Below the pieces are notes generated by a model. The model ran no database searches. It saw only the letters and a program-made list of their open reading frames with translations, and was not told where the DNA came from. From a virus (taxonomy: Duplodnaviria; Caudoviricetes), in the IMG/VR virus record IMGVR_UViG_3300004244_000010, positions 7,322 to 71,321 of that record: a stretch of DNA of 64,000 nucleotides. The stretch is one strand, 5' to 3'. Both the position numbers and the translations under genes were made by a program. This document shows positions 1 to 64,000 of the stretch, in pieces (positions within the stretch are counted from its first letter, which is position 1; each line of letters begins with the position of its first letter).

Positions 1-41
1 TGACCGCGCCCTGCCCCACCACGCGTGTTCTCTGCCATGAC

Positions 42-248
42 TCAGCGTGCCTTCATTCCAAAGTCGCCACGCAGCGCGCGGAGCAGCGTCACGACAGTGG
101 AGCCTGCTGCACAGGTGATCAGGGCGCTGCTGAAATCACCGGCCAGCATTTGCGAGCATGCCAGCAGAGAAGCGGCGACAAACGGAACCAGAAGAACGGG
201 CTGCTTCAGCATTTCGAGTACCTGGTCGATGGTGGTGGCGTTGCTCAT
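42..248 (-). CDS. Small membrane protein, unknown function
   Basis: ATG at 248 with GGAGAG 5 nt upstream; two hydrophobic stretches. Confidence 0.45.
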   Translation of the reverse strand: MSNATTIDQVLEMLKQPVLLVPFVAASLLACSQMLAGDFSSALITCAAGSTVVTLLRALRGDFGMKAR

Positions 249-338
249 GATGCTCTCCAAATTGCTGGTGTCGATGGCTTTACTGTAATACCTTTTTCAA
301 ACATTGCAAATGTTTTTTGTAACACCCAAATCAAACAA

Positions 339-1649
339 TCAAGCAGCACGTATTGGCACCACGCTGGCGGCTGGGGTCGCCAGGTAGGCGCACCATGAGT
401 CCATCAGCGCGCGGCGCTCGCCTATGAACTGGGCCCTGTTGTATGCAGCCTTCACCTTGTCGGCCTCCCTATGCGCCAGGCACGCCTCCACCACCTCGGG
501 GCGAGCGGCCGCGGTCTCGTTCGCCCAAGTCGAGAACGTAGCTCGACACAGCCCGTGAACAGTCGTGCGTTCGCGCATCTGCATGCGCCCCAGCAAGGTC
601 AACATGGCCATGTTGGACAGGGGCTTCCCTGGGGCTCTCGGCTTGCCCACCGACAGCGGCGAAGGGAAGACCAGCCGCCTATCCTGGCCAAGCTGCCCAC
701 GCACGATCTCAAGTGCGCGCGCCGACAGGTATACGGTGTGCTCTTCGCCTCCCTTCATGAGATCGGCCGGGATCACCCACAGGCCTGCCTCCAGGTCGAA
801 TTGCGCCCATGCCGCCTGCAGGACCTCGCCAGTGCGTGAAGCGGTGAGCACCGCGAATTCCAGACCGCGCGCTGCCGTGCCAAGCTCGGAGCGCAGGGCC
901 GCCATGAAAGCTGGCGCCTCCCGATACGGCAAGGCAGCAAACTCGCCGCGCACACGCTTGGTCTGAGCCTCGCCCAACTTCCTGCGGATCGCCGCGGCCG
1001 GATTGGACGCACAGCGCTTGTGGAAGATGGCATCCTCAAACACGGCATCAAGGCGCTGCCGAATGCGCTGCAGCGTTTCCGGTACGTGCTTGCTCTTGTC
1101 GTCCAGCGCGCGGATCTTGGTAAGCGCGGCGAGCAGCTGCGGCGCATCGATCTCGGCAATGGGCGCGCGCCATACCTCCGCAGGCACGTGGTTCTCCAAG
1201 GAGTTGATCCACTGAGCGGCATGCTTTGCGGTGCGGCTCAGTTCGATCACGCGTCCGTGATAGTCGCGTGCGGCCCTGGCCAAGGTCATGTGCTCCCGAC
1301 GCTTCGCCGCTCTGGCTTGCTTGTCCGCTTCCTGTGCTGCGGCCTTAGCCTTCGCCCTATCATCGATCGGATCCAGGCCGCGCAGTAGGACCGCACGAGC
1401 TTCGTGCGCCAAGTCGCGGGCCCCAGACAGGCTGTCGCCCACCTGAGCAGCGCTCCCGCGCCGCACTACCCCTAACCCCATCTCGCGCCGACGACCGCCC
1501 GGGGCGGTGTACCTGAAAACCCAGCTGCAGGACGCACCGCGCACGCGCAGCAGCAAGCCGCCGCCGTCTGTGTGGTCGCCATCTGGAGCTGTTTGAACCT
1601 CGCGCACCGTGAGTAGGTGCAGCTTTGCCGCGGTCCTTGATCGAGCCAT
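339..1649 (-). CDS. int: P4-family tyrosine integrase
   Basis: N-terminal arm domain DGGGLLLRVRGASCSWVFRYT; catalytic region SRTGEV, MKGGEEH, HGLCRATF, LAH, AYNR. ATG at 1649. Confidence 0.95.
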   Translation of the reverse strand: MARSRTAAKLHLLTVREVQTAPDGDHTDGGGLLLRVRGASCSWVFRYTAPGGRRREMGLGVVRRGSAAQVGDSLSGARDLAHEARAVLLRGLDPIDDRAKAKAAAQEADKQARAAKRREHMTLARAARDYHGRVIELSRTAKHAAQWINSLENHVPAEVWRAPIAEIDAPQLLAALTKIRALDDKSKHVPETLQRIRQRLDAVFEDAIFHKRCASNPAAAIRRKLGEAQTKRVRGEFAALPYREAPAFMAALRSELGTAARGLEFAVLTASRTGEVLQAAWAQFDLEAGLWVIPADLMKGGEEHTVYLSARALEIVRGQLGQDRRLVFPSPLSVGKPRAPGKPLSNMAMLTLLGRMQMRERTTVHGLCRATFSTWANETAAARPEVVEACLAHREADKVKAAYNRAQFIGERRALMDSWCAYLATPAASVVPIRAA

Positions 1650-1671
1650 TGCAGTCCCCTTTCGACAGTCT

Positions 1672-1692
1672 GTCCGCCAGTTGGTCCGCCAG
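1672..1692. repeat. Direct repeat GTCCGCCAG x2, probable arm-type site of the P4-like integrase
   Basis: Copies at 1672-1680 and 1684-1692, between att and the int start. Confidence 0.5.
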
Positions 1693-1771
1693 AAAGTAGC
1701 GGAGTTCTGATGCACTCAAGCGCAGCATTGCTGCACGTAAGACAGTGTCGACGAGGGAAAAACAGCCGTCA

Positions 1772-1784
1772 AATCAACGACTTA
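1772..1784 (+). promoter_or_regulatory. IHF binding site
   Basis: AATCAACGACTTA matches the WATCAA-N4-TTR consensus, next to att. Confidence 0.75.
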
Positions 1785-1789
1785 AGAAA

Positions 1790-1837
1790 AATCCCCCTGC
1801 ACGTTAACTGCACTGTCGTGCACGTTGCAGGGGGATT
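1790..1837. terminator. Hairpin downstream of the displaced tRNA 3' end
   Basis: AATCCCCCTGCA (1790-1801) / TGCAGGGGGATT (1826-1837) inverted repeat; on the minus strand it is followed by TTTCTT. Confidence 0.6.
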
Positions 1838-1838
1838 G

Positions 1839-1870
1839 TCCTGGAGGAGAGGGGGGGATTCGAACCCCCG
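1839..1870. repeat. att core (left prophage junction), duplicated tRNA-Ser 3' end
   Basis: TCCTGGAGGAGAGGGGGGGATTCGAACCCCCG, identical to 62532-62563. Confidence 0.97.
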
Positions 1871-1926
1871 CACATATTGGCTGCAGCCCGCGCCAATACT
1901 AGCTTCCAGCAGTTTTCCGTTTCCAG

Positions 1927-1945
1927 CATGTGAGAAACATGTGAA
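1927..1945. repeat. Arm-type integrase sites (CATGTGA x2, 11-bp period)
   Basis: CATGTGAGAAACATGTGAA; near-identical CATGTGAAAAACATGTGAA at 62424-62442 inside the other end. Confidence 0.75.
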
Positions 1946-1966
1946 TTTGCCAGACACCTTAGCTGT

Positions 1967-1985
1967 ATCCGTTCGCGACTACACT
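1967..1985 (+). promoter_or_regulatory. Operator-like half site abutting a -10 (TACACT) upstream of the lipoprotein gene
   Basis: ATCCGTTCGCGACT followed by ACACT, the same register as the other phage promoters; -35 is poor. Confidence 0.4.
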
Positions 1986-2007
1986 CCCTCGATACCAGGG
2001 GGAAATC

Positions 2008-2235
2008 ATGCGAAAACTCGCGCTCACCATGCTCGCCGTGGCACTCAGCGGCTGCGCCGCCCAGGTCATCAGTTCCAGCCCGAGATCCGTGGTCGTGAAG
2101 GCCAGCCCGCTAAAGCCCCAAGAGGCTCAAGACCTGGCCAGCGCCGAATGTGCTAAGCATGGGCGACATGCACAGCTGGCGGGCCGCCCAGATCCTGAAG
2201 GCCCGCCGCAGTGGCTGTTCAACTGCACTACCTGA
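2008..2235 (+). CDS. Small lipoprotein (moron; possible superinfection exclusion)
   Basis: Signal peptide with lipobox LSGC, two further Cys; GGGGGA upstream; opposite strand to the late operon. Confidence 0.8.
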   Translation: MRKLALTMLAVALSGCAAQVISSSPRSVVVKASPLKPQEAQDLASAECAKHGRHAQLAGRPDPEGPPQWLFNCTT

Positions 2236-5200
2236 GCTTGTCGGCCAGGTCGCGCATGACCTTGGCCTTCTTCTCCTGCTCGACCTGCGCCGCCTGCTGA
2301 AACTCGTCCGCGCTGATCTTGTTCGTCTGGCGCTGGCGCTTCAGCTGCGCAATGTTGCGGTCGATCTCTGCCGTCTCAGCGGCAGCCTTGGCCTGCAGAT
2401 TGCGGCGCATCACATCGGCCGGATAGCTGCCCAGCTTCAGCCCAAACGACGCCGCCACTGCCTGCGTGACCGACATTTCCCGCCCAAAGGCATCGGTCCG
2501 GCCCTTGGCTGCGTCCACCACGCCAGTCGTGGCATAGGTGCCGGGCAGGCCCAGCACGTTCGGCGCGAAGGCCTTGTAGAGGTGGTCCGCCACCTTGCCG
2601 GCCTGCTGCGTGGCCGTGTCGGTTTCCAGGCTGATCGCTTTGCCGGTGAAGGCTGAGCGGTTCAGCAGCAGCTCGCCCATGATCACCAGCGGGCCGCCGG
2701 GCTGCAGGCCGGGAAGCACCGGCACCGCGGAGTGCCCCTGCCCAACGTCCAGCACATCACCCACGGGGATGAAGCGGCGGATGTCCAGGTAGATCGGTGA
2801 GCCGTTGGCATCGTTCCAGGGCATGCGGATGAGCTTGGGCACCATGCCCCAGATCTTTCCAGCCTTCTCTTCCGGCAGCAGCTTGCGCTCATCGTCATCA
2901 CCGCCGCCGCCGATCGCCACGCCCAGCGCGTTCAGCGCGCCGGCCAGCATCATCAGCTTCATCAGCTTGTGCGGCCGCTTGCCCATGGTTTCCAGCAGCA
3001 TAGGCACAGCCCGGTAGGTGAAGGAAATGAACGGCCAGCCTGAATTGCGCATGGCCTGGATCCAGGGAGCATTCACGCTGTAATCCAGGAAGGACTTGCG
3101 CGATACCTTGCCGGCGGCCAGGTCCGTCGCGCCATCCTCCTTGGCCTTGAGCCAGGCGGCCAGCCGGAACACATCGTCCTCGGACTGGTAGAGCTCCAGC
3201 AGCGAGGTTGCCTCGGTGCCGATAACCTTGCCGGGCTTCGAGCCCTTGAAGGCTTCCCAGGCGCTCGGGAAACGCAGCATCAGCGCATGCTGCAGGGCTG
3301 TCATCACACCCACCTGGGCCTGCACCGATTGCCCGGCCGTCGCAGCCAGTTCAGCCTCAAGCGACGCCAGCAGGGGCTCGAGCTGTCCCTTGGAGATCTC
3401 GTTGGTGGCCCAGCCGCCGATGTCGCCGCCGGAGTCCTTGTAGCGATTCAGGATCTGGGCCGCGGCCTCACGGTCAGCGATGCCGGCGCGCGCCGCCGCG
3501 TTGCCCGCCCGCCCGATCGCGCCCTTGCCATCGCGGCCGTGGGCGGCCAGCAGGATCCGCAGGGCCTTGGCGGTGTGCGTCGCGCCGACATCGTGCCAGT
3601 CAGCCATCACGAAGTTCGACATCACGTTGTTCATGTGCACCGCTGGGCTGAGGGCGGTTTTGGCCGTCTTCCACATGGACAGGATCTGCGCATAGGTGTC
3701 ACCGAGGGGCTTGAACTGGCCATTCACCGTCTGGCGCAGGTCGTTCCAGACTGGGCCGGGCAGGTAGCGGCCGGCGAGCTTGCCGTACTTGGGCACCGCT
3801 GTGCCAGGGATCTTGATGTCTGGCACCCGCACCCACTCGCCTGGCTTGAAGGTGTCCAGGTACCGCTCCGACGCGTCGACCACCTGGCCTGGAATGGTTT
3901 CCCCCTCCTTCAGGGCATAGGTATGGGCCAGCCACTCCAGGTGGCGGCCAACCTCCACGTCATGGATCATGCCGTGCAGGGTCTTGGCAATCGCGAACCG
4001 GGCCTCGTCCACCTCACCCATCGTCTCGCGCTCTTCCTTGGTGAAGTCGCGCCACAGCACCACCTTGTCACCCTTGGTGTCGCGAGCCTCCCATGTGCCG
4101 GCCTTGTCCCAATCGCCGTACTTGGCCGGTAGCGCCTCGCCAGCGGGGAAATAGTGCACCTCCAGCAGCTTGCCCCGTGCCTTGCCCTCCATGCCTTCCA
4201 GCGGCGTTGTGCCCTCACCGCTGGCGGAATGCCGCTCCAGGCGCAGGAACTTCTCGCCCTTGAGGCTGGCATCGGCCTTGCCGGCCTGGGTCTTGCGCTT
4301 CCACCACTCCGGCGCGACGTTCTTGATCTGCTGCATGGTGGCGGCCTCGGTCAGGCCGCGGCCCTTGTACTGGTCGCCCAGGATCGAGATCACGCGCGAG
4401 CGCTTGGCCTTCTCGCCAGTGGTCTGCTCGATCACATGCTTGGCATAGGAGCGACGCAGATAGGCGAACTTGTTGCGCTCGTAGGCGTCGGGCGTCAGCT
4501 GCCCCATCGCCACCGCATCGCGCGACAGGCGATCGATCATCTGCTGCACCTCCTGCAGTACCACCACCGACTCGGCGGGCAACTGGTCCATCAGCGCCTT
4601 CGCTTCGGCCGGGTTCACCTCATTCATCCAGGCATAGGCCACCCGGCTTTCGGCGCGGGTCAGGGTCGACAGCTTCTCGATCAGCGCGCCGGCCTGGCGC
4701 AGCTGCACGCGCTGGCGGCCCTGCAGCATGGCGCGCTGGTCGATCACCGCCTCGGGCACACCATAGTCGGACACCACGCCGGCCTTGATGGTTTCGGGGG
4801 TGTAGCGATCCAGCAGGTAGCCAGCCCGGCCGTAGATGGCGCCCATCAGGCGCTCGATGCCAGTCACCCGGGCAAGGCCCTTGGCAATCGCATCGATCGG
4901 CGCGCGGCTGCCGGCCTTGGTCTGGACGATGACCTCGGCGCGCTGGGCGGCATCCGCCTGGGTCGGGGCGCGGCTCAGCAAGGAATCGGCCGGATTCTTT
5001 GTGCGCCAGAGCGCGGCCAGCTTCTCGAACAGCGGATAGTTCCTGGCAAGCAGATCTTCGATGTCGGCATAGCCGCGCGCACGCGCCTCGGCCTGCAGCC
5101 ACTTCTCTTGGCGCGCGATGTCATCGGCCAGCGTGCCGGACAGCATGGTGACGCCGGCGGCATCCTTCAGGCTGCCGCCGCGCTTACCGGCCATATAGTC

Positions 5201-8200
5201 GCGCGCGGCCTGCACCAGGTTGGCGACGAACAGATCGGCGCGCTCCTGGTCGCTCAGCGTGCCATCAAGCCAGGCCCCCAGCTTGTCCGCCAACTTCACA
5301 TAGCCGCGCTGCGCCAGCCAGTCCCGCACCTCGGAAGTCAGCTTGCGCCACCCCTTGAGCTTGACCAACTGGCTGGTCGGGATGTCCACAATCACCTCTT
5401 CGGTGGCCTCAGCGATCGACAACTTGCCGCGGCGCTGCAACTCGGTGGCCGCTCGGCGCACGCTGGCGTTGTTCGCGTAGATCATGGCCATTGCAGAGCG
5501 AAGCGATCGGCCCAGCACTGCGCGCAGCCCCAGGTGGGCGGCCTCGTGCTCAGCCAGCACATGCTCAGCGCGGGCTTCGTCCTGCAGCCCGGACGCGAAC
5601 AGGTAGAACTCGCCGCCGTGCATGGCGCCCTCAACGTCGTTCCAGGCGCCCTGCTGCAGGATGTAGAGCTTCAGTGCAGGTGGTGCGCCGGATGGATCCT
5701 TGAGCACATGCACCGCCGGCATATTGGGCATGCCGGCCTTGATGCGATCGGCCAGGGCCTGCAAGGCCTTGATATCCATGCCGCTGCTGCCGGCGCCGCG
5801 CGACAGCTTTGAGCCCTCGGGGCTGGCCTGCTCTACCAGCCGGGCGGCCCAATCTGCGACCGCGCCGCCGTTGCTCGCTACCGCCTTTGCCACCGCCGCT
5901 TCAGCATTGGGGGCGTCGATGGTGAACCCTTGCTTGGTATCGATGCGCTCCACCCAGAAAGGCTTGTCATTGCCATCGGCCACGATCGCGGCCTCGATCT
6001 CCTGTGCCTCCTTCACCTTGTCGGCCAGCATTTGGGCCATGGGGAAAGGCGTCTCCAAGCGGCTGGCCAGCGCGTCCATCTGGGCGCGCGCCTCGGTCAT
6101 CCAGGTGCGCATGCGGGCCGGAAGCCGTGCCACATCGGCAATGGCGTTCTGCGCGCGCATGGCCAGGCCGGTCAGATTCGTACCCGGGTCCGTCACCAGG
6201 GTGGCATGCGCGGGCGTGTCCAGATCCAGGCGCGGCAGGTAATGGCCGGCCGCCTGCTCGGACCGGAAAGTGACATCAAATCCAGAGATCGACCCCACGT
6301 AGGTCGGCTTGGTTTCAACCCGGGCGGACAGCTCCTTGAACTTGTCCACCAGGGCCTGCGCCCACTCGGTCCGACCGTCAAAGGTCTTCCCGCCCACCTT
6401 GGCCTTGAACTTGTCGCCGGACAGATCCTGCACCTTGCCGGCGTCAGCCTCCGCCGCCGGCAGGCGCGCGGAGTTGAAGTTGGCGGTGTCGTTGGCGATC
6501 TGGTACTGCTGGCGGAAGCGCTGGCGCTGGTCCTCGTGCGCCCGGTACAGCCGCTGCAGCTTCTCGATCTCGGCTTTTGCGCCGGCCAGCTGCAGCACGC
6601 GCGGATCCTCGGCCACCATGGCCGCGGCCAGGTCGTACTGGCTCTGGCTATCCAGGTCTTCGATCTCGCGCAGGTTGGCATCGCCGGACAGGGCCTGGTC
6701 GATGAAGAACTGCTTGGACGCGAGCATCTTCCACATGTTCTCGTCGTAGGTGCCCTTGGCGGCGTAGGCGAAGACCTGCACCAGCGGGTTCTTGTTGCCC
6801 TGCCGCACGATGCGCCCCTCGCGCTGCTCCAGATCTGCTGGATACCAAGGCGAGTCCAGGTGGAACAGCGCCTTGAGTCGCTGCTGCGCATTCACGCCCG
6901 TGCCCATGTTCTTGCTGGACCCGATCAGGATGCGCACGCGGCCTGCATTCACGTCCTTGAAGAGCTTGAGCTTGTCGGAGGACTTCTTGTAGTCCGACAT
7001 GAAGGCGACCTGCCCCATCGGAATACCAGACTCGCGCAGGCGCTTCTCAAACCAGGCGCGCGCGTTGAAGCCGCGCGACGCGGCCACGCCGGCGCCAAAG
7101 CCGAGGTCAGAGAACACCATCATCGAGGCGCCCTTGTTCGGCTCGACCTGGCCGGCCTTGTCCAAGAACTCCATGCTGGCCGTGTCTTTGGCCGTGCGAA
7201 CCACGTCATCGATCAGGCGATTGAGCTTTGAGTCCGGGTCGCTTGGGAGCGACGGGTCCATGAACCGCATATCGATCGCCGCCAGGCGCCCATCACCAAT
7301 GATCTTGATGATGGGGTCCGGGTTGTTGGGCTCATCCTTGCTCGGCTTCCAGTCGCGCGAGGCCTGCATACGCGCCTCCAGTTCCTTCTGGAAGGCGGCG
7401 TAGTCGGCGCCCTTGGGCGTGATGATGATCTTGCGGGCGCCGCCCTCGACGCGCGGCCGCTTGTCGCCCAGCAGGGCCGCCAGGTGGTCCGAGGTCAGCA
7501 CATCCGCGAACTCGCGGAACATTTGCGTGAGCTCGGGCACGTTGACGAACTTGCTGAAGCGCGTCACCGGCTCATACTTGCCGGCGGCGTTGGGCTCAAG
7601 CACGGTGTTCTCGCGGCCGAACATCGAGGCCCATGAATCGAAGTCTTCCAGATTCCGGTCCGCCAGCGCCTGGCGATCCATGAACTTCTGCACCGTATAG
7701 AGCTCGGCCAGGGTGTTCGTCACCGGCGTACCGGATGCCATCACAAGTGATCGGCCGGGGGTCTTCTCTTCCAGGTAGCGGGACTTCATGTAGAGGTCGA
7801 AGGCGCGCGCAGAACCCGCGGAGCTGATGCCCTTGACCTGGCGATTGGTCGCAAAGTCCAGCTTTCGGTACTCGTGCGCCTCATCGACATACAGGAAGTC
7901 CGCGCCGAGCTCATCGAAGCGGACGTTCTTGTCCTTGCCGACCGACGACAGCGCCGCCTCCAGCTTCTGCTCCATGTTCTCGATCTGCTTTTCGATCTGC
8001 TTGATCTTTGGATCCTTGCGGCCACCCGACTTGCCATCCTCGCCGCCAGCTTCCTCCAGCGCAGCACGCAGGTACTCCAGCTGTTCCTCGATCATCTTGG
8101 CCTTGAATTCGGGATCCAGGTCCAGCAGCTTGAATGCCGAATGCGTGATCACCACACCATCGAGATCCGACAGGGCGACGCGCGACACGAAGCGGCGCCG

Positions 8201-11200
8201 GTTGTCGGTGTGGAAATTGTTCTCGTCGGCCACCATGAGGCGGGCCGCCGGGTAGAGCTGCTGCCACTCGCTGGCGAACTGCTGCAGCATGTGGTTGGGC
8301 ACCACGACCATCGGCTTCTTGATCAGGCCCAAGCGCTTTTGCTCCATGGCCGAGATCACCATTTGGAAGGTCTTGCCGGATCCCACCGCATGCGCAAGGT
8401 AGGTGTTGCCACGCTGCACAATGCGCCAGGCGCCGCGCTTGACGTGATCGAACACGCTGAAGGTCTTCGATGCCCCTGGCAGGGTCAGGTGGCGGCCGTC
8501 GAAGGCCCGCGGCACCGTCGTGTTGAAGGTGTCGTTGTAGATCTGCACCAGGCGGTCGGTCCGTTCTGCGTCGCGCCACAGCCAAGACTGAAACTCGTTG
8601 CGCAGGGCCTCCAGCTTCTGATTCGCCGCCTCGGTCGCTGACGCATCAAACACCGACTTGGCATCGCTGCCACTACCCACCTTGGACTCCACGCGGATCT
8701 TCCGACCGGTCAGCGCATGCTCAAGCAGATCACCGGCGTTGCGCCGGTCGGTGCCCCAGTCTGCGGTAGCGCGCATGCTGCTGCCGCCGCTGCGCTCTTC
8801 CACGATCCACTGCTTGGTGCGGGGGTTCCACTCGACGCGCGCGCGCACGCCGGCCGTCTCCTGGATGAACTGCTGGTAGATCTCGCCGGGGATCCAGTTC
8901 ATGCCCAGGCCAGCATTGATCTGGCTGGGGGTCTTGGGCGCTGGCTGAGCGGCCTCGAGGGCCGACACATTGCGCTCCAGGCTCTTGTCGGCCTTGAGGG
9001 CCTCGCGCGCCACGTCCAGCTTGCGCTTCACGTTGCCGCTGAGGTAGTCGTCCGCCGTCACCCACCCGCCCTCGGGGTCGCGGTACACGGCCGAGCCCAG
9101 TGCCTCGATTGCTTCAGCCTCGCTCATGCCCAGCCGATTGGCGATGGTGGGCACATCCACATGGCCAAGATCGTTCAGCGTCGACAGCAGCGCATCAGAC
9201 GGGGAGCTGATGGAAGCCTCGACCGGCTTGCCGAGCACGCGCTGGGTCAGGAACTCGCTGGGCTTGATCTCGCCCGAATCGTCGTTCACCTTTTCCAGGG
9301 CCGCCACCAGCGTCCAGTCCGGGTCATCCACCAGCTTGTTCAGCACGGTGTAGACGCGGCGCGCCTCTTCATCGGTGAAGACTTCGCCGGTTTCCTCATC
9401 CGTCACCTTGACCTTGACCGTCTTGGTGGTGAACTGGTTCACATAGCCATGCTTCTTGGTGAAGGCGGCGTAGGCCTTTTGCAGCGCGGCCAGACTGGCC
9501 TCCCAGGCGCCGTCGTTCAGCTGGTCGTAGTGCGCCTGCTTGAGCGCGTCTCGCAGCGGCACGAAGTCCTTGATGAGCTCGATATCCTTGGCCGACTTCA
9601 GCTCCACCCGTTGGCCCACGCCACCCTCGCGCACCATCAGCGCGCCGGCATCGGACACGTAGTAGTTGCCCTCCTTCTTGGCCTTCGGGTTGAAGTCGAT
9701 CTCGCGCACCTTGGCCGCCTCGGCGGCGGACCCGCGATCGGCCGAGTAGATCCCGGAAGGCAGGTTCTCCACCGCCTTGTCGAACAGGGCTTCGATGTCG
9801 CCATCCAGCGGCGTGACGGTGTAGTCGCGGTCCTTGTACATCGAGCCGGTGTCGGCGTGCTGGCCCAGCACCATCGACGGATTGGCATGGAAATATTCGT
9901 TGACGCTGTACTGCGCGCCGTTGACCGTGAGCGGCACCGACTTGGCCCAGGGCTGCGCCTGCTCGAAAGTCTGCCCCGGCACCTTCTTGCGCAGGAACAG
10001 CACATCGGTAACTACCTCGGTCCCGGCGTTCTTCCTGAAGGCTGTCTGTGGCAGGCGAATGGCGCCCACCAGGTCAGCCCGATCGGCCAGGTACTGGCGC
10101 GCCTTGTCGTCCAGCTTGTCCATCGTGTAGCGGCTGGTGACGAACATCACCAGGCCGCCGGGCTTCACGCGGTCAATAGTCTTGGCAAAGAAGTAGTCGT
10201 GCAGCGGCATCGCCAGCTTGCCGTACTCCGGGTCGCCCAGGATCTTGGTGCCAGAGAACGGCGGATTGCCGGCGGCCACGTCGTAGAAGTTCTTCGGCAG
10301 CTTCGAGTCCACAAACGACTCCACCAGGATTCGCTCATCCGGGAACAGCTGCTTCAGGATCCCGCCCGTGATCGAGTCGAACTCGATGCCGGTGTAGATC
10401 GAGTTGTTGGCCATGCCGGCAGGCATCAGGCCGGGAAACACGCCAATGCCGGCGCCGGGCTCCAAGATCGTGCCGCCGTTGAAACCCAGGCGCTCCATCG
10501 CGCGCCACATCGACTGCACCACCGCCTTGCTGGTGTAGTGCGCGTACTGGGTAGAGCGCGAGGCTTCCGCCCACTCGTCGTCGCTCATCACCTTCTGCAG
10601 GCGCTCGCGCAGCTCCAGCCAGCGGCGCGTGCCGGCATCGGGCTTGGCCTTGTCCAGCTGCGCGCGATCGATGCTGGTGACGCTGTAGTAGCTCAGGGGC
10701 GCGCTTGATGCGGCTTGCAGGACGCGGAAGGCCTGGTAGAAACCGGCGTCGCGCGAGTTCAGCGCGCGGCCGAGGCGATCGAGCGCCTGCACCGCACCTT
10801 CGTAGTCGGCCAGCGCCGCGGCCTGCTGGTCCAGTTTCTTGCCGAAGAGGCTGTTGGCCACCTCGGACGATCCCCAGCCGACGAACTTGGCGAGCACCTG
10901 CTGCTCGGCGCGCGTGGCCTGCCGCCCCTCGGCCTGCAGCTTCTTCAGCAGCTCGACCGCATCGACGTTCTGGGCCGCCTTCTTGACCCAGCTGCCCTCA
11001 TAGGTGAGGTCATCCGGCCCGAACTCGTAATTCAGTCCTGACTTTGCGGGGATGTCTCGCCCTGCGGGAACTCCAGCGCGGCGGCCAGCACGGCCTCGCG
11101 GTTCAGCGCCTCGGCCATCTTCATCTTGGCCGCGCACTCCACGGTTCCCAGCCTGTCCCAGTTCTCCTTGATCCGCTGCCGCTGCGTCAGCTGCACCGTT

Positions 11201-14200
11201 TCCGAAGAGATCTCGCTGGCCAGGTTCGCCGCGTACTGGTTGAGCTCGCCCTTGGCGGCTAGACTGCGATGCAGCTCCGGCGCTTTTTCCTTCAGCGCTT
11301 CCTTGATCAGGTTGTGCAGTTGCATCGGATGCCCCTTGCTGTTTGGTCGAACTATATCCGTTTCCGGTTTTTTCTGCTACATTTGAGTTGGAAGGTTCCC
11401 CCATGAAGTTGCCATCGAAGTTCCCCCCGGGTTGCGAGTTTTTCGAGCGCGAAAGCGGCTCGCTCGCCGTCGTGATCCCCGGCGAAGGTCCGATGTCGCT
11501 GGTGCTTGGGGAGCTCGTGCCGGCCAAGGTCTGGCCGCCCCTGTCCGAGCCCCGCAAGCTCTCGGAGGCCGCATTCCTGGAGGCCGCCGCGGCGGAAGCT
11601 GCCGGGTAATACTCGGCCTGGGCCTTGATGACGGCCTGCTGTGTCTCCGATCCCTTGGGCTGCGTGCGCTCGATCTCGTAGAGCTTGTGGCCCTCTTCCC
11701 CTTTGGCGGCGAGTATTTCCGGCACGTTGATCTGGATCTCGGCCTGCACGCCGCTGATCATCACGTTCACCAGGACATCCCCATACCCGGAGCCGAGGAA
11801 GCCTTCGTTCTTCACGTCCGTGCCGCGCAGCGTGAGATCGGTCCGGTTCTTGACGCGGCCCTTGACCACCTCGAACTCGCGGTAGATCTGATCCAGCACC
11901 TCCTGGGCGTCTTCATAACTTGACACCACGATCGTGCTGCGCAGCAGGTCGCGCATCTTGCCGGTGTCAAAGCCTTCTTCCACCAGCTTTTCAGCGCCCC
12001 TACCAAGGCCCTTGAGCGGCGCCAGCATCTGGCCCAGCGCGCCGGTGCGCTTGGCAATGTCGATTACCTTCTGGTCATACGTCACCTTGACCGCGGCCGC
12101 AGCGTCAAGCATTGGCTTCAGCAGGCCTTCGGCGCGCGCACGGTCCTCGGCGGCGATCTCGACCGGCGGTGCCTCCTTCAGGAACTGGTCGATATAACCG
12201 CGCGCCCGGCTCACCAGCTCCTTCGGCAGGAAGGACTCGGTGCTGGGTGCCTTGAAGTTGTCGCGCTTGCTGTCGTACGCACGGCCATCGATCATGGCGG
12301 CATCCGACGCCACGGCTTGCGCCGGTACACCGAATAGGTCATCAGCGGTGCCGCGCAGGTCCAACGCCTGCTCGGCCGCCTTGCGATAGGTGCTGTCCCC
12401 GATCTTGTTCCAGAGCGGCTTCGTTCTGGGATCTGCCTTGAGCTGATCCTTGACCCACTTCGTCGCAGCCTTCAGATCGGTTCCGACGATGCGGATCGCA
12501 GCATCGAAGAGCTTGACCAGCGTAGGCATCAGGCCAGGCGTGTTCTCGGGGAGCATGGCTGCCCGGGTGTGCTTGCTGGCGATGTCGGCCAGGTCGGCCA
12601 GCGCATCCTTGAAGTCCCGCTTGGCCTGCGCGCGCACGCTGGCCAGGTCGGCCGCACCGTCTGAAGCGCCCACGCTGGGAAACTGCGCTACCTCTTCCAG
12701 CAGCTTCTGGATCGGCGCATCGAAGCGAATGACCTTGACCGGCTCACCCATCGCCATCTTGGCCAGCCATTGGTGATGGCCGTCCAGCACGTAGCCATCC
12801 GATGAAACCAGCACAGAGCGGTTGCGCCCCTCTTCCCAGGTGGAAAACCTGGCCACCTTGGAGCGCGAGAACTCGGCTTGCGTTGGCTTCAGCGTGTCGC
12901 CATCGACCTCTTCCTGGTGGTCGGTGATGCCGCGTGCCTCCAGGAAGTTCACCAGCGCGCCGCGGTGCTTCTGCTGGATCTGCGGCATGTCTGCCCGCGG
13001 AATCCCCAGCGTGCCTGACTCAGGAGGGAAGGCTACCCATTCTTGGCTTGCGTCGTTGGCAGCGGCTCGGGCAGGCCCATCGCCTTGATCGCCGCCATCA
13101 CGGCGCGCCGCAGCCTCGGGTTTGTCTCCAGCCGGTTGACCAGCTTGCGGGTCTTTTCCAGCGTCTCGCCGCTGGGAGTCTTCGGCAGTGCCATCAATGC
13201 TCCTTCGGGCCGCGCCCATCAAATCGGATTTGGCGGGCGCCTGCGGGTCTTCCAGCAGAGAGCCCTGGTTCGGGTCGCCGGCGGCGTCCAGCGCTTCCAT
13301 GTAGGCGACGATGAAATCAGCCATGCGGCGCGGCCGGCGCGCGTTGTCGGCCAGGAACTGCAGGATCTCGCGCGTCTCGGCGCTGTGCTGCTCGCCCAGC
13401 AGGCCGCCCTGGGCCAGCGCATCGGCCAGCGATGTGCCGGCCTCCTTGAGGCGCGAGAGCTCTTCCACTGCGCCCAAGAGCTCTGGCGTGATGTCGGCAT
13501 CGAAACGCACGCCCTGGTCCACCGCCTCGCGCATCTGTGCCACGCGCGGTGCGGCCAGCATCAGCGCCTTGGACACGTTGCGCAGGTTGTCGTCCATCGA
13601 CTCCACCATGCGCTGCAGCACCGGCGAATCGCCGTAGGCCTTTGCCAGCACCGCATTGCGGATTCGCACGTAGCCGGACGAGCTGAGATTGCCCGCGCTG
13701 TCGATCATGCCGGCCTGCTCGGTAGCCGGCAGCTTGGCCATGAAGCGGCGAACGAACGGGCGCGACGCCGGGCCGGAGAACCCGCCGCCGTCATCCGGCT
13801 GAAGATCCTCCATCGAGTCGATGCGCTTGGCGTCCGACCGGGCGAGCTCGCTGGGGCTCATCTGCGCCACGGTCGACGCATTGGCCTGGCGCGCGAACTC
13901 GGCGCGGTTCACCGGCGTCTGGCGCACGCGCACCAGCACCGGCTTGGCCATGGCATCCACCGATTCCGGCGTGATGCCGAACTGGGCCGCGTTGTCGCGC
14001 AGAAACTGCCGGTAGTCCTCGGCCTTCTGCCCGTTGGCCTGGTACACGCGCTTGAGCGCGATCGTGCGCGCGTTGCCAGACTCCACCAGGCCATCGGCTC
14101 CGACGATGGGCGCGCCATTGGCCGCATCGGCCGAAAGCCCCAGGCGTGCGGGGTCCAGCTTCTGCACGATGCCGGAGATCTGCATTTCGCTGGCGGCGCG

Positions 14201-15676
14201 CTCGCGCTCGCGCGGCTGCAGCTCCTGCGGGTAGAGAGGGTTCTGGCGCAGGCCCTCATCGTGCGATGTCACCAGGTCGCCAGCGTCCATCAGCGCATAG
14301 CTGGCAGCCAGGCGGGCGCCCGACTCGGTGCTGAACGAGGTTTGTGCACCCGGCAGCGAAACGGGCCAGTCCTTGGTCAGTTCGGCCCGCTGCTGCACGA
14401 GCTCGGCGCGCTTCGCCTGGAGCTCGCTGCGCTCCTGGTCGAACATCGGCCCATACCCAGCCTCGGGCCGGTTCAATTCAGCAAGGCGCTCATCCAGCCG
14501 GCCGGCCTCAGCGTCAAGCGTGTCCACGCGCTCGAGCGCAGTGCCATCAGACGGCGCGCGCAGCGCCTTTTCAGAAGCGCTGGGCTCTACCAGTCCGGCC
14601 TGGGCATCGGTGAGTCCACCCTTGGCGAGTCCGGTAGCTCCGGCAGCTCCCGGTCCGCCTGACGTGCCATCGCTTCCCGCTGCCTGCGGCGCTTGACCTT
14701 GCCCGGCTTCTGCTGGGGCGCCGGTGCTGCCCGTCTGGTCTTGGACACCCTGCCCCTCCTTCGAGAACGAACTGACCGCGGCGTTGTAACCGCCGCCGGC
14801 CCCGCCCATGGCCGCGCCGCTGATCAGGCCCAGGGCCGCGGCATTGCCAACCCCATCCGTCAGCGGCTTGCCAAGGGCGAAGTTCTGCCACATCTGCTCC
14901 TGAATTGACTGGGGCAGTTCCTCAAACACCCCTTCGGAAATGCCAGAGCCCAACACCTGCTTGACGAAACCGGCCGGCGAATTGGCCAGCTTGCCGGTGG
15001 CCAACATCACGTCAACGTCGCCCAGGCCAAGGCGGCCGGCCATCTTCCCGCCGGCAGCACCGAACAGCGCGGTACCGGCACCGGACGCCAGCGCCGCCGC
15101 AGCCTGCTCGGGCGTAAGCAGCCCGTCAGCGGTTTCACCGCGGATTTGCTCGGCAGCAGAGCCGGCGCCAATCACGCCCTCACCCAGCGCGGCAGCCACC
15201 CAAGGCGCTACGCGCGTCGATGCCTTCATCAGGCCTCGCGCAACGCCAGCGCCGCCGAGCATCTGTGGAATCGACTCGCCTACAGTGGTGGCGATCACGC
15301 TGGGGTTGTCGATCGCTGCTTTGGCGGTATCGATGAAGCCCTCGGCGCCGCGCACAGCACGATTTGCCTCCTGCTGCGGGTCCGAATAGGCCGCATCGAG
15401 GATCTTCTGGGTTTCGTTGGGCCGATAGCCTGCCTCGTCCAGGAACTTGCCGACTCGGCCACCGGTCGGGATGTCGACCAGACCCACCAGGGCCTGGGGC
15501 AGGCCCACCGCAGCCTTTACGGCAGTGACACCTACGTCCGAAGCAATATTGCCGGCAGTGCGCTCAGGCCGCGGCGCCTGAGCCTTTGGTGAGCCGAAAA
15601 CCTCATCGTCTGACAGCAGGCCGGGGGCCGGTTTTGCGGTGCCAAATACTTCGTCATCTGTCAGCAGCTTGGTCAT
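2228..15676 (-). CDS. darB: Giant DarB-like polyvalent virion protein (~4,480 aa): DdrB-ParB-like, ParB-like, RelA/SpoT-like, N6-adenine MTase, SNF2/SF2 helicase, zincin-like and C-terminal domains
   Basis: ESGNARTIAL; VSSDGYVLDGHHQW; DLLRSTIV/GYGDVLVNV/AEIQI/HKLYE; EPGAGIG + NPPF; AHAVGSGKT, DEAH, SGTP; HEAAH. Start is ATG 15676 or TTG 15691. Confidence 0.92.
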   Translation of the reverse strand: MTKLLTDDEVFGTAKPAPGLLSDDEVFGSPKAQAPRPERTAGNIASDVGVTAVKAAVGLPQALVGLVDIPTGGRVGKFLDEAGYRPNETQKILDAAYSDPQQEANRAVRGAEGFIDTAKAAIDNPSVIATTVGESIPQMLGGAGVARGLMKASTRVAPWVAAALGEGVIGAGSAAEQIRGETADGLLTPEQAAAALASGAGTALFGAAGGKMAGRLGLGDVDVMLATGKLANSPAGFVKQVLGSGISEGVFEELPQSIQEQMWQNFALGKPLTDGVGNAAALGLISGAAMGGAGGGYNAAVSSFSKEGQGVQDQTGSTGAPAEAGQGQAPQAAGSDGTSGGPGAAGATGLAKGGLTDAQAGLVEPSASEKALRAPSDGTALERVDTLDAEAGRLDERLAELNRPEAGYGPMFDQERSELQAKRAELVQQRAELTKDWPVSLPGAQTSFSTESGARLAASYALMDAGDLVTSHDEGLRQNPLYPQELQPRERERAASEMQISGIVQKLDPARLGLSADAANGAPIVGADGLVESGNARTIALKRVYQANGQKAEDYRQFLRDNAAQFGITPESVDAMAKPVLVRVRQTPVNRAEFARQANASTVAQMSPSELARSDAKRIDSMEDLQPDDGGGFSGPASRPFVRRFMAKLPATEQAGMIDSAGNLSSSGYVRIRNAVLAKAYGDSPVLQRMVESMDDNLRNVSKALMLAAPRVAQMREAVDQGVRFDADITPELLGAVEELSRLKEAGTSLADALAQGGLLGEQHSAETREILQFLADNARRPRRMADFIVAYMEALDAAGDPNQGSLLEDPQAPAKSDLMGAARRSIDGTAEDSQRRDAGKDPQAGQPAGDKPEAAARRDGGDQGDGPARAAANDASQEWVAFPPESGTLGIPRADMPQIQQKHRGALVNFLEARGITDHQEEVDGDTLKPTQAEFSRSKVARFSTWEEGRNRSVLVSSDGYVLDGHHQWLAKMAMGEPVKVIRFDAPIQKLLEEVAQFPSVGASDGAADLASVRAQAKRDFKDALADLADIASKHTRAAMLPENTPGLMPTLVKLFDAAIRIVGTDLKAATKWVKDQLKADPRTKPLWNKIGDSTYRKAAEQALDLRGTADDLFGVPAQAVASDAAMIDGRAYDSKRDNFKAPSTESFLPKELVSRARGYIDQFLKEAPPVEIAAEDRARAEGLLKPMLDAAAAVKVTYDQKVIDIAKRTGALGQMLAPLKGLGRGAEKLVEEGFDTGKMRDLLRSTIVVSSYEDAQEVLDQIYREFEVVKGRVKNRTDLTLRGTDVKNEGFLGSGYGDVLVNVMISGVQAEIQINVPEILAAKGEEGHKLYEIERTQPKGSETQQAVIKAQAEYYPAASAAAASRNAASESLRGSDRGGQTLAGTSSPSTSDIGPSPGITTASEPLSRSKNSQPGGNFDGNFMGEPSNSNVAEKTGNGYSSTKQQGASDATAQPDQGSAEGKSAGAASQSSRQGRAQPVRGEPGQRDLFGNGAADAAAADQGELGQAGNRGVRGQDEDGRGAEPRGRAGRRAGVPAGRDIPAKSGLNYEFGPDDLTYEGSWVKKAAQNVDAVELLKKLQAEGRQATRAEQQVLAKFVGWGSSEVANSLFGKKLDQQAAALADYEGAVQALDRLGRALNSRDAGFYQAFRVLQAASSAPLSYYSVTSIDRAQLDKAKPDAGTRRWLELRERLQKVMSDDEWAEASRSTQYAHYTSKAVVQSMWRAMERLGFNGGTILEPGAGIGVFPGLMPAGMANNSIYTGIEFDSITGGILKQLFPDERILVESFVDSKLPKNFYDVAAGNPPFSGTKILGDPEYGKLAMPLHDYFFAKTIDRVKPGGLVMFVTSRYTMDKLDDKARQYLADRADLVGAIRLPQTAFRKNAGTEVVTDVLFLRKKVPGQTFEQAQPWAKSVPLTVNGAQYSVNEYFHANPSMVLGQHADTGSMYKDRDYTVTPLDGDIEALFDKAVENLPSGIYSADRGSAAEAAKVREIDFNPKAKKEGNYYVSDAGALMVREGGVGQRVELKSAKDIELIKDFVPLRDALKQAHYDQLNDGAWEASLAALQKAYAAFTKKHGYVNQFTTKTVKVKVTDEETGEVFTDEEARRVYTVLNKLVDDPDWTLVAALEKVNDDSGEIKPSEFLTQRVLGKPVEASISSPSDALLSTLNDLGHVDVPTIANRLGMSEAEAIEALGSAVYRDPEGGWVTADDYLSGNVKRKLDVAREALKADKSLERNVSALEAAQPAPKTPSQINAGLGMNWIPGEIYQQFIQETAGVRARVEWNPRTKQWIVEERSGGSSMRATADWGTDRRNAGDLLEHALTGRKIRVESKVGSGSDAKSVFDASATEAANQKLEALRNEFQSWLWRDAERTDRLVQIYNDTFNTTVPRAFDGRHLTLPGASKTFSVFDHVKRGAWRIVQRGNTYLAHAVGSGKTFQMVISAMEQKRLGLIKKPMVVVPNHMLQQFASEWQQLYPAARLMVADENNFHTDNRRRFVSRVALSDLDGVVITHSAFKLLDLDPEFKAKMIEEQLEYLRAALEEAGGEDGKSGGRKDPKIKQIEKQIENMEQKLEAALSSVGKDKNVRFDELGADFLYVDEAHEYRKLDFATNRQVKGISSAGSARAFDLYMKSRYLEEKTPGRSLVMASGTPVTNTLAELYTVQKFMDRQALADRNLEDFDSWASMFGRENTVLEPNAAGKYEPVTRFSKFVNVPELTQMFREFADVLTSDHLAALLGDKRPRVEGGARKIIITPKGADYAAFQKELEARMQASRDWKPSKDEPNNPDPIIKIIGDGRLAAIDMRFMDPSLPSDPDSKLNRLIDDVVRTAKDTASMEFLDKAGQVEPNKGASMMVFSDLGFGAGVAASRGFNARAWFEKRLRESGIPMGQVAFMSDYKKSSDKLKLFKDVNAGRVRILIGSSKNMGTGVNAQQRLKALFHLDSPWYPADLEQREGRIVRQGNKNPLVQVFAYAAKGTYDENMWKMLASKQFFIDQALSGDANLREIEDLDSQSQYDLAAAMVAEDPRVLQLAGAKAEIEKLQRLYRAHEDQRQRFRQQYQIANDTANFNSARLPAAEADAGKVQDLSGDKFKAKVGGKTFDGRTEWAQALVDKFKELSARVETKPTYVGSISGFDVTFRSEQAAGHYLPRLDLDTPAHATLVTDPGTNLTGLAMRAQNAIADVARLPARMRTWMTEARAQMDALASRLETPFPMAQMLADKVKEAQEIEAAIVADGNDKPFWVERIDTKQGFTIDAPNAEAAVAKAVASNGGAVADWAARLVEQASPEGSKLSRGAGSSGMDIKALQALADRIKAGMPNMPAVHVLKDPSGAPPALKLYILQQGAWNDVEGAMHGGEFYLFASGLQDEARAEHVLAEHEAAHLGLRAVLGRSLRSAMAMIYANNASVRRAATELQRRGKLSIAEATEEVIVDIPTSQLVKLKGWRKLTSEVRDWLAQRGYVKLADKLGAWLDGTLSDQERADLFVANLVQAARDYMAGKRGGSLKDAAGVTMLSGTLADDIARQEKWLQAEARARGYADIEDLLARNYPLFEKLAALWRTKNPADSLLSRAPTQADAAQRAEVIVQTKAGSRAPIDAIAKGLARVTGIERLMGAIYGRAGYLLDRYTPETIKAGVVSDYGVPEAVIDQRAMLQGRQRVQLRQAGALIEKLSTLTRAESRVAYAWMNEVNPAEAKALMDQLPAESVVVLQEVQQMIDRLSRDAVAMGQLTPDAYERNKFAYLRRSYAKHVIEQTTGEKAKRSRVISILGDQYKGRGLTEAATMQQIKNVAPEWWKRKTQAGKADASLKGEKFLRLERHSASGEGTTPLEGMEGKARGKLLEVHYFPAGEALPAKYGDWDKAGTWEARDTKGDKVVLWRDFTKEERETMGEVDEARFAIAKTLHGMIHDVEVGRHLEWLAHTYALKEGETIPGQVVDASERYLDTFKPGEWVRVPDIKIPGTAVPKYGKLAGRYLPGPVWNDLRQTVNGQFKPLGDTYAQILSMWKTAKTALSPAVHMNNVMSNFVMADWHDVGATHTAKALRILLAAHGRDGKGAIGRAGNAAARAGIADREAAAQILNRYKDSGGDIGGWATNEISKGQLEPLLASLEAELAATAGQSVQAQVGVMTALQHALMLRFPSAWEAFKGSKPGKVIGTEATSLLELYQSEDDVFRLAAWLKAKEDGATDLAAGKVSRKSFLDYSVNAPWIQAMRNSGWPFISFTYRAVPMLLETMGKRPHKLMKLMMLAGALNALGVAIGGGGDDDERKLLPEEKAGKIWGMVPKLIRMPWNDANGSPIYLDIRRFIPVGDVLDVGQGHSAVPVLPGLQPGGPLVIMGELLLNRSAFTGKAISLETDTATQQAGKVADHLYKAFAPNVLGLPGTYATTGVVDAAKGRTDAFGREMSVTQAVAASFGLKLGSYPADVMRRNLQAKAAAETAEIDRNIAQLKRQRQTNKISADEFQQAAQVEQEKKAKVMRDLADKLR
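11032..11325 (-). CDS. Overprinted TnpV-like protein (97 aa) nested in darB, alternative frame
   Basis: LKEKAPELHRSLAAKGELNQY...KMKMAEALNREAVL resembles the TnpV pattern; AAGGGG 6 nt before ATG; own promoter; the darB frame here is a low-complexity G/R/Q/A linker. Confidence 0.7.
   Translation of the reverse strand: MQLHNLIKEALKEKAPELHRSLAAKGELNQYAANLASEISSETVQLTQRQRIKENWDRLGTVECAAKMKMAEALNREAVLAAALEFPQGETSPQSQD
11351..11383. promoter_or_regulatory. Divergent promoter pair with phage operator inside darB
   Basis: Operator ATCCGTTTCCGGTT (11356-11369), identical to 48750-48763. Minus strand TAGCAG-17-TATAGT; plus strand extended -10 TGcTACATT (11375-11383). Confidence 0.7.
11403..11609 (+). 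CDS. Antisense nested small protein (68 aa), candidate antitoxin/immunity for the RelA/SpoT-like domain
   Basis: MKLPSKFPPGCEFFERESGSLAVVIPGEG...; GGAAGG 7 nt before ATG; extended -10 upstream; the darB frame opposite is an S/T/G/N-rich linker. Confidence 0.65.
   Translation: MKLPSKFPPGCEFFERESGSLAVVIPGEGPMSLVLGELVPAKVWPPLSEPRKLSEAAFLEAAAAEAAG
13033..13194 (-). CDS. Overprinted 53-aa basic helical peptide nested in a darB linker
   Basis: MALPKTPSGETLEKTRKLVNRLETNPRLRRAVMAAIKAMGLPEPLPTTQAKNG; AAGGAG 5 nt before ATG; by hand count ~7/52 codons end in A/T versus about half in the darB frame. Confidence 0.6.
   Translation of the reverse strand: MALPKTPSGETLEKTRKLVNRLETNPRLRRAVMAAIKAMGLPEPLPTTQAKNG
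14587..14748 (-). CDS. Possible overprinted 53-aa Arg-rich peptide nested in a darB linker
   Basis: GTG start with AAGGAGG ~6 nt upstream; MSKTRRAAPAPQQKPGKVKRRRQREAMARQADRELPELPDSPRVDSPMPRPDW; the darB frame here uses many GGA/GCT/CAA codons. Confidence 0.45.
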   Translation of the reverse strand: MSKTRRAAPAPQQKPGKVKRRRQREAMARQADRELPELPDSPRVDSPMPRPDW

Positions 15677-15710
15677 GGCAGGGCGGGTCAAAAAAGCGAC
15701 CCGCTGAGGC

Positions 15711-15725
15711 TGCCATCCTTGGCAC
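15711..15725 (-). promoter_or_regulatory. Late-leader element copy 1 (GTGCCAAGGATGGCA)
   Basis: 34 nt upstream of the darB ATG, just after the upstream stop. Confidence 0.8.
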
Positions 15726-15735
15726 GCTTACCGTG

Positions 15736-17361
15736 TCACTTGACGGGCTCCCAGCCGCCCTCGCGCCAGGTCATCTTCCCCTTCGGCGTGTCATAGACCT
15801 GCCCGACCTTGCGCTGGTCCGCCGGCGGCACCTGGGCCGCAGCTGGCGCCGCAGCACCAGGATGAGCATTCCACCGGTTTCCGGTTTTCGTGTAGCCCAT
15901 GTTGGCCATCACCTCGTCGGCCGCCTTCACGGCGTCGGCCGGCTTGGCCATGTTCTTGATGCCGGCGGCCACGAACTCCTTGTGCATTTCCTCGGGCGCC
16001 TGGCTCTTCTTCGTCACAGCCATTTCAAGGGCCGAGCGCATGTCGGGCGCCATGCCAGCCTGAAGCATGGCTGTGGCCAGCTTGACCTCTGCCGGCTGCT
16101 CCTTGCCCATGCCCAGCCCGCCCTGGATTGCGGTGAGCCTTTCCTGGATAGCCTGGCGCTCCTGCGTAGTCGCTGCGTTGCCGAGCGCCAGTTGCATGGT
16201 GGCCACCGTGGACTTCAGATCACGCTGCGGCGCTTCAGCGGCAAACTCAGCTGCAGTGCGCACCTCAGCACGGCCAGCGCGCGCTTCGGCGCTGCCGGCG
16301 CGAGCATCTGCGCGCAGTGCCAGCGTGTTGCGGAATTCGTTCTGGCTGTAGTTGTAGATGGCCATCGGATCCTTGAAGGTGGCCAGCGCAGAAACAAGCT
16401 GGCCGGTGTCCTTCATTACCGTGCTGGGCATCTTGCGGCCGTCCAGCGTCTCGCGCTCGATCACGATCGAACCATCCTTGCCGCGCTTCACATCGGAGAC
16501 CTTGGCGCCATCAGGCACGTACTTGTTGTAGAACTCCTTCACCGAGTCCAGGTCGCCAGCCGCCAGCGCCGCGGCGGTCTTGCCGAGCGCCTGGTTGCGC
16601 TGCTCGGTTTCAAGCTGGATCTTGACCAGTGACTGCGCGGAGAAGTCCTTCATGACCTGCCCAGCCTGCTCCAGTTTGCCGGCCTCGGTCAGCTTGGCTG
16701 CGCGGAACTGGGTGGCCGCCAGGTGGTCATCCACCGCGGCCGCGCGCTCGGTGCCGTCCGGGTTCTTCAGCCGGCCCTTGAACCATTCCCCGACCTGGCT
16801 ATCGACATCGCGCATCAGGTTTGCATCGGCCTCGGCTTGATCTCCGGCGCGCTGCTCGCGCCCGGCCCTGGCTTCTTCCCATCCGAACCGCTTGTCGTCG
16901 CGCTCCGCCTGGGTCACATCGCGCATCATGCGAATGCCTTGCTGTGGGTCGGTCTTCATCAGCACGCCGGCCATGGCGCGCTGGCGCGCGCTGTTCACTT
17001 GGCCCTCGTTCATTGCGCCGGCGCTGCGCTGGCCCATAAAGTCGGTCACACCCTGCTGCGCAATGCGCGCCGCGGGCGCGACCTGCAACTGGCCATCGGC
17101 ACCCTGCACCTGGAAGTTGGACTTGACGGTGTAGCTGCCGTCCGGCGCAGCCTCAAGGGTGTAGAGCGGATTGCCCTGCTCATCCTTGGCGTTGGCGATC
17201 GCCTCCAGCTGCTTGCCGTCATCGGCCGTGAATCCCTGGGACTCTTCCGGCTTGGCGTTGGCGACCTTGGCCAGCTCGAAGTCCTGGCCTACCCGACCCA
17301 CCGTGTCGTAGGTCTGATTGAAGGCCTTGATGAAATCGAGAACTCCGCTCCTGCGTGCCAT
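15736..17361 (-). CDS. Internal virion/ejection protein (541 aa)
   Basis: Ala/Gln-rich helical protein between the ICA-domain protein and darB, the usual podovirus position. Confidence 0.75.
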   Translation of the reverse strand: MARRSGVLDFIKAFNQTYDTVGRVGQDFELAKVANAKPEESQGFTADDGKQLEAIANAKDEQGNPLYTLEAAPDGSYTVKSNFQVQGADGQLQVAPAARIAQQGVTDFMGQRSAGAMNEGQVNSARQRAMAGVLMKTDPQQGIRMMRDVTQAERDDKRFGWEEARAGREQRAGDQAEADANLMRDVDSQVGEWFKGRLKNPDGTERAAAVDDHLAATQFRAAKLTEAGKLEQAGQVMKDFSAQSLVKIQLETEQRNQALGKTAAALAAGDLDSVKEFYNKYVPDGAKVSDVKRGKDGSIVIERETLDGRKMPSTVMKDTGQLVSALATFKDPMAIYNYSQNEFRNTLALRADARAGSAEARAGRAEVRTAAEFAAEAPQRDLKSTVATMQLALGNAATTQERQAIQERLTAIQGGLGMGKEQPAEVKLATAMLQAGMAPDMRSALEMAVTKKSQAPEEMHKEFVAAGIKNMAKPADAVKAADEVMANMGYTKTGNRWNAHPGAAAPAAAQVPPADQRKVGQVYDTPKGKMTWREGGWEPVK

Positions 17362-17362
17362 A

Positions 17363-18484
17363 TCAGGCCTCCACCATTTCGAGGCCCAGAAGGCCGTAGT
17401 TCACCCGATCGAAGCCGTCCGCGCTGCGCTGCACGGCCGCCGGGAACAGCTTGCGCACCTCGTCGGCCATCACGCCGATAAAACGGCGCGCGGGGTCGAA
17501 CACATAGGCGAAGCGGTAGAGGTTCAGACCGGTGTTGGCATCGTGGCCCACGAGCTCGATCTGATCCTTCAGCCGGCGGTCGCTCATGAACAGCGGCGCC
17601 ACCTTGGCTGCACCCGCCGCCAGGCCACCAATGCCACCAAGGATGGATCCAAGGCCCTCGCCCTGGTTCGCCTGGTCCTGCCCGTTCTTGTATTGCGCCT
17701 GGGCACCGAACATGCCGGTCGCGTTCCCGCCCATCTGAGACGCGATCTGGGCGGCTGAGGTGGTCCCAGAATTGATGCCCGCCACGCCCGTGTTGGCGAT
17801 GTTGATGCCGTTGGCCGCGAACTGGGCCGCCGATCCGGTGGCGCCCGCGCTCATGGCCGGGTAGCCGGCCAGCGCATTCACGGCTCGATCGGTCAGCGCG
17901 CGGCCTTCCATGCGCGCGGCGGTGCGGGCGCTGTTGGCGCCGCCGGCCAGGGCCACGGCCTGCGCCGTCTTCATCTGCCCATCCATCGCCGCGAAGCGGC
18001 CGGAGTTGGGATTCACGCCCATGCGCGCCAGGTTGCGCGCCGATTGCCCGCGCGCGCTGGAGAACCCCTGATTCACATCGGCCATGGCCTGGCCGGCGAG
18101 TTCTTCCTGACGCTGCTCAGTGTTGAACGTCTTCGCGTCGCTCACCAGCTGGTCCTGCGCGCCGGAAAGCTGATCGCGGCGCGTCAGCATCCACTGGCGA
18201 TCGGACATGGCCTGTTCATTGGCCGTCTTGGCTGCATCCAGGCCGAACTGCATCTGCTCCTTCTGCAGCGGCATCAGCTCTTCCGAGTTGGCCAGGATCT
18301 TCTGAATCGAGGCGTCCTGGATCCCCATCGACTTGATCTGTGCTTCGACCAGGCGCGGGTCCGGCGCCGGCGCGCTGCTGCCGCCCTTGCTACCCTCCAT
18401 CGTCATCGGGCCGAAGCGCCCGGCGCGCGGCCGAAACGCCAGCTCGGGCAGCAAGTCCCATTCGGTGGTGTGAAACCTAGACAT
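17363..18484 (-). CDS. Ejection/pilot-like protein with C-terminal Peptidase_S74 (ICA) domain
   Basis: GSKGGSSAPAPDP N-terminal motif; glycine zipper; C-terminal MSDRRLK...GVMADEV...VNY. Confidence 0.8.
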   Translation of the reverse strand: MSRFHTTEWDLLPELAFRPRAGRFGPMTMEGSKGGSSAPAPDPRLVEAQIKSMGIQDASIQKILANSEELMPLQKEQMQFGLDAAKTANEQAMSDRQWMLTRRDQLSGAQDQLVSDAKTFNTEQRQEELAGQAMADVNQGFSSARGQSARNLARMGVNPNSGRFAAMDGQMKTAQAVALAGGANSARTAARMEGRALTDRAVNALAGYPAMSAGATGSAAQFAANGINIANTGVAGINSGTTSAAQIASQMGGNATGMFGAQAQYKNGQDQANQGEGLGSILGGIGGLAAGAAKVAPLFMSDRRLKDQIELVGHDANTGLNLYRFAYVFDPARRFIGVMADEVRKLFPAAVQRSADGFDRVNYGLLGLEMVEA

Positions 18485-18890
18485 ACCTGCACTCCTTGCG
18501 CCGCATTCGATACACGATCACGTCGCCACCGTCAGGCGCCGCACCTTCGAGCCGGGCTTCCTCCTTGAACCCCAGGTGCTCATCAAAAGCACGAGCCTGC
18601 TGATTGCTCGCGTTCACATAGCCGCTCAGCCGATCCACCCTGCAGATCTCGAAGGCGTAGGTGAAGCACGCCTTCAGGAAGGTCCGCGTGAGCCAACGGC
18701 CGCCTTGCGCCGCGGCCACATGGATCCACATGTTCTTGCCGTTGAAACCCTCGAAGACCACGCCGGCAATCAGCGCGCCGCGGCGCTCCAGCCCGATCGC
18801 ACGCATGCCATCGGCCCGGGAGAATCCGGGCAGATGGTTCTGGACAAATGCCAGAACGGGCTCCAAATCGAACACCAGACGGTCGGCCAT
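18477..18890 (-). CDS. Phage GNAT-family acetyltransferase-like protein
   Basis: GVVFEGFNG, WLTRTFL, NQQARAFDEHLGFKEEA. Confidence 0.85.
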   Translation of the reverse strand: MADRLVFDLEPVLAFVQNHLPGFSRADGMRAIGLERRGALIAGVVFEGFNGKNMWIHVAAAQGGRWLTRTFLKACFTYAFEICRVDRLSGYVNASNQQARAFDEHLGFKEEARLEGAAPDGGDVIVYRMRRKECRYV

Positions 18891-18904
18891 ATGCCGGCCG
18901 ATGC

Positions 18905-18919
18905 TGCCATCCTTGGCAC
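18905..18919 (-). promoter_or_regulatory. Late-leader element copy 2
   Basis: GTGCCAAGGATGGCA, 14 nt upstream of the GNAT ATG. Confidence 0.8.
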
Positions 18920-18931
18920 CAGATCTTGGGG

Positions 18932-19165
18932 TCAACGCAGAGCTGGCGGGAGCTGCCGTCGCTCCATTTCCGACAGGTAGGCTTGGTAGCAGTGGTCGAC
19001 CTGCCAGAAGAACATGAAATTGATCATGTGCCGGAAGAACCCAAGCGGCTTTCCCTGCGAATACATCCGGTGCGCGTAACTGCTCAGCGTCTCATCCGGG
19101 AATCCCCCGCACAGCGCGGTCGCCAGTTGGTCGATCGCAATCAACAGGTTCAGCAGGTAATTCAT
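18932..19165 (-). CDS. Conserved phage hypothetical protein
   Basis: IAIDQL..ALCGG.PDETLSS...DHC motif seen in phage tail regions. Confidence 0.8.
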   Translation of the reverse strand: MNYLLNLLIAIDQLATALCGGFPDETLSSYAHRMYSQGKPLGFFRHMINFMFFWQVDHCYQAYLSEMERRQLPPALR

Positions 19166-19180
19166 GTGGTCCCTCCCGTG

Positions 19181-19567
19181 CTAGGTTGTGGTCAAGGTCA
19201 CGCGCATCCAGGCGTTCGTCATGCCCACCCAGAGCTGGTCGTTGGACAGTAGGATGAAGGCACCAGGCGTCACGGTACTTGGCAGTTGGTCCACAGCCGA
19301 ATCTCGTAGCGAGCTGATCGTTCCGTCGAAATCACCCAGCGCATCCATCGCTTCGATCAGGGGCGTGATGATGGCCTCCAGTTCGCGGCGCGTCACAGCC
19401 TTCTCGTACTTGTCGCCGCGCGATCCAAGTCGCACCTCTAGCCACTCACGAATGCTCTCCAGCGCCTTCTGGACGTTCTGATCAGCAGCGCGCGCGGCCT
19501 CAAGGGTCGGCAACTTGGCGCCGCTGTTGGCGTTCGGGCCACGCTGTGAAAGCCTGGACACGCTCAT
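19181..19567 (-). CDS. Phage tail-associated hypothetical protein
   Basis: Overlaps the upstream stop; operon position. Confidence 0.75.
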   Translation of the reverse strand: MSVSRLSQRGPNANSGAKLPTLEAARAADQNVQKALESIREWLEVRLGSRGDKYEKAVTRRELEAIITPLIEAMDALGDFDGTISSLRDSAVDQLPSTVTPGAFILLSNDQLWVGMTNAWMRVTLTTT

Positions 19568-19977
19568 TGCAATTCCCCTACGGTCGACGCGATCACTACC
19601 GAGGTAAGACGATCGGTGGATTGAACCTCGAGCTCCCAGACACGGTACTTGCCAGGTGGGAGCCGCTGAGGTCGGCGCGATGTGATCAGCGGCGAGGTAT
19701 AGAACAGCACGCCGTCGCCATAGAGCTTGATGACCGCTCCGGCCGCCAACTCACCGTTGATGCGCACCCACCCAAAACCGGGATAGTCGTTGAAGACCCA
19801 GCGCTTACCGCGCCAGGTGCCAGTGCCTACAGCGCCTCCCTTCACGGACACGATTGCGGTGCCAGACACCGCATATAGCGTGTCGGTCAGAAGATCGTTG
19901 TCCATGCCGGTGTTGCTGGCCAGGTCTGAGCGCTTGCTGATGCGCCGACTGCCAAGATCGAATGAATAGGTGCTCAC
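19564..19977 (-). CDS. Tail nozzle C-terminal-like domain protein (stand-alone copy)
   Basis: DLLTDTLYAVSG...LYGDGVLFYT...RLPPGKYR; paralogous to the C-terminus of 19974-20915. Confidence 0.8.
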   Translation of the reverse strand: MSTYSFDLGSRRISKRSDLASNTGMDNDLLTDTLYAVSGTAIVSVKGGAVGTGTWRGKRWVFNDYPGFGWVRINGELAAGAVIKLYGDGVLFYTSPLITSRRPQRLPPGKYRVWELEVQSTDRLTSVVIASTVGELQ

Positions 19978-20915
19978 GGGGTTTCCTTCAGCTCATTCAT
20001 CGAACTGGCCAGCGTCACAGCGGTGACGGCGCCGGCCGACTCCACTTCCACCTCAAGCTCTCGGAATTTGCCGGGCGGCAGTCGCAGCGGCGCGCGGCTC
20101 GTGATCGCTGGCTCCGTGTAGCGCAGTACACCGTCCCCGTAGATTCTCAGCGTGGCCGGGTAGTCGCCCTCGACCTTGATCCACCCGTACGAGGGTTGAT
20201 CGTCCTGCACGATGATCTTGCTGCGCCAGATGCCCGTGTCCTCGCCCCCGCTGTGCATAGGCAGAAGTTCGTTGCCACTGACCGTGTACAGAGTGTCGGT
20301 AAGCAGGTCCGCGTACGCGGCAGACAAGGGCACGCTGACCTTGAACTGGAGCCGGTTGTTTTCCCCCATGCCGAACTGGAGCAATCGTGAGCGGCTTCCA
20401 GCCACCGCGCCCAGCGTGTATTCAACGCCGTATCGGTCCCGCTGCTGCCGGTAACGCAAAGATCCATCGCGGATATACGCAAAGATCACATCGTTGTAGG
20501 CGCCGCTCCCGTGGCGCTTGTCATCCATGGACAGCATGCCACTCCGCGCCCCAGGGAAACTCGTCACCACCATGACGCCAGCCAAGGTGTCGTACCACCA
20601 CAACTTCTGCGTTCCTGCCTCTATAAAAGCCAATGTCGCCTGCATGTTCTGGTCGAATGCGAGGCTGACCTCCGTAATGCCTGCGCCCGTCAATACCGCT
20701 GTCGCCGGCGCCCCCTCCGGGTCTGGGGCCACCCACACGGTTATCCCGTCGGTGTAGGCCCGCCAGTCGCGCACATTCAGCCCCTGGCTCGGGTCGTTGA
20801 GGGCGATGCCGCCACGCTCCCAGTCTTGCAGGTACGTCTCGCGGATCCGATCATCTGGCGCCACCAAGCTGCTCACCACCGGAACCGACGACAGTGCACC
20901 GAAAGGTATCGCCAT
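19974..20915 (-). CDS. Chimeric tail protein: siphovirus-like minor tail N-terminus + nozzle C-terminal-like domain
   Basis: DWERGGIALNDPSQGL N-terminus; C-terminal DLLTDTLYTVSG...RLPPGKFR. Confidence 0.75.
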   Translation of the reverse strand: MAIPFGALSSVPVVSSLVAPDDRIRETYLQDWERGGIALNDPSQGLNVRDWRAYTDGITVWVAPDPEGAPATAVLTGAGITEVSLAFDQNMQATLAFIEAGTQKLWWYDTLAGVMVVTSFPGARSGMLSMDDKRHGSGAYNDVIFAYIRDGSLRYRQQRDRYGVEYTLGAVAGSRSRLLQFGMGENNRLQFKVSVPLSAAYADLLTDTLYTVSGNELLPMHSGGEDTGIWRSKIIVQDDQPSYGWIKVEGDYPATLRIYGDGVLRYTEPAITSRAPLRLPPGKFRELEVEVESAGAVTAVTLASSMNELKETP

Positions 20916-20917
20916 GG

Positions 20918-21889
20918 TCAGGCCCGCGCCAGCGCAATGCGCATGGTCAGACGCAGGCGCCGGGTAGCGTCTTTGTTGACGTTCGGCACGAACTCCATCT
21001 GGAACCGCATGGGGGCCAGCTCGCCGAACCCATCATTCCCATAGGGTCCGAAAGTGAGGCTCTTGAACCCACCAGCTACATTGGATGATCCCAGCGGCCA
21101 CTCAAACAAAATATCCCGATAGAACGTGCCCCCCACATAGGCTTGCGGCGTGACAGTCACACTTCCTGAAACCGTTTCCGTGCCGGCAGGGCGACCGGTG
21201 CGCGCCCCTAGGGCGCCAGAATAGACCGCGATCTGTGTCGCGGTGTTGCCCGCCCCTACGGTTGCCGAAGAACCGATGGCCGAGCGCTCCAGCAAGTAGC
21301 GCAAGTCCCAGCGATTCACATCGGAAACACTGGATGCCCGGATCGTGTATGCCGTGGTCGTGCCGTCCAGAGCAATGCTCCCCGTCACGTCAGCCGCAGG
21401 GGGGTAAATTCGGACGCGGTAGGTAACGTCAAGTTGCTCATCAGCGAGCACCGTCACGTCCGTGGGAGCGCCCAGCGCGTTGGTTGTGAGCGCGCGGCTG
21501 AAGAGGCTGGCCGTGGCCGCCCACCCAAAACCGACCTCGCGCAAATTGCCCGTCGCGGCGCCAGTGGCGAAGCGGAACGTGACCGCGTACTCAAGGTAGT
21601 CTGGCGGGCCGCTCGTATACGCCACTGCCGAGGCGGTCTGGACTGCGGAAGTAGCAGCGATTTTGGCAACCAGCGCCGTTTGCGTCTCCGTGACCGCGGT
21701 GTTGTCCGTTCCCACTTGGCAGTAGGCAAGCGTTCCCGTGACGATGCCAGTGCCGCCCATGATGCGATCGAGTCCGGCGTTGAGGACCATGTTGTCAAAG
21801 TCGGCCAGCACCTTGTCGCCGCGTGCGCCGCCGGATACCGCCATGGTGATGTGCCCGCTAACGCCGGCCTTCACGACAATCGTGTTCAT
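20918..21889 (-). CDS. Virion structural/tail protein (323 aa)
   Basis: FDNMVLNAGLDRI...CQVGTDNT...GNLREVG motif of phage tail proteins. Confidence 0.75.
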   Translation of the reverse strand: MNTIVVKAGVSGHITMAVSGGARGDKVLADFDNMVLNAGLDRIMGGTGIVTGTLAYCQVGTDNTAVTETQTALVAKIAATSAVQTASAVAYTSGPPDYLEYAVTFRFATGAATGNLREVGFGWAATASLFSRALTTNALGAPTDVTVLADEQLDVTYRVRIYPPAADVTGSIALDGTTTAYTIRASSVSDVNRWDLRYLLERSAIGSSATVGAGNTATQIAVYSGALGARTGRPAGTETVSGSVTVTPQAYVGGTFYRDILFEWPLGSSNVAGGFKSLTFGPYGNDGFGELAPMRFQMEFVPNVNKDATRRLRLTMRIALARA

Positions 21890-21890
21890 A

Positions 21891-22349
21891 TCAAGTTCCT
21901 AGGTATGCCGCCACCAGCGTGGCGCTTGTTCCAAGTAGTTCGGCCGCCTGGTCGTGCTGGACAAGAACCCGACGAAGCTCCCAGGCGACCAGGGTCACTT
22001 GCGTGGATACCGGCTCGGCAGGCGGCGCTGTGATGGCCCGCATGAATCGGAGTTCTGCGTTGACAACCGTCGCCGCAAGCGACACCGTCTCAGAGGACTG
22101 CGTGCTCAGCAGCAAAGGCGCAAGCCGCGCCTCTGTGACGGCAACGCCCACACCGACTGAATCCATTACCGTGATCTGGTGCAGGGTCTGCCGCAGCTCC
22201 GCTCCAACAACGCTGACTCCAGCCGTTATGGCGTCCTCTGCAATCGCGGGGTATGGCCGACTCGACCAGACCTCAAACGCGCGCTCCAGCGCGTCCGGCA
22301 TCGTGCTCAGTCGCCTAGATACGAGGTCGAACTTCCATGCCCTAGACAT
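21891..22349 (-). CDS. Tail-associated protein (152 aa)
   Basis: N-terminal FDLVSRRLS resembles the start of 19564-19977; SRPYP followed by beta-rich repeats. Confidence 0.7.
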   Translation of the reverse strand: MSRAWKFDLVSRRLSTMPDALERAFEVWSSRPYPAIAEDAITAGVSVVGAELRQTLHQITVMDSVGVGVAVTEARLAPLLLSTQSSETVSLAATVVNAELRFMRAITAPPAEPVSTQVTLVAWELRRVLVQHDQAAELLGTSATLVAAYLGT

Positions 22350-22351
22350 GC

Positions 22352-24955
22352 TCAGCCAGTCACCAGGTAGTACACGCCATCATGGAAGGCGCCGAACGAC
22401 GCTGCGCTGACTTCGGCCTGCCAGTCATCGCGGCTGAACGCGCCCTCGCTGAACACCTGTACGCCCGCCGGTGAGGCCAGGCACAAGCCATCCGGGCTGG
22501 CGTACATCACCCCCCCCTCCACGCCGGCTATCGTGCGCTTGCTGATGCAGGCCTGGGTGCTCTCGATCTTCTGGGCGCTGTAGCTGGCAGAGTCAGCCCC
22601 CGACGCGTAGTACGGGTTGCCTTCGGTCAGCACCACGGCGGTCTGCCCGAACACGCCAATGCCGACGATCTTGAACTCCAGCGTCAACTGGTACTCGAGG
22701 GGCCAGGCATAGGGCTGGTACGGCTCGCACAGGCACAGGGTCTTGCCGAAGAAGCCGGCCATCATGCCGTTGGGCAGGCCCACCAGGCCCTGCAGGTTTT
22801 CGGGAGGCTCGGCCCAGGTCAGCGAGGGGCAAACCTCTTGCAGTTCCTCTTGCTTCTTGTCGTCAACGAAGGACAGGTTGCTGATGTCCAGGTAGGCGAA
22901 CGAACCGCCAGACATCACTCCGTTGACGGCGCCGGATCCATCCACCAGTTGGAAGGCTGCGCCGGAATTGGTGGTGCTGCTGCGATACAGGCGCCAGCCG
23001 ACGATGTGCCGGCCGGCGGGCGGCGACACGGCCACCACCTTGACGCTATCGTTCTGGTCGATCTCCAGCAGCTCGGACGGATCCGATGGGGCCGACTCTT
23101 CGCCCCAGTCGGTCACGAAGGTGACGACATAGCCGCGCGTCTCAATCAAGCGCGTGACGATCTTCGATGTGATGGCGCCAAACAGCGTGGAAGCCTCGCT
23201 CGAAAGGATGGCCTTGATCAGATCATCGAGGCCGGCGAAGTAGTCCTCTATCGCCTTGGATGCCGACTTCATCAAGCTGATCTTGGTCACCAGCGAGGCC
23301 GCGTCGGTAGGCGTGGCAAGCTGGGTCTTCAGTTCCGCCTGCTTGGTATTCAGGGCCTCGATGTAGGGCAGCACCGGTGCAATACTGGCGTTGGTAACAG
23401 CATAGATCTCGGCGGCGAGCGCGGTGGACTGCGGGCCGGTCAGTAGCGGGGTTCCGGGCGAAGCTGGGTTGTCCACCGTGGCCAGCGATGCGGCCAGCGC
23501 AGTCTGTTCCACGGCTTTTCCAAGGGCGCGGTACTTCAGGGCCGGCACTGCCCAGTATTGCGAGCCGCTGTAGGTGACCTGGGCGCCGCCAAGCGACCCA
23601 TCACGCAGATAGTCGTCCGCTGGGTTCGTCGCCACCCATGCGCCACCGCTGAGCGAAAGCTGAACGAGGTAGGCTGCGTCAGTGCTGGCGGTCGTCGGTA
23701 GGCCGGTGGCCAGGGCATCGCCATGCGTGACCCAGAACCCGGTCGGCACGGCACCCGTCGAATACGGGGCGGCTGGCGGCGTGAAGTTCCCCGTCTCCCG
23801 CTGGTCCAGCGTCACGCGCACTTCATCGATCTTGCCTTGCCATGCGAAATCGCTCACGCGCCCAGGTCGGTTGGAGCGGCCGATCACCGAAAGTTCCAGG
23901 CCTTCCGCGTTTGGCGTAGAGCCCGACAGCACGCCATCGATATAGACCTGCACCGTGCTGCCGGTGCATTTGATGCGCAGATGCACCGGCACGCCGGCCG
24001 CACATACATCGGCGCCGGTGGTGCGCTTGACCTTCAGCTGGGTGCTGAATTCGCCGCCGTACTCATTGCCGAACAGCACCACGTAGTCGCCCGTCGTGGG
24101 CTTGCGGAACACCACCTCGCGCATGTTGCCGTTACGGCATTCCAGCTGGATGTACTCCAGGTCAACAGCACTGGTAACCGAGGCATCAATGCACCAGGTA
24201 GGGTCCGCCTCATCGCGCCAGCGACGGATCTCAGGGAAGGTGATACCGCAGTTCGCGCCGCCCGCGATGGCGGCATAGCCGGTGCCGGCGGCGCCCAGCG
24301 GGCCAAGGTTGTCCGTGGCCAGGGTGACGTTGGATTCGTGCGTTATGACGCGCGCCTGTGGGCTCAGATCCTTGAAGCGGCCGCCTACCAGAGGCGATGT
24401 GAACGGCAGGTGCAGCGCGACCTTGCTGTAAAGCGGGTCCGGCGTCAGCACCGGCGGCGCTACACCGGTGGGCGCGGCGTTTCCAAGCAGCGGTGTGGTA
24501 ATGAGTGCATGCACGGCAGCCAGCACCGCATTGGTCGCGGCGATCTGCGCCGCATCCGCATCGGATTGGGTCAACTCATCGGCCACAATGGCCGTCACCG
24601 ATGGCTTGGCGCTCGGCGCCGGTACACCTAGTCGGCGATATGTGCCACCCTGCCAGGCCTCCGGGTACGCTGAGCGTCCCGTGAGGTACACCCGATCGCT
24701 GGCTGCGTCTGCGATCTGCCCGTTCACATAATCGGTGTCTGTGCTGCTGGAAAGCCAGGTTCCACTGGGCGTGCGAAAAATGCTCTTGGTGCCGGCGAGC
24801 ACCGACGCAACCGAGGCGCCCGGACCTTTGCTAGGCCGGAAATCGCCATAGCGCAGATTCAGGTTGAGCGCGGTCTGCGCGCCGTCGGGCGGCAGGTTGC
24901 GCGCATCCACCGAAGGCTGCAGCCCGCCGAACTGGGTGATCTTGATGACGGCCAT
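22352..24955 (-). CDS. Tail nozzle/stabilisation-like protein with an inserted LamG/ConA-like domain
   Basis: MAVIKITQFGGLQP...; TFVTDWGEESAPS; CEPYQPYAWP; internal VALHLPF...VYIDG...GKIDEVRVT. Confidence 0.8.
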   Translation of the reverse strand: MAVIKITQFGGLQPSVDARNLPPDGAQTALNLNLRYGDFRPSKGPGASVASVLAGTKSIFRTPSGTWLSSSTDTDYVNGQIADAASDRVYLTGRSAYPEAWQGGTYRRLGVPAPSAKPSVTAIVADELTQSDADAAQIAATNAVLAAVHALITTPLLGNAAPTGVAPPVLTPDPLYSKVALHLPFTSPLVGGRFKDLSPQARVITHESNVTLATDNLGPLGAAGTGYAAIAGGANCGITFPEIRRWRDEADPTWCIDASVTSAVDLEYIQLECRNGNMREVVFRKPTTGDYVVLFGNEYGGEFSTQLKVKRTTGADVCAAGVPVHLRIKCTGSTVQVYIDGVLSGSTPNAEGLELSVIGRSNRPGRVSDFAWQGKIDEVRVTLDQRETGNFTPPAAPYSTGAVPTGFWVTHGDALATGLPTTASTDAAYLVQLSLSGGAWVATNPADDYLRDGSLGGAQVTYSGSQYWAVPALKYRALGKAVEQTALAASLATVDNPASPGTPLLTGPQSTALAAEIYAVTNASIAPVLPYIEALNTKQAELKTQLATPTDAASLVTKISLMKSASKAIEDYFAGLDDLIKAILSSEASTLFGAITSKIVTRLIETRGYVVTFVTDWGEESAPSDPSELLEIDQNDSVKVVAVSPPAGRHIVGWRLYRSSTTNSGAAFQLVDGSGAVNGVMSGGSFAYLDISNLSFVDDKKQEELQEVCPSLTWAEPPENLQGLVGLPNGMMAGFFGKTLCLCEPYQPYAWPLEYQLTLEFKIVGIGVFGQTAVVLTEGNPYYASGADSASYSAQKIESTQACISKRTIAGVEGGVMYASPDGLCLASPAGVQVFSEGAFSRDDWQAEVSAASFGAFHDGVYYLVTG

Positions 24956-24956
24956 A

Positions 24957-25460
24957 TCACTGCACCGCCATGCAGTCGGCGTGCCGCTTGAGCTGCCGGG
25001 TCCAGACGCCAGCGCACACCTTGTTGCCGGGAGTGGAGCAGTCGTAGCCGGCCACTTTCTTGAACTCCAGCAACTTGTCGCAGGCCTGCACGTACTCGCC
25101 GGCGTTCAGCAGCGGCGCGAAGCTCTTGCACACCCAGCCCATGCCGTACTGGTAGCCAAAGTTCAGGTACAGGTCGTACTCGGCCTGGTGCAGCGGCGCA
25201 TGCACGCAGCGCTTGAAACCAGCCTCGGCCCCCTGGGTGTAGGCGAGCGTGCGCTGCAGCGCCGGCACCGGCGTGGTAGTGTCACCCAGCTGCACGGGCG
25301 ATCCATCGGCGCGCGTCGTGCTGCCAAATCCAATGGTGGGAACATCACCCCTCACGGGGATGACAGCGCGGTCGGTGTAGCCCTCCTGAGACACCAAACC
25401 AACCAGGGCGATAGCACTGAGCGAGAGGGATCCAATGGCGATGCGAGTCGGCTTTGCCAT
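24957..25460 (-). CDS. SAR-type endolysin (GH24 lysozyme)
   Basis: Hydrophobic N-terminus then EGY...GDVPTIGFGST; ATG overlaps the upstream TGA. Confidence 0.9.
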   Translation of the reverse strand: MAKPTRIAIGSLSLSAIALVGLVSQEGYTDRAVIPVRGDVPTIGFGSTTRADGSPVQLGDTTTPVPALQRTLAYTQGAEAGFKRCVHAPLHQAEYDLYLNFGYQYGMGWVCKSFAPLLNAGEYVQACDKLLEFKKVAGYDCSTPGNKVCAGVWTRQLKRHADCMAVQ

Positions 25461-25819
25461 CACGTCCCCATCAGCTTGGCTTTGAGCGCATCCCACACCA
25501 CGACGCCAAACAGGCCGGCGGCGCCCCACACGGCGGCCGTCACCCATTTGGCGGTCTGGCGCTGCATCGGCTCCGCGCGCTCGAGCACGGCCACGCGATT
25601 GCCCATCTTGTCGATGCGCTCTTCCAGCTTCTCGATCACCTTGAAGGCACGCTCAAGGGCTTGCGATGACTGGGCCTGACGCTCTTCGACCACGGCCAGC
25701 TTGGTGACGGCAGTGGTCAGCTCCTTGAGAACGTCGTGGAGTTCGCTCACGTCGCGGTGCATGCCCTCCACCCGATGGGCAAGCACTGCGATAGCGGCGT
25801 TGGTGTCGGAATCGCTCAT
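25460..25819 (-). CDS. Putative holin/antiholin
   Basis: Coiled coil plus one C-terminal TM segment, directly upstream of the endolysin. Confidence 0.6.
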   Translation of the reverse strand: MSDSDTNAAIAVLAHRVEGMHRDVSELHDVLKELTTAVTKLAVVEERQAQSSQALERAFKVIEKLEERIDKMGNRVAVLERAEPMQRQTAKWVTAAVWGAAGLFGVVVWDALKAKLMGT

Positions 25820-25842
25820 GGCATTTCTTGGGTGGTTTGAAA

Positions 25843-26526
25843 TCAGGAGGTACTGACGCCGCCGGGGTTGCTGACGCCGGGGGCAATCGTCATGCCTGCC
25901 GACACTTCGATGCCCAGCGCTTGCGCGAACGCTGCGAAATGGAGGTTCGCGCGCGGAATGCTGGCAAACTCGTCTTCCTTGATGAACGCGCGATACAGCA
26001 CGTAGTCGACCAGGACGCTCGCAAAGATTTCTGGGGCGTTGATGTTTCCGGTCACGTCGTCATAGGTGCTGCCAGCGGCCGGCACAGTGATGTCGATCGG
26101 GTAGGCCGAGACGATCGCATCCACCTGGGTTCCGTTGATCGCTGGTGGGTACACCTCGAACTGGCGCGGCGCGCGCGGGTCGTAGGTGAAATGCTTGACC
26201 ACGGCAGCCCCGGTCATGCTGCGCCATTCCGGGTCAATGTCATCAAGCTGGGAACGCACTGCCTGGCGTATTGCACGCTTAGGTGCGGCGGTGTTGTTCG
26301 GGATGTCGATCAGCTTGGCTGCCGTCGCTGGCAGCGATTGATGCGAGCCGGCCACCAGCGTGATCGGCGCTGCGGGCGTGGTGAAAGCATCAGGCCGGTG
26401 AATTGCCACCTCGCGCTGTCCATCGTTGAGCCAGCGCACGAGCTCAGCTGCGTCCCAGCGCGTGCTGGTCGCGTCCTGCAGCACATCGGTTGCGCGGAGG
26501 ATGATGTCTTTGGCTAGAAAGGTCAT
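25843..26526 (-). CDS. Head-tail adaptor (DUF6682-like)
   Basis: LQD...RWDAAELVRWLNDGQRE...RPDA. Confidence 0.8.
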   Translation of the reverse strand: MTFLAKDIILRATDVLQDATSTRWDAAELVRWLNDGQREVAIHRPDAFTTPAAPITLVAGSHQSLPATAAKLIDIPNNTAAPKRAIRQAVRSQLDDIDPEWRSMTGAAVVKHFTYDPRAPRQFEVYPPAINGTQVDAIVSAYPIDITVPAAGSTYDDVTGNINAPEIFASVLVDYVLYRAFIKEDEFASIPRANLHFAAFAQALGIEVSAGMTIAPGVSNPGGVSTS

Positions 26527-26529
26527 GGG

Positions 26530-27147
26530 TCACACCCACTTGGCGCGGTTGCGCGGCGTCTGCCCGGTGTACCCGCGGTAGGCGTCGACGTTCTTGGAGG
26601 CGATCGCTGCAAGGAATTCAGACCTTTCCAGCATGGCCTGGTCAGGACGAGAAAATGGCTTGTCAGGCATGCCTTGCAGCCTGGCCTTGGCGCCCTTCAC
26701 GATGTCATCGACATACTGGGAGAACATGGCATCGGAGACGCCGGTGGCATCCTCACCGGGCGCCAGCGTCGCCTGCACCTGAATGCTGGTACCAGCGACG
26801 ACATCTTTGGCCAGGGTGAATACCAGCCTATCGCGGGTGGTGATGCCGTCTGCATCGACCGGCGCGCTGTCGATGTCGGTGTTGATTGAACGGTAGGACA
26901 GGATGGGCGTTTCCAACCCGTTGGCGGTGGCCTTCTCCAGCCTGATCACGATCGCCCCCGCCGGGATGGTCAGCGCGTACTCGCGCTCACCATCCACCGT
27001 CACCACGGGCGCCAGCCATTCCAGCCAGGCAAAGGTCTTGCTGAAGAACTCCGCCGCGGCGCGCCGGAGCGCCTGATCCATCATGGGCTCAGCGCACCCC
27101 GGCACATGCGGCCGCAGGTCGGCGTAGAACTTCGACCAATCCGCCAT
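26530..27147 (-). CDS. Head-tail adaptor/connector protein
   Basis: FYADLRPHVPGC...ALRRAAAEFF; position after the capsid genes. Confidence 0.75.
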   Translation of the reverse strand: MADWSKFYADLRPHVPGCAEPMMDQALRRAAAEFFSKTFAWLEWLAPVVTVDGEREYALTIPAGAIVIRLEKATANGLETPILSYRSINTDIDSAPVDADGITTRDRLVFTLAKDVVAGTSIQVQATLAPGEDATGVSDAMFSQYVDDIVKGAKARLQGMPDKPFSRPDQAMLERSEFLAAIASKNVDAYRGYTGQTPRNRAKWV

Positions 27148-27158
27148 GGCTCAGCCGA

Positions 27159-27533
27159 TCAGTTGGCGCGGCGTGCGCGCGGAGCTCTTGCCGGCGCCGC
27201 TGCCGCGGCGTCGGCCGCTGCGGCACCTTCGACCGGCGCCGCGCTCATGCTGCCCTCATCCACGCCTTCCTCGAATTCGCCGTCATCAGCATCGCCACCG
27301 TCGATCTGGTCGTTGGCACCCTTGCGCGTGATGTCTATCACCGCCTGGTAGTCGGCGGCATCGGACGGGTAGAAGTTCTCGTTGGTGAGCAGCCAAGCAA
27401 TAGCCGCCTCATCCGTCACGTCGCAGGCCAGATCGCCGCATTCATCCGGCATGAAAACAAGGCGGGTGCCGGCGGGCGTCGTCACGACGATGTTGCCGTC
27501 GCGGCGGGGCGTGATGGAGGTCTGGATCTTCAT
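27159..27533 (-). CDS. Phage hypothetical protein
   Basis: ORF in the capsid operon with an acidic tail. Confidence 0.75.
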   Translation of the reverse strand: MKIQTSITPRRDGNIVVTTPAGTRLVFMPDECGDLACDVTDEAAIAWLLTNENFYPSDAADYQAVIDITRKGANDQIDGGDADDGEFEEGVDEGSMSAAPVEGAAAADAAAAAPARAPRARRAN

Positions 27534-27547
27534 GATGTTGGTCCTAA

Positions 27548-27580
27548 GAAAAAGGGGGAAGCTGCTAGGCCTCCCCCTTC
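27548..27580 (-). terminator. Rho-independent terminator after the capsid/cement genes
   Basis: G-run/C-run stem followed by a T-run on the minus strand. Confidence 0.6.
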
Positions 27581-27618
27581 AACGCGCCGGGGCGCGCCAC
27601 TTCGCACAAGGAAAGGGG

Positions 27619-28086
27619 TCAGACGGCGCGATACAGCAGCGTCACGCCCAGCGTGCCGGCCACCGGCGTGGTGGGCGCGGTCGTCACCTTCACACCGACC
27701 TTACGTTCGGTCTGGGTGGCCTGCACCACCGCCATGGCGTTGCCGTTGCGTGCCAGGTTCTGCTGGAAGTCGGTGTTGACCGCGGTGGTGGAGCCCCAGG
27801 CCTTGCCGCCGTCAGCCGCAGCTGTCGACAAGTTCGCGGAGGCGCCGTCCCAGATACCGACCTGCAGCACCATGGCTGCAGCACCAGAGTCCATGTCGGT
27901 GCCATCCACCAGCAGGTCCACCGGCACGCAGCCCGGTGGCAGCAAGCCAATGGCGCCGATGGTGTTCAGGGCCAGATCGGCCGTGGCCAGATCCAGCGCG
28001 AAGCGCACCGCCACCACCTCGCCGCCAGCCGGCAGCACCGAGGGCTTGCGGCCCGTCAGGTAGTCGTTCGAGTTCGTGAAAGCCAT
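27619..28086 (-). CDS. Capsid decoration/cement protein
   Basis: 155-aa beta-rich protein directly after the major capsid gene; GAAGGAG SD. Confidence 0.75.
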   Translation of the reverse strand: MAFTNSNDYLTGRKPSVLPAGGEVVAVRFALDLATADLALNTIGAIGLLPPGCVPVDLLVDGTDMDSGAAAMVLQVGIWDGASANLSTAAADGGKAWGSTTAVNTDFQQNLARNGNAMAVVQATQTERKVGVKVTTAPTTPVAGTLGVTLLYRAV

Positions 28087-28122
28087 TTCGTTCTCCTTCA
28101 GTCCATTTGGTCAGCGGATGGA

Positions 28123-29274
28123 TCAGCGGCTGGCAGCAGCGGTATCCAGCGCGAACACGCCGAAGTCCTGCTGGCCCACAGCGCCTTCCATGTCGAAGCG
28201 CACCTTCTTGTGACCGAAGATGGACGACGTGCTGATGACCACCTTGTCGCCGTTGTCACGGGTTTCCTCGTGCCAGTCGAAGCGCAGGTTGGTGCCCGGC
28301 GAACCGAAGGCGACCACGGCAGCCTGCGAACCCAGGAACAGCGCGCGGGCCGCTTCGACGTTGGCACCGGCGCCAGCGTTGTTGAAGCGGATCACGTTGC
28401 GGTGCGAGTGCAGGATCACGCCGCGGTGCATGCCGATGTTGCCGCGGAACAGCGGGCTCGCGCGGCCTTCGGAGGCGGCAGCAGCCTTCTGGATGTCCAG
28501 CCACTCCCCGGGCACCACGCTCTTGCGCAGATCGTCTTCCTGGAACGTGTGCATGACGCACACGAAAGTTTCCATGCCGTCGATCTTGCAAGGCTGCAGC
28601 ACCGGGATGCCGGTAGCGCCGCCGCCCTGGCTGTCGGCGCGCGTCTTGGCGCGATCGACCAACTTCAGGCTGAACTTGTCCAGCACGTCGATGTTGTTGA
28701 ACGCGGTGGCACCGTTCTGCTCAACACCAGCCGCAGACAGCTCGGAGCCGTAGATGACGTGGTTCGAGTCGGGCGCGTACAGCGGGTTCTGGGCGCGGCC
28801 AGCATAGGTGGTCGGCAGCAGGAAGTTCGGGTTGATACCGCGGGCGCCGGACACGTAGATGAACAGCAGTTCGTCCATCAGACGAGCCCACCAGCTGGAT
28901 TGCTGACGCTTGGCCTTCTCGCGCAGGTTGTGCAGCGTGCGCTTGCGCGTCATGCGGCCGCCAGTGTTAACGCCGGCGCGCGCCTGATCGATGTAGATCG
29001 CGTCCGTGTAGAACTTCTGGCCTTCTTCCTTGCCTTCGAGGATGTCTTCACCCTCCACCGGCGCCATCTTCAGCTCGGCCAGCAAGTCGTAGGTGATCTG
29101 CTCGCCGGCATCGGTTTCCAGATCGGTCAGGATCTGAACCGGCACTTCAGCTTCGGCGCCGCGCGCCATGAAGCGCTGGTTCCAGTAGCTCTTTTGCGAG
29201 GTGTCGTAGGCCATCAGGCCGGCATAGCGCTTGACCGCCTTCGGGTCGTTCACGCCAACAATGGTGCGTCCCAT
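28123..29274 (-). CDS. Major capsid protein (N4-gp56/DUF4043 family)
   Basis: DPKAVKRY...DLETDAGEQITYDL...LEGKEE...IDQAR...GGRMTRKRTLHNLR; strong AAGGAG SD. Confidence 0.92.
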   Translation of the reverse strand: MGRTIVGVNDPKAVKRYAGLMAYDTSQKSYWNQRFMARGAEAEVPVQILTDLETDAGEQITYDLLAELKMAPVEGEDILEGKEEGQKFYTDAIYIDQARAGVNTGGRMTRKRTLHNLREKAKRQQSSWWARLMDELLFIYVSGARGINPNFLLPTTYAGRAQNPLYAPDSNHVIYGSELSAAGVEQNGATAFNNIDVLDKFSLKLVDRAKTRADSQGGGATGIPVLQPCKIDGMETFVCVMHTFQEDDLRKSVVPGEWLDIQKAAAASEGRASPLFRGNIGMHRGVILHSHRNVIRFNNAGAGANVEAARALFLGSQAAVVAFGSPGTNLRFDWHEETRDNGDKVVISTSSIFGHKKVRFDMEGAVGQQDFGVFALDTAAASR

Positions 29275-29303
29275 AGAAATACTCCTTCAGTTTTGACTTG
29301 AAA

Positions 29304-29319
29304 GAGCACTCCTGCGCTC
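29304..29319 (-). promoter_or_regulatory. Second GGA-loop hairpin in the capsid leader
   Basis: GAGCGC-AGGA-GTGCTC on the coding strand. Confidence 0.55.
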
Positions 29320-29343
29320 GAAGCTAGATACAGACGGCTTGAT

Positions 29344-29559
29344 TCAGCCGGCAGTTAATTGCGCCATCCTTGGCACGACTTGCGCAATATCTTGTTCACC
29401 GTCCTGAGACAGTTTTGTGATCTTCATGGCGCGCGGCGCGCAGATGCGCAGCCGCGCGGCCTGACCGCTCTTGTGCACCAGCTCGACCGTCACATCACCC
29501 ACGGCCAAGATCTCGCTCGGCCGCAGTTGGATGGTCAGTTTTGAGCAGTCCCCAGGCAT
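29344..29559 (-). CDS. csrA: CsrA/RsmA-like RNA-binding protein (divergent)
   Basis: LTIQLRPSEILAVGD-VTVELVHKSGQAARLRICAPRAMKITK aligns with E. coli CsrA 2-44 (~13 identities by eye, R44 to K); TGATG coupling to the scaffold gene. Confidence 0.75.
   Translation of the reverse strand: MPGDCSKLTIQLRPSEILAVGDVTVELVHKSGQAARLRICAPRAMKITKLSQDGEQDIAQVVPRMAQLTAG
29362..29376 (-). promoter_or_regulatory. Late-leader element copy 3 (inside the csrA 3' end)
   Basis: GTGCCAAGGATGGCG, 87 nt upstream of the capsid ATG. Confidence 0.8.
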
Positions 29560-30521
29560 CACGAACCTGCCGCGTACTTCTCACGTTGGGCCGGCGTCAT
29601 GCGCGCGATCGCATCTTCCAGATCGGTACCGTTCAGACGATCGAGGTGTGCGAATTCACCAGCGACATCGCCGGGTCCATCGCCGCCAGGCACCTGGGCC
29701 AGCGTCGCAGGGGCGTCAGCCACGGCCGGCTTGCGGCGAGCCAGCGCGGCATCCTTGGCTGACGGGGCCGGCGCAGGAGTTGGCGAAGGAGCGGGGGCAG
29801 CGGGGGCGGCCGCGCCGCGGAACGCCTGCACGCGCTTATGGGCCTCAGCCACAAACCATTTGGCGTCCTTGTCCTCGTTCGACTCATCCGCGCCCAATGC
29901 GCGCAGGAACATGTTGAACTCGGACAGCGCTTTGGCATCGGCGCGATAGTTGATGCCGCCCTGCTCGGCCGGCGTGCCCGACACATCATCCAGTGCTTGG
30001 TTGAACTGGAATTCGACGCTCTGGCGCGTCATGTCCTGCGAGATCTCGGCCTTGATGCGCAGCGAATCGAGCTCGCGGCGCTCCGACTCCACCCCGCGGA
30101 GGTCGGCCTGCAGCTGGGCACGGTCGATGTCGCCGGCCTCGAAGCGGGTCCAGGCGGCAGTCTCGCGCTCGCCCAAGGCAGTCACCTTGGTTTCGAAGTC
30201 GGCGGGGAGCTCGGCCACGTAGGCGGGGGCTCGGGCAGGCGCGGGCGATGCGGCCGGAGGCGTCGCCGGTGTGGGGGACCCGGCAGGCGCAGCAGCGGCA
30301 GCATCTGCGGTGGCAGCTGCGTCGGCTGCCTTTGCTGTGTCTGCAGCTTCGGTGGAAGTGGTGTCGTCGTCGACCCCATCATCATCCTCGCCGTCTTCGT
30401 CATCGCTGCCCGCAATGTTGCGCAGCGCGTCAATTTCAGCCTGGGTCGGTGCGCCATCTTCGATGGCAGCGCGCTCTTCCGGGGTCAGCAACTCCAGTGC
30501 TTGGGCGTCGAGAGAACTCAT
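29559..30521 (-). CDS. Putative capsid scaffolding protein
   Basis: Acidic, Ala/Pro-rich, helical; C-terminal EDAIARMTPAQREKY; upstream of the capsid gene. Confidence 0.75.
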   Translation of the reverse strand: MSSLDAQALELLTPEERAAIEDGAPTQAEIDALRNIAGSDDEDGEDDDGVDDDTTSTEAADTAKAADAAATADAAAAAPAGSPTPATPPAASPAPARAPAYVAELPADFETKVTALGERETAAWTRFEAGDIDRAQLQADLRGVESERRELDSLRIKAEISQDMTRQSVEFQFNQALDDVSGTPAEQGGINYRADAKALSEFNMFLRALGADESNEDKDAKWFVAEAHKRVQAFRGAAAPAAPAPSPTPAPAPSAKDAALARRKPAVADAPATLAQVPGGDGPGDVAGEFAHLDRLNGTDLEDAIARMTPAQREKYAAGS

Positions 30522-30545
30522 GCTCTTTCCTTGGTCGGTGGTGGA

Positions 30546-30734
30546 TTAATCGTCCTTGCCTTCGCTGGCGATCGACGCCAGGCCCAGCAGCTTCTGTTTG
30601 GCGAGCGCCTGCACCTTAGCCAGCCGCTTCGGATCCTTCTCGATCTCTTCGCAGCGCTGCATGGTGCGCAGATCGTCTTCGACCTGCCAGTCGTCTTCGC
30701 TCTTGGTCGATGCGATGGTGTTGCCTTTGGCCAT
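30546..30734 (-). CDS. Small conserved phage protein
   Basis: DWQVEDDLRTMQRCEEIEKDPKRL; GGAG SD; start reassigned to 30734. Confidence 0.75.
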   Translation of the reverse strand: MAKGNTIASTKSEDDWQVEDDLRTMQRCEEIEKDPKRLAKVQALAKQKLLGLASIASEGKDD

Positions 30735-30739
30735 GAGAT

Positions 30740-31213
30740 CTACTCCAGTGGTGTGGTGTCGGAATCTGCCACCCTTGGCACGTCCGTAGGCCAAGCCTCG
30801 ATCAGCGTTCTGACATCGGAGACGTGTCGCCCAGCCTTTTCCGCCAGCTCGCCATATCGCGCTGCGCACTGATCGAATACGTCTCGGAAGGCTCCAACTC
30901 GCTCAAGGCAGGCCGCGTGGGATTGCTCGGACACTCGCACCGCATCGGCAGATGTGTCGCGCAGCCGGTCGCGCTCAGTGCGCAGATCATCAGCAGCCCG
31001 ACGTAACTTGCCCTCGCGAGCGCGCGCCGCGGCGACGGCATTTGAGGCTTGAACATGACTTGCCCTTTCGGCTTTGAGGACGTGGCGAACCTGCTCCACC
31101 TGGTCTTCGGCCGCCTGGCCCATGATCGCGGCGATACGCCAGTCCTGGACTTTCCAGGCGGAAGCGCCAGCGATCAGCGCGCCGATCAGGAAGGCAAGCA
31201 GCAGCTCTTTCAT
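30740..31213 (-). CDS. Rz-like i-spanin
   Basis: N-terminal TM, W.VQDWR, coiled coil; contains an embedded lipoprotein gene. Confidence 0.8.
   Translation of the reverse strand: MKELLLAFLIGALIAGASAWKVQDWRIAAIMGQAAEDQVEQVRHVLKAERASHVQASNAVAAARAREGKLRRAADDLRTERDRLRDTSADAVRVSEQSHAACLERVGAFRDVFDQCAARYGELAEKAGRHVSDVRTLIEAWPTDVPRVADSDTTPLE
30767..30781 (-). promoter_or_regulatory. Late-leader element copy 4 (variant AGGG loop)
   Basis: GTGCCAAGGGTGGCA, 32 nt upstream of ATG 30734. Confidence 0.75.
30802..31056 (-). CDS. Rz1-like o-spanin lipoprotein embedded in Rz
   Basis: Lipobox LSATGC, Pro-rich mature part, fully nested in another frame. Confidence 0.75.
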   Translation of the reverse strand: MFKPQMPSPRRALARASYVGLLMICALSATGCATHLPMRCECPSNPTRPALSELEPSETYSISAQRDMASWRKRLGDTSPMSER

Positions 31214-31225
31214 GGATGCGGAGCC

Positions 31226-31240
31226 TGCCATCCTTGGCAC
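31226..31240 (-). promoter_or_regulatory. Late-leader element copy 5
   Basis: GTGCCAAGGATGGCA, 12 nt upstream of the Rz ATG. Confidence 0.8.
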
Positions 31241-31244
31241 GTTG

Positions 31245-31520
31245 TCACGCGCGCGCGGTTGGGATAGTGACCAGCCTTTTGCCACGGTGATACAGCAGCG
31301 TCTCGACGCGGAACTGGTCGCGCAGCAGGATCGCCACGTCACGCCAGTCGTTCACGCTCAGCTGCCGCCCATCGAGGCGGGACGCGGCGTGCACATAGGC
31401 CAGCGAGTCTCCCAGCAGTTCGGCTTGCGCAGAGGCAAGGAATGGCAGCTTCTCGGCATAGCCGCCGGGCAACTCGAATCCGCGAAGCGTCAGGCTGGTG
31501 ATCTGGGCATGCCAGTGCAT
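31245..31520 (-). CDS. Phage hypothetical protein (91 aa)
   Basis: ATG at 31520 just after the upstream stop; protein-like composition. Confidence 0.6.
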   Translation of the reverse strand: MHWHAQITSLTLRGFELPGGYAEKLPFLASAQAELLGDSLAYVHAASRLDGRQLSVNDWRDVAILLRDQFRVETLLYHRGKRLVTIPTARA

Positions 31521-31530
31521 CGCTCTGCCC

Positions 31531-32007
31531 CTAAGCAGCTGCCAGGATGATGGCCAGGATGGAGGCGTCGTCTTCGCCGGCCTGGGCGCGATATTCCTGC
31601 CGCTCGGCCATGCGTTCTGCTGGCAACGGAAGACCCGCGGAAGCGGGCGGGTCGGTCCGCGCAAGCGCCGCAGCTTGGGCCGCTGACGCGGCTGGTGCTG
31701 GTGTTGATGGTGTAACGATCGGCCTGCGCGCCGCGGCCGCACGCCGCTTGTCGTCCTGCTGCTGGCGCAGCCGAAGCTCGACAAAATCCCAGGCCGCCCT
31801 GACCTCTTCCGTGCTCAGTTGCTGGCGTAGCGCCGGTGCCTGGAATTCCTTGCGGGCTTGGTACGGGCCGCGCCCCTTACCGCTGCCGTACACCTGCTGC
31901 TGGCGCTGCTCTTCTTCCAGCCAGGCGATCAGGCCCTGCACGGCCAGGGAGATCGGGCTCAGCTTGAAGCCGAAGCCCTGCAGCGCGATGGCGCGGAGGT
32001 TAAGCAC
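31531..32007 (-). CDS. Phage hypothetical protein
   Basis: Overlaps the upstream stop. Confidence 0.65.
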   Translation of the reverse strand: MLNLRAIALQGFGFKLSPISLAVQGLIAWLEEEQRQQQVYGSGKGRGPYQARKEFQAPALRQQLSTEEVRAAWDFVELRLRQQQDDKRRAAAARRPIVTPSTPAPAASAAQAAALARTDPPASAGLPLPAERMAERQEYRAQAGEDDASILAIILAAA

Positions 32008-32530
32008 GGGTCACCGTCACGGCGCCGCCGGACTCCACCACGGTCTGCACAATGCCGCCAGCGGAGCGCTCAGTTGGAGAAACCACCAGCGGCGCGCCTG
32101 GCACCAGGCCGTGGATCTTGGCAAGCTCGCTCATGCGCTGCAGCTCAGTCGCCAGTTCGGTGCGCACGGCCGCGGCTACCTCAGCCGCGCTAGCGCCGCC
32201 AGAACCACCAACGCTGGTGACTGCATAGGCCGCCGACTGCGTGCGGTCGACGTAGCAACCGGCCACCGGGTTGATGGTCGCCTTAAGATTCCCGCCCTTC
32301 ACTTCAAAGCTGCCGGGCGGGAACTGCAGCGTCCAACCATTGATAAACGCGATCGCTGGGAAGTAAGCCCCACCACCCAGGTCGATCTGCTTGTAGGTGT
32401 GGATCACCGGATACACCATCGCCTCGGGGTTGTCCTCGATGTCTCGCAGGGCGGCGTGAAAGGCCACCATGTCGGTGATGCTGGCGTCCGAGTGGATCGT
32501 CAGCGTGGCGAAGTTCGGCGTCAGGGCCAT
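32000..32530 (-). CDS. Tail fibre-associated protein
   Basis: Coupled to 32530-34035; FINGWTLQF motif. Confidence 0.7.
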   Translation of the reverse strand: MALTPNFATLTIHSDASITDMVAFHAALRDIEDNPEAMVYPVIHTYKQIDLGGGAYFPAIAFINGWTLQFPPGSFEVKGGNLKATINPVAGCYVDRTQSAAYAVTSVGGSGGASAAEVAAAVRTELATELQRMSELAKIHGLVPGAPLVVSPTERSAGGIVQTVVESGGAVTVTRA

Positions 32531-34035
32531 TACTCGTCCGCGTTGCGCACCGCCGTACCGGATCCGCCCGCGCTGGTCACGCTCAGCGTGGACTCGAACG
32601 GAACGATGGAAGGCGTGCTGCCCTTGCGCACCTTGAAGCGGCAGGTGAAGGCAGAGCCAAACTGGAAGTTGGCCGACTGCATGCTGGCACCCGCGGATAC
32701 CCCGTCAATGAACGGGATGAACGCCGGCAGGCCCGAGGCATAGCCGCCTGCCGGGACTGCGGGAGACAGGCCGCTGATCACGTTGCCGGCGCGCGCCGTA
32801 TAGGTGTGGCGGTTTCCGTTGATGCGGATGTAGCAGGTCTGCGAGCCCGGCGCCGTGGGTGTGTCCGCAGGGGCTGCAGTGAGCGTCACGGAGGTAGCGC
32901 CCGCCGTGGCCGTAGCCGCCAGCGTGGTGTCGTTGGCGAAGCCCCCGGCGCCATTGTCACGCGCCGCCAGCACATAGTCGCCGCTGGCCACACCCGTGAC
33001 CTGCACGGCCACGCTGGTGGGAGGCGTCTCGACCACGCCGGTATGGCTGATGAGTTGATAGGCCTTGGAGTCGCCGGCCTGCACTCCGGTAAGCCACCAG
33101 CCTTGCGCCACGAACCACTTGCCGCCCGCGAAGGTGCCGAACGGGGCCGCGAGGTTCTCGGGGTAGGCCTGGCCGGGCAGGACTCGGTAGCGCCAGCCTG
33201 GCACGCTGTTGAAGGTGATCGTGCTCGACTCGCTGCAGGCCCACATCAGGGCCTGGTAGGCCTGCAGCACCGTGATCGTGCCGTCCAGCGTGATGGTGGC
33301 CTTGTGCAGCAGTGAGCCGGCGCCGCCACCCAGGTCTTGCGTGTTATCGCCGTAGGCCAGGGTGATCTTCTGCGTGCCGGGCGTGGCCGTCCCGCCGATA
33401 GCCGTGCTGAAGTAGCTGGCCGCCACGGCGGGCGTGATAGTGCCGGTGTCGATATTCCCATCCACCGAGGTGCTCAGGGCCGCCACCTGCTCGCCGCCAG
33501 GGCTCAGGTCCACGTCGAAGTGGCTGTAGCTCTGGCCATACTTGCGGCTGTAGACCGTGATGTCCTTCAGCGTCGTGTCGCCGGCGCCGCCCTTGGCCTT
33601 GACCAGGATCTGGAAGCTGGAGGCGTCAGCGTCCGCCCAGTACTTCGTGATCTTCGCGCCATTCTGGAAAATGTAGATCGGGCTGCTAGCTACCAGCGAG
33701 CCCAGCACCTTCAAGCCTGTGTACAGCACGTCGCCGCCGGCCTGCTCGATGGAGCCGAACTTGAACCATTGCGCGGTGGCGTCGTTGATGTTGACGCCGT
33801 TCAGCAGCGTTAGCGCCATCGGGCGCACCGTGTTGCGCTTACCTGCCAGCTCAGACGGGTTGGCACCAAGGATCGAGACGAGATCATCGCCCGTTGGGGA
33901 GGCGTCGTCAGCGAGATCCTGTGCCCACTGGTGGAGGGCCAGCGTGGTGTACCGAGCGCTAGTGCCCGGCACAAAGGCCGCCGCCTGGCGCAAGTTACCG
34001 CTGGAGTCGATGCTGAAATCTGAACCGATGGCCAT
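32530..34035 (-). CDS. Tail fibre/virion structural protein (501 aa)
   Basis: Gly/Ala/Thr-rich beta protein in the tail-fibre block. Confidence 0.75.
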   Translation of the reverse strand: MAIGSDFSIDSSGNLRQAAAFVPGTSARYTTLALHQWAQDLADDASPTGDDLVSILGANPSELAGKRNTVRPMALTLLNGVNINDATAQWFKFGSIEQAGGDVLYTGLKVLGSLVASSPIYIFQNGAKITKYWADADASSFQILVKAKGGAGDTTLKDITVYSRKYGQSYSHFDVDLSPGGEQVAALSTSVDGNIDTGTITPAVAASYFSTAIGGTATPGTQKITLAYGDNTQDLGGGAGSLLHKATITLDGTITVLQAYQALMWACSESSTITFNSVPGWRYRVLPGQAYPENLAAPFGTFAGGKWFVAQGWWLTGVQAGDSKAYQLISHTGVVETPPTSVAVQVTGVASGDYVLAARDNGAGGFANDTTLAATATAGATSVTLTAAPADTPTAPGSQTCYIRINGNRHTYTARAGNVISGLSPAVPAGGYASGLPAFIPFIDGVSAGASMQSANFQFGSAFTCRFKVRKGSTPSIVPFESTLSVTSAGGSGTAVRNADE

Positions 34036-34040
34036 GGTGC

Positions 34041-34436
34041 TTACTCGTCCGGGATTTGTGAAACGTAGATCGACTGGCTTCCGACGAAGGCCGTCGCCAG
34101 GGTCTGGTAGGGGATGTAGTACGGCGCTGAACTAGCCTTGCGCACCTTGACGCGAAGGTCATTGCCGGCGTTTCCGGCAGCGTAGGTGGGCACCGTGAAC
34201 ACCTCAGTGCTGCTCGCAGCAGTGCGGTTCTCGATGGTGGTTCCGGTCTGCGTCTCCACCTGGATCGCGGAGCCGGTAACCAGATTGGTCAGCGTCAGCG
34301 TGAAGCTGCCGATACTCTCTGTAGAGAGGCGCATGCGGCCGATGGCCGAATTGCCCGCGGCGCGCAGGCCCGGCAGGTCCGATACCATCACGGCGCTGCG
34401 CGCCAGGCCGAAGCAGGAATCAAAGATCGCACTCAT
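34041..34436 (-). CDS. Tail fibre-associated protein
   Basis: Coupled ORF; VRVRKAS...Y.PY...SIYVSQIPD is similar to the C-terminus of the 501-aa protein. Confidence 0.7.
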   Translation of the reverse strand: MSAIFDSCFGLARSAVMVSDLPGLRAAGNSAIGRMRLSTESIGSFTLTLTNLVTGSAIQVETQTGTTIENRTAASSTEVFTVPTYAAGNAGNDLRVKVRKASSAPYYIPYQTLATAFVGSQSIYVSQIPDE

Positions 34437-36358
34437 GTGATCGCGATCTCCGGGTTGAGCGAGAAAGCTGCCGTCGAGCCTCCAGGGAGGGAGCGGTCGA
34501 TCACAAGACGCACGTTCATGATGGTGTTCAGCTTCACCTGCTTGGCAGTCGTGCCAGACACCTTGCGCGGCACCCAGGTGCTGTACGCCCCGCCTGCGTT
34601 CGTCCAGCTGGCCGACGACGTGGCAAGCGACACCGGCACACGCTCAGAGACGGGTGCGCCCGTCTCATCGATGTACTGCAGCTCCACCGTGCCGAACAGC
34701 GGCAGATTGGTCAGCGAGAGCGAGTCCAGCAGCAGCTCGACAGACCAGCTGCGCGCCCCGGTGGTGAGCCGCGATTGCATGCGCGTTGCGGGCAACGCCC
34801 ACGGCTGGCTCGGGCTGATGACGGCCGAGGCGTTGGTCCAGTACGCCAGCCACGCCCAGGGCGTGCCATCAGGAGCGACGGAACTCAACACCGGCTGGCC
34901 GGCGTTCCACTCCACGTACCCCGACCGCGACTCAAACTTTGCCGAGCCCCCGATGCCGAGGTTGTCGAACACAAGATAGGCGGGGTTCTGCCCCACCGTG
35001 GTGTTGACCAAGCCCACCGCGCCAGCTGGCAGTCCTGCGCCCTTGTTGTTTTCAAAGAGCAGCGTTGATCCAGCGCCGAGGGTTACACCGGGCGCGTACA
35101 GGGTCAGGTCGCCCGGCTGACCGGCAGAGAACGTATTGCCGCGCGCCGTGAGTTGGAGCGCCGTGCCTGTTGTCGATGTTTTTACAACAGGCACCGTGAA
35201 CGCGCCACCACCCACGCCTGTAAGGTTCCAGCGAACGTCGTTGCCAATCAGAGTCGTAGTGTAAATTTTGGCGTCGAACAGGGAAGCAACGATGTTCGTA
35301 CGCGGCACTGCCGTGAAGTCGAACAGGCAATCTACGCACGACAGGCTGTATCGGGACGAGCTGCCCGGTGCCCAAAACGCGAAGCAACTTGTGGCGTAGC
35401 TGCCCGTCTTTTCGATGAACTCGACCTTCTCGTAGCTGGCCCCCCAGGCTGTACTGCCGCCGTCATACCCCCATGTAAGCGGCAAGCTGCTGCCGCCGCT
35501 GTTGATGTAGAACTTGACGGTGAACGCGCCCCGGACCTTGGCCTTGATGCTGTGGTACATGCCCGCCACCGACAGGGTGACATAGCCCGCGCCGTTGGCA
35601 GTCCAGTCCAGCGTCAGCTTGGACGACGACCCGTCCCCTGTCCAGATCGTGCCGTCGTCCATCAGCATGTTGATGTACGCGGGCTTGTTGGCCTGCGGGG
35701 AGATGTTGGCCGTGCCCGTCACGAGCGTGGTGTTGCGCCCCGTCCGTACATTCAGGATGTCATGCTCCGTGAACGTGAAGCCCGAGTACCGCACCATGGG
35801 GGACGCGACGAACAAGCCGTAGGTCAGCGCGGTGATGCTGTTCGACACGCCGATGGCCGCCGTGTTCAGGAACCAGCCCCAGCATCCCCCCGCGCCGCCC
35901 GCAAACTGTGTCAGCGTGGGCGAGCCGGTGAAAGTCGTTGCGATGGCCGCGCTGGTGTTGTTGGCGTAGTTCAGCGTCGCCGAACCGACGCGCATCATGA
36001 TCTGGCAGGTACCGGCCGGTGCGCCGCCGCCGGGGCCACGCGCGAACACCAGATTGCGCAGCTGCGGCGTGCCGACGGCCACGCCCGATGCCACGGCGGT
36101 GCTCGTCGCGTTGATGTTCGTAGCCAGGGCGTTGGCCGCCGCATCGGCGCTGGCTGCGCCGATCACGCTGGTGGTGCTGACGCTCACACCGCAGACGCTG
36201 ATGGTGCCGCTGGTCGGAACAGCCGTCATCAGGATAGAGCCGATGGACGCGGCCGACGCGGCTGCGCTGGCCGCTCCATCGCCCTCTTGCGGGGTGCCCC
36301 AGGTTGGCGTGGCGCCGATGTTGGTGGCGTAGGCGCCGTGGTCTAGGTAGCTATCCAT
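34433..36358 (-). CDS. Tail fibre/tailspike (probable receptor-binding protein, 641 aa)
   Basis: Beta-rich G/S/T/N composition; locally more A/T-rich DNA. Confidence 0.75.
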   Translation of the reverse strand: MDSYLDHGAYATNIGATPTWGTPQEGDGAASAAASAASIGSILMTAVPTSGTISVCGVSVSTTSVIGAASADAAANALATNINATSTAVASGVAVGTPQLRNLVFARGPGGGAPAGTCQIMMRVGSATLNYANNTSAAIATTFTGSPTLTQFAGGAGGCWGWFLNTAAIGVSNSITALTYGLFVASPMVRYSGFTFTEHDILNVRTGRNTTLVTGTANISPQANKPAYINMLMDDGTIWTGDGSSSKLTLDWTANGAGYVTLSVAGMYHSIKAKVRGAFTVKFYINSGGSSLPLTWGYDGGSTAWGASYEKVEFIEKTGSYATSCFAFWAPGSSSRYSLSCVDCLFDFTAVPRTNIVASLFDAKIYTTTLIGNDVRWNLTGVGGGAFTVPVVKTSTTGTALQLTARGNTFSAGQPGDLTLYAPGVTLGAGSTLLFENNKGAGLPAGAVGLVNTTVGQNPAYLVFDNLGIGGSAKFESRSGYVEWNAGQPVLSSVAPDGTPWAWLAYWTNASAVISPSQPWALPATRMQSRLTTGARSWSVELLLDSLSLTNLPLFGTVELQYIDETGAPVSERVPVSLATSSASWTNAGGAYSTWVPRKVSGTTAKQVKLNTIMNVRLVIDRSLPGGSTAAFSLNPEIAIT

Positions 36359-36360
36359 CG

Positions 36361-36747
36361 TCAGCTCTGCAGGATCTGCGCAGCGCGCTCAGGAGAGAAG
36401 AATTCCGTCACGCCGGCAACGGTGCGTGGGTCGTCAAGGTCCACACTCGTCCCGTCCGCTTCAGGCGTTGCCCAGTCCAGCAGCTTGATGAACTTGAGCA
36501 CTGGGATGTTCGTCAGCGACGCTTCCAGCAGCGCATCGAACTCAGCCTCGGTGAACCGACCGATGAACGACAGCTTGCTCAGGCGCCGCTGGGGCGTGAT
36601 GACCTCTGGGGGCGTGATGACCTCTGGGGGCGCCAGCGTGTGGTCGTGCGTGGCGAACTCCCAGCCGTTCCACTCGATGGGGGCCTCGGCCTGGTAGCGG
36701 TAGACCTCGGCGCCGTCGCTCTTGCGGGTCACGATGTAGGTGCTCAT
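36361..36747 (-). CDS. Tail fibre assembly-like protein
   Basis: RLSKLSFIGRFTEAE...VDLDDPRTVAGV; ATGA overlap with the portal stop. Confidence 0.7.
   Translation of the reverse strand: MSTYIVTRKSDGAEVYRYQAEAPIEWNGWEFATHDHTLAPPEVITPPEVITPQRRLSKLSFIGRFTEAEFDALLEASLTNIPVLKFIKLLDWATPEADGTSVDLDDPRTVAGVTEFFSPERAAQILQS
36591..36626. repeat. 18-bp in-frame tandem duplication (PPEVIT x2)
   Basis: GGGGCGTGATGACCTCTG at 36591 and 36609. Confidence 0.9.
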
Positions 36748-39323
36748 GCCTTCTTGCCCTCACCGGTGGCTGGAGACTCCACGACATCGGCGCCCGTCAC
36801 CTTGCCGTTCTCGTCGTGCTTCAGCTCGATGGTCTTCTTGACCTCGCCGCTCTTGGCATCTACGGTCACGTTCAGCGTGATCGGGGCGGCCGGCGGCGCG
36901 GCGACGGGCGCCGGCGCCGGTGCGGGGGCTAGCGGCGCAGGCGCGGGATCGGCCTTCTTCGCAGCTTCCGCGGCGATCTTTTCTTCCAGCACACGTTGCA
37001 TGTCCTCGATGCGCTTCTCCAGGGCCTGCACGCGCTTATCGCTGGCTGCGTGGATCTCGGCCACGCGCAGCTTGGTATCGCGGTCGATGTTGGCGAGCTC
37101 GTGCTTGACATCCGCGTCCCTGTTGATCTGCAGGGTGCGGTTTGCGAGCTCGCTCTGGGCCTTGGAAAGCTGGGCGCTCAGCGACTCGATCTGCGTGGCC
37201 GCCTGCTCCTGCACCTGGCGCAGGGCCTGCTCCATTTCAGCAGGCATGCCGCCGGACGAGTCAGCCATGCCGGCGGCCATCGCCTCGGATTCCATCTTGG
37301 CGGCCTTGGCGTTGATCTCGCGCACCTTGGCGCGCTGTTCTTCGAGCGCAGTGATGGCGGATTCGCGCTGCATCTGCAGGGCCTCGGCCTGCTGCTGCAT
37401 TTGCTGCTCGATCTGCAGGGCTTCCTCGGGCGTCGGCTCCTTGTTGGGGTCGCGCTCGCCGGTGAGCTTACGGATCTGCTCGGCGATCTCGTCCTTGTTG
37501 GGCAGGTCCGAGAACTCCATGGCGATGGTCATCATGCGCAGGGCGATCTCGGGCGGGTACTTCACCGCCATGTTGTTCAGGCTGTCGAACATCACCTGGC
37601 GCAGCGTGCCGCTGTAGTCCTGCTCGGCCACCTGGAAATCCGCCTGGCTGGCGGTGATGTCGTTCAGGAAGCGGACCGATCCATCCGGCATCTGCTCGGG
37701 CTGGTTGATCTTGATCCACTCCAGCGCGCCCTTGGTGCCAGTGAGGCGGATCACCTTGGCGTCCGTGTACCACTGCTCCGACAGGCTGAGCTGCTTTTCG
37801 CCCTGCACCTGCGTGGCGAAGCGCAGATTGTCGAATGGCTCGGTGGTGACCACGGATCCCTGAAGCTGGCGCGCCTTGATGGCCTCTCCGCTCACCGCAT
37901 TGGTCTGGCGGCCCATGTTCTCCTGGGCCACGCCAGCGCTCTTCTGGATGCTCTGGCCGTCCAGCGTCATCATCTGGATCTGGCCCGTTGCGCCATCGGT
38001 GTCGCGCCGGATCACGAACTCCTTGCCGGGCTTCTTGATGATCAGGCCATCAGGCCGGTCGGCCTCATCGCGCGCGATGTTCCAGTCAGCCACCGCGCCT
38101 TCGTCGGCAATGATCTGGTTCGAGTTCAGCAGGAACAGCGCCTTGCTGGCGCGCTTGTTCAGGTCGATCTGCACATCGCGCACGCGGCGGATCACGCCAT
38201 AGGGCAGGCGATCGCGGCCGCGGCGGTAGCACCACACCGGCGTAAGGCTGAAGCGGTTGTGGCGGTTGATGCTGGGGTTCAGGGCCAGCATGTGCGTCTC
38301 GGTGAACACCGCCACATGCGTGCGCATCAGCACCTTGTCCACGATCGTCGCGCCCTCGCGCGCCACAGCATCGCCCAGCATGTGGTCGCGCGGGCCGAGG
38401 ATGGAGCCGCGGAAGGATCCATCGCTCACTACCTTGACCCGGGCCGGCTTGCGGTACTGGCCCTCTATCAGCTTCACGCGCGGCCGGTGCGCATCGATGG
38501 CCAGGCCGGAGCCCATGGCGCGCAGCGTGCCGCTCCGGTCCTTCGAGTTGGCATCCAGGCCGGTCACCCAGGTGTCTTCCTCTTCGTTATTGTCGGTCGT
38601 GTAGGCCGTGTCTTCGGCGGCCTGGCGGATCTCGTTCTCGCGGTCGGGGAACATCAGCACAGCGATGTCCACGTCCACCCAGCGCCAGCGGAACAGGTAG
38701 CGCGCGTCGCTGAGATCGAGCTCGTAGCTCATCGAGTCCCACAGCACATTGCGCCAGTCCTCGTACTTGCTGTAGAGGATGTCCTGCGTCGGGTCGTCGC
38801 GCACCCCGTCATCCAGCCAGCCCACGCCCGACTTGACGGCATCGGCGAACGCGCGCGAGCGGTTGAACTGCACGCGGTTGATGTCGCTGATGTACTTCAG
38901 CACCTTGGTCTTGATGTCGGCCATCTGCACGTCGTCTTCCGACCTTGGCAGAACCCGCCAGTCCACGCGCGTGCGGCGCTCGGTGCCGATGATCCAGTCG
39001 CACATCGGCGCAACCTCGTTGTAGACCAGCGGCATCTGGCCGCGGTCCTTCACGATCTGGGCATCCTCGGGATCCCACTGCAGGTTGTCGTACATGTCCG
39101 CGTCCATCGCCATGTCCAGGCGGTTGGCGGACTGGCGCTCGCGCTCCAGGTAGTACCAGGAGAGCAGCTGCCGGTGCTCGCGGCGCGCCTCGTCGCTGTC
39201 CAATGGGTGGGCCTTGGTCGTGGCCACCGCGGTGCCGGCTTGGCGCAGCTTTTCATCGAGCGACTGGCTGTACTGGTCGCCGGGCGCCTTGCCGCGAATT
39301 GGGCGAACGTCCAGCTCATTCAT
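36744..39323 (-). CDS. Portal protein (P22/933W-like) with long C-terminal coiled coil
   Basis: YDNLQW...RGQMPLVYN...SGVGW...RDVQIDLNKRASK...SGEAIKARQ. Confidence 0.92.
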   Translation of the reverse strand: MNELDVRPIRGKAPGDQYSQSLDEKLRQAGTAVATTKAHPLDSDEARREHRQLLSWYYLERERQSANRLDMAMDADMYDNLQWDPEDAQIVKDRGQMPLVYNEVAPMCDWIIGTERRTRVDWRVLPRSEDDVQMADIKTKVLKYISDINRVQFNRSRAFADAVKSGVGWLDDGVRDDPTQDILYSKYEDWRNVLWDSMSYELDLSDARYLFRWRWVDVDIAVLMFPDRENEIRQAAEDTAYTTDNNEEEDTWVTGLDANSKDRSGTLRAMGSGLAIDAHRPRVKLIEGQYRKPARVKVVSDGSFRGSILGPRDHMLGDAVAREGATIVDKVLMRTHVAVFTETHMLALNPSINRHNRFSLTPVWCYRRGRDRLPYGVIRRVRDVQIDLNKRASKALFLLNSNQIIADEGAVADWNIARDEADRPDGLIIKKPGKEFVIRRDTDGATGQIQMMTLDGQSIQKSAGVAQENMGRQTNAVSGEAIKARQLQGSVVTTEPFDNLRFATQVQGEKQLSLSEQWYTDAKVIRLTGTKGALEWIKINQPEQMPDGSVRFLNDITASQADFQVAEQDYSGTLRQVMFDSLNNMAVKYPPEIALRMMTIAMEFSDLPNKDEIAEQIRKLTGERDPNKEPTPEEALQIEQQMQQQAEALQMQRESAITALEEQRAKVREINAKAAKMESEAMAAGMADSSGGMPAEMEQALRQVQEQAATQIESLSAQLSKAQSELANRTLQINRDADVKHELANIDRDTKLRVAEIHAASDKRVQALEKRIEDMQRVLEEKIAAEAAKKADPAPAPLAPAPAPAPVAAPPAAPITLNVTVDAKSGEVKKTIELKHDENGKVTGADVVESPATGEGKKA

Positions 39324-39765
39324 ACGCGACGCCCTCGCGCTCCAGGCGGATGTCCTCGCCGCCGATGGCCTTGCCGTCCTCGCGCAGGATCATCTGGCCG
39401 ATCGCGCCGCGCATGTATTCGGGCGGCGGCGCCGAGGGCATGGCGTTGAGCTCGCCCAGCACGTCGGTGACGATATTGACGATGCGTGCCCGGTTGCGCA
39501 GGCTGGGCTCGATACCAAGCATGCTGCAGGCGATGCGCGATTGCTGGTCGGCGTGCGCCATCGCCTCACGGCGCCAGCCTGCGTCGATCGCATTGATGTT
39601 CCAGCGGAAGGCCGCGGAGTCAGCGACGACGAACCAGCCCGCGTCCTTGCGGTGGGCCGGCAGCAGCACCAGGGCGCGCTCATCGTTCACCCAGGTCAGG
39701 ACGGCAACGATGTCACCGTGAACGCGGGAAAGGTGCGCTTTGCGCAGGTCAAGTGATACGCCCAT
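39316..39765 (-). CDS. Conserved phage protein upstream of the portal
   Basis: ATG at 39765; overlaps the portal start. Confidence 0.75.
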   Translation of the reverse strand: MGVSLDLRKAHLSRVHGDIVAVLTWVNDERALVLLPAHRKDAGWFVVADSAAFRWNINAIDAGWRREAMAHADQQSRIACSMLGIEPSLRNRARIVNIVTDVLGELNAMPSAPPPEYMRGAIGQMILREDGKAIGGEDIRLEREGVAYE

Positions 39766-39794
39766 GGCAGCCCCAATCAAGTTGCTGGGGAATC

Positions 39795-39809
39795 TGCCAT
39801 CCTTGGCAC
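39795..39809 (-). promoter_or_regulatory. Late-leader element copy 6
   Basis: GTGCCAAGGATGGCA, 29 nt upstream of ATG 39765. Confidence 0.8.
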
Positions 39810-39878
39810 GTAATTCAGTGTTCGCCGGGGCCTGCGGCAATGCGACCAGTAAGGCGGTCAAGCATTAGCGCCGCAGGC

Positions 39879-39981
39879 CGCGACTACTTACCTAGCCCTG
39901 TTCGGATTCACCTTGGAGGGCACCTCGCCCAATCCCATTCGATCGCCACCGTCAGGGTTACGACCAGGGCTGGCCGTCGCG
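39879..39981 (-). ncRNA. Candidate structured RNA between element copies 7 and 6
   Basis: Nested helices CGCGAC/GTCGCG (39879-84/39976-81) and AGCCCTG/CAGGGCT (39894-900/39965-71), plus inner hairpins. Confidence 0.35.
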
Positions 39982-39995
39982 TGAAACCAAATGCT

Positions 39996-40010
39996 TCCCA
40001 TCCTTGGCAC
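39996..40010 (-). promoter_or_regulatory. Late-leader element copy 7
   Basis: GTGCCAAGGATGGGA, immediately downstream of a terminator. Confidence 0.75.
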
Positions 40011-40042
40011 GGAAAGAAGAAGCCCGGCGCGGGGCCGGGCTT
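40011..40042 (-). terminator. Rho-independent terminator
   Basis: AAGCCCGGC/GCCGGGCTT stem followed by CTTCTTTCC on the minus strand. Confidence 0.7.
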
Positions 40043-40062
40043 GCTGTTAGGGGCGGCCTAGA

Positions 40063-40311
40063 TCAGGTGCCGGCGCCTTCCGGTGCCTCGGTGAAGTCGA
40101 CGTAGAACTGCTTGCCGGGCTTGAACTGTTCGGCCGCAGCAGGGTTCATCGTGCTGAGATCGATGCTGGCGCTGGGCGTCCACTTGAAGAACTCGGCGTT
40201 CTCGGGACTGCCGCTGCTCACCGCCTGCAGCTTGGCGGTCTTGATGCCGCCCTCATGCTCGGTGACAGAGTTGACTTTGAACTTGGCGCGGACGGTCTTG
40301 ATGTCGGACAT
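40063..40311 (-). CDS. Small conserved phage protein
   Basis: VRAKFKV...ENAEFFKWTPSASI...YVDFT. Confidence 0.8.
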   Translation of the reverse strand: MSDIKTVRAKFKVNSVTEHEGGIKTAKLQAVSSGSPENAEFFKWTPSASIDLSTMNPAAAEQFKPGKQFYVDFTEAPEGAGT

Positions 40312-40376
40312 GGGAACTTTCGTGAGGGGTGATGAGAAAGCCCCGCACCGCGGGGCTTCAGGGCGAGATCAGCGAA

Positions 40377-40670
40377 TCAAATCGACGGGCACATGCGCCA
40401 GGTCGGGTGGATCTCCGGACGCTCGCGCTTGATGGTGCGCAGCACGAAGGCACTGGCCCGCTGCAGCTCAACCGCCGGGCGCGTGGCCACGGCGTCGCTG
40501 GCGGCCGGCTGGATGCGCATGGCGGGGTCCACGAAGGGGCGCAACGCGAATTCCTTGGCCGAGCGGCAACGGGTGACGAAGCCGTCGCGCAGCCAGGCGG
40601 CAGCGCTGCAGAACACGGCGGCACAGGCCAGGGCAAGCGACAGGATCACAGAGCGGTGGATCGATTTCAT
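40377..40670 (-). CDS. Phage hypothetical protein with N-terminal hydrophobic segment
   Basis: ORF downstream of element copy 8; AAAGG upstream. Confidence 0.65.
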   Translation of the reverse strand: MKSIHRSVILSLALACAAVFCSAAAWLRDGFVTRCRSAKEFALRPFVDPAMRIQPAASDAVATRPAVELQRASAFVLRTIKRERPEIHPTWRMCPSI

Positions 40671-40713
40671 GTGGTCAGCCTTTCAGCGGTTGGGGGAGGA
40701 AGAGCCGCCACCC

Positions 40714-40728
40714 TGCCATCCTTGGCAC
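40714..40728 (-). promoter_or_regulatory. Late-leader element copy 8
   Basis: GTGCCAAGGATGGCA, 43 nt upstream of ATG 40670. Confidence 0.8.
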
Positions 40729-40790
40729 GACTTCGACAATCCACCATTCATCACATGGACGCGCCGCCTGACCCGCAGGATGATCGCCAC

Positions 40791-40979
40791 ATGAACACCC
40801 AGCACCGCCCCAGCATCGCCACCCTTCTGCTCCAGCGCCTGCTGCGCGCGATCGGCGCGCGCCGGCCCATCGATACCGACTCGGTGCCAGGGCTCGAGGT
40901 CATGGAATCGAACTGGGGCGAGTGGGAGGCGGCCGGCGGCGAGCCGATCAAACCGACATCGGAGAACCGCGGCGCCTGA
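40791..40979 (+). CDS. Possible small plus-strand moron (62 aa)
   Basis: MNTQHRPSIATLLLQRLL...ESNWGEWEA; GCAGGA upstream; overlaps the terL 3' end. Confidence 0.4.
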   Translation: MNTQHRPSIATLLLQRLLRAIGARRPIDTDSVPGLEVMESNWGEWEAAGGEPIKPTSENRGA

Positions 40980-42522
40980 ATGCGCCCTGCCCTGGCTTGG
41001 CCGGCTGCGCAAACTCCACCATGAAGTTCTCGCCGGCCTCAGCGGCCTGGCCAAACTGGCGGTAGCCGTCCGCACCGTGGCTGTCGTCGTTGTGCAGCGG
41101 CGTGTCTTTCCAGCAGCCGCGGGTCTTGTCCCACTCCTTGCGATAGCCGGCCAGGCGGGCCAGGCCCTGCAGGCAGCCTTCCTCGCTGAAATAGCTGGTG
41201 GCGAAGGCCGAACGCGTCGCCTGGATGCCAGACACGATGTTGGTCACGCGAGGCACCACCTCGAACCGCGCGCCGGGAAGAAGCTCTTCCAGCATTTCCT
41301 TGATCGTCTGGTTCGTGTCGGCGCTCTTCCCGATGCGCTTGTAGTCGGACTCGTGCGGCAGGTAGTGGCGGCCAAAGGTCCAGCCCGTGTCCTGCAGGTA
41401 CTTCGAGTAGTGGTCCAGCTCTTCGCCGCTGGCCTCGTAGTAGCGGATAAAGCGGTTCTCCGGCCCGACGCGCTGGTGAAACCAGATCGTGGTCATGTCG
41501 CCGCGCCCGATGTCCCAGAAGGTGTTCACCGGCACACCCTTGACGAAGGGAATCGACTTCAGCACCCGTCCCTGCTTGCGCGCGTTGGCCAGCTGGGTCG
41601 CATACCAGCAGCCCTCGGTGCTCATCTGGAACGCTTCTTCCGGGTAGCTCGGGTACTCCTGCCACATCAGCGGCGCTTCGTCCGCGAAGTCCTCTCGCCG
41701 GGTGGTCACGTACCACGCCCGCTTGCGGTCCGTCAGCTCGCGCTTGATGCGCGATTCGACCTCATGGAAGTAGGCGTTGTCGGCCTCGGAGAACACCACG
41801 CCCTCGGGGTCCAGCTCATAGGTCGGCTCTTCCCACCAGGCGAAGAAGTGGAAGCGCCACTCCTTCTGCGTCGGCTGCAGGCCGCGCTCATGGTTGGCCT
41901 TAGCCCGCATCGTCATGTCGTAGAACTTGCCGTCCTGACCCTCGGCGGTCGACTCGATCACGCACACGCCCGACTTGGGCACGGCGGGTATCGAGCCGGT
42001 CACGACCTCCTTGGCCTTGTCCGGGTACTTGGCGCAGATCTTCCCGAACTCGCTGATGTGCAGGCGGTGGATCGTGCCCGAGCGCATCGACGTGGCCACG
42101 CGGATGCTGGCGCCGTTGTGCGCGAACTCGATCTCGCTGGCGGTGGACTTGCTCAGCGGGAACCGATCGCGCAGCTCGGCCGGCAGGTTCTCGTAAGCGA
42201 ACTTCACCTTGCCGCGGAAGATCGCCTCGGCGGCCTCCTTGTCCTGGGCAATGATGCCGCAGCGGATTGGGTGCTTGGAGAACAGGGCCGTGTCGAGCCA
42301 GAGAATGCAGATCAGCGTGGTGAAGCCGAGCTGGCGCGCCTTCAGGATGATGTTGCGGTGGTGCAGCCTGGCCAGCAGTCGGCGCTGGGCGCGGTTCGGC
42401 TTGAACTGCAGAACCAGGCCTTCGTCGTCGTCGTCATCGCCCTTGACGATGATCTTGTAGAGGTTGCTGATGCGCCAGACGGGATCGTCCAGGTTCTCGG
42501 CCAGGGTTGCGGCATCAACCAC
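40948..42522 (-). CDS. terL: Terminase large subunit
   Basis: Walker A ILKARQLGFTT, Walker B HISEFG, ESTAEG; nuclease WDIG and SHGADG. Confidence 0.95.
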   Translation of the reverse strand: MVDAATLAENLDDPVWRISNLYKIIVKGDDDDDEGLVLQFKPNRAQRRLLARLHHRNIILKARQLGFTTLICILWLDTALFSKHPIRCGIIAQDKEAAEAIFRGKVKFAYENLPAELRDRFPLSKSTASEIEFAHNGASIRVATSMRSGTIHRLHISEFGKICAKYPDKAKEVVTGSIPAVPKSGVCVIESTAEGQDGKFYDMTMRAKANHERGLQPTQKEWRFHFFAWWEEPTYELDPEGVVFSEADNAYFHEVESRIKRELTDRKRAWYVTTRREDFADEAPLMWQEYPSYPEEAFQMSTEGCWYATQLANARKQGRVLKSIPFVKGVPVNTFWDIGRGDMTTIWFHQRVGPENRFIRYYEASGEELDHYSKYLQDTGWTFGRHYLPHESDYKRIGKSADTNQTIKEMLEELLPGARFEVVPRVTNIVSGIQATRSAFATSYFSEEGCLQGLARLAGYRKEWDKTRGCWKDTPLHNDDSHGADGYRQFGQAAEAGENFMVEFAQPAKPGQGAFRRRGSPMSV

Positions 42523-42739
42523 TGGCCAGGCCCCCGCGCATCGCCCAATCCTTGCCCTGCTCCAGCAGGAACAGCGCCTCGGCGCGCGTCATATGCGACG
42601 AGCGAACCACCAGCACGCCTTCGGCGTTGTAGCCAATCACCAGCACGTCAGCCAGCCTCTCGCCCAGGGCCGAGTGCAGCGCCTGGTCTGGCTTGAAGTT
42701 GGTCGACGCGGGCAGCGCGATCACATTGGCGTTGTTCAC
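42515..42739 (-). CDS. Small hypothetical protein
   Basis: GTG start overlapping the upstream stop; VLVIGY...SSHMTRAEAL. Confidence 0.7.
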   Translation of the reverse strand: MNNANVIALPASTNFKPDQALHSALGERLADVLVIGYNAEGVLVVRSSHMTRAEALFLLEQGKDWAMRGGLASG

Positions 42740-42957
42740 CCAGCCGCCTCCACCACGCCGCCGACATCGCGATAGATGCCCAGCAGCTGCTCGATCGGAA
42801 GATAGGCCAGCTGGTCGCGGTCCCACGCCCAGCACTCGTTCCACTGGTTGCCGTTGAACTTGGCCAGGCCGGCGCGCGTGTAGTGGTCGGCCTGCACCAT
42901 CGATGGGAAGCCGCGGCCGCAAATGGCGTCGACGAGGACGCGGGTGGTGATCTGCAT
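42736..42957 (-). CDS. Small hypothetical protein
   Basis: Translationally coupled at both ends. Confidence 0.65.
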   Translation of the reverse strand: MQITTRVLVDAICGRGFPSMVQADHYTRAGLAKFNGNQWNECWAWDRDQLAYLPIEQLLGIYRDVGGVVEAAG

Positions 42958-43490
42958 CAGAAATCCCCCGGCGCGACCTGGAAGCAGGCCACGCCCTTGC
43001 TACGCCACATGTCCACCACCTTCTGCCGGTCATCGAACACGGCCACCAGGCGCTTGCGGTCGTAGCCGCTGAGCGCGTCGTACCAGCTGGCCTTCAGCTG
43101 CTCATCTGGCGTGAAGTCGCCCTCGCGCCGCATGGTCAGGCCCACCTCTTCGGGATCCACCGAGCCATCGCCGAAGATCCACTTCTGCAGCCAGGCCAGC
43201 GTCTCGTTCATCACCTCAGCGCTGCGGCCGCTCCAGATCTGCACCTCGGCGCCGGCGCGCACCAGCGCCATGAGCGAGCTGATGACGGGCCAGTTCGGTT
43301 GGTCATCGACGCAGGCGGCGAAGAAGGCGGGCCAGTCGGGCTTGTGCGCACACATCGCAAAGCACCCTCGCTTGCACACAGGCAGGGTGTTGTCTGTTTT
43401 GGCGCAACCTTCCGGGGGTTCCACCAGATGCCGCCGGTGCTCAATCAGCGCCAGCGTGCCGTCCAGGTCGAAGATATAGAGCGGGGTCAT
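42957..43490 (-). CDS. HAD phosphatase, T4 PNK 3'-phosphatase-like
   Basis: FDLDGTL, WSGR, MRREGDF.PD..LK, VFDDRQKVVDMWR. Confidence 0.9.
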   Translation of the reverse strand: MTPLYIFDLDGTLALIEHRRHLVEPPEGCAKTDNTLPVCKRGCFAMCAHKPDWPAFFAACVDDQPNWPVISSLMALVRAGAEVQIWSGRSAEVMNETLAWLQKWIFGDGSVDPEEVGLTMRREGDFTPDEQLKASWYDALSGYDRKRLVAVFDDRQKVVDMWRSKGVACFQVAPGDF

Positions 43491-43852
43491 GGTTTGACCT
43501 CCATGAGCGATGCGCCGCGCTCACGACCCAGGTTCGCCACCTGCTGCTCTTCGCCCAGCAGCTGGAAGGCAATGCGCTGCATGTCATTCAGGTGCCGCTC
43601 CGTTGCCGCCAGGCTGCCAGCGCTCCCAGATCCTTCGGTCGGGCGCAGGCCGGCGCGCCACAGCTCATCCATCAGCAGCTGCGCATCAGCGACTCTCATG
43701 CTCATGGTGGGTGATGCCGCCAACGTGTTCTCCGCGACGCGCTCGAACTCCAGCGGCTTTGCGACCATGGTTCCAAGTTCGTCGCGCTGCACTACGAGCA
43801 GTTCGATGCACTCGCGCCATGCCTTTCGCTCCACGTAGAAATCAGTCCTCAT
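43487..43852 (-). CDS. Phage hypothetical protein
   Basis: Coupled ORF; QLLMDELWRAGLRP...ATERHLNDM. Confidence 0.75.
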   Translation of the reverse strand: MRTDFYVERKAWRECIELLVVQRDELGTMVAKPLEFERVAENTLAASPTMSMRVADAQLLMDELWRAGLRPTEGSGSAGSLAATERHLNDMQRIAFQLLGEEQQVANLGRERGASLMEVKP

Positions 43853-44400
43853 GGTCCATCGTCCTCTTCAGGTTCCGAGCCGATCGCAACCGGCCCCACA
43901 ACATTTCCGCTCAGGCCCTTCAGCAGTTCCTTGAGCGGGTCGGTCTTTTGCTTGTTGTCGATCTCATACAGGCCCAGGTGCTTCATGGCCTTCTCCAGCG
44001 CCACGTTCTTGTCCCAAAACTTGTACTTGATGCGCCCGTATTCATCGATCTCGAAGGAGGCCACGGCCGCGCGCGTGGCGGGCGAGAGCTCGTTTGGCAG
44101 CTTTACGCGGCCGTCCGCGTGCATGATTTCCCCGATGTCGGAGTGCGCCAGCATGCGCACCTCGGCTAGCACATCGACACGAGAGAGGCCCGCCTGGGCA
44201 GCTGCTTCAGCCCGCAAAGCGGCCACCCTTGAGGAAACATGAGGCAATGCGGCCAGGCTGCTGGCTTGCTGGTGCACAGCCTCGGACTTCCACTTCAGCG
44301 ACTTCGGGTAGGCCTGGCGATAGGCCTCGGCCTGGCTGAGGCCGGAGGCCACGCCCTGGGCGAACTTCTCTTGCTGGGTGGTCAGGGGCTTGCTGGTCAA
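43849..44400 (-). CDS. terS: Terminase small subunit
   Basis: LTTQQEKFAQ...SQAEAYRQAY HTH; DKNVALEKAMKHLG. Confidence 0.85.
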   Translation of the reverse strand: MTSKPLTTQQEKFAQGVASGLSQAEAYRQAYPKSLKWKSEAVHQQASSLAALPHVSSRVAALRAEAAAQAGLSRVDVLAEVRMLAHSDIGEIMHADGRVKLPNELSPATRAAVASFEIDEYGRIKYKFWDKNVALEKAMKHLGLYEIDNKQKTDPLKELLKGLSGNVVGPVAIGSEPEEDDGP

Positions 44401-44846
44401 GACCGCACCTCCTGCACCTCAATCCCGTGCACCCACAGCATCAGCTTGCGCTTCAGCCTGAACTCTGGCGTCACGGCGCCCTTCACGTCTTCCACGACCT
44501 GCTCGCCGCCCTGCTGGTACACGAAGTCGGCGATGTAGACGGTCGGGCGCTCCTTGCCGCCGCGGGGCTTGGCCAGTTCCGGGATCACCACGAACGGCAC
44601 CTGCAGCTGCAGGCCAGAGATCTCGCCGGTGCGCTGCAGCAGGTCCAGGTACTGCCAACGCTTGTGCTCGGCCTTGCTGTCGAACTTGCGGCCCTTGGCG
44701 TCGACCACCTTGGTGTTGCCGTACTTCTGCCCGCGCTTCTGGCGCTCGGCCGGGTGGTCGCGCATGGCGATAACGCTCGGGTTCGCCGCGGCGCGCTGGC
44801 CGAGGTTCAGCAGCTCGGATCTGGTCATCTGGATAGGCTTGGCCAT
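44397..44846 (-). CDS. DUF1064-family endonuclease/resolvase
   Basis: KYGN...FDSKAE...LQVPF...YIADF...VEDVKG. Confidence 0.9.
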   Translation of the reverse strand: MAKPIQMTRSELLNLGQRAAANPSVIAMRDHPAERQKRGQKYGNTKVVDAKGRKFDSKAEHKRWQYLDLLQRTGEISGLQLQVPFVVIPELAKPRGGKERPTVYIADFVYQQGGEQVVEDVKGAVTPEFRLKRKLMLWVHGIEVQEVRS

Positions 44847-44850
44847 CAGA

Positions 44851-45105
44851 TCACCCCTGCCCTGACGCCGACCCAGACCTCTGCCCAGCAGAGCGGTGTT
44901 TCTCCACCGAGGGGTGCACGCACGCCAAGATCTGCGCCCGGGTGGGAGATCGGTCGAACCTGGCGATGGCGGCGAGCAATGAAGCGGCGGCCGGCTTGCT
45001 CGGATGCGCAGACATCACGGGGCGGGCGCAGCATGCCAAGCAGCGGAAGCTGTAGCGTCCACTGAGGGGATTTGCCTGGTGTACGGTGCAAGCTGGGCAT
45101 GGCAT
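44851..45105 (-). CDS. Small Cys-rich protein
   Basis: CPAC...CLACCAR. Confidence 0.6.
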   Translation of the reverse strand: MPCPACTVHQANPLSGRYSFRCLACCARPVMSAHPSKPAAASLLAAIARFDRSPTRAQILACVHPSVEKHRSAGQRSGSASGQG

Positions 45106-45119
45106 TTATCCGGCGTCGG

Positions 45120-45614
45120 TTATTCACTGGCGTGCGCAGGCTCGGGCGGCAGCACCGCGCACATCATGGCGCGCTGCGCCATCGTGGGCCGGTAGCCCTC
45201 TCCGATACGGGCACGCAGGCGGTAGGCCCAGTCGCGTGCCACGGACTCGCTCATGCCCTTGGCCGCTTCCGTCACCTGGCCGCGGATGTGGCCCAGCTTG
45301 GCCATTTCTTCCGCGATGCGTTTCGGGTCGGCCGGCGGGGGTGGCGGCAGGGCCACGTAGAGCTGGCTCTTGGGGGCCTGCCGGCAGAGGTTCTTGAACT
45401 GCACGACGTTGGGCACATGCTCAGGCAGGTTCTCGAGCGCGAACGCGATCTGCTCCAGCCCATGGGGCGTGTTGTAGGCGGCGAGCTCGAAGGCCCAGTG
45501 ACCCTTCACGTCGCCCAGCTTCGACGTGCCGACGATGCGGCGGTCGAAGTCCTGGCCATACGTGAGGATCAGGCGCTTGAACAAGCGCTCGACGGCGGTG
45601 GTGGAAAGGCTCAT
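45120..45614 (-). CDS. Replication protein P-like (helicase loader)
   Basis: VERLFKRL..TYG...P.V.QF..LCR; follows the O-like gene. Confidence 0.7.
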   Translation of the reverse strand: MSLSTTAVERLFKRLILTYGQDFDRRIVGTSKLGDVKGHWAFELAAYNTPHGLEQIAFALENLPEHVPNVVQFKNLCRQAPKSQLYVALPPPPPADPKRIAEEMAKLGHIRGQVTEAAKGMSESVARDWAYRLRARIGEGYRPTMAQRAMMCAVLPPEPAHASE

Positions 45615-46453
45615 GGGTGGGCTCCTATGGCCGGCAGCCGCGTGGGGTCGGCCGGCTCCATGTCGATGATGTCGCCGGGCAGCGCGCTGCTGCTGCGCTC
45701 GCCGGTGAGCTCTTCGTGGCGCTCGCGGGCGCGGCGCTCTCGCGGCGTCTCGCCGGGGCGGTAGTCGGCTGCGGCACGGTTGGCCGAGCTTCGAGCATCA
45801 GCCATCTGGTTCTTCACGATGCCCAGCACGTAGGCGAATCGCTTGCCGTTGGCCACCGCGGTGCGGCCGGCTGCGGCGAACATGCCAACATCGGCCCCCT
45901 GCTCTATCAGGTCGGTGAGCGTTTGGTGGCCCGGGTTCACGTCAGGGATGCCGATCGCCTTGAGGGTGACACACACTGCAGCTTGCATGGAGGGCGCTGC
46001 GGCGTTGACTTCGCCTCCCGCGTGTCTGTGGTCCTGGTCCTCTCCTTGATCCTGGTCCTTGGTCCTTGGTCCTTGGTCCAGCGACGAAGGCTCGCGAGGT
46101 TTCGCGATTGTTCGCGAATCCTCTTCTGGCCCGGGGAACTTGGAGGCTGACGGGCGGTCAATCTTCTGGTGTGACGCCCACTTAGCGATCTCCAGATAGG
46201 TCGTTCCTTCCACGACATACCGCCGGATGCAGCGCTCCACCTCCAGCTCCTTGAGCCATTCATCGATCAGGCCTGGCGCATCGTCGTCGTAGGGGAAAAG
46301 AAGGCTCGCGAGCATTCGCGAGGCTGCGCGAGTCCTGCCAGAGTCGTCGGCGATCGTCCACAGCAGCACGAACAACAGGCGCGCGTCACGGGACACCCGG
46401 CCCATGCTTTCGGACTGCGGGAACTCTGGCTTGATCGTGCGGATGCGGGCCAC
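45611..46453 (-). CDS. Replication initiator (O-like)
   Basis: MARIRTIKPEF...RLLFVLLWTIADDSGR...HQKIDRPSASK. Confidence 0.85.
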   Translation of the reverse strand: MARIRTIKPEFPQSESMGRVSRDARLLFVLLWTIADDSGRTRAASRMLASLLFPYDDDAPGLIDEWLKELEVERCIRRYVVEGTTYLEIAKWASHQKIDRPSASKFPGPEEDSRTIAKPREPSSLDQGPRTKDQDQGEDQDHRHAGGEVNAAAPSMQAAVCVTLKAIGIPDVNPGHQTLTDLIEQGADVGMFAAAGRTAVANGKRFAYVLGIVKNQMADARSSANRAAADYRPGETPRERRARERHEELTGERSSSALPGDIIDMEPADPTRLPAIGAHP

Positions 46454-46740
46454 TACGCAAGCCTCCAGATCCGCTCAGATCTGCCCGAGCGCGTGCGGCG
46501 GCTCTCGCCGGTGGGCGCGATCTTCTTGGCCTGCTGGAGCTCGGCCAGGCGCTTGCGCACGGCATAGCCATCGATGCCGATGGCGTCCCCGATCTGCTCG
46601 GCGCCGGCCGGGCCGCCCTTCAGCGATTCGAGGATGCGGGCCTCGTGGCCCTGGGCGAACTCAGCGACGCGCGCGGCGGCGAGGTGGCTGGTAGTCGGGT
46701 CGGAGTGGCGCACCAGGCGCGCGGCGGGAGACACATCCAT
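46453..46740 (-). CDS. Winged-helix DNA-binding protein
   Basis: AEQIGDAIGIDGYAVRKRLAEL...GRSERIWR. Confidence 0.75.
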   Translation of the reverse strand: MDVSPAARLVRHSDPTTSHLAAARVAEFAQGHEARILESLKGGPAGAEQIGDAIGIDGYAVRKRLAELQQAKKIAPTGESRRTRSGRSERIWRLA

Positions 46741-46741
46741 G

Positions 46742-47074
46742 TCAGGACTCCTTGATGACGACGGAATAGCGGAGGTAGCGCGGGTTGCGCGTGCCGTCCT
46801 GGAACGCGGCGATGAGGCCCTGGGAGCGCAGGAAGACCAGCGCCCAGTCGACGCTCCGTTCGCTGCGGCCGGTGGCCTCCACGATCTGCTCGCGGCGGTA
46901 GTAGCTGCCGGGGTGCGCGGTCAGGTACTGCAGCACCGTGGACGAAGCGCTGTCGGGGCGGATCACGCCGGCGGGCCTGGGGTTGAAACGTGGTTCGTTC
47001 TCGCGCAGGTTCTGGCGCTGCGCCTGGTCGGTTGCGGCCATGATCCGCTTGGCCAGCCAGTCGACACCATTCAT
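46742..47074 (-). CDS. Winged-helix DNA-binding protein
   Basis: REQIVEATGRSERSVDWALVFLRSQGLI; ATGA overlap with the upstream stop. Confidence 0.75.
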   Translation of the reverse strand: MNGVDWLAKRIMAATDQAQRQNLRENEPRFNPRPAGVIRPDSASSTVLQYLTAHPGSYYRREQIVEATGRSERSVDWALVFLRSQGLIAAFQDGTRNPRYLRYSVVIKES

Positions 47075-47337
47075 GACTGGGCACCGGGATTGTTCGGGCT
47101 TTGATCCCATTCACGCGGGGCCAGGGGGCGCGCTAACCTGCGCAGCATGCAGAGATCGCCGTACACCGCCCGCTCAAGGATGCACCGCACGTACTCGCTT
47201 TTTGGTACGCCAGCGACCGCGGCCAGCGCGATCACCGCTTCTTCGAGATCCTGGCTCACCGGAACATCGAGGCGCGATGTGAGCTTGCCGCCTGAGTCCG
47301 ATCTGCCTGAGCGGGAGAGCATCGTCTGGGTGTCCAT
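47071..47337 (-). CDS. Ribbon-helix-helix regulator (cII position)
   Basis: RLDVPVSQDLEEAV..LA...GVPKSEYVRCIL. Confidence 0.75.
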   Translation of the reverse strand: MDTQTMLSRSGRSDSGGKLTSRLDVPVSQDLEEAVIALAAVAGVPKSEYVRCILERAVYGDLCMLRRLARPLAPREWDQSPNNPGAQS

Positions 47338-47506
47338 GGGTCTGGAGTCCTACGTGGGTGAATCGTTTTTGTGGCAGGCCGGCGCCCTCTTCTGGGCGGC
47401 CGTCTGTTTCTTCCGGGCTGGCGCAGCGTCGAAGGGGATCCCGATGACGCCGCGCATCTGGTGGGAGATCTGCCAGTGCGCGTGCATCGTGGTGGTCCTG
47501 TTCGCC

Positions 47507-47797
47507 CTACTTAGCGAGGCGCGTGGATGCAGGCAGGGGGGCGCGTCCGCGGCGGGGCAAGACTGCCTTGTCGTGGACGCGAGCTGCTGATGCACGACTA
47601 CGCCGTTCCTTGCGGTCGTGCGCGTCAAACCATTCCAGGATCGCGTCGGCATGGTTCACGCGCGGGATGGATTTGCGCAAAAAGATCCGGCTTACCGTGG
47701 CCTGCGCCACGCCGGTTTCTTTGGCAATGCGTTGATGCAGGCCCACCGCGTCGTCCAGGCGCCGCAGCAGTTCGTCATAGGTCTTTTCGCGCTTCAT
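47507..47797 (-). CDS. cro: Cro-like HTH regulator
   Basis: RIAKETGVAQATVSRI; divergent from cI. Confidence 0.8.
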   Translation of the reverse strand: MKREKTYDELLRRLDDAVGLHQRIAKETGVAQATVSRIFLRKSIPRVNHADAILEWFDAHDRKERRSRASAARVHDKAVLPRRGRAPLPASTRLAK

Positions 47798-47803
47798 GCG
47801 GTC

Positions 47804-47874
47804 AGTGTATCCGCTATCGGTTATTCATGAAACCCCCGTCGCATATCCGCCAGCGGCACAATCCGCAAACCGCT
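47804..47874. promoter_or_regulatory. cro/cI switch: leftward promoter plus three operators
   Basis: Minus strand TTTCAT-17-TACACT; operators ATCCGCTATCGGTT (47809), ATCCGCCAGCGGCA (47845), ATCCGCAAACCGCT (47861). Confidence 0.75.
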
Positions 47875-48405
47875 ATGGAACTAAAAGACATACTCGCAAT
47901 GCGCCTGCGCGCGCTGATGGACGCCAGGCCCGATCTGGACACCCAGACCAAGGTCAGCAAGCGCGCCGGCGTTTCGCAGTCCACCGTGCAGCGGGTGCTG
48001 AATCGAGAAGTGGCCACGAACCTTGATGTGATCTCAGATCTGGCCAAGTGCTTCAGGGTTTCTCCCCAGGATCTTCTCGCACCGATGCCGGCCGATCGTG
48101 TAACAGAGCGTGTCGTTCCGTCTTACGATGAGCAGGAGCTTCTATTGGCGTGGCGCGGACTTTCTGATGCGGATAAGCACCGCATCATGGCGTTCGTCAG
48201 TATCTCGCTGGCCGCTGAAAAAAAGGGAGCGGACAAAAAGGAAGCGCGGGGGGAACTGAACGTGGACGAGGTTAAAAGGGTGCCGGCCGCTGCTCTCGCA
48301 GCGGTTAGACGCACCTCGGTTAGGGAGCCGGACAAGCCAACTCCACTAACCAAGAGGGAACATGGCACCGACCAACAAACCAAACGAAAAGGTCGCCATT
48401 CTTGA
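47875..48405 (+). CDS. cI: CI-like XRE repressor lacking an S24 peptidase domain
   Basis: TQTKVSKRAGVSQSTVQRVL HTH; DEQELLLAWRGLS C-terminal region. Confidence 0.85.
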   Translation: MELKDILAMRLRALMDARPDLDTQTKVSKRAGVSQSTVQRVLNREVATNLDVISDLAKCFRVSPQDLLAPMPADRVTERVVPSYDEQELLLAWRGLSDADKHRIMAFVSISLAAEKKGADKKEARGELNVDEVKRVPAAALAAVRRTSVREPDKPTPLTKREHGTDQQTKRKGRHS

Positions 48406-48667
48406 TCGAGGACTTGACGCGCTAGAACCGCACCGCGAACGAGTCTCACAGATCAAGAAATGGCATGTAGAGCAAGCGACTTCAGATCGCAAGCCCGTAG
48501 CAAGTCTCAACATAACCATTACGTTCGATGGAGAGATTGAAACTACAGGCCTCGGACTTGAACCGATCTACGTTCAACTCCTGCTTGACGAAATGAACCG
48601 GGTCAGCGGGGAACTTGAGCTGCAGCTGCATCCCAATTCGCTAGACGTTCCGCGCTGCGGCTGGTAG
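48362..48667 (+). CDS. Hypothetical protein co-transcribed with cI
   Basis: GAGGG SD; overlaps the cI 3' end by 44 nt; terminator follows. Confidence 0.65.
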   Translation: MAPTNKPNEKVAILDRGLDALEPHRERVSQIKKWHVEQATSDRKPVASLNITITFDGEIETTGLGLEPIYVQLLLDEMNRVSGELELQLHPNSLDVPRCGW

Positions 48668-48684
48668 CCCGCGCAACACTCACC

Positions 48685-48715
48685 AAGCGCGCATCCTCCC
48701 TGTCGCGCTTTTTGT
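48685..48715 (+). terminator. Terminator after the cI operon
   Basis: AAGCGCG/CGCGCTT stem plus T-run. Confidence 0.65.
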
Positions 48716-48727
48716 TTGGCTCTTCAT

Positions 48728-48768
48728 ATCCGTTATAGGTTTACATATCATCCGTTTCCGGTTATTCT
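48728..48768 (+). promoter_or_regulatory. Early promoter 1 with two operators
   Basis: TTTACA-17-TATTCT; ATCCGTTATAGGTT and ATCCGTTTCCGGTT. Confidence 0.8.
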
Positions 48769-48803
48769 GCATCCGTGGTCAGGAACTAAGCAGAAGGAAC
48801 AGG

Positions 48804-48995
48804 ATGATCAGCCAGCAATTCATTCTCCCGATCTCGCATGAGATCACCGTTGATCTCTTCGCCGGCGCCGATGGCCGCGTGCTGCCAAAAGACGCTCAGG
48901 TTCGCATGTGCGGCAACTCGGTGTGCCCACCGCTGGCGGCCGCGATTGTGCGGTCCAACTATTCGGACTCGATGGAAATTCGTCGGGCCGCTTAA
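48804..48995 (+). pseudogene. Internally deleted C5-cytosine methyltransferase remnant (63 aa, in frame)
   Basis: Motif I (TVDLFAG) joined almost directly to motif X (QVRMCGNSVCPP); the catalytic PC and TRD are missing. Confidence 0.75.
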
Positions 48996-49009
48996 TTGCG
49001 CCCGCAAAT

Positions 49010-49023
49010 ATCCGACATCGGTT
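49010..49023 (+). promoter_or_regulatory. Operator-like site
   Basis: ATCCGACATCGGTT just upstream of the GGAGG SD. Confidence 0.6.
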
Positions 49024-49036
49024 TTTCGGAGGATCC

Positions 49037-49225
49037 ATGCAAGACGCCCTCACCTACCGTTACCCGCGCACCCTCGATGAGGCCTTCGGCCTTGACGCGG
49101 ACAGCGCCAACCCCGTTGAGGGTCCGTTTGTGAATCCCTCCCGCGGCGACTCGCTGACGACGACCAGCAGCCTGCTGGCTCTGGGCACGCTGCTGATCTT
49201 CATGGCTATCGGGTGGGTGAAGTGA
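49037..49225 (+). CDS. Small membrane-anchored phage protein
   Basis: GGAGG SD; YPRTLDEAFG motif; C-terminal TM. Confidence 0.7.
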   Translation: MQDALTYRYPRTLDEAFGLDADSANPVEGPFVNPSRGDSLTTTSSLLALGTLLIFMAIGWVK

Positions 49226-49461
49226 TCGGCGCCGAGGCCTGGCGCGCCTGGGGCATCCCAGTGCGCGCTGAAGAAGAACCTAGCGGACCCGTGAGCGCGG
49301 CCGATCTGGACGCGTCCATCCACACCAGCCAGCGCATGTCCGCCTACTTTGAAGACGCCCGCCCACCGATGAGTCCGGCCGAAGGCTGGGCGCTGGTGGC
49401 GATTCTTTCTATCAGCGCCGCCCTCGTGATCGGCGGCGCCCTCTTGATTGCGACCTACTGA
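49222..49461 (+). CDS. Small membrane protein
   Basis: GTGA overlap; C-terminal TM. Confidence 0.6.
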   Translation: MIGAEAWRAWGIPVRAEEEPSGPVSAADLDASIHTSQRMSAYFEDARPPMSPAEGWALVAILSISAALVIGGALLIATY

Positions 49462-49919
49462 TGCCAAAACGTCCACCCTATGGCGAGCTGACCAAGCAGG
49501 TGCTGGCGCTGGCCAGCCGCGAGCGCGGTATGACCACCAAAGACATTGACGGCGCGAGCATTCCCCAGGTCGGGCGCGCCTGCAGAAAGCTGTGCGCTGA
49601 GGGCGTGCTGTTCTGCGCGCGACTCAGCTACAAGTCCGCGCGCTACTTCACCGACAAGACCCGCGCCGAAGAGCTGGAGAAGCGCTCGAAGGACTGCCGC
49701 GACCGCGGCTGGGTGGACGACACCAAGACCACCGCCAAGGCCCAACGCACACCGGCCTGGAAGAACGGGCCAGCCGCGAATCCGGCCGGCGTCGAGGCGC
49801 AGCGCTTCACCGCGCCCCCTCAGCGCGTCCAGGTGGTCGAGCTGCTGTCCGATCACAAGCCCGTCGTTCGCTCTGGTGCGTTCGACTTTAGAAAATACCA
49901 AAAGCCTGGAAGGTACTGA
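49461..49919 (+). CDS. Hypothetical protein (possible wHTH N-terminus)
   Basis: Coupled ORF. Confidence 0.65.
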   Translation: MPKRPPYGELTKQVLALASRERGMTTKDIDGASIPQVGRACRKLCAEGVLFCARLSYKSARYFTDKTRAEELEKRSKDCRDRGWVDDTKTTAKAQRTPAWKNGPAANPAGVEAQRFTAPPQRVQVVELLSDHKPVVRSGAFDFRKYQKPGRY

Positions 49920-49922
49920 AGC

Positions 49923-50249
49923 ATGGGATTCGTCAACATCCACGGCCAGCCGATCGACTGGGCCGGCCTGCACGCCCGCCAGGCCGAAGAGGCCAGGCGC
50001 CGGTATGTGATGGGTATCGCGCCATCACGCAAGCCAACGGTGAAGCGCGGCTATGCCGCTGAGCCTGGATCTGGCCCAACGAACAAGCGCTGCGCCGACT
50101 GCGAACACAAGCGCTCCTTCGGCGGGCCGCATGGCGGCAAGCACTTCATCAAGTGCGAGCTTCGACGGCCCACATGGACCAATGGCGAAGGCACCGACAT
50201 CCTGGCGCGCACTCCGGCGTGCTGCCTATTCAAGCAAAAGGAATCCTGA
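49923..50249 (+). CDS. Cys-rich hypothetical protein
   Basis: CADCEH...KCEL...ACCLF. Confidence 0.7.
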   Translation: MGFVNIHGQPIDWAGLHARQAEEARRRYVMGIAPSRKPTVKRGYAAEPGSGPTNKRCADCEHKRSFGGPHGGKHFIKCELRRPTWTNGEGTDILARTPACCLFKQKES

Positions 50250-50250
50250 C

Positions 50251-51111
50251 ATGACCATCCAACAAGCCGCCCTTGAGGCGCTGGTAGACGAATTTGCACA
50301 CTGCGCCGCAAAGGCTCACGCCGAGTCCCTCTACGGCACCAGCAAGGGCTACACAGCTGAGTGCCGGCGCCATGAATCCGAAGCGCGCGCAAATCTGATG
50401 GCCGCCCTCCAGCAGCCCCAAGGCGTCCAATCCCCAGCAGAGGCACATGGCGTGACCGTCGCCGACATCCTGGCCGAGTTCGACCGACGCGCTGCCCCGG
50501 GCACCGGGTTCTATGAGCCCGAGGAACCGGCCCAGATCATCCGCGCCATGCTCGCCAAATCCCAGGCCCAGCCCAAGGGGACTGTGCCTGCAGGCTTCGA
50601 GCAAGTGGCGCTGCCGTCTGGCAGCTTCGGCTGGCGCTATGCGGTTGAAGAGTCGGCAAAGCTGCTGCGGACCATTGATCGAAATGGCGGCCTTGAGTCG
50701 GGCGGCGAGAGCTACCCCAACGCGCTCAACGTCCACGACATGGCGCAGCGCCTGGATTCGCTGCTGAAGCTCGCAGCACCGCAGCAAGCACAGGCTTCCC
50801 AATCCCCCGCGCCTGCACATGCCAACGACCGCTGGACGATCATCAGCCCGCAGGGCAATGCGTTCACGGGCGAGACGCCATTCCGTGCCGCGAACGAGGC
50901 CAACAAGCACGTCCGCGCCACCGACCCGGCCGAGGCGAAGAAGTTCGCCGACATGCTGGAGCGCCTGCGGGCTGAGAACGAGGCAGAGAACGCCCGTCTG
51001 CTGGCCGAGCACGGCACGCTGAACTGCCCGACCTGCGGCGGGTCGGGCCACATCGGCGACGTCGTCGCCTCGCTGCGGGAGAGGCTCAAGCCCACCGGAG
51101 GCCAGTCGTGA
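50251..51111 (+). CDS. Mosaic hypothetical protein with C-terminal CxxC motif
   Basis: ATG 50251 after AAGGA; NCPTCGGSGH. Confidence 0.7.
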   Translation: MTIQQAALEALVDEFAHCAAKAHAESLYGTSKGYTAECRRHESEARANLMAALQQPQGVQSPAEAHGVTVADILAEFDRRAAPGTGFYEPEEPAQIIRAMLAKSQAQPKGTVPAGFEQVALPSGSFGWRYAVEESAKLLRTIDRNGGLESGGESYPNALNVHDMAQRLDSLLKLAAPQQAQASQSPAPAHANDRWTIISPQGNAFTGETPFRAANEANKHVRATDPAEAKKFADMLERLRAENEAENARLLAEHGTLNCPTCGGSGHIGDVVASLRERLKPTGGQS

Positions 51112-51377
51112 GCGCCAAGCACGCATCTGAAATTACCGCCGAACAGCTAGGAACGGCCCGCCAGATCGCGTCGAACTTTTATGAGCCGCGCAAGGCGTGG
51201 CCGGCGGCGCTTGCGGCCAAGAGTTTTCGCGGCGAGGCAAAGCGCCTGCGCGCGCAGAGCAGGCAGTCCGAACAACGCCTCATCGGCGGCATCCCTGTCG
51301 TGTGGCGCTTCGTGGCTCGAATGCTGGATGAGCAAGCCAACTTCTTGACCGCCGCAACCGAGGATTCAAATGACTGA
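51108..51377 (+). CDS. Hypothetical protein
   Basis: GGAGG SD, GTGA overlap. Confidence 0.6.
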   Translation: MSAKHASEITAEQLGTARQIASNFYEPRKAWPAALAAKSFRGEAKRLRAQSRQSEQRLIGGIPVVWRFVARMLDEQANFLTAATEDSND

Positions 51378-52005
51378 ACCACATGCTGCAAAGCTGGCCC
51401 ACGACGTGCTGCACAAGGTGCGCGCGATGGTGCCAGAAAGCGACTCCGCGCATGCCGAGATTGGCGCCGCCATGGAAGCTCTGCGGACCGCGACTCAAGC
51501 CCCCGCAGTAGGGGCTGAGCCCGAGATTCCTGACTACGCCGTCGAAATCAACCGCCTGCGAAACGTCATCCAGGCGGCTTGCTCCGGTGGGCTGGATCAC
51601 ATGATCGAGCGCTGGAAGGTGCTGTTCCCCGATGCGCCTGTGCCGACAGTTCGGCAGCAGGCCGACAACTGGCAACAGTACGCCACAGAGCGCGAAGACA
51701 CCGCACAGCAAGTCATCGAGCGCCACCGCAAGGAGCACGAGTCGCTGCTGCGTCTGCTGGCCCAGGCGCGCACCGAACTGGGCCGGGCCTACCGCTGCAT
51801 TCAGGGCATGCACAACGCTTTGAACAAGGGATCCACCTTCGATGATGGCTACCACTCGCTGACGCTCGGCGCCGCCAAGCGCTTCGTGTTCGAGGGCGCC
51901 ATAGATGGAAGCGACTACTTCGTCGGCAAGAAGGTCGAGGTATTGCACGCGGCGCTGGCCCTGCCGGAATCCAATGTGCCGGTACAACCCATTGGAGGTG
52001 CGTGA
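51370..52005 (+). CDS. Hypothetical coiled-coil protein
   Basis: GAGGA SD; coupled to the next gene. Confidence 0.7.
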   Translation: MTEPHAAKLAHDVLHKVRAMVPESDSAHAEIGAAMEALRTATQAPAVGAEPEIPDYAVEINRLRNVIQAACSGGLDHMIERWKVLFPDAPVPTVRQQADNWQQYATEREDTAQQVIERHRKEHESLLRLLAQARTELGRAYRCIQGMHNALNKGSTFDDGYHSLTLGAAKRFVFEGAIDGSDYFVGKKVEVLHAALALPESNVPVQPIGGA

Positions 52006-52262
52006 TGGGCAACTGCACGCACGAACGGCGCTGGTCCACCTGGGAAGACGTGGAGGTCGGGCTCTACGGGGAGACCGAGCGGCAACTCGTTGAGCACCGC
52101 CAGTCGTACCAGGAAGACATCGACGTGGGCCGCTTCCGCTGCACCCAATGCGGCGAGGTCGGCTACTACACAGGGTCGTGGAAGAAGTTCTTCGAGACCG
52201 GCGAGCCGTGCCCCGGCAGCGACCTGTACCGGATGGCCAACGGCCGGATGGTCCGCAAATGA
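52005..52262 (+). CDS. Small Cys-containing protein
   Basis: GGAGG SD; [12 protein letters not shown]. Confidence 0.7.
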
Positions 52263-52305
52263 ATTCAATCCCCTCACAGGGCACCGAGCCCGGAAAGACC
52301 AAACC

Positions 52306-52557
52306 ATGAACCGCACCGATATTGAAGCCCGCGTTCTTCGCGTCGTCGCAGCGCAAATGGGCGTCTCTGAGAAGGCGCTGACGCCGGAGGCAACCTTTGT
52401 CGCCGACCTCGGCGCCGACAGCCTGGATTCCATTGAGCTGATCATGGCTCTGGAAGACGAGTTCGGCCTCGAAATCGCCGAGGAAGACGCGGAACAGATC
52501 ACCAACTCGGCCCAGGTCGTTGACTGGATCGTGAAGCAGCCCGGCTTCGGCGCCTGA
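52306..52557 (+). CDS. acpP: Phage-encoded acyl carrier protein
   Basis: [27 protein letters not shown], matching ACP with the phosphopantetheine Ser (DSL) intact. Confidence 0.95.
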
Positions 52558-52587
52558 TCCAAGGCTCGCCGGTCGCACATCGAATTC

Positions 52588-53343
52588 ATGACCTACGAGA
52601 AAGTCATCATCGGTAGCGCCACGCTGTATCGCGGCGATGCGCGTGAGCTGCGTGACGTGTTCCCGCCCGTAGACGCCATCGTCGGCGACCCGCCCTACGG
52701 CCAGGCCTACAAGGTCAACACCTTCCACGCGGGAGGAACCCGGCAGAACGCGGTGGTGCAGCGCAACGGCGGCGTGCTCATGGTCAACCCGAACGTCCAT
52801 GCCGAGATCGTGGGCGACGACGAACCGTTCGACCCGTCGCCGTGGCTGGCCCTGGCCCCAACCGTGCTGTTGTGGGGCGCGCACAAGTTCGCCGACCGCC
52901 TGCCGGCAGGCGGCTGGCTCGTCTGGGACAAGGTGCCTACCGGCAAGGTCCGCAGCCAGGGAGACGGCGAGGCCGCCTGGATCAACCGCGATCAGCCGAT
53001 GCGGCTGTTCCGCCTTCTGTGGGATGGCCTTTGTGTCGGCGAGGGTGCCCGCCATGAGGTCACGGCCGGACAGAAGCGCCACCACCCGATGCAGAAGCCC
53101 GAAGCGCTCATGCGCTGGTGCATCGAGCAGGCCGGCACACCTCGGCGAGTCCTTGACCCATGGATGGGCAGCGGCTCCACCGGGGTCGCCGCGATGCAGA
53201 TGGGCCTGACGTTCGTCGGCTGCGAGAAGGTCGGGAGCTACTTCGAGATCGCCTGCAGGCGCATCGAGGCGTCTCAGCAGCAAGCCCAGCTCTTTGAACG
53301 CACCGCGCCGGCCGAGCCTGAGCAGGCCGGCCTGGCCCTCTGA
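52588..53343 (+). CDS. Orphan DNA methyltransferase (N6A/N4C, beta class)
   Basis: DPPY before HPMQKP and DPWMGSGSTG. Confidence 0.92.
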   Translation: MTYEKVIIGSATLYRGDARELRDVFPPVDAIVGDPPYGQAYKVNTFHAGGTRQNAVVQRNGGVLMVNPNVHAEIVGDDEPFDPSPWLALAPTVLLWGAHKFADRLPAGGWLVWDKVPTGKVRSQGDGEAAWINRDQPMRLFRLLWDGLCVGEGARHEVTAGQKRHHPMQKPEALMRWCIEQAGTPRRVLDPWMGSGSTGVAAMQMGLTFVGCEKVGSYFEIACRRIEASQQQAQLFERTAPAEPEQAGLAL

Positions 53344-53394
53344 TTCCAATCCCCCATTGCCATCCATCGTTTCCCAACCGCCTGAAAGGCAACC

Positions 53395-53676
53395 ATGACC
53401 GAACCAATCCCTGAAATCAAATCCAGCATCAAGGGCTACCGCCAACTGAGCGCGGCAGAGCAGGCCCTCATCAACGAGGGCAAGGCGCTGGCCGAGCAGT
53501 GCGGCGCGTGGATCGCCAAGCTGCGCACGCACCCGCAGGCCAATCCCGAGCAGGCGCCGACCGTCAATGACGCGCTTGTCCCGTTGGATCAGCGCTGGGT
53601 CTCCATCGGCGCCACCGAACTGCAACAGGGCTTCATGTCCGTGATTCGCGGCATCGCCCAATCCACCACGTTCTGA
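53395..53676 (+). CDS. acb2: Anti-CBASS protein Acb2 homolog (cyclic-oligonucleotide sponge)
   Basis: IKGYRQLS...INEGK...RWVSIGATELQQGFMSVIRGIAQSTTF parallels recalled Acb2 IKGYRDLS...NRVK...[27 protein letters not shown]. Confidence 0.88.
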   Translation: MTEPIPEIKSSIKGYRQLSAAEQALINEGKALAEQCGAWIAKLRTHPQANPEQAPTVNDALVPLDQRWVSIGATELQQGFMSVIRGIAQSTTF

Positions 53677-53748
53677 CCGAGCGCTGACCGTGCCCGGCGT
53701 GCCGGGCATCTGTGAACGCTTCCCCATCCCCTGCACCCGGACATCGAC

Positions 53749-54033
53749 ATGAGCACCGACAACCCCATGATCCCGCTGTCTGCGATGCGCGCCATCGCCG
53801 TCGAAGCCATTCGCGCCGTCACCGGCTGTCCCGACATCAGGGGCAATGAGGGGCTCTACCTCGTGGACGAGCTGGAGGCCGTCGCCAAGGCTGCGGCAGC
53901 GCGCCTCAATGTGCTTGACCGCTTCAGGTTTGAGGTCGTCATCAACAAGAGCATTCCGGCCGGCGTTGTTCGTCTCTACCAGGATGGCAAGCTCGTCGGC
54001 GAGGTCACAAACATAGCGGATCAAAAGCGCTGA
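53749..54033 (+). CDS. Hypothetical protein
   Basis: ORF in the early operon. Confidence 0.65.
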   Translation: MSTDNPMIPLSAMRAIAVEAIRAVTGCPDIRGNEGLYLVDELEAVAKAAAARLNVLDRFRFEVVINKSIPAGVVRLYQDGKLVGEVTNIADQKR

Positions 54034-54059
54034 TTCCCAAGCCCCTGCCGACGAACACC

Positions 54060-55088
54060 ATGAAGAAACGCAAGCTCAAAAAACTGCTGAAGCAGGCCCT
54101 GCAGCAGCTCGCCGTCATGCAGCTGCCCGCTGGCCAGCCGGTGGCGACGCCGGCCGCCAACGATCCAGCGCCGGCCATCGAAGGCCCGACCGTGGCCGAG
54201 TGGCTGGCGACCTACCGGACGATCATCGGCCAGCGCGGCTACCACGCGCAGACGTTGAAGAACCGCACCACGTCGATCAACCACATAGAGTCAGCCTGGG
54301 GCGCCATGCCGCTGCGCGCGGTGCGCCCGGTCGACATTTCCACCAAGCTGAAGCAGTGGACGCCTCACACGGCCTGCCGGGTTCTCGGCGAGCTGCGCGA
54401 CGTCTACGTCGAGGCCATCGCCAACGGCGCCGCCGAGTCGTCGCCGGCCGCCCACGTCAAGCGCCCTCGCGCTCCAGGCCTGCGCAAGCGCCTGACGCTG
54501 GAGACTTGGCAGGCGATGCTCAATCTTGCCCGGCATAGCAGCCAGCGCTGGGTGCACGCCCTTCTGCTGCTGGCCCTGGCCACGGGCCAGCGCCGCGCCG
54601 ATCTGGCGAAGATGCGCTTTGATGATGTTGTCGATGGCCACCTGCGCATCGAGCAGCAGAAGAAGGCCGGCAAGCCGACCGGCGCCCGCGTGGCCATCCC
54701 GCTGACGCTGCGCCTGCAGGCCACCGGCATGACGTTGGGCGAGGTAATCGAGCACTGCCGCGGTATCGGCGCACCCGGCGACACGCTGCTGCGCAAGGCA
54801 AACGGCAAGCCCATCGAGATGTCCAGCCTGTCGGCCCGCTTCCGCGAGCTCATCGTGCAGGCCTGTAGCCCAGAGGCCTACAAGCAGTACGAATGGCCGA
54901 GCCTGCACGAGGTGCGCTCGCTCAGCGCTCGGACCTACATCGCCGAGGGCATGCCCGCAGATGTCGTGCAGACCCTGCTGGGCCACAAGGACGCCGAGAT
55001 GACTGCCGTCTATCTCAATGACCGAGGGCTCACCGCCGCAGAGTGGAAGCAGGTCTCATCCAACGATCAATTGCCAGCCGCAGCCTGA
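54060..55088 (+). CDS. Second tyrosine recombinase, lambda-Int-like, no arm-binding domain
   Basis: LATGQRRADL, QQKK..TG, SLHEVRSL, LLGH, TAVYL. Confidence 0.9.
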   Translation: MKKRKLKKLLKQALQQLAVMQLPAGQPVATPAANDPAPAIEGPTVAEWLATYRTIIGQRGYHAQTLKNRTTSINHIESAWGAMPLRAVRPVDISTKLKQWTPHTACRVLGELRDVYVEAIANGAAESSPAAHVKRPRAPGLRKRLTLETWQAMLNLARHSSQRWVHALLLLALATGQRRADLAKMRFDDVVDGHLRIEQQKKAGKPTGARVAIPLTLRLQATGMTLGEVIEHCRGIGAPGDTLLRKANGKPIEMSSLSARFRELIVQACSPEAYKQYEWPSLHEVRSLSARTYIAEGMPADVVQTLLGHKDAEMTAVYLNDRGLTAAEWKQVSSNDQLPAAA

Positions 55089-55100
55089 GGACCAACCGCC

Positions 55101-55310
55101 ATGAATACAGCAACCATTGGCGTGACCGACTTGGCCCGCGAGATCGACATGCGCATTGATCCTAATACGCAGTTGGGTGCACGTGCCGTTGCGGCCAGGG
55201 CCGAGCCGACCAAACACTACGAGCGCTTCACCTGCCACGGCTGCAGCCGGGTGTTCAGCCGCGTCACCGGGCATGCGCTTTGCCAGGCATGTCGCGCGCA
55301 GCCGCCGTAG
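55101..55310 (+). CDS. Small zinc-finger-like protein
   Basis: GAGGA SD; CHGC...CQAC. Confidence 0.65.
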   Translation: MNTATIGVTDLAREIDMRIDPNTQLGARAVAARAEPTKHYERFTCHGCSRVFSRVTGHALCQACRAQPP

Positions 55311-55333
55311 GTCCAATAATTTCGCGCCGAACT

Positions 55334-55374
55334 ATCCGTTATAGGTTGCATGTGAATCCGTTACGGGTTATTCT
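55334..55374 (+). promoter_or_regulatory. Early promoter 2 with two operators (paralog of promoter 1)
   Basis: TTGCAT-17-TATTCT; ATCCGTTATAGGTT and ATCCGTTACGGGTT. Confidence 0.8.
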
Positions 55375-55411
55375 TCAAACCGTGGTCAGAACCTAAACGA
55401 AGGAGTCAGCA

Positions 55412-55615
55412 ATGAAGATTCAAGTCTGCGGCCGCAGTGTCTACGGAGCAATCAAGCTCTACCCCGTCAATGACGCGGCAAAGGTGCTGGCCGAGCTCTG
55501 CGGCCAGAAGACGCTGCGCGCCATCGACCTGGCACGCGCTGAAATGCTCGGCCACCAAATCGAATACGTCGCGGATCCCCAGGTGAACGCGGCTATCCAG
55601 GAGGCCGCGCTTTGA
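55412..55615 (+). CDS. Small early protein
   Basis: AAGGAG SD. Confidence 0.75.
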   Translation: MKIQVCGRSVYGAIKLYPVNDAAKVLAELCGQKTLRAIDLARAEMLGHQIEYVADPQVNAAIQEAAL

Positions 55616-55842
55616 ATGCCTACCGCTTCCCCGTCTCCGGCGATCGCATCGGCTTCGTGTCTGGCCCCTGCCAGAACCCGCGCGACAACGCCGGCATGGT
55701 GCTCTGCATCAGCAGCAATCGCTTCTACAGCCACGTCGCGCATGTCCTGATGGATAACGGAACGACGCGTACCTGGGAAGGACCGTACACGCGGGTTGGT
55801 ATTGGTGCCTACCTGGTCAGTGAATCGAAGGTCGCCGCCTGA
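55612..55842 (+). CDS. Small early protein
   Basis: GGAGG SD; overlaps the upstream stop. Confidence 0.65.
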   Translation: MNAYRFPVSGDRIGFVSGPCQNPRDNAGMVLCISSNRFYSHVAHVLMDNGTTRTWEGPYTRVGIGAYLVSESKVAA

Positions 55843-55891
55843 ATTCCCCACGCCCATCAATACCCTTTATCGGTTTTTCCAGGAGCCCCAA

Positions 55892-56866
55892 TTGAGCACC
55901 GCAATCGCAGAACGTTCCGGCAGCCAGGTCGCAAAGAACCCGGCCGCTGAATTCAACTCCTTCATGCAGCGCCTGAAGCCCCAGATAGCGCTGGCCCTGC
56001 CAAAGCACATGAACGCCGACCGCATGGCGCGTCTGGCGCTGACGGCCTTCAGCAGCAACGCGGACATGCAGCGCTGCGAGTTCCGCACCATCGCGTCCTC
56101 TCTGATGACGGCCGGCGCGCTAGGCCTGGAGCCTGGCGTGAATGGCGCGGGCTACCTGATCCCCTACAAGGGCACCTGCACCTTCGTGCCCGGCTGGAAG
56201 GGCCTGGTGGATCTGGTGTCGCGCAGCGGCCGTGCCACCGTCTGGACCGGCGCCGTGTTCGAGGGTGACGACTTCCAGTACGCCCTGGGCGACCGCCCAT
56301 TCGTGATGCACAAGCCGGGCGATGAAACCGACCCGAACAAGCTCACGCATGTGTATGCGATCGGCCGCGTGAACGGCAGCGACTTCCCCGTCATCGAGGT
56401 GTGGTCGATGCGCAAGGTCTGGAAGCACCGCGACGCACTGAACAAGCAGGGCAACAAGCACTACAGCTTCCGCCACCCGGAAATGTACGCGCGCAAGGTT
56501 CCGCTGCTGCAGGTGCTCAAGTACATGCCCAGCAGCATCGAGGTCGCCAACGCCATCGCTGTGTCAGAGGCCGCCGAGTCGGGCCGCGGTGCCGTGATCG
56601 AGGGCAACTTCGTCACGCTCAGCGATGGCCCAGCCGATGACGATGGCGCTGGCTCCGATGCCGTCCGCGCTGAAGCAGCCGCGGCCGCGCGCCCCTCCCT
56701 GCCTGCGATCTCGGCCGAGGAATTCGAGCGCGAGAGCGACGACTGGCAGGAGCTGCTGTTGTCCGGCCGCAAGACCGCGGTGGACCTGATCACCACGATC
56801 AAGGCGCGCAACTCTCTGACGGAAGCTCAGGAGAAGGCGATCTTGAGCTGGGCCGTTGGCCAGTAA
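55892..56866 (+). CDS. recT: RecT-family single-strand annealing protein
   Basis: IALALPKHMNADRMARLAL...LGLEPG..GAGYLIPY...GWKGLVDL; TTG start after AGGAG. Confidence 0.92.
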   Translation: MSTAIAERSGSQVAKNPAAEFNSFMQRLKPQIALALPKHMNADRMARLALTAFSSNADMQRCEFRTIASSLMTAGALGLEPGVNGAGYLIPYKGTCTFVPGWKGLVDLVSRSGRATVWTGAVFEGDDFQYALGDRPFVMHKPGDETDPNKLTHVYAIGRVNGSDFPVIEVWSMRKVWKHRDALNKQGNKHYSFRHPEMYARKVPLLQVLKYMPSSIEVANAIAVSEAAESGRGAVIEGNFVTLSDGPADDDGAGSDAVRAEAAAAARPSLPAISAEEFERESDDWQELLLSGRKTAVDLITTIKARNSLTEAQEKAILSWAVGQ

Positions 56867-56876
56867 GGAGCAGACC

Positions 56877-58505
56877 ATGGAACGCCACAATCTTGTCCAG
56901 GGCTCGCCGGAATGGAAGGCCTACCGCGCAACCCACTTCAATGCCAGCGAGGCGCCGGCCATGATGGGCGTGTCGCCCTATATGACCCGCACCGAGCTGC
57001 TGCACCAGCTCAAGACAGGAATCACGCCCGACATCCCCGACGCGCTGCAGGCGCTCTTCGATGAAGGGCACCGTACCGAGGCACTGGCCCGCCCCCTGGC
57101 CGAAGAGTTCATCGGCAAGAAGCTCTACCCGGTCGTCGGCTCGCTGGGCCGCCTGTCGGCCTCGTTCGATGGCCTGACGATGCTGGACAACCCTGGCTTC
57201 GAGCACAAGATGCTGAACCAGGTTCTGCGCGATGCCATGTTCGACGGTTGCACCGGCGCAGATCTGCCGATGGTGTACCAGGTGCAGCTGGAGCAGCAGT
57301 GCATGGTGTCGGGCGCCCTGCGGATCCTGTTCATGGCGTCCGAGTGGAACGGCGACGAACTGGTGGAAGAGCGACACTGCTGGTACACGCCGAATCCCGA
57401 GCTGGCCCAGGCCATCACCAATGGCTGGCTGCAGTTCGCTGCAGACCTGGATGCCTATGTGCCCAGCGTGGCCGCCGCGGCGCCGGTGGGGCGCACGCCT
57501 GAAACCCTGCCTGCGCTGCGCATCGAGCTCGCCGGCCGGGTGATGGACAGCAACCTGGATGTGTTCAAGGCGCATGCCGTCGAGGTGTTCGGCGCCATCA
57601 ACACCACCCTGGAAACCGACCAGCAGTTTGCCGATGCTGTCGAGGCGGTGAAGTGGTGCGCCGATGTCGAGGCCCGGCTGGCCGGCGCCAAGCAGCATGC
57701 GCTCAGCCAGACCGAAACCATCGACCTGCTGTTTCGCACCATCGACGAGATCTCCGAACTGGCGCGCCAGAAGCGCCTAGCGCTGGACCGGATCATCACG
57801 CACCGCAAGGACGAGATCAAGAACGAGATCGTCGCGGAGGGTTGCCAGGGCCTGGCCGAACACATGACCGCCCTGAATGCCCGCCTCGGCAAGCCCTACA
57901 TGCCCACGGTGCGATCCGACTTCGGCGCGGCCATCAGGGGTAAGCGCACCGTGGAGACGCTGCGCAACGCCATGACGACCGAGCTGGCGCGCGCCAAGAT
58001 CGAGGCCACCGAGATCGCTGACCGCATCGAGAAGAACATGAAGATCCAGGCCGAGCTCGCGGCCGGGCATGAACTCCTGTTCGCCGATGCCGCGCAGATC
58101 CTGCTGAAGCAGCCCGATGACTTCGTGCTGCTGGTGAAGGCGCGCCTGGCCGCGCAGGCCGAGCTCGAAGCGAAGAAGGCCGAGGCCGCCAAGGCGGTCC
58201 CAGTGGTCGAGGCTGCCGCTGCTCCCGCGCCGGCGCCGGCGCCGGTCGCCACCCAGCCGGTGCTGCGCCGCGTCGCGCCGGCAGCCGCCGCCGAGTTGCC
58301 CACGCTCAAGCTCGGCACGCTCAACGAGCGCCTGGGCATGGTCGTGACGGCTGAATTCCTCGCATCGCTGGGCTTCCCCGCCAAGGTCGAACGCGCGTCG
58401 CGCCTCTACCGCGAGTCGGACTTCCCCGCGATCTGCGCCGGGATCTCCGCCCACGTGCTGGCCGTGGCCAAGCAATTCCCCGCGCAGTCACTGGCCGCAG
58501 CCTGA
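56877..58505 (+). CDS. YqaJ-like exonuclease with long coiled-coil extension
   Basis: QGSPEWKAYR...ASEAPAMMGVSPY...SASFDG...EHK...YQVQLEQQ. Confidence 0.9.
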   Translation: MERHNLVQGSPEWKAYRATHFNASEAPAMMGVSPYMTRTELLHQLKTGITPDIPDALQALFDEGHRTEALARPLAEEFIGKKLYPVVGSLGRLSASFDGLTMLDNPGFEHKMLNQVLRDAMFDGCTGADLPMVYQVQLEQQCMVSGALRILFMASEWNGDELVEERHCWYTPNPELAQAITNGWLQFAADLDAYVPSVAAAAPVGRTPETLPALRIELAGRVMDSNLDVFKAHAVEVFGAINTTLETDQQFADAVEAVKWCADVEARLAGAKQHALSQTETIDLLFRTIDEISELARQKRLALDRIITHRKDEIKNEIVAEGCQGLAEHMTALNARLGKPYMPTVRSDFGAAIRGKRTVETLRNAMTTELARAKIEATEIADRIEKNMKIQAELAAGHELLFADAAQILLKQPDDFVLLVKARLAAQAELEAKKAEAAKAVPVVEAAAAPAPAPAPVATQPVLRRVAPAAAAELPTLKLGTLNERLGMVVTAEFLASLGFPAKVERASRLYRESDFPAICAGISAHVLAVAKQFPAQSLAAA

Positions 58506-58629
58506 CCAAGTTTTCGGGCGCGCCGCGCTGGGGTTCGTTTTCCTCCCTGACACCTAGCTTCCCAGCGTGCCCCTTGCCCTCCAGCAAGGGCGCCCATTTT
58601 CTTCACCACCCACCCACGAGGTAAGCACC

Positions 58630-58890
58630 ATGTCTCAAGCTCAACAGGCCCCGGCTATCAAGCTGAACCCGGTCAAGTCCAGCCAGGTCAAGGCGATCGG
58701 CTACGACGAGGCGACCAAGACGCTGGCCGTCACCTTCACGCGCGGCGCCGGCGCGACCTACCACTACGCCGATGTCTCGAAGGACACCTTCGAGAAGTTC
58801 AGCAAGGCCGAGAGCATCGGCAGCTTCTTCGGCAAGCACATCAAGCCGCTGCCGTTCAAGAAGTTCCCCCAGGCGCCCGCCAAGGGCTGA
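58630..58890 (+). CDS. KTSC-domain protein
   Basis: VKSSQVKAIGYD...LAVTF...YHY..V...F..AESIGSFF. Confidence 0.9.
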   Translation: MSQAQQAPAIKLNPVKSSQVKAIGYDEATKTLAVTFTRGAGATYHYADVSKDTFEKFSKAESIGSFFGKHIKPLPFKKFPQAPAKG

Positions 58891-59000
58891 TCAGCGGGGC
58901 GGCGTGTCGTAGCCAGCCAAAGGCCCCGGACGCACCGGGTTGCACAGCTGGGCAAAGGGCGCTGCCCCACCAATTCCCCATCACCCCATAGGACAGACCC

Positions 59001-59336
59001 ATGACGAAACCGTTCACCGACACGCTCAGCGCCCTGCGCTTCGGCACCCTCGTGGATGACTTGACCAAGGCCCTGCACGAGCTCACGCAGAAGTGCACCG
59101 ATACCGGCCGCGCCGGCACGCTGACCCTGACCCTGGGCCTCAAGCCCGGCAAGGGCGGCCAGATCGAAGTGTTCGACGACATCAAGGTCAAGACACCGAA
59201 GGAAGAGCGCGGCAGCTCGATCATGTTCGCCACCGTCGAGGGCAATCTGCAGCGCGAAGACCCCCGCCAGCTCACCCTCACCGGCCTGCGCACGGTCGAT
59301 GCTGAAACCGGCGAGCTGCGCAAGGTCGGCACCTGA
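59001..59336 (+). CDS. YfdP-like phage protein (partner of DUF2303)
   Basis: GTLTLTLGLKP...SIMFAT.EGNLQREDPRQ. Confidence 0.8.
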   Translation: MTKPFTDTLSALRFGTLVDDLTKALHELTQKCTDTGRAGTLTLTLGLKPGKGGQIEVFDDIKVKTPKEERGSSIMFATVEGNLQREDPRQLTLTGLRTVDAETGELRKVGT

Positions 59337-59449
59337 TGACGCCGACCGAGAAAGACCTGACCGAGGAAGGCCAGGCCCCCGAAGACAAGCGGATCCCCAT
59401 CGGTCCGTTCGACGTGTAACCACCGCCGCCCAAGAAAGGCAACTGCACC

Positions 59450-60250
59450 ATGGAAGAAGAGATCAACAACACCCGCGAGGCCATCAACGCTGGCGCCGCG
59501 CTCACCGAAATCAAGACGATCGAGAGCACCAGCTTTGTCGTCGTTCCCGAGGGCTACGAGGTCAAGACGCTGGAGCACCTGAAGCAGCAGCCCACGCGCC
59601 GCTTCGGTTCTGTCACGCTGCGCGACACGGCCAGCTTCATCGAGTTCGTCAACAGCGAGAAGGGCGAGGCATCGCGCATCTACGGCGCGTACCAGCCGCC
59701 GGGCTTCGTGGCTGTCCTCAATGACCACAACCGAGCGCTCGGCCCGGGGTGGAAAGATCACCGCGCTGTCTACTCGTGCCCGGTGGCCCCCGAATGGCTG
59801 ACCTGGAAGGCCATGGACGGCAAGCCGATGAACCAGGAGCAGTTCGCCCAGTTCATCGAGAACAACCTGCCCGACATCGCCAACCCGCCGGCCGCGGAAA
59901 TGCTCGAGATCTCGCGCAGCCTGGAAGCCAAGAAGAAGGTGAACTTCGCCAGCGGCCTGCGCCTCAGCAATGGCGAGAATCAGCTGACCTACGAAGAGCA
60001 AATCGAGGGCACGGCCTCCAAGGGCCAGCTCAAGGTGCCCGAACTCTTCACGATCGGCATCCCGGTGCTGGAGGGCGGCGCGCGCTATGGCGTCGAGGCG
60101 CGGCTGCGCTATCGCATTGCCGATGGTGGCAAGCTCGGCATGTGGTACGAGCTGGTGCGCCCGCACAAGATCATCGAGGATGCCGTGGGCGAAGTCTGGT
60201 TGCAGATCCAGGCGGAAACCGGCATCACGATCCTCAACGGTTCCCCGTGA
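59450..60250 (+). CDS. DUF2303/YfdQ-family protein
   Basis: AVLNDH...GWKDHRA...QEQFAQFIENN...IPVLEGG...ARLRYRI. Confidence 0.9.
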   Translation: MEEEINNTREAINAGAALTEIKTIESTSFVVVPEGYEVKTLEHLKQQPTRRFGSVTLRDTASFIEFVNSEKGEASRIYGAYQPPGFVAVLNDHNRALGPGWKDHRAVYSCPVAPEWLTWKAMDGKPMNQEQFAQFIENNLPDIANPPAAEMLEISRSLEAKKKVNFASGLRLSNGENQLTYEEQIEGTASKGQLKVPELFTIGIPVLEGGARYGVEARLRYRIADGGKLGMWYELVRPHKIIEDAVGEVWLQIQAETGITILNGSP

Positions 60251-60323
60251 AATCCCGGTGTGGTTCACGGCGTTGCCCGTATGGCCGGGATCATGAGGGT
60301 GCCAAGCCGTGAACTGCCAAGGT

Positions 60324-60364
60324 GCCGGCGCTTCGCCGGCGCTTCGCCGGCGCTTCGCCGGCGC
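60324..60364. repeat. Tandem 11-bp repeat (GCCGGCGCTTC x3 + partial)
   Basis: Units start at 60324, 60335 and 60346. Confidence 0.9.
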
Positions 60365-60520
60365 CCTTGCCCGCGCTGGGGCGTGATCGGAATCAGCGCA
60401 TTCGTAGTACCGACAGAGGGGTGTAAGTCCCTGATGCAAGCGGAAACCCCGCCTCTGCGAGCCGAAAAGGCCACCCCGGGCAGGAAGGCCCGGGACCAAC
60501 AACCCCCAACCGAGAACACC

Positions 60521-60961
60521 ATGATCCTGACTGGACCCTGCCGCATTGGCCGCGACGCCGAGCTCCGCTACCTGCCCAGCGGCGAGCCCGTGATCAATCT
60601 GAGCCTGGCCTACAACTACGGCAAGCGCGGAAGCGACGGCAACAAGCCGACGCAGTGGGTCGACGCTGGCCTGTGGGGCAAGCGCGCCGAGGCGCTGGCG
60701 CCGCACCTGCTCAAGCGCACCGAGATCTGGTGCGTCATCGAGGACGTGCACATCGAAACGTTCGACAAGCGCGAAGGTGGCCAGGGCCACAAGCTGGCAG
60801 GTCGGATCCAGCAGCTGGAGTTCATCGGCGGCCGGCCGGCTGGGGGTGAATCTGACGCCCGCGCCCCGGCATCTGCGCCTGCGGCGTCGGGCCGCTCACG
60901 CCCCGCGCCGGCGCCGGCGCCCGCGGGTTTTGACGACGAATCGGACGACATTCCGTTCTAG
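60521..60961 (+). CDS. ssb: Single-stranded DNA-binding protein
   Basis: RIGRDAELRY...C-terminal DDIPF. Confidence 0.95.
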   Translation: MILTGPCRIGRDAELRYLPSGEPVINLSLAYNYGKRGSDGNKPTQWVDAGLWGKRAEALAPHLLKRTEIWCVIEDVHIETFDKREGGQGHKLAGRIQQLEFIGGRPAGGESDARAPASAPAASGRSRPAPAPAPAGFDDESDDIPF

Positions 60962-61032
60962 TTCGGCAGCGGGGCCAGCCCTGCTTCCAACATTCTTCTG
61001 ATCCATAGAAGGCACACCGCTCCTACACTCCC

Positions 61033-61242
61033 ATGCTTTACTGGGTTCGACTCTCAAAATACTGCACTGATTCGGGGGAGACACCCGACGCAGTAGACAA
61101 GCGCTTGCGCACGGGCAAGTGGCTGCGAGACGTCCACGCCAGGAAGCCTGAAGGGAGTGCGGAGCTATGGGTGAATCTGAAGGCGGTGAACGACTGGGCC
61201 GAGGGGAAAAAGCCCGCCCACCTGCACGGCCAAAGCGCGTGA
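61033..61242 (+). CDS. xis: Excisionase
   Basis: WVRLSKYC..SGET.DAV...LWVNLKAVNDW; GTGA overlap with int. Confidence 0.8.
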   Translation: MLYWVRLSKYCTDSGETPDAVDKRLRTGKWLRDVHARKPEGSAELWVNLKAVNDWAEGKKPAHLHGQSA

Positions 61243-62441
61243 TCGGCGTCACCCCCATCAAGCGCCTCAGCAAAGAGGTGTACCAGGTCGCCTTCAGCTT
61301 CCGCGGTGTGCAATGCCGCGAGGTGGTCAACCTCCCCCACTCCAAGGCCAACGAGCAGTATTGCAGCCGCCTGCGCGCTGAGATCCTGGGCAAGATCGAG
61401 CGCGGGGATTTCACGTACATCGACTACTTCCCCGAGTCGAAGCGTGCCGCCATCTTTGGCCACGCGCCGGCGCGCACCAAGCTGCTCAAGGACGTACTGG
61501 AGGCCTATCGCGATCGCGTTGAGGCAACGCTGGAGCCGAGCAGCTTTGCCGGCTACCGCAAGGCCATCGACAACCACCTGGTGCCATGGTGCGGGCACAT
61601 GAAGATGGCCGCCCTGAAGCCGGCTGACATCCGCGACTGGGTGGGCCTGCAGCGTGTGGCCCTGAAGACGATCCGCAATCGGCTGCTGCCCCTGCGCGCC
61701 GTGCTCGATGAGGCCGTGGCCGATGAGCTGATCCCCTTCAATCCGATCGACCGGGTGAGCCTGGCCAAGCTGGTGCCGATTGAAAAGCGCACCAGCGACT
61801 TCGAACCAGACCCCTACACCGCGGCGGAGTTGAAGGAGTTGCTGGGCAAGCTCAAGATCCCGGCCGAGCGTGCGGCGTTTCAGTTCTGGGCCTACACAGG
61901 GGTGCGCACTGGCGAGCTGATCGGCCTGCGCTGGGCGCGCTCCGATTTGGAGGACCGCTCGGTCCACATCAAGGAAACGACCACCGAGGGCAAGGACAAG
62001 GCCAGGCCGAAGACGAAGGCAGGCGTGCGGACCATCCCGCTGCTGCCGGCGGCGTTTGAAGCGCTGACCGTCATGAAGTCGATCACCATGCTGGCCGGTG
62101 ATCGTGTGTTCGTGAACGGGCGAGCCCAGGGCGAGGATGGCGCTTGGAGCGACGACACGCTGGCCAGGTTGTGGAAGCGCGCGCACAAGGGCACCAAGAT
62201 CCGGTACCGCAACCCATACCAGCTGCGCCACACCTTTGCCAGCCAGTTGCTGAGCCAGGGCGAGAACCCTGCCTACATCGCCACGCTGCTCGGGCACAAG
62301 ACGGTCGAAATGGTCCAGCGCACTTATGGCCGCTGGGTATCAGAGGGTGAAAAGCTCGGATTCGACCGGCCGCCGCGGCAGTACGGCATGCACCCGCTCT
62401 GGAGTACGCCTGAAGCCGATTCCCATGTGAAAAACATGTGA
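61239..62441 (+). CDS. int: Prophage tyrosine integrase
   Basis: N-terminal arm domain (FSFRGVQCRE); GVRTGE, KTKAG, YQLRH, LGH, TYG. Confidence 0.95.
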   Translation: MIGVTPIKRLSKEVYQVAFSFRGVQCREVVNLPHSKANEQYCSRLRAEILGKIERGDFTYIDYFPESKRAAIFGHAPARTKLLKDVLEAYRDRVEATLEPSSFAGYRKAIDNHLVPWCGHMKMAALKPADIRDWVGLQRVALKTIRNRLLPLRAVLDEAVADELIPFNPIDRVSLAKLVPIEKRTSDFEPDPYTAAELKELLGKLKIPAERAAFQFWAYTGVRTGELIGLRWARSDLEDRSVHIKETTTEGKDKARPKTKAGVRTIPLLPAAFEALTVMKSITMLAGDRVFVNGRAQGEDGAWSDDTLARLWKRAHKGTKIRYRNPYQLRHTFASQLLSQGENPAYIATLLGHKTVEMVQRTYGRWVSEGEKLGFDRPPRQYGMHPLWSTPEADSHVKNM

Positions 62442-62475
62442 AACCGTGGACGGATCAGGACGGATTGGGACGGAT
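62424..62475. repeat. Arm-type sites: CATGTGA x2 and GGACGGAT x3 (10-bp period)
   Basis: CATGTGA at 62424 and 62435; GGACGGAT at 62448, 62458 and 62468. Confidence 0.75.
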
Positions 62476-62488
62476 TTAGTATCAGCAG

Positions 62489-62530
62489 AAAGAGAAAACC
62501 CCTAAGTAAATCAATTACTTAGGGGTTTCT
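62489..62530 (-). terminator. tRNA terminator hairpin containing an IHF site
   Basis: AAACCCCTAAGTAA/TTACTTAGGGGTTT stem; AATCAATTACTTA (62509-62521) matches the IHF consensus. Confidence 0.75.
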
Positions 62531-62531
62531 T

Positions 62532-62563
62532 TCCTGGAGGAGAGGGGGGGATTCGAACCCCCG
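62532..62563. repeat. att core (right prophage junction)
   Basis: Identical to 1839-1870. Confidence 0.97.
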
Positions 62564-62622
62564 AGACGTTTCCGTCCGCCTGATTTCGAGTCAGGTACAT
62601 TCAACCACTCTGCCACCTCTCC
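62535..62622 (-). tRNA. tRNA-Ser(CGA)
   Basis: GGAGAGG/CCTCTCC acceptor stem, CCTGA-CTCGAAA-TCAGG anticodon arm, long variable arm, TTCGAAT T-loop, encoded CCA. Confidence 0.97.
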
Positions 62623-62704
62623 GGTATTCGGTGCTCGCGTGGTTCGGTGCGAGTCAAGCCGGCTAGTATAGCGAACTTTTTTCAGCTTGCCAGGGTTTTG
62701 CGAC

Positions 62705-64000
<1,296 letters not shown>

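Follow-up and report, generated by a model that had tools for sequence, protein, structure and literature searches.

The stretch of phage DNA analyzed here (64,000 nt from a member of the Caudoviricetes, positions 7,322 to 71,321 of IMG/VR record IMGVR_UViG_3300004244_000010; hereafter, the window) raises the question of whether a giant late gene can hold, in another reading frame, a complete second gene that obeys the immunity repressor of the prophage. The original prediction had pointed to a 97-aa helical ORF with an AAGGGG Shine-Dalgarno sequence in a different frame of a darB gene, and both were found: the 97-codon ORF P0001 runs from 11325 to 11032 on the minus strand, in the +1 frame of a 4,487-aa DarB-like giant ORF. 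In the reading that we consider probable, this is a gene of the TnpV kind, placed in the inter-module linker of the DarB-like gene, starting on its own and most likely transcribed from an internal promoter that bears an operator. The coding features involved are as follows:

2228 to 15691, minus strand: giant DarB-like polyvalent virion gene, 4,487 aa (domain matches; PHROG DarB-like)
11032 to 11325, minus strand: nested TnpV-like gene P0001, 97 aa, stop codon included in the span (GC3, homologs, AlphaFold2 and the TnpV link)
11332 to 11337, minus strand: Shine-Dalgarno sequence AAGGGG, 6 nt upstream of the P0001 ATG (read from the sequence)
11000 to 11077, minus strand: first methylase-module motif of the giant frame, AGVPAGRDIPAKSGLNYEFGPDDL, overlapping the disordered tail of the nested protein

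The giant protein contains ddrB-ParB, Eco57I-type methylase, SNF2-related and Helicase_C domains, matches the PHROG DarB-like family, and its gene shares 67-72% nucleotide similarity over about 200 nt with the DarB genes of Bcep22-like phages. N6-methylase and SF2-helicase modules are thus united in a single, very large product of the phage morphogenesis block, the combination by which a protein is called DarB-like. The giant frame reads positions 11610-11032 as a low-complexity linker, and its translation would pass straight through the nested ORF, yielding a G/A/R/Q/D-rich disordered segment that joins the N-terminal modules to the methylase-helicase. Over 11325-11032, GC3 is 0.9-0.97 in the nested frame and 0.3-0.45 in the giant frame, which elsewhere shows values of 0.8-0.97, so that the switch in codon bias coincides exactly with the nested ORF. 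A frameshift fusion is excluded by stops in the nested frame shortly before the ORF, and translation of the nested gene would begin at an ATG that has a dedicated ribosome-binding site in front of it. Homologs at the equivalent place and phase were found at 14 loci (L002-L006, L033, L035, L038, L040, L042, L043, L044, Bcep22 and Gervaise; hhalign probabilities against the nested-family profile were 97% for Bcep22 and 93% for Gervaise). The ATG is kept in 14 of 14, and a GGAG/GGGG-type ribosome-binding site stands at the equivalent position in most. Taken with codon usage, this comparison marks the 97-codon ORF as a genuine case of overprinting.

How such a gene might be controlled depends on the region immediately before it and on its resemblance to the immunity region, whose elements are listed here:

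11351 to 11356, minus strand: -10 hexamer TATAGT of the internal candidate promoter, 5/6 to consensus
11374 to 11379, minus strand: weak -35-like TAGCAG, 2/6 to TTGACA, overlapping the -10 of the divergent promoter
11356 to 11369, unstranded: immunity operator ATCCGTTTCCGGTT (minus strand AACCGGAAACGGAT), exact copy at 48750, between back-to-back -10s
11375 to 11383, plus strand: extended -10 TGcTACATT of the divergent promoter (read from the sequence)
11403 to 11609, plus strand: antisense nested 68-aa gene, divergent partner of the TnpV-like gene, with ribosome-binding site GGAAGG at 11390-11395
47797 to 47507, minus strand: cro-like repressor gene
47809 to 47822, unstranded: operator of the cro promoter (TTTCAT-17-TACACT), geometry as at the internal site
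about 47872 to 48405, plus strand: cI-like HTH gene
48728 to 48763, plus strand: two operators at the rightward promoter TTTACA-17-TATTCT, the second an exact copy of the internal operator
55334 to 55369, plus strand: paralogous two-operator promoter TTGCAT-17-TATTCT

The original prediction had placed the operator within the 17-nt spacer between TAGCAG and TATAGT, and every base of that reading held when checked. The internal operator is, as had been claimed, an exact 14-bp match to positions 48750-48763, and its last base forms the first T of the -10, a geometry shared with the cro promoter (47809-47822) and with the rightward promoters at 48.75 and 55.36 kb. The operator word has four sites at two mismatches or fewer in the window, against 0.18 expected, and none of 100 shuffles reached four. 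On this reading, the site would act as a promoter and be bound by a repressor.

The alternative that survives best accepts the nested gene but makes its expression exclusively late, with ribosomes initiating internally on the long late transcript of the giant gene and the operator acting as a repressor roadblock or anchor within the late operon, or controlling only the antisense gene. We regard this as unlikely, even if several observations are in its favor. A standard sigma-70 consensus scan called no promoter at the internal site, because its -35 reaches only 2/6 (the -10, 5/6), short of the pair of hexamers 16-18 nt apart, each at 4/6 or better, that would be expected. Gervaise has a strong ribosome-binding site and no obvious promoter before the nested gene, the spacer sequences of G006, G007 and G008 have no second copy in their own genomes, and the ribosome-binding site and ATG are the most consistent features across loci. 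However, it counts against exclusively late expression that the operator is set against the -10 just as at the cro promoter, and that TATAGT/TATACT is conserved in 9 of the 14 loci at a fixed 19 nt from the divergent -10. Moreover, -35/-10 pairs that reach this quality do precede the nested gene(s) in G009 (near-consensus, TTGCAC-17-TACAAT) and in Bcep22, and the giant-frame residues encoded over both -10 hexamers are conserved while the rest of the linker varies.

An operator-bearing promoter is further favored by the co-variation of the internal operator with immunity type. Six genomes (G000, G001, G003, G004, G005 and G009), with at least three operator types among them, carry an internal operator that matches those of their own early region. 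Thus, the internal AACCAAAAATGGTT of G001 recurs three more times (two mismatches or fewer) between 35 and 38 kb in that genome, and zero or one time in the other genomes; G003 and G005 carry ATCCGGAAATGGAT internally and ATCCGGATACGGAT adjoining ATACT at their early promoters; and G004 and G009 carry AACCGAAAACGGAT internally, with a second copy that has one mismatch in G004 and is exact in G009. The case for repressor control of the nested gene is thus a comparative one, and the repressor-gated promoter of the original prediction therefore stands as far as operator identity and co-variation are concerned, while its weak -35 and the lack of a match in G006-G008 weigh on the other side. Considering the latter genomes and Gervaise, repressor control appears to be a trait of a sub-group, and not of the whole family.

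The control region is common to the TnpV-like gene and to the antisense 68-aa gene, which the original prediction had overlooked. Conservation of this second gene extends over L002-L006, where its product shows the motif M.VP..FPPGC.F...G..FVEFPDG.WF.LSDDG, and the minus-strand TGTA(G/C)C conserved among relatives is the reverse complement of its extended -10. The single operator between the two -10s would consequently serve both genes. In the lysogen, the cI-like repressor would silence the pair; after infection or induction, both would be switched on together with the early genes, and Cro may lower them again before late transcription crosses the region.

As for the identity of the product, the original prediction had likened it by eye to TnpV. 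TnpV (PF14198) was first named in the mobilizable transposons Tn4451 and Tn4453. When P0001 was compared with Pfam, PF14198 was its sole match, at a score (E=0.012, 16.0 bits; 15.9 bits in a six-frame search of its own genome) below the 27-bit gathering cut-off, so that the likeness holds for relatives that pass this cut-off and falls short for P0001 itself. Those relatives include P0027 (E=2.6e-9 to P0001; 29.9 bits to PF14198), P0047 (E=2.8e-5; 36.4 bits) and P0054 (E=6.1e-4; 31.2 bits); 34 of 47 family members match PF14198 (best E=1.1e-11), the best protein-atlas clusters for the family carry TnpV, and P0047 matches genes named 'TnpV protein' by NCBI on plasmids of the Arthrobacter group. 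Transitive homology thus supports a distant relationship to TnpV. The AlphaFold2 model, built from an alignment of 47 sequences (pLDDT 91), shows four helices (3-14, 16-25, 28-53 and 61-83) and a disordered C-terminal tail (pLDDT 58). Like the TnpV of Tn4451/Tn4453, then, the product is small (about 100 aa) and all-helical and belongs to a family that occurs on mobile elements, with members that exceed the profile cut-off; unlike there, the gene is overprinted in a giant virion gene and bears an immunity operator.

The kinship with TnpV brings in a further alternative, namely that the protein is a recombination directionality factor and that repressor control merely times excision. An excision factor would have to be expressed when the repressor is lost, as would happen here, and such a role was once postulated for the TnpV of Tn4451 from its similarity to lambda Xis (PMC3158075). 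We nevertheless judge this very improbable. No serine recombinase of the TnpX kind (PF00239), beside which tnpV lies in Tn4451-type elements, was found in five related genomes, the present one among them (G000, G001, G003, G004 and G008); the complete genome G004 has no match to the tyrosine-type integrase family PF00589 and retains both gene and operator; members of the family are acidic, with a median pI of 5.1, and the structural searches brought up no DNA-binding fold. Furthermore, the nested gene tracks the methylase-helicase gene and not the integrase.

The position of the TnpV-like gene directly ahead of the methylase-helicase module, given in the original prediction as a hint of partnership, was borne out well beyond the phages. 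On the Paenarthrobacter plasmid pYJN5-3, tnpV lies 41 bp upstream of a gene for a 1,671-aa protein that aligns with the methylase-helicase of the window at 785 bits, and the frame of that gene is open back through tnpV, leaving tnpV in a +1 overlap; plasmid pTC2 provides a second case, in which the annotation shows a single long helicase CDS and TnpV falls in the +1 frame of that CDS. Because tnpV is found immediately before or inside such genes from Burkholderia phages to Arthrobacter-group plasmids, the acidic four-helix protein most likely acts on or with the methylase-helicase module. The fold gave no informative structural match, so the argument about function is one of gene order; the conservation of that order between phages and plasmids of actinobacteria hints at a partner or regulator but goes no further. 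The end of the nested ORF also coincides exactly with the point at which the giant frame comes under constraint, and the position of the ORF could thus reflect tolerance of overlap instead of a functional tie.

That constraint is visible in the way the two frames are conserved. Over nested codons 1-80, the nested frame is the more conserved (0.41-0.78 per 8-codon window against 0.29-0.70 for the giant frame, with one tie), while codons 81-97 show the inverse, with 82-100% identity between relatives in the giant frame and 40-80% in the nested one. The original prediction had looked to stops in the nested frame of close homologs as a refutation; both frames proved to be open in all 14 diverged loci. 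A simulation with random synonymous codons drawn from the usage of each genome gave probabilities of a giant frame open over the nested ORF of 0.009-0.47 per locus. Their product is about 6e-19, a figure that overstates the case because the loci are treated as independent, although its direction is clear. In addition, T makes up 2-8% of the third codon positions of the nested ORF, the positions at which any stop in the giant frame would have to begin; in the flanks, its share is 5-19%. Both frames thus appear to be kept open and conserved beyond chance, as expected if selection keeps the giant frame free of stops while the nested frame bears normal codon bias and protein-level conservation.

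These data also bear on the proposal that the giant ORF is really two genes, one for a virion protein and one for a methylase-helicase, split by a two-gene cassette across which the frame is open by chance in GC-rich DNA. The stretch 11330-11440 looks intergenic (47-49% GC), the NCBI annotation of pYJN5-3 treats the helicase gene and tnpV as distinct, and chance openness over the nested ORF alone is not negligible in the most GC-rich relatives (0.47 in L033 and 0.31 in Bcep22; 0.10 in the window). Still, a split is hardly tenable given that no stop closes the upstream part, that the giant frame is open in all 14 loci, that T is depleted just where stops would arise, and that the giant protein of phage JC1 is a virion component identified by 51 unique peptides (PMC9144972).

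Finally, the notion that the 97-aa ORF is a chance open frame from which no protein is made deserves next to no credence: the 64% GC of the window does create many long spurious ORFs, but this reading is contradicted by the comparative data, that is, by the codon-bias switch, the matches of relatives to the TnpV profile, the well-modeled family fold, the conserved start, the greater conservation of nested codons 1-80, and a family of proteins of about 90-110 aa comprising 52 clusters at E<=1e-3 (17 at E<=1e-10) in a HMMER search of 1.84 billion representatives.

An overprinted gene under its own operator invites comparison with known systems. Rz and Rz1, the lambda-type spanins, are made from one late transcript and form one complex. 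Rz1, too, is a whole gene that has its own start and lies out of frame (+1) within another gene, both products being made, as would be the case here. The nested gene of the window, unlike Rz1, appears to possess a repressor-controlled promoter of its own as well as an antisense partner; in the frame of its host gene, the overlap encodes nothing more than a disordered linker. The embedded Rz1-in-Rz class has been described in JC1, itself a Bcep22-like phage (PMC9144972). With the lambdoid PR/OR, the internal site shares an operator that overlaps spacer and -10, in words that recur identically at several early promoters including that of cro; it differs in having a single operator, where the rightward promoters of this phage have two, and in lying about 36 kb from the immunity region, in a late structural gene, between back-to-back -10s. 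The host gene itself, with its ParB-like, N6-methylase and SNF2-helicase modules and its virion-associated homolog in JC1 (PMC9144972), resembles P1 DarB and the polyvalent proteins of Iyer et al. (2017, PMC5512222), a paper in which the terms TnpV, Bcep22, overprint, alternative frame and internal promoter are absent. In P1, no such nested gene is annotated in darB, and the small neighbor ulx lies downstream of it.

A broader proposal, which we put forward tentatively and with some doubt, is that the linker preceding the methylase-helicase in giant DarB-like genes is a conserved nesting site for an early operon under immunity control. Besides the TnpV-like gene, this operon would take up variable cargo, for instance the antisense 68-aa gene or an additional sense ORF. 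TnpV itself would be made early as an obligate partner of the injected methylase-helicase, or as its controller, and the cis linkage between the two would extend from plasmids of actinobacteria to phages of proteobacteria. If so, one piece of DNA would run three programs: the late structural frame, the early frame nested in it, and the antisense gene, which shares the operator. The nested gene is present in 41 of 41 Bcep22-like GenBank/RefSeq records, in which the sole CDS listed under the match is the giant one; annotation has missed it in every related phage record checked.

The window belongs to a 71-kb provirus record, and its DNA resembles that of Bcep22-like podoviruses of Burkholderia and Ralstonia. 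Two reading frames are central here:

15691 to 2228, minus strand: giant DarB-like ORF of 4,487 codons
11325..11032, minus strand: nested ORF of 97 codons (product P0001), in the +1 frame of the giant ORF

The giant ORF contains ddrB-type ParB, Eco57I-type N6-methylase, SNF2 and Helicase_C domains, and it also matches the PHROGs of DarB-like anti-restriction proteins. The original prediction, that an ORF of 97 residues lies in another frame of darB, directly ahead of the methylase-helicase module and behind an AAGGGG ribosome-binding site, proved correct: this hexamer is found six bases 5' of the ATG, and the ORF lies past the giant gene's N-terminal modules and ahead of the first motif conserved in its methylase module.

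Four agreeing lines of evidence (codon bias, family, fold and position) identify the small ORF as a real gene. With regard to the first, the giant frame has a GC3 of 0.8-0.97 to either side but falls to 0.3-0.45 over 11325-11032, where that of the small frame is 0.9-0.97; an intergenic-looking stretch of 47-49% GC separates the two codon-bias regions. Second, when 1.84 billion representatives were searched in full with HMMER, P0001 homologues came up in 52 clusters at E<=1e-3 (17 at E<=1e-10), nearly all of 90-110 aa, whose alignment shows the conserved motifs ALKxKAPxL...G.L and LEFPQD; neither NCBIfam nor PHROGs yielded a useful match for this protein. Third, the AlphaFold2 model made from the family alignment reached a mean pLDDT of 91, with four helices (residues 3-14, 16-25, 28-53 and 61-83) and a disordered tail. 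The possibility that the small frame is expressed by a frameshift fusion is excluded by small-frame stops just 5' of the ATG, located 17 codons ahead of it in the window and, as a TAA, directly before it in two relative loci (L033 and L035).

As for position, relatives were gathered by two routes, the methylase flank and the P0001 family, and comprised five viral contigs, six more viral or MAG loci, two further loci and two cultured phages, Bcep22 and Gervaise. Instead of the stop codons in this frame that had been named as contrary evidence, every relative fetched has, at the corresponding site and with the phase unchanged, a homologous ORF that starts from an ATG of its own; hhalign against the family profile gave probabilities of 97% for the Bcep22 ORF and 93% for that of Gervaise. 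When P0001 itself was used in tblastn against phages and plasmids no match was obtained, because the relatives are too diverged, and they were reached instead through the giant-gene flank, profile searches and the Bcep22 and Gervaise nested ORFs. The latter two, used in tblastn, revealed the nested ORF in all 41 matching records (10 from Burkholderia and 31 from Ralstonia phages), and in each of them nothing but the giant gene is annotated at the match. The nested gene is invisible to annotation, being unlisted in 41/41 cultured phage records of these hosts. Therapeutic use was in mind when some such phages were characterised, for instance JC1, which integrates (PMC9144972), and Ralstonia members of the wider group have undergone tests as biocontrol agents. 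Long out-of-frame overlaps with strong comparative support are rare in dsDNA phages, and literature searches found no published account of any DarB-like gene with another gene nested inside it.

Comparison of the aligned sequences indicates that both frames are probably in use over the nested ORF. The giant frame is open over the small ORF in 14/14 loci, while after redrawing the synonymous codons of the small protein according to each genome's own codon usage, it stayed open in only 0.9-47% of the trials per locus. Stops in the giant frame would start at a T in the third codon position of the small ORF, and T occupies that position in 2-8% of cases vs 5-19% in the flanks. Selection keeps the linker frame over the nested gene clear of stops. 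Across codons 1-80, conservation per 8-codon window was 0.41-0.78 for the small frame vs 0.29-0.70 for the giant frame, the former being at least equal in every window and higher in nine of the ten. Over codons 81-97, which encode the disordered tail of P0001, it is the giant frame (AGVPAGRDIPAKSG) that is better conserved. The small gene thus occupies the unconstrained linker and stops where the methylase module starts.

The region upstream of the nested ORF contains the following elements:

11356-11351, minus strand: -10 hexamer TATAGT
17 nt upstream of the -10, minus strand: -35-like hexamer TAGCAG
11356-11369: operator 14-mer ATCCGTTTCCGGTT
11403-11609, plus strand: antisense ORF of 68 aa; ribosome-binding site GGAAGG, extended -10 TGcTACATT

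The claim of a repressor-gated promoter held in part. TAGCAG-17-TATAGT, with the operator in the spacer, is present exactly as described; ATCCGTTTCCGGTT has an exact second copy at 48750-48763, as had been noticed, and four sites with <=2 mismatches exist vs 0.18 expected. The shared geometry was also borne out: at the cro promoter (TTTCAT-17-TACACT), flanked by the cro-like (47797..47507) and cI-like (about 47872..48405) genes, the last base of the operator AACCGATAGCGGAT is the T that opens the -10, and the rightward promoters at 48.75 and 55.36 kb have two operators each, with the same word and position. However, the -35 matches at only 2/6 positions, and a consensus scan calls no promoter at the internal site. 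Among relatives, the internal promoter is near-consensus in the phage genome G009 (TTGCAC-17-TACAAT) and reads TTGCGT-16-TACAAT in Bcep22; no clear promoter was seen ahead of the nested ORF of Gervaise.

Across relatives, the same-strand hexamers TATA(G/C)T and TGTA(G/C)C are kept at a fixed distance of 19 nt. Read on the opposite strand, the second of these is a divergent -10 (TACAnT), preceded by TG in the window, L003, L004 and L006, so that one operator lies between two back-to-back -10 elements. The divergent -10 belongs to the antisense ORF, which is kept in L002-L006 with the motif M.VP..FPPGC.F...G..FVEFPDG.WF.LSDDG and found no match in Pfam, PHROG or NCBIfam; it is inseparable from the giant frame by GC3 because their third codon positions coincide. 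A giant late structural gene can therefore carry a putative independently regulated early gene and an antisense gene. Two relative loci have a further ORF each:

L035:4746-5000: nested ORF of 84 aa, same +1 frame, high GC3, own ribosome-binding site
L033:4749-4997: nested ORF of 82 aa, same +1 frame, high GC3, own ribosome-binding site

Both lie between the promoter-like site and the TnpV-like ORF, their TAA abutting its ATG (TAAATG), which suggests that the linker holds variable nested cargo.

The internal operator co-varies with the immunity type of the phage in six genomes, the window's included. The internal word of G001, AACCAAAAATGGTT, has three further copies within 3 kb of that genome, and none or one in other genomes; in G003 and G005 the internal word is ATCCGGAAATGGAT, and good early promoters carry ATCCGGATACGGAT; G004 shares the internal AACCGAAAACGGAT with G009, the second copy being one mismatch away in G004 and exact in G009. 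In G006-G008, no second copy of the spacer was found in their genomes. Such co-variation would provide a simple handle on the timing of nested-gene production.

The resemblance to TnpV noted by eye was upheld for the family rather than for the single protein: P0001 scores 16 bits against PF14198, under the 27-bit cut-off, but 34/47 family members match TnpV (best E=1.1e-11), and three that match P0001 directly exceed the cut-off. A protein atlas also indicated TnpV clusters, and one member, P0047, matches genes named 'TnpV protein' by NCBI on Arthrobacter-group plasmids. Two plasmids were compared. In pYJN5-3, tnpV lies 41 bp ahead of a gene for a 1,671-aa protein, a clear homologue of the methylase-helicase of the window (785 bits, 33% identity over ~1,590 residues), whose frame is open back through tnpV; in pTC2 a single long helicase CDS is annotated over this DNA, and TnpV lies in the +1 frame of that CDS. 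Both plasmids match the phages in pairing and overlap phase, and the arrangement therefore extends beyond the Bcep22-like group. In Paenarthrobacter plasmids (L142:6889-7357 and L143:1129-1235), a short conserved peptide, MAGRKKQIDGQLSFEALW, opens the methylase-helicase frame 5' of the tnpV overlap, and the NCBI pipeline and older annotation disagree on the start.

The family is acidic (median pI 5.1), and fold searches (Foldseek against PDB and BFVD; VIA-align wide, best Z 6.1) returned generic helical matches only. Since the sole consistent association of the TnpV-like gene is its position, directly before or within a methylase-helicase gene, a role with that module is favoured, and we tentatively suggest that the protein may act with it; TnpV, a widespread protein, is in any case linked by position to anti-restriction methylase-helicases. 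An older proposal considers TnpV an excision helper (PMC3158075), which fits poorly here: five genomes contain no serine recombinase, and one complete genome without a PF00589 (tyrosine-type) integrase match keeps both gene and operator. P1 ulx was rejected as an analogue, as it lies downstream of darB. A search for longer, fused family forms yielded only P0070, which argues weakly against in-frame TnpV-methylase fusions. In four metagenomic members (P0070, P0050, P0053 and P0067), the sequence runs on past LEFPQDD into other C-terminal sequence, and such members may be fusions or stand alone; the extra domain of P0070 has >325 relatives in JGI metagenomes and is unrelated to the TnpV part.

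Several features of the early region were also observed. At window 47797-47830 (minus strand), 6 nt separate the -10 of the cro-like gene from the gene start (TACACTgaccgcATG), so that its transcript would have no leader or hardly any; G001 shows the same layout (TATCATcgcggcATG). Behind the operator-bearing rightward promoters lies a leader, CCGTGGTCAG(G)AAC (window 48764-48803 and 55370-55411; near 36216 in G001 and 27760 in G004), conserved in several phages whose operators differ, a candidate element for antitermination or other RNA-level action. Finally, for a 63-aa ORF behind the 48.75-kb promoter (48804-48995, plus strand), the sole matches are to the C-terminal end of DNA methyltransferase families (GNSVCPP motif), and the ORF resembles either a remnant or a methyltransferase of very short form.

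Follow-up and report, generated by a model that had tools for sequence, protein, structure and literature searches.

Toxic RelA/SpoT-type synthetases are held in check by small partner proteins. Those of the toxSAS group that target tRNA are reportedly neutralised by pseudo-Zn-finger domains and the makers of (pp)pApp by Tis1-like domains (PMC11782079), and for the (pp)pApp synthetases Tas1, FaRel and Apk2 the reported neutralising partners are small Tis1-like or IapK proteins (PMC11782079, PMC12226406). RelA/SpoT domains have also been described in the polyvalent proteins of phages (Iyer et al. 2017, PMC5512222); that study names neither an immunity partner nor a gene that overlaps or lies in antisense, the terms 'antisense' and 'opposite strand' having 0 occurrences in it. 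Here we analysed a stretch of 64,000 nucleotides from a caudoviricete virus record (IMGVR_UViG_3300004244_000010, positions 7,322 to 71,321), referred to below as the window, in which a RelA/SpoT-type domain lies inside a giant DarB-like protein and a 68-aa gene is nested antisense directly beside it.

The locus resembles each of the described systems in part. As in the Tas1(Apk1)-Tis1 type VI pair of Pseudomonas aeruginosa (PDB 6OX6), what appears to be a small immunity protein accompanies a delivered (pp)pApp synthetase, both predicted here; the best profile and fold match of the synthetase is Tas1, and the best fold match of the small protein, a weak one, is Tis1. Tas1, however, is delivered by a type VI secretion system and has its immunity gene downstream, whereas here the domain belongs to a phage virion protein, the candidate immunity gene lies in antisense within the toxin ORF, and the small protein has no detectable sequence similarity to Tis1. 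The MuF-Apk2 toxins of temperate phages, with their immunity proteins IapK and Aph1 (PMC12226406), likewise place a (p)ppApp synthetase domain in a capsid-associated prophage protein, with a genetically linked small binding immunity protein (a candidate in our case) and sometimes an HD-type hydrolase nearby. Apk2 is C-terminal in its MuF protein and is followed by separate immunity genes on the same strand; in contrast, the domain studied here is internal to a 4487-aa polyvalent protein, its candidate immunity gene is overprinted in antisense, and a TnpV-like gene stands in place of Aph1. With toxSAS type II toxin-antitoxin systems (FaRel/AT2faRel, PhRel, CapRel) the locus has in common a RelA/SpoT-type toxin and a small adjacent protein that is a candidate neutraliser, but its genes do not form a co-transcribed operon, a late structural protein contains the toxin as one of its domains, and the antitoxin candidate has its own opposed promoter with a putative phage operator. 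Finally, the polyvalent proteins of the Bcep22-like DarB type (Iyer et al. 2017, PMC5512222) share with the protein in the window a giant, presumably phage-delivered architecture with ParB-like, methylase, helicase and zincin modules, whereas isolated Bcep22-like phages are without the synthetase domain and without both of the nested genes described below.

The synthetase domain of a giant DarB-like protein

The following features of the giant gene are referred to throughout.

2228-15691, minus strand: gene for the giant polyvalent DarB-like virion protein, 4487 aa (ORF, PHROG and Pfam matches)
11597-12298, minus strand: folded RelA/SpoT-type (Tas1/Apk-like) synthetase unit, residues ~1132-1365 of the giant protein (AF2, Foldseek, family profile)
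11606-12100, minus strand: core of the synthetase unit that aligns to Tas1 (alignment to Tas1)

The giant gene has a GC content of 65% and is surrounded by a prophage structural module that includes integrase, capsid, tail-fibre and ejection proteins. Its 4487-aa product corresponds to PHROG 10089, 'DarB-like antirestriction' (E 0), and contains the Pfam domains ddrB-ParB, Eco57I methylase, SNF2 and Helicase_C, so that several effector and DNA-processing domains are joined in one phage polypeptide, which makes it a polyvalent protein. P1 DarB is a virion component that enters the cell together with the phage DNA. By analogy with P1 DarB and with JC1 gp69, a homologue detected by mass spectrometry in purified virions (PMC9144972), the giant protein would also be packaged and delivered with the DNA.

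Five RelA/SpoT motifs had been reported by an earlier sequence-only reading of this DNA, and all five are found in the reported order in the minus-strand ORF 2228-15691: LKGLGRGAEK at residue 1226 (12016-11987), DLLRSTIV at 1248, GYGDVLVNV at 1302, AEIQI at 1317 and HKLYE at 1335. The window's domain falls below the cut-off of the Pfam RelA_SpoT model PF04607 (12.8 bits against 27, E 0.15), which is matched by 13 of 35 relatives of the domain at E<=0.01. We ascribe this failure to a clade too divergent for the Pfam model, and the RelA/SpoT assignment is therefore based on fold and family profile. Searched against the PDB, the profile of the 35 relatives matched Tas1 at E 7.7e-25, RelA at 2.9e-4, and RelA, Rel and SAS entries at 3e-4 to 0.08, the match to Tas1 being better by 20 orders of magnitude than that to any (p)ppGpp synthetase; in a single-sequence phmmer search of the PDB, the window's synthetase also ranked Tas1 first (E 0.012). 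The AF2 model of the domain (pLDDT 93.6, pTM 0.89) shows a central mixed beta sheet framed by helices. Foldseek returned 64 matches to this model at E<=1e-3 with Tas1 (6ox6_A) first, and the top matches listed (Tas1, the exported SAS 8vx3, Rel, SpoT, RelP/Q and CapRel) are all RSH synthetases at a probability of 1.00.

The catalytic motifs, namely the basic K/R cluster, the Asp of D-x-x-R, G-Y, E-x-Q and H-x-x-Y, are present and align to those of Tas1, and the residues that are invariant or at least 90% conserved in the family (K107, R111, K115, D128, R131, G182, Y183, D185, E198, Q200, H215 and Y218, in slice numbering) are all found in the window. In fold and motifs the domain is of RelA/SpoT type, as had been proposed, with its catalytic residues intact and with the toxin Tas1 nearest by both family profile and Foldseek. 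It is probably an active Tas1/Apk-like RelA/SpoT-type pyrophosphokinase, predicted to be a (pp)pApp synthetase. The family counts 568 representative proteins at E<=1e-3, for the most part giant proteins.

Two genes overprinted in the linker

Between the synthetase and methylase domains, the sense frame and the two other readings of the same DNA contain the following features.

11032-11611, minus strand: low-complexity sense-frame 'linker', residues 1361-1553 (sense translation)
11403-11609, plus strand: nested antisense gene for a 68-aa small beta protein (P0002), the candidate Tis1-like immunity protein (conservation, resampling, homologues, AF2)
11390-11395, plus strand: Shine-Dalgarno sequence GGAAGG, 7 nt ahead of the ATG of the antisense gene (SD-like motif in 12/12 nested loci)
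11375-11383, plus strand: extended -10 element TGCTACATT of the antisense gene (TGnTAnnnT, at the same position in 10/12 nested loci)
11032-11325, minus strand: second overprinted gene, in the +1 frame, for a 97-aa TnpV-like helical protein, P0242 (translation, homologues, resampling)
11332-11337, minus strand: Shine-Dalgarno sequence AAGGGG of the TnpV-like gene (sequence)
11351-11356, minus strand: -10-like hexamer TATAGT, putatively for leftward transcription of the TnpV-like gene (conserved position)
11356-11369, strand not assigned: operator-like 14-mer ATCCGTTTCCGGTT between the two nested promoters (repeat copies)

The antisense ORF, together with its Shine-Dalgarno sequence and extended -10 element, had been pointed out before, and we find all three in place; the ORF overlaps sense residues 1361-1430 of the giant protein. 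Its length was dropped as evidence because the giant gene holds 17 antisense ATG-ORFs of at least 68 aa, 11 of them in the same relative frame and one of 663 aa. In this relative frame, any sense stretch free of Tyr is open automatically. What distinguishes the ORF is its conservation. Twelve nested relatives, at ~50% sense identity, keep the ATG, the SD-like motif and the peptide (M-K-V-P-D-K-F-P-P-G-C-x-F ... F-P-D-G), from which the window's protein deviates in the second hairpin with I-P-G-E-G for F-P-D-G. The 12 loci are related to one another and not independent observations.

Plain synonymous-codon identity did not discriminate over the ORF body (0.42-0.56, against 0.40-0.59 in the domain), and we adopted in its place a codon-resampling z-profile, in which the sense protein is held fixed and its codons are resampled at the 12 nested loci. 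Antisense peptide identity was 0.438 as compared with 0.345+-0.005 under resampling, the extended -10 pattern was present at ten loci against a null mean of 0.17 in 12, and the SD-like motif, which also precedes the free-standing copies, was present at all 12 loci against a null mean of 3.5. The resampling z reached ~10 over the ORF only and was flat (|z|<2.6) across the synthetase and methylase domains. The extended -10 element further imposes on the sense frame the rare Val codon GTA; elsewhere in the giant gene, only 16 of 282 Val codons are GTA. A sigma-70 consensus scan of 10900-11900 called neither a promoter nor a terminator, the promoter being one with an extended -10 and no -35 element. 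The small protein has 90 database homologues, with E down to 1.5e-27. The antisense ORF at 11403-11609, unremarkable in length, is a real gene conserved beyond chance.

The sequence-only reading had also described the giant frame as collapsing into a linker at this point. Its low complexity is borne out (A/S/G/T/P/Q/R/N-rich over residues 1361-1553), but the stretch is a read-through of two overprinted genes rather than one. Together with their common promoter region, the two nested genes fill the linker over its full length, and sense identity across it (0.16-0.66) peaks where it mirrors the conserved motifs of the nested genes. A conserved sense peptide as the sole cause of this pattern, such as a cleavage site for the zincin module, was excluded by the resampling and by the free-standing homologues.

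For the second gene, the +1 frame gave a resampling z of up to 11.6, confined to 11039-11323. P0242 scores 16 bits against Pfam PF14198 TnpV (E 0.012, cut-off 27), and among its 169 homologues many have a precomputed PF14198 match and one is named 'TnpV protein' by NCBI. A sequence search of the PDB gave no match, and the literature gives no function for the protein. The gene is found in 11 nested loci; L002 and L008 keep the small gene beside the synthetase without it. P0242 is also homologous to P0243, the divergent neighbour of a free-standing small gene (L019). At the putative -10 position of the TnpV-like gene, TATAGT/TATACT/TACAAT-like hexamers occur in 11 of 12 loci, and the TATAGT of the window employs the rare sense codons GGA-TAT-AGT.

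The operator-like 14-mer has an identical copy at 48750-48763, in the early region, and copies with two mismatches at 15873 and 55356, against a chance expectation of 0.18. In two complete genomes of related phages, the corresponding spacer motifs are repeated 5 and 7 times, with a reversed control of 0. The TnpV-like gene and the divergent promoter region that it has in common with the small gene, including the operator copy, are new here. The presence of an early-region operator in this shared region suggests that immunity would be made on an early schedule, with putative expression of the small gene timed with the early genes and not simply in the lysogen.

Fold of the small protein and its linkage with the synthetase

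The antisense product had been put forward as the partner of the synthetase, and its predicted fold is indeed most like that of Tis1, the immunity protein of Tas1, if at a weak Z. In a structural comparison of the AF2 model (pLDDT 81.3), Tis1 (6ox6_B) ranked first among 48,161 PDB chains with Z 4.9 (rmsd 4.6, 60 of 76 residues, 7% identity), a weak match that lies under the tool's own safe level and within 1 Z unit of unrelated chains, the next chains having Z 4.5 and 4.2. A Foldseek search of the PDB with the small protein gave nothing significant, and a 70-sequence profile of the family, searched against the PDB at E<=10, returned no Tis1 chain and no other sequence match. Immunity proteins diverge fast, and the missing sequence match to Tis1 is therefore not decisive. 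The BFVD viral library yielded marginal matches only, to uncharacterised Gordonia phage proteins, and no family was matched in Pfam, NCBIfam or PHROG. With about a hundred relatives and no model in these three collections, the 68-aa protein defines a new, unannotated small-protein family.

Every nested copy of the small gene adjoins the synthetase domain. The mirror motif lies ~60 residues past the core in all of the ~30 closest synthetase representatives that have room for it, and the nested gene is also present in a 447-aa synthetase protein that is 31% identical, in which the TnpV-like gene was not seen. Divergence of the small protein correlates with that of the synthetase (r 0.45) and not with that of the methylase (r -0.03). 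At one locus (L004), for instance, methylase identity is 96%, while the synthetase is 47% and the small protein 29% identical. Conversely, 104 phage records that share the methylase-helicase part encode neither the synthetase, nor the small protein, nor the TnpV-like protein. Both expectations of the sequence-only reading, that the ORF should be conserved alongside the domain and that homologous phages without the domain should also be without the ORF, thus hold: the former in the nested relatives, the ~30 representatives and the 447-aa protein, the latter in about a hundred phages. In two relatives, HD_4 hydrolase-type segments or genes adjoin the module, as aph1 does in Apk2 systems.

The small gene also exists on its own. 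In L019-L024, loci from several samples, the copies have their own SD and are not accompanied by a synthetase domain within 4 kb; a toxin in cis is thus not required for the protein to have a role. In L019-L021 it forms a free-standing pair with the TnpV-like gene near integrases, in L022 it stands alone beside an integrase, and in L024 it lies in a toxin-antitoxin island. Two further candidates (L027 and L028) were rejected as free-standing copies, being frameshifted or fragmented giant genes with pieces of synthetase. A blastn/tblastn search of phage and plasmid collections with the region gave one weak match to an Azospirillum plasmid and nothing else. The small gene is linked with the synthetase domain, and it exists free-standing elsewhere.

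Proposed function of the pair

We consider it probable that the effector encoded here is a (pp)pApp synthetase whose own ORF contains a nested Tis1-like immunity gene. The synthetase domain would be packaged and delivered with the DNA as part of the giant virion protein, and the 68-aa protein, transcribed from its own extended -10 in the promoter region divergently common with the TnpV-like gene, would bind and block the domain. Such an immunity protein would protect the producing cell while the giant protein accumulates, might be stripped off when the giant protein is unfolded for packaging or ejection, and would inactivate the injected domain after expression of the incoming genome has begun; the free-standing copies in other elements could then act as orphan immunity. 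The enzymatic activity, the substrate, the binding and the timing of the pair are what we infer in this proposal. The locus had been read as a toxin-antitoxin-like pair hidden in one ORF. The conserved, linked pair is upheld, but the promoters are separate and opposed, which makes the arrangement that of a toxin-immunity pair and not of a toxin-antitoxin operon: a type II operon is co-transcribed from one autoregulated promoter, whereas here the genes lie on opposite strands and a separate promoter and SD serve the small gene.

A bolder form of this proposal, possible but doubtful, treats the 190-residue linker as a captured and still autonomous two-gene cassette, with the antisense Tis1-like gene, the +1-frame TnpV-like gene and their operator-gated divergent promoter all traversed by the giant gene in yet another frame. 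On this view an active (pp)pApp synthetase would arrive with the virion and shut down the host ahead of any phage gene expression, early immunity would then stop the synthetase and so act as a built-in timer, and the free-standing cassettes in prophages, satellites and toxin-antitoxin islands would be orphan immunity that blunts the weapon.

Rather unlikely, in our judgement, is that the 68-aa protein is real but inhibits no synthetase, and that together with the TnpV-like protein it forms an autonomous two-gene accessory cassette, with a role in regulation, anti-defence or mobility, which the giant gene took up in frame and which co-travels with the synthetase only as part of one recombination block. 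Members of the TnpV family are mobile-element proteins for which no immunity role is known, and we know of no place for the TnpV-like gene in Tas1/Apk immunity systems, which counts against the immunity reading; yet in L002 and L008 the small gene stands beside the synthetase with the TnpV-like gene absent, and the association persists across architectures and down to 31% synthetase identity, where that gene was not seen. The Tis1 match is statistically weak, but Tis1 is the partner expected a priori and it came first among all of the chains compared. The operator in the common promoter would tie such a cassette to the phage regulatory circuit, and the pairs near integrases (L019-L021) and the lone small genes (L022, L024) do without a synthetase; orphan free-standing immunity genes are, however, usual in toxin-immunity systems (PMC10470768).

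It is improbable that the small protein is an inhibitor of a synthetase with another substrate, either a tRNA 3'-CCA pyrophosphokinase (FaRel2, CapRel, PhRel-like) or a (p)ppGpp synthetase. The substrate is not readable from sequence, similar TM-scores were obtained in the fold comparison for CapRel and (p)ppGpp synthetases, and (p)ppGpp-type alarmone synthesis was assumed for polyvalent RelA/SpoT domains by Iyer et al. 2017 (PMC5512222). Nevertheless, the Tas1 profile match stands 20 orders of magnitude above any (p)ppGpp synthetase, and tRNA-targeting toxSAS are reportedly neutralised by pseudo-Zn-finger domains (PMC11782079), whereas the partner here resembles Tis1.

Least credible by far is that the antisense ORF is unexpressed and mirrors a conserved sense peptide (such as a linker processing site) or a DNA/RNA signal: the sense frame does have repeated P-[SG]-G-N motifs kept even in distant relatives, the antisense frame is open wherever the sense has no Tyr, ORFs of this size are common in the giant gene and plain synonymous-codon identity is not elevated over the ORF body, but codon resampling fails to reproduce the conservation of the antisense peptide, ATG, SD and extended -10, the flanking domains give no signal, several independent samples contain homologues that were called as free-standing genes, each with an SD and without a giant gene on the other strand, and the small protein has a confident predicted fold.

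To our knowledge, it has seldom been demonstrated that a bacterial or phage gene harbours a nested antisense gene that is both conserved and functional, and gene callers mostly miss such genes. If a synthetase effector with a nested immunity gene is confirmed, it would mean that one stretch of DNA can encode a toxin on one strand and the matching immunity on the other, which makes the two inseparable by recombination, and that the 'low-complexity linkers' of giant polyvalent proteins can conceal real genes and promoters. Phages may then inject (pp)pApp synthetases under the control of an early-expressed immunity protein, and, if this is true, free-standing members of the small-protein family in other mobile elements would mark resistance to such phages.

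The synthetase domain of the giant protein

The window, with a GC content of ~65%, forms part of a 71,321-nt provirus record in IMG/VR that CheckV rates as complete. Around its giant gene lie an integrase, the major head protein, internal virion and ejection proteins, tail fibres and an acetyltransferase, a layout of the Bcep22-like podophage type. The giant protein matched PHROG 10089 ('DarB-like antirestriction', E = 0) and contains the Pfam domains ddrB-ParB, Eco57I-type methylase, SNF2 and Helicase_C; its homologue in the Bcep22-like phage JC1, gp69 (4515 aa), has been found in purified virions (PMC9144972). The region considered here holds the giant gene and two genes nested within it:

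2228-15691, minus strand: giant polyvalent gene, an ORF of 4487 residues
11403-11609, plus strand: small gene of 68 aa, nested antisense in the giant gene
11032-11325, minus strand: TnpV-like gene in the +1 frame of the giant gene, encoding a 97-aa helical protein, with SD AAGGGG

The giant gene also holds a 663-aa antisense ATG-ORF (8717-10708, plus strand) and, elsewhere, GTG- or TTG-start ORFs of 552, 539 and 433 aa, all of which are probably by-products of high GC.

The sequence-only reading had assigned part of the giant protein to the RelA/SpoT synthetase type from five motifs, which we found in the claimed order at residues 1226-1339. Searched alone, the slice 1121-1365 scored 12.8 bits against Pfam RelA_SpoT, under the cut-off, and its best PDB sequence match was the toxin Tas1 (E = 0.012). 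A profile of 35 relatives matched Tas1 at E = 7.7e-25, with RelA, Rel and SAS enzymes scoring weaker, and Foldseek placed the confident AF2 model of the domain (pLDDT 93.6) closest to Tas1, followed by an exported alarmone synthetase and then by Rel, SpoT, RelP/Q and CapRel. An exhaustive HMMER search returned 568 representative proteins (E ≤ 1e-3), most of them giant and with the domain at variable positions; the family shows no or almost no variation in its basic cluster, in the Asp of D-L-L-R, or in G-Y-x-D, E-I-Q and H-K-L-Y-E. Because profile matches, modelled fold and conserved motifs agree, the original assignment is borne out, and the domain is a RelA/SpoT-type synthetase of the Tas1/Apk clade that is predicted to be catalytically intact. 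Iyer et al., 2017 (PMC5512222) had described polyvalent proteins with RelA/SpoT domains, and this part of the finding was therefore already known.

An antisense gene beside the domain

As a mere open frame, the small ORF is unremarkable. In the five relatives examined first (~50% domain identity), however, an ORF lay just 3' of this domain and in the same relative frame in every case. Its third codon positions coincide with those of the giant frame, and its product is kept in relatives as M-K-V-P-D-K-F-P-P-G-C-x-F ... F-P-D-G-x-V-F. The 55 nt 5' of the ATG are kept at the DNA level, including an extended -10 (TGnTAnnnT) and an SD of GGAGG type, and conservation of these signals obliges the sense frame to use rare codons, for instance GTA (Val). 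We compared 12 loci with a resampling null in which the sense protein of each locus was fixed and synonymous codons were redrawn from own-locus usage.

Antisense features at 12 loci, observed and under the resampling null
Antisense peptide identity: observed 0.438; null 0.345 ± 0.005
Extended -10 present: observed 10/12 loci; null mean 0.17
SD present: observed 12/12 loci; null mean 3.5
ATG present: observed 12/12 loci; null mean 8.1
Antisense frame open: observed 12/12 loci; null mean 7.7

In sliding windows the antisense signal reached z ~10 only at 11366-11527, where it was strongest in the small ORF's own frame, and was flat (|z| < 2.6) across the entire synthetase domain and the start of the methylase domain. 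A profile of the small protein retrieved 90 proteins from a 5.8-billion-protein collection (best E = 1.5e-27), several of them free-standing: each has an SD of its own, lacks a synthetase domain within 4 kb and faces no giant gene on the other strand. Such genes adjoin an integrase within elements that resemble prophages or P4 (L019-L023), lie between PIN/MazE and HipA modules in a chromosomal island (L024), or adjoin an SRA-HNH gene. The predicted fold comprises five strands and a C-terminal helix (pLDDT 81.3, confident). Conservation, resampling, free-standing homologues and predicted fold together establish the small antisense ORF as a real gene.

A two-gene cassette that travels with the synthetase

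Wherever the small-protein profile retrieved a nested copy, a synthetase domain lies immediately beside it. Every one of the ~30 closest synthetase representatives that extend far enough past the core has a mirror motif ~60 residues downstream of it, and the nested gene is also present in a 447-aa protein with only 31% domain identity, so that the proposed retention of the ORF alongside the domain holds. The sequence-only reading had also proposed a look at homologous phages without the domain: none of 104 phage records that have the methylase-helicase part in common (~48% identity) encodes the synthetase, the small protein or the TnpV-like protein. Pairwise divergence of the small protein tracks that of the synthetase (r = 0.45) and not that of the downstream methylase (r = -0.03), and identity between the window and the related locus L004 is 96% at the methylase start, 47% in the synthetase and 29% in the small protein; the synthetase and nested genes thus travel as a single block. 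The contrast between 96% and 47% in these adjacent blocks (sense alignment columns 515-566, ~10930-11080) implies a breakpoint of recombination where the TnpV-like gene ends. In another locus, L026:1-4337, a giant gene that contains ART-PolyVal and LPD38 domains has two matches each to the small-protein and synthetase profiles, and from sequence may carry two synthetase-plus-immunity units.

The TnpV-like gene is found in 11 nested loci, and resampling in the +1 frame gave z up to 11.6 over exactly this ORF. Its family comprises 169 proteins, many with Pfam TnpV, and its product shares homology with the divergent neighbour that the free-standing small gene has in L019; the two-gene cassette therefore also exists outside giant genes. 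Between the two nested start codons lie back-to-back -10 elements and an operator-like 14-mer, ATCCGTTTCCGGTT, with two exact copies and two near-copies in the window against a chance expectation of 0.18:

11356-11369: exact copy, between the nested promoters
48750-48763: exact copy, early region
15873-15886 and 55356-55369: near-copies, 2 mismatches each

One near-copy is ~180 nt upstream of the giant-gene start. In two related complete phages, the equivalent spacer motifs likewise recur elsewhere in their own genomes. Because the two nested genes and their shared control region fill the linker between synthetase and methylase (residues 1361-1553), this part of the giant protein is a third-frame read-through.

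A candidate immunity protein

For the (pp)pApp synthetases Tas1, FaRel and Apk2, neutralisation is reported to come from small proteins, Tis1-like or IapK, that block the acceptor site, whereas tRNA-targeting relatives are paired with another antitoxin fold (PMC11782079, PMC12226406). In an exhaustive comparison of the small-protein model with 48,161 PDB chains, rank 1 was 6ox6_B; this chain is Tis1, Tas1's immunity protein, from crystals containing both. The match is weak (Z 4.9, rmsd 4.6, 7% identity), under the tool's safe level and with the next unrelated chains within 1 Z unit. By itself this modelled likeness is no proof, yet the sole chain expected a priori ranks top. In the viral library BFVD, the best fold matches were uncharacterised ~70-80-aa proteins from two phages of Gordonia, Daredevil and Sixama (E 0.04-0.07, TM 0.5-0.6).

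Apk2 systems include an aph1 partner, and a likeness to these is seen in HD_4 hydrolase-type sequences adjoining the module in two relatives. At L028:3186-5195, a segment coding for HD_4 (SpoT-type hydrolase) separates the small gene from the TnpV-like gene; the synthetase there is broken across several frames and could be a pseudogene or reflect assembly indels. A 195-aa HD_4 gene also lies near the distant synthetase P0110.

The initial observation is thus confirmed, and the computational evidence supports a delivered Tas1-like synthetase domain whose own ORF carries a candidate Tis1-like immunity gene, nested antisense. The synthetase domain and the principle of pairing toxin with immunity were known before. 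In the literature and libraries searched, the nested, triple-coding architecture with its putative operator control, read from sequence, and the small-protein family both appear to be new.

Follow-up and report, generated by a model that had tools for sequence, protein, structure and literature searches.

The 15-mer that recurs in the late region of this Bcep22-like podophage, a temperate phage present as a prophage in a Burkholderiales genome, is very probably the core of a late promoter specific to its lineage. The window, i.e. the whole stretch of DNA analyzed, comprises 64,000 nt. The pattern GTGCCAAGG(A/G)TGG(C/G)(A/G) has eight co-oriented matches in it, against 0.01 expected from shuffles of the window, and no ninth copy was found in the whole 71-kb provirus record. 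The initial annotation had reported these eight copies, and all were recovered at the same coordinates on the - strand; re-measurement of the distances (Table 1) likewise confirmed that seven of them lie 12-87 nt upstream of late-gene starts.

Table 1. Coordinates of candidate promoters, genes and RNA elements in the window
Feature	Position	Strand	Motif end to start (nt)	Remarks
MarR/ArsR-type winged-helix protein	46742-47110	-		early operon; 122 aa, family 110-122 aa
Copy 8, candidate late promoter (-26 to -7)	40710-40729	-	43	predicted +1 about 7 nt downstream; 33-nt leader with SD; lipoprotein gene 40377-40670
Intrinsic terminator	40020-40042	-		9-bp GC stem and T-tract; ends copy-8 unit, adjoins copy 7 upstream
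Copy 7, deviant	39992-40011 (15-mer 39996-40010)	-		GGGA for GGCA; T at -6, not -7
Copy 6, candidate late promoter	39791-39810	-	29	5' stem-loop immediately after predicted +1; gp50-like gene 39316-39765, portal gene 36744-39323, downstream genes
Copy 5, candidate late promoter	31222-31241	-	12	ATG 31213 of Rz-like gene 2 nt from predicted +1; no SD, leaderless-type
Copy 4 (GGG variant), candidate late promoter	30763-30782	-	32	leader with GGAG SD; 62-aa gene 30546-30734
gp52-like (putative scaffold) gene	29559-30521			downstream in copy-4 unit, followed by csrA-like gene
Divergent CsrA-family gene	29344-29562	-		72 aa; ATG at 29559
Copy 3, candidate late promoter of capsid gene	29358-29377	-	87	inside 3' end of csrA-like gene, encoding C-terminal VPRMA of its product
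Conserved capsid-leader block, candidate CsrA-like target	29304-29319	-		GAGCGC-AGGA-GUGCUC
Capsid SD, spacer and ATG	29272-29287	-		SD AAGGAG 29282-29287; ATG 29272-29274
Major capsid protein gene	28123-29274	-		PF13252, E 3.5e-62
Copy 2, candidate late promoter	18901-18920	-	15	ATG 18889 of GNAT gene 4 nt from predicted +1; no SD
Copy 1, candidate late promoter	15707-15726	-	34	24-nt leader with stem-loop, no SD; 4,482-aa DarB-like polyvalent protein gene 2228-15676

The element was compared among about 35 related Burkholderiales prophages, all of which carry the csrA-like gene; strand and spacing counts refer to the window together with about 40 related loci. In the latter set, 60 exact-core copies were found on the gene strand and 0 on the opposite strand. 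The conserved signal extends over about 20 bp and reads C-G-T-G-(C/G)-C-A-A-G-(G/C)-A-T-G-G-C-A-nnn-T. Although the search pattern did not include it, the final T, at the fourth base past GGCA, occurs in 55 of 58 unique copies, and the three intervening bases are unconserved; T12, G13, A16 and T20 of the signal each show at least 90% conservation in a set of 72 copies. In a 5.8-Mb Mitsuaria genome all eight exact matches (8/8) cluster on one strand within 24 kb, which confines the element to the prophage. The usual form in relatives with the csrA-like gene is CAAGCATGGCA, which contains no GGA. The centre is AGGA in the window and in the prophages L134, L135, L165 and L235, and AGCA in most relatives; L157 has CATGCGTGGCA in four copies (centre TGCG), L160 has CAAGCCTGCCA in four copies (centre CCTG), and the version of L148/L152 is CAAGCACRGCA. 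Centre and flanks vary in concert across the copies within one genome and differ between lineages.

The conserved positions match an extended -10 element, with the dinucleotide TG at -15/-14 and, at fixed distances from it, the bases A-11 and T-7. The 3' half (TG-G-CA-nnn-T) would mimic such an element and be read by region 2/3 of the host RNA polymerase sigma70, with transcription predicted to start about 7 nt past the conserved T. Against a standard sigma70 promoter stand the C at -12 in at least 90% of the copies and the G+C-rich positions -10 to -8, and no -35 consensus was found among the aligned copies. Because of these three features the element is regarded as a phage-specific variant rather than a standard sigma70 promoter; the C at -12 and the lack of a -35 hexamer lead us to expect that host sigma70 alone would use it poorly. 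The 5' half (-26 to -16) probably takes the place of the -35 hexamer, and since this box changes in concert within genomes and differs between lineages, it is presumably read by a phage-encoded factor. At the homologous csrA/capsid position, Bcep22, RPZH6, Itty13 and Parlo have sigma70-type promoters (TTGTAA-N17-TATAGAAT, TTGCAA...TACTAAAAT and TTGC..-N17-GATAAT). A sigma54 promoter (TGGCAC-N5-TTGCW) was also considered and rejected: with the GC of TGGCA set at -12, GT and not GG falls at -24/-25, and on the opposite strand TTGGCAC has no TTGC downstream and is directed away from the genes.

The distances to the downstream genes are bimodal. In 12 cases 0-4 nt separate the first ATG of the downstream ORF from the predicted +1, and all 12 lack an SD; the remaining first ATGs lie at least 18 nt away and nearly always have an SD, and there are no genuine cases at 5-17 nt. 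Two classes of mRNA would result, namely leaderless or near-leaderless messages (Rz-like and GNAT genes; the gp50-like gene in some relatives) and messages with a leader and a normal SD, often opening with a 5' stem-loop. A fixed short distance to start codons without SD, together with the strict strand bias, would also be explained by an RNA processing site at which an endoribonuclease cleaves the transcript a few nucleotides further on, yielding leaderless or short-leader mRNAs. We consider this very improbable: the conserved TG, A-11 and T-7 are spaced as in a -10 element, ordinary promoters occupy this location in isolated relatives, and there would be little RNA to process because copies sit directly after intrinsic terminators. 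Canonical terminators of this kind end no more than 10 nt upstream of a copy in four prophages (the window, L134, L141 and L142). In the window the copy concerned is copy 7, which had been described as heading a non-coding leader after a terminator. This description holds, in that the terminator (40042-40020) precedes it and about 186 nt without an obvious gene follow; copy 7 departs from the promoter pattern at two positions and is possibly weak or vestigial.

Read as late promoters, the eight copies would split the 25-kb late region into lipoprotein, portal, lysis, scaffold/csrA, capsid/tail, GNAT and giant DarB-like units. The initial annotation had offered, as its own alternative, a palindromic DNA site serving as late promoter or activator site, which it saw favoured by the place of copy 7 behind a terminator; the comparative data speak for the promoter, while the palindrome is not upheld, the element being asymmetric. 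A related possibility is that the motif is a DNA operator or a pause/recruitment site and not a promoter, for instance bound by a winged-helix dimer repressor on TGCCA-N4-TGGCA or acting in ops/qut-like recruitment of an antiterminator. In its favour, about 60% of the copies show partial dyad symmetry, and the motif occurs together with an early winged-helix protein of the MarR type. However, the dyad is not kept throughout, being absent in L160, L145/L149 and L157, and such a site would leave the conservation of T-7, the bimodal leader lengths and the copies after terminators without explanation, so that we hold it to be very unlikely. As to the factor that the late-promoter reading calls for, the window yielded no recognisable gene for an activator, a sigma factor or an RNA polymerase, and homologues of MotA, AsiA and gp55 were not found. 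The MarR-like early protein is a weak candidate for this specificity factor, nominated solely by its co-occurrence with the motif.

The initial annotation had favoured a post-transcriptional late-gene regulon, in which the eight motifs fold as RNA into UGCC-AAGGAU-GGCA hairpins bound by a phage CsrA-like protein. This interpretation has some appeal: the core CAAGGAUG equals the canonical high-affinity CsrA consensus from SELEX work, a genuine CsrA-fold gene lies within the same late region, and every copy is on the coding strand. It is nevertheless highly improbable. Copies 3 (GGCG) and 7 (GGGA) are unable to pair along the whole stem, and in copy 4 the GGA is replaced by GGG. The GGA is missing from the homologous element in most relatives that carry csrA (AGCA, TGCG or CCTG instead), and Bcep22, RPZH6, PEp14, SopranoGao, Itty13 and Parlo carry csrA without the motif. 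The stem is not maintained either. It shows no covariation (score 0.026; mean of the shuffles 0.031, with 365 of 500 scoring as high or higher), because changes in the left arm are not compensated: a single compensatory cell was counted, the three outer pairs are each broken in 20-25 of 63 distinct copies, and the arms of L160 have no complementarity at all. No residue of the CsrA-like protein tracks the motif type (G/C switch). In three target genes there is no SD that could be occluded, one copy directly follows a terminator, and the predicted +1 falls downstream of the motif, which ends 12-87 nt before the starts and not at a ribosome-binding site within the transcript. Judging from the sequences compared, the central GGA is a peculiarity of the sub-lineage (G at -17, C in most relatives) and not a feature of CsrA recognition. 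Incidental binding of the motif RNA by the CsrA-like protein is conceivable in this sub-lineage, because the motif would be part of any transcript reading through from a promoter further upstream.

The CsrA-like protein is a component separate from the 15-mer promoters. That its gene encodes a CsrA fold had been claimed previously, and profile and structure searches both return CsrA/RsmA/RsmE. The window protein alone matches PF02599 below the gathering score of 27 (17.3 bits, E 0.0048); 18 of 32 family members match it (best 3.4e-8), and the family profile matches seven CsrA/RsmE sequences of the PDB with E 1e-6 to 3e-5 and nothing else significantly. The AlphaFold model (pLDDT 78 overall, 89-94 in the core) has the five-stranded beta structure of CsrA, and in a Foldseek search against the PDB the top 14 matches are all CsrA/RsmA/RsmE, with rmsd 0.8-1.3 Å over about 45 columns, at E-values of only 0.007-0.06. 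Among the RNA-contact positions, R44 corresponds to K in the window protein and to R/K in relatives, and the equivalent of R7 is kept; T5 is replaced by D/Q, R6 by V/L and H43 by E/T. The gene belongs to the core of the phage lineage and is always found directly upstream of the capsid gene. Its start overlaps the stop of the upstream putative scaffold gene (TGATG) and it contains copy 3, both as annotated initially.

A likelier target for the CsrA-like protein than the 15-mers would be the structured leader of the capsid gene. The second GGA hairpin and the GGA-containing SD that had been noted there are both present. The leader, of about 100 nt, has a block GCGC-A(N)GA(N)-GUGC in every sampled phage with csrA and lacks it in relatives without csrA; within the loop A(N)GA(N) the GGA is not invariant (AAGAC and AUGAC in other lineages). 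The block can form either a local hairpin or a long-range pairing with the SD, spacer and AUG; in the predicted fold these are fully paired with it (pairing probability 1.0, against 0.58 for shuffles). Binding of the CsrA-like protein to this conserved leader would set capsid translation. We tentatively propose a linked pair, as an idea with a somewhat less than even chance of being right as a whole. In its first part, the CsrA-like protein, a core protein of Bcep22-, Gervaise-, Lasta-, Pavtok-, Parlo- and Itty-like podophages, would act as a translational switch devoted to the major capsid gene, its leader block competing with, or taking part in, occlusion of the ribosome-binding site. In its second part, one Burkholderiales prophage lineage would have acquired a new promoter class, with sigma70 late promoters replaced by the box plus TGnCAnnnT, often leaderless late mRNAs and a phage factor as reader. 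The csrA-like genes of Bcep22 (gp54), JC1 (gp47), PEp14, SopranoGao, Parlo, Itty13 and PTXU04 (gp28) are known, and the portions of the literature available (PMC7366521, PMC9144972, PMC11879866) view the gene as a moron or host-manipulating regulator of unassigned role and describe neither a conserved capsid-leader element nor any CsrA target. PMC11879866 explicitly calls the role of phage CsrA untested and reports smaller plaques upon knock-down of the phage CsrA in PTXU04.

The striking match to the CsrA consensus is most probably a coincidence of one sub-lineage and illustrates how a single-genome reading misleads without relatives. A clean late-promoter signal, defined by comparison of relatives, would permit annotation of transcription units in a widespread, uncultured group of Burkholderiales prophages, and the predicted leaderless late mRNAs would be evidence for such messages in a proteobacterial phage. 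The capsid mRNA leader offers a concrete, testable target for a phage-encoded CsrA; if the capsid switch is real, it would be the first function and target assigned to a phage CsrA.

Middle promoters of T4 combine a MotA box with a sigma70 -10 element (TAnnnT), and its late promoters are recognised through gp55 (TATAAATA). Like these, the present element joins a phage-specific box, in place of a -35 hexamer, to a minimal -10 element that conserves A-11 and T-7, and it occurs in many co-oriented copies before phage genes, with the signal absent from the host genome. Unlike in T4, where the box is centred near -30, the box here (CGTGCCAAGS, -26 to -16) abuts the -10 region, -12 is C, the TG is present, and the phage is a temperate one with a betaproteobacterial host. 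Sigma70 promoters of the extended -10 (TGn) type need no -35 element, and the lambda cI message from PRM is leaderless. The element shares with these the TG at -15/-14, A-11 and T-7, as well as a start codon that sits on +1 or only a few nucleotides from it and has no SD; it differs in having C for T-12, a G+C-rich middle of the hexamer and an upstream stretch of 10 bp that is as conserved as the -10 element itself and lineage-specific. The family of ORF 29344-29562 resembles CsrA/RsmA/RsmE (PF02599) in fold and, at the level of the family profile, in sequence, and Bcep22-like and related phages have the same csrA-like gene in the same place between the gp52-like and major capsid genes. CsrA is a global regulator, whereas the phage gene is tied to one place in the virion module. 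CsrA can activate translation by opening a hairpin that sequesters the SD, as in E. coli ymdA, and the capsid leader resembles dual-site CsrA targets in that about 30 nt separate its GGA-containing loop from an SD that also contains GGA.

The prophage is a temperate podophage, a distant relative of Burkholderia phage Bcep22, with 45% identity between the two capsids. On the - strand lies a lambdoid early operon, which encodes a Cro-like HTH protein, an RHH protein, two small winged-helix proteins and a replication initiator. Genes for a RusA-like resolvase, TerS and TerL come next, and then the late genes for portal, lysis, putative scaffold, CsrA-like protein, capsid, tail, GNAT and a 4,482-aa DarB-like polyvalent protein. 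The cI-like, recombination and integrase genes occupy the + strand up to a tRNA, which was the only match in an Rfam search of the window. A tyrosine-integrase gene is placed well within the prophage, and a second integrase candidate adjoins the tRNA at its edge. The genes between portal and Rz belong to no Pfam or PHROG family and have no counterpart in five compared relatives, the closest (Mitsuaria) included; this block has the appearance of an insertion into the morphogenesis module that is specific to the lineage. Coordinates are collected in the table, where L numbers denote related prophage loci and contigs and G001 a Mitsuaria genome.

Coordinates of features in the window and in related prophages
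Feature	Coordinates	Strand	Remarks
Capsid gene	28123-29274	-	PF13252
Capsid-leader block	29304-29319		GAGCGC-AGGA-GUGCUC; single occurrence in window
Capsid leader RNA	29272-29345	-	Contains the block
CsrA-like ORF	29344-29562	-	Sub-threshold Pfam CsrA match by itself
Promoter word, copy 3	29358-29377	-	Encodes conserved VPSMA/VPRMA C-terminus of CsrA-like proteins (alignment A1)
Portal to Rz block	31245-36747	-	Genes of 128, 641, 131, 501, 176 and ~179 aa
Copy 7 to copy 6	39811-39991	-	~186 nt, no obvious gene
122-aa protein gene	46742-47110		Called as 110 aa
95-aa protein gene	46453-46740		Early gene
RHH protein gene	47071-47337		Early operon
Rejected ORFs	46574-47104, 47147-47590	+	Antisense artefacts of real - strand genes
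Tyrosine-integrase gene	54060-55088		PF00589
Second integrase candidate	61167-62441		424-aa ORF
tRNA	62538-62622		Prophage edge
Tandem promoter copies	L138:9888-9930, L151:9888-9930, L127:3385-3439, L128:2526-2579		22-35 nt apart
Extra motif copies	G001:C45:20102, 21606, 23087		Upstream of TerS and TerL
MarR-like gene, Acidovorax	L160:1888-2322		Directly before TerS-like gene
Large terminase gene, metagenomic phage	L234:9059-11530		823 aa; Hint and LAGLIDADG homing-endonuclease domains

The eight co-oriented repeats described in the initial annotation were recovered in full: GTGCCAAGGRTGGSR matches the window eight times, always on the - strand, with 0.01 matches expected from shuffles, and a ninth copy was not found in the remainder of the 71-kb provirus record. 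The distance from the end of the motif to a start codon is 12-87 nt for every copy except copy 7, which directly follows a strong intrinsic terminator. The interval between this deviant copy and copy 6 may correspond to a small late RNA, or else the copy and the interval may be a vestigial promoter and its spacer.

A capsid-protein scan restricted to one genome per species yielded about 35 related prophages in Burkholderiales genomes (capsid identity 63-82%). Where the window has copy 3, most of these prophages carry GT..CAAGCATGGCA, in which C replaces the G of the window and GGA is therefore absent. Each genome has its own version of the motif in several co-oriented copies. The window shares CAAGGATGGCA with Mitsuaria, Roseateles, one Limnobacter and the metagenomic contig L235; most relatives have CAAGCATGGCA, L157 has CATGCGTGGCA, Acidovorax L160 has CAAGCCTGCCA, and L148 and L152 have CAAGCACRGCA. 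Cultivable lysogens with such a relative are Mitsuaria chitosanitabida NBRC 102408 (AGGA type), Hydrogenophaga intermedia S1 (AGCA type) and Acidovorax sp. SDU_ACID1 (CCTGCC type). All 60 exact-core copies (60/60) lie on the gene strand. In host genomes the element is restricted to the prophage; in the 5.8-Mb Mitsuaria genome all matches (8/8) fall within 24 kb. A scan of IMG/VR for the exact 15-mer returned more than 100 single matches, a number that chance could produce for a 15-mer in so large a collection, and was therefore uninformative. In several relatives, two tandem copies at the end of csrA precede the capsid leader. The Mitsuaria relative has three extra copies upstream of TerS and TerL, whereas no copy precedes TerL in the window; close relatives differ in where early transcription units give way to late ones. 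The large terminase gene of one related metagenomic phage (L234) contains an intein, as its domains indicate.

What the aligned copies have in common is not an RNA hairpin and not a DNA palindrome. The right arm is fixed, the left arm varies (GTGC, GTGG, GTAC, GCAC, GATA, CCAC, TCGC), and conservation extends over an asymmetric word of 20 nt with TGGCA-nnn-T at its end. Its terminal T, although outside the search pattern, is kept in 55 of the 58 unique copies, while the three preceding bases are free. This geometry is that of an extended -10 element (TG at -15/-14, A at -11, T at -7) with C at -12. Setting +1 seven bases after the conserved T yields a sharp prediction, with which the positions of the first downstream ATG agree. 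In 12 cases this ATG lies 0-4 nt from the predicted +1, and none of the 12 has a Shine-Dalgarno (SD) sequence; the remaining first ATGs are at least 18 nt away and nearly always have one. Many leaders begin with a stem-loop, and in four different prophages canonical terminators lie at most 10 nt upstream of a copy. Bcep22, RPZH6, Itty13 and Parlo carry an ordinary sigma70 promoter at the exact homologous site in the gap between csrA and capsid. The motif is thus most likely a phage-specific late promoter, whose -10-like half is probably read by the host polymerase and whose box at -26 to -16 would be read by a putative phage factor. A sigma54 promoter was ruled out by the spacing and the missing GG doublet.

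The headline of the initial annotation, a phage CsrA regulon acting through ANGGA hairpins, is not supported, since most relatives lack GGA and a formal count over 72 copies gave no covariation in the proposed stem, a check that the annotation had itself suggested. Its alternative, a DNA late-promoter or activator site, is supported by the data from the relatives as regards the promoter, but not as regards the palindrome.

The CsrA fold proposed for the gene upstream of capsid was borne out, and the homology of this family to CsrA is real. A 32-member family profile matches only CsrA/RsmE structures (E about 1e-6), 18 of the 32 members match Pfam CsrA, and the structural model can be laid over CsrA, RsmA and RsmE at ~1 Å. 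By tblastn, 33 of 41 related loci have a homologue immediately upstream of capsid, and the family HMM adds four. The gene occupies the same position in Bcep22, RPZH6, PEp14, SopranoGao, Parlo and Itty13, and is already labelled CsrA-like in their GenBank records. The conserved C-terminus of these proteins is encoded by the promoter word and is conserved because of the DNA signal, not for the sake of the protein. Genomes of the AGGA type and those of the AGCA type (G or C at -17) are not told apart by any column of the CsrA-like alignment. Phage csrA genes are already described (PMC7366521, PMC9144972), and one report includes smaller plaques of phage PTXU04 upon csrA knock-down (PMC11879866).

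Every csrA-positive phage sampled has a capsid leader of about 100 nt with a block GCGC-A(N)GA(N)-GUGC; four phages with the same capsid family but without csrA have neither leader nor block. The Chitinimonas prophages L163 and L164, with a block-like GC hairpin and no detectable csrA, are a possible exception. The local hairpin of the block shows some compensatory change at its outer pairs. When leaders are folded one by one, the SD, spacer and AUG are paired with the block and its flanking bases through lineage-specific complementarity (GGAUGUGC with GCACAUCC in Bcep22, CAUGAGUGC with GCACUCAUG in PBC5, GCGCUGC with GCAGCGC in Itty13). Overall SD occlusion is 0.72 versus 0.57 in shuffled controls (p = 6e-4), and in the window it is complete. 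The enterobacterial and Pseudomonas group does not show it; phages without it are PEp14, SopranoGao, Itty13, Parlo and RPZH6, and it is therefore not claimed to be universal. The co-occurrence of csrA with the leader block, a single one in evolutionary terms, makes the block a plausible target of the CsrA-like protein, at somewhat less than even chances; once bound, the protein could free or lock the ribosome-binding site.

Pfam and PHROGs searches with 50 window proteins revealed no phage RNA polymerase, sigma factor or known late activator, and matches of the giant DarB-like protein were limited to ParB-like, SNF2/helicase and methylase domains. Phylogenetic profiling singled out the 122-aa protein, modeled as a MarR/ArsR-type winged helix and usually encoded next to a replication gene. 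It is present in 13 of the 14 motif-bearing genomes searched and on three independently found contigs, all carrying the motif, whereas neither Bcep22 nor any of the 50,697 phage records has it. From this co-occurrence within one lineage, its being the promoter factor is conceivable but rather unlikely. The idea that Glu or Lys ahead of the recognition helix tracks the AGGA and AGCA types was dropped because the independent AGGA-type contig L235 (protein P0031) has Lys.

The capsid-leader element gives a useful secondary clue to what phage CsrA may do. The motif itself most likely belongs with the known class of phage-specific late promoters. In Acidovorax L160, the first variant promoter lies within the last 25 nt of the MarR-like gene, and this layout, with the TerS-like gene following, recalls lambda Q and PR'.
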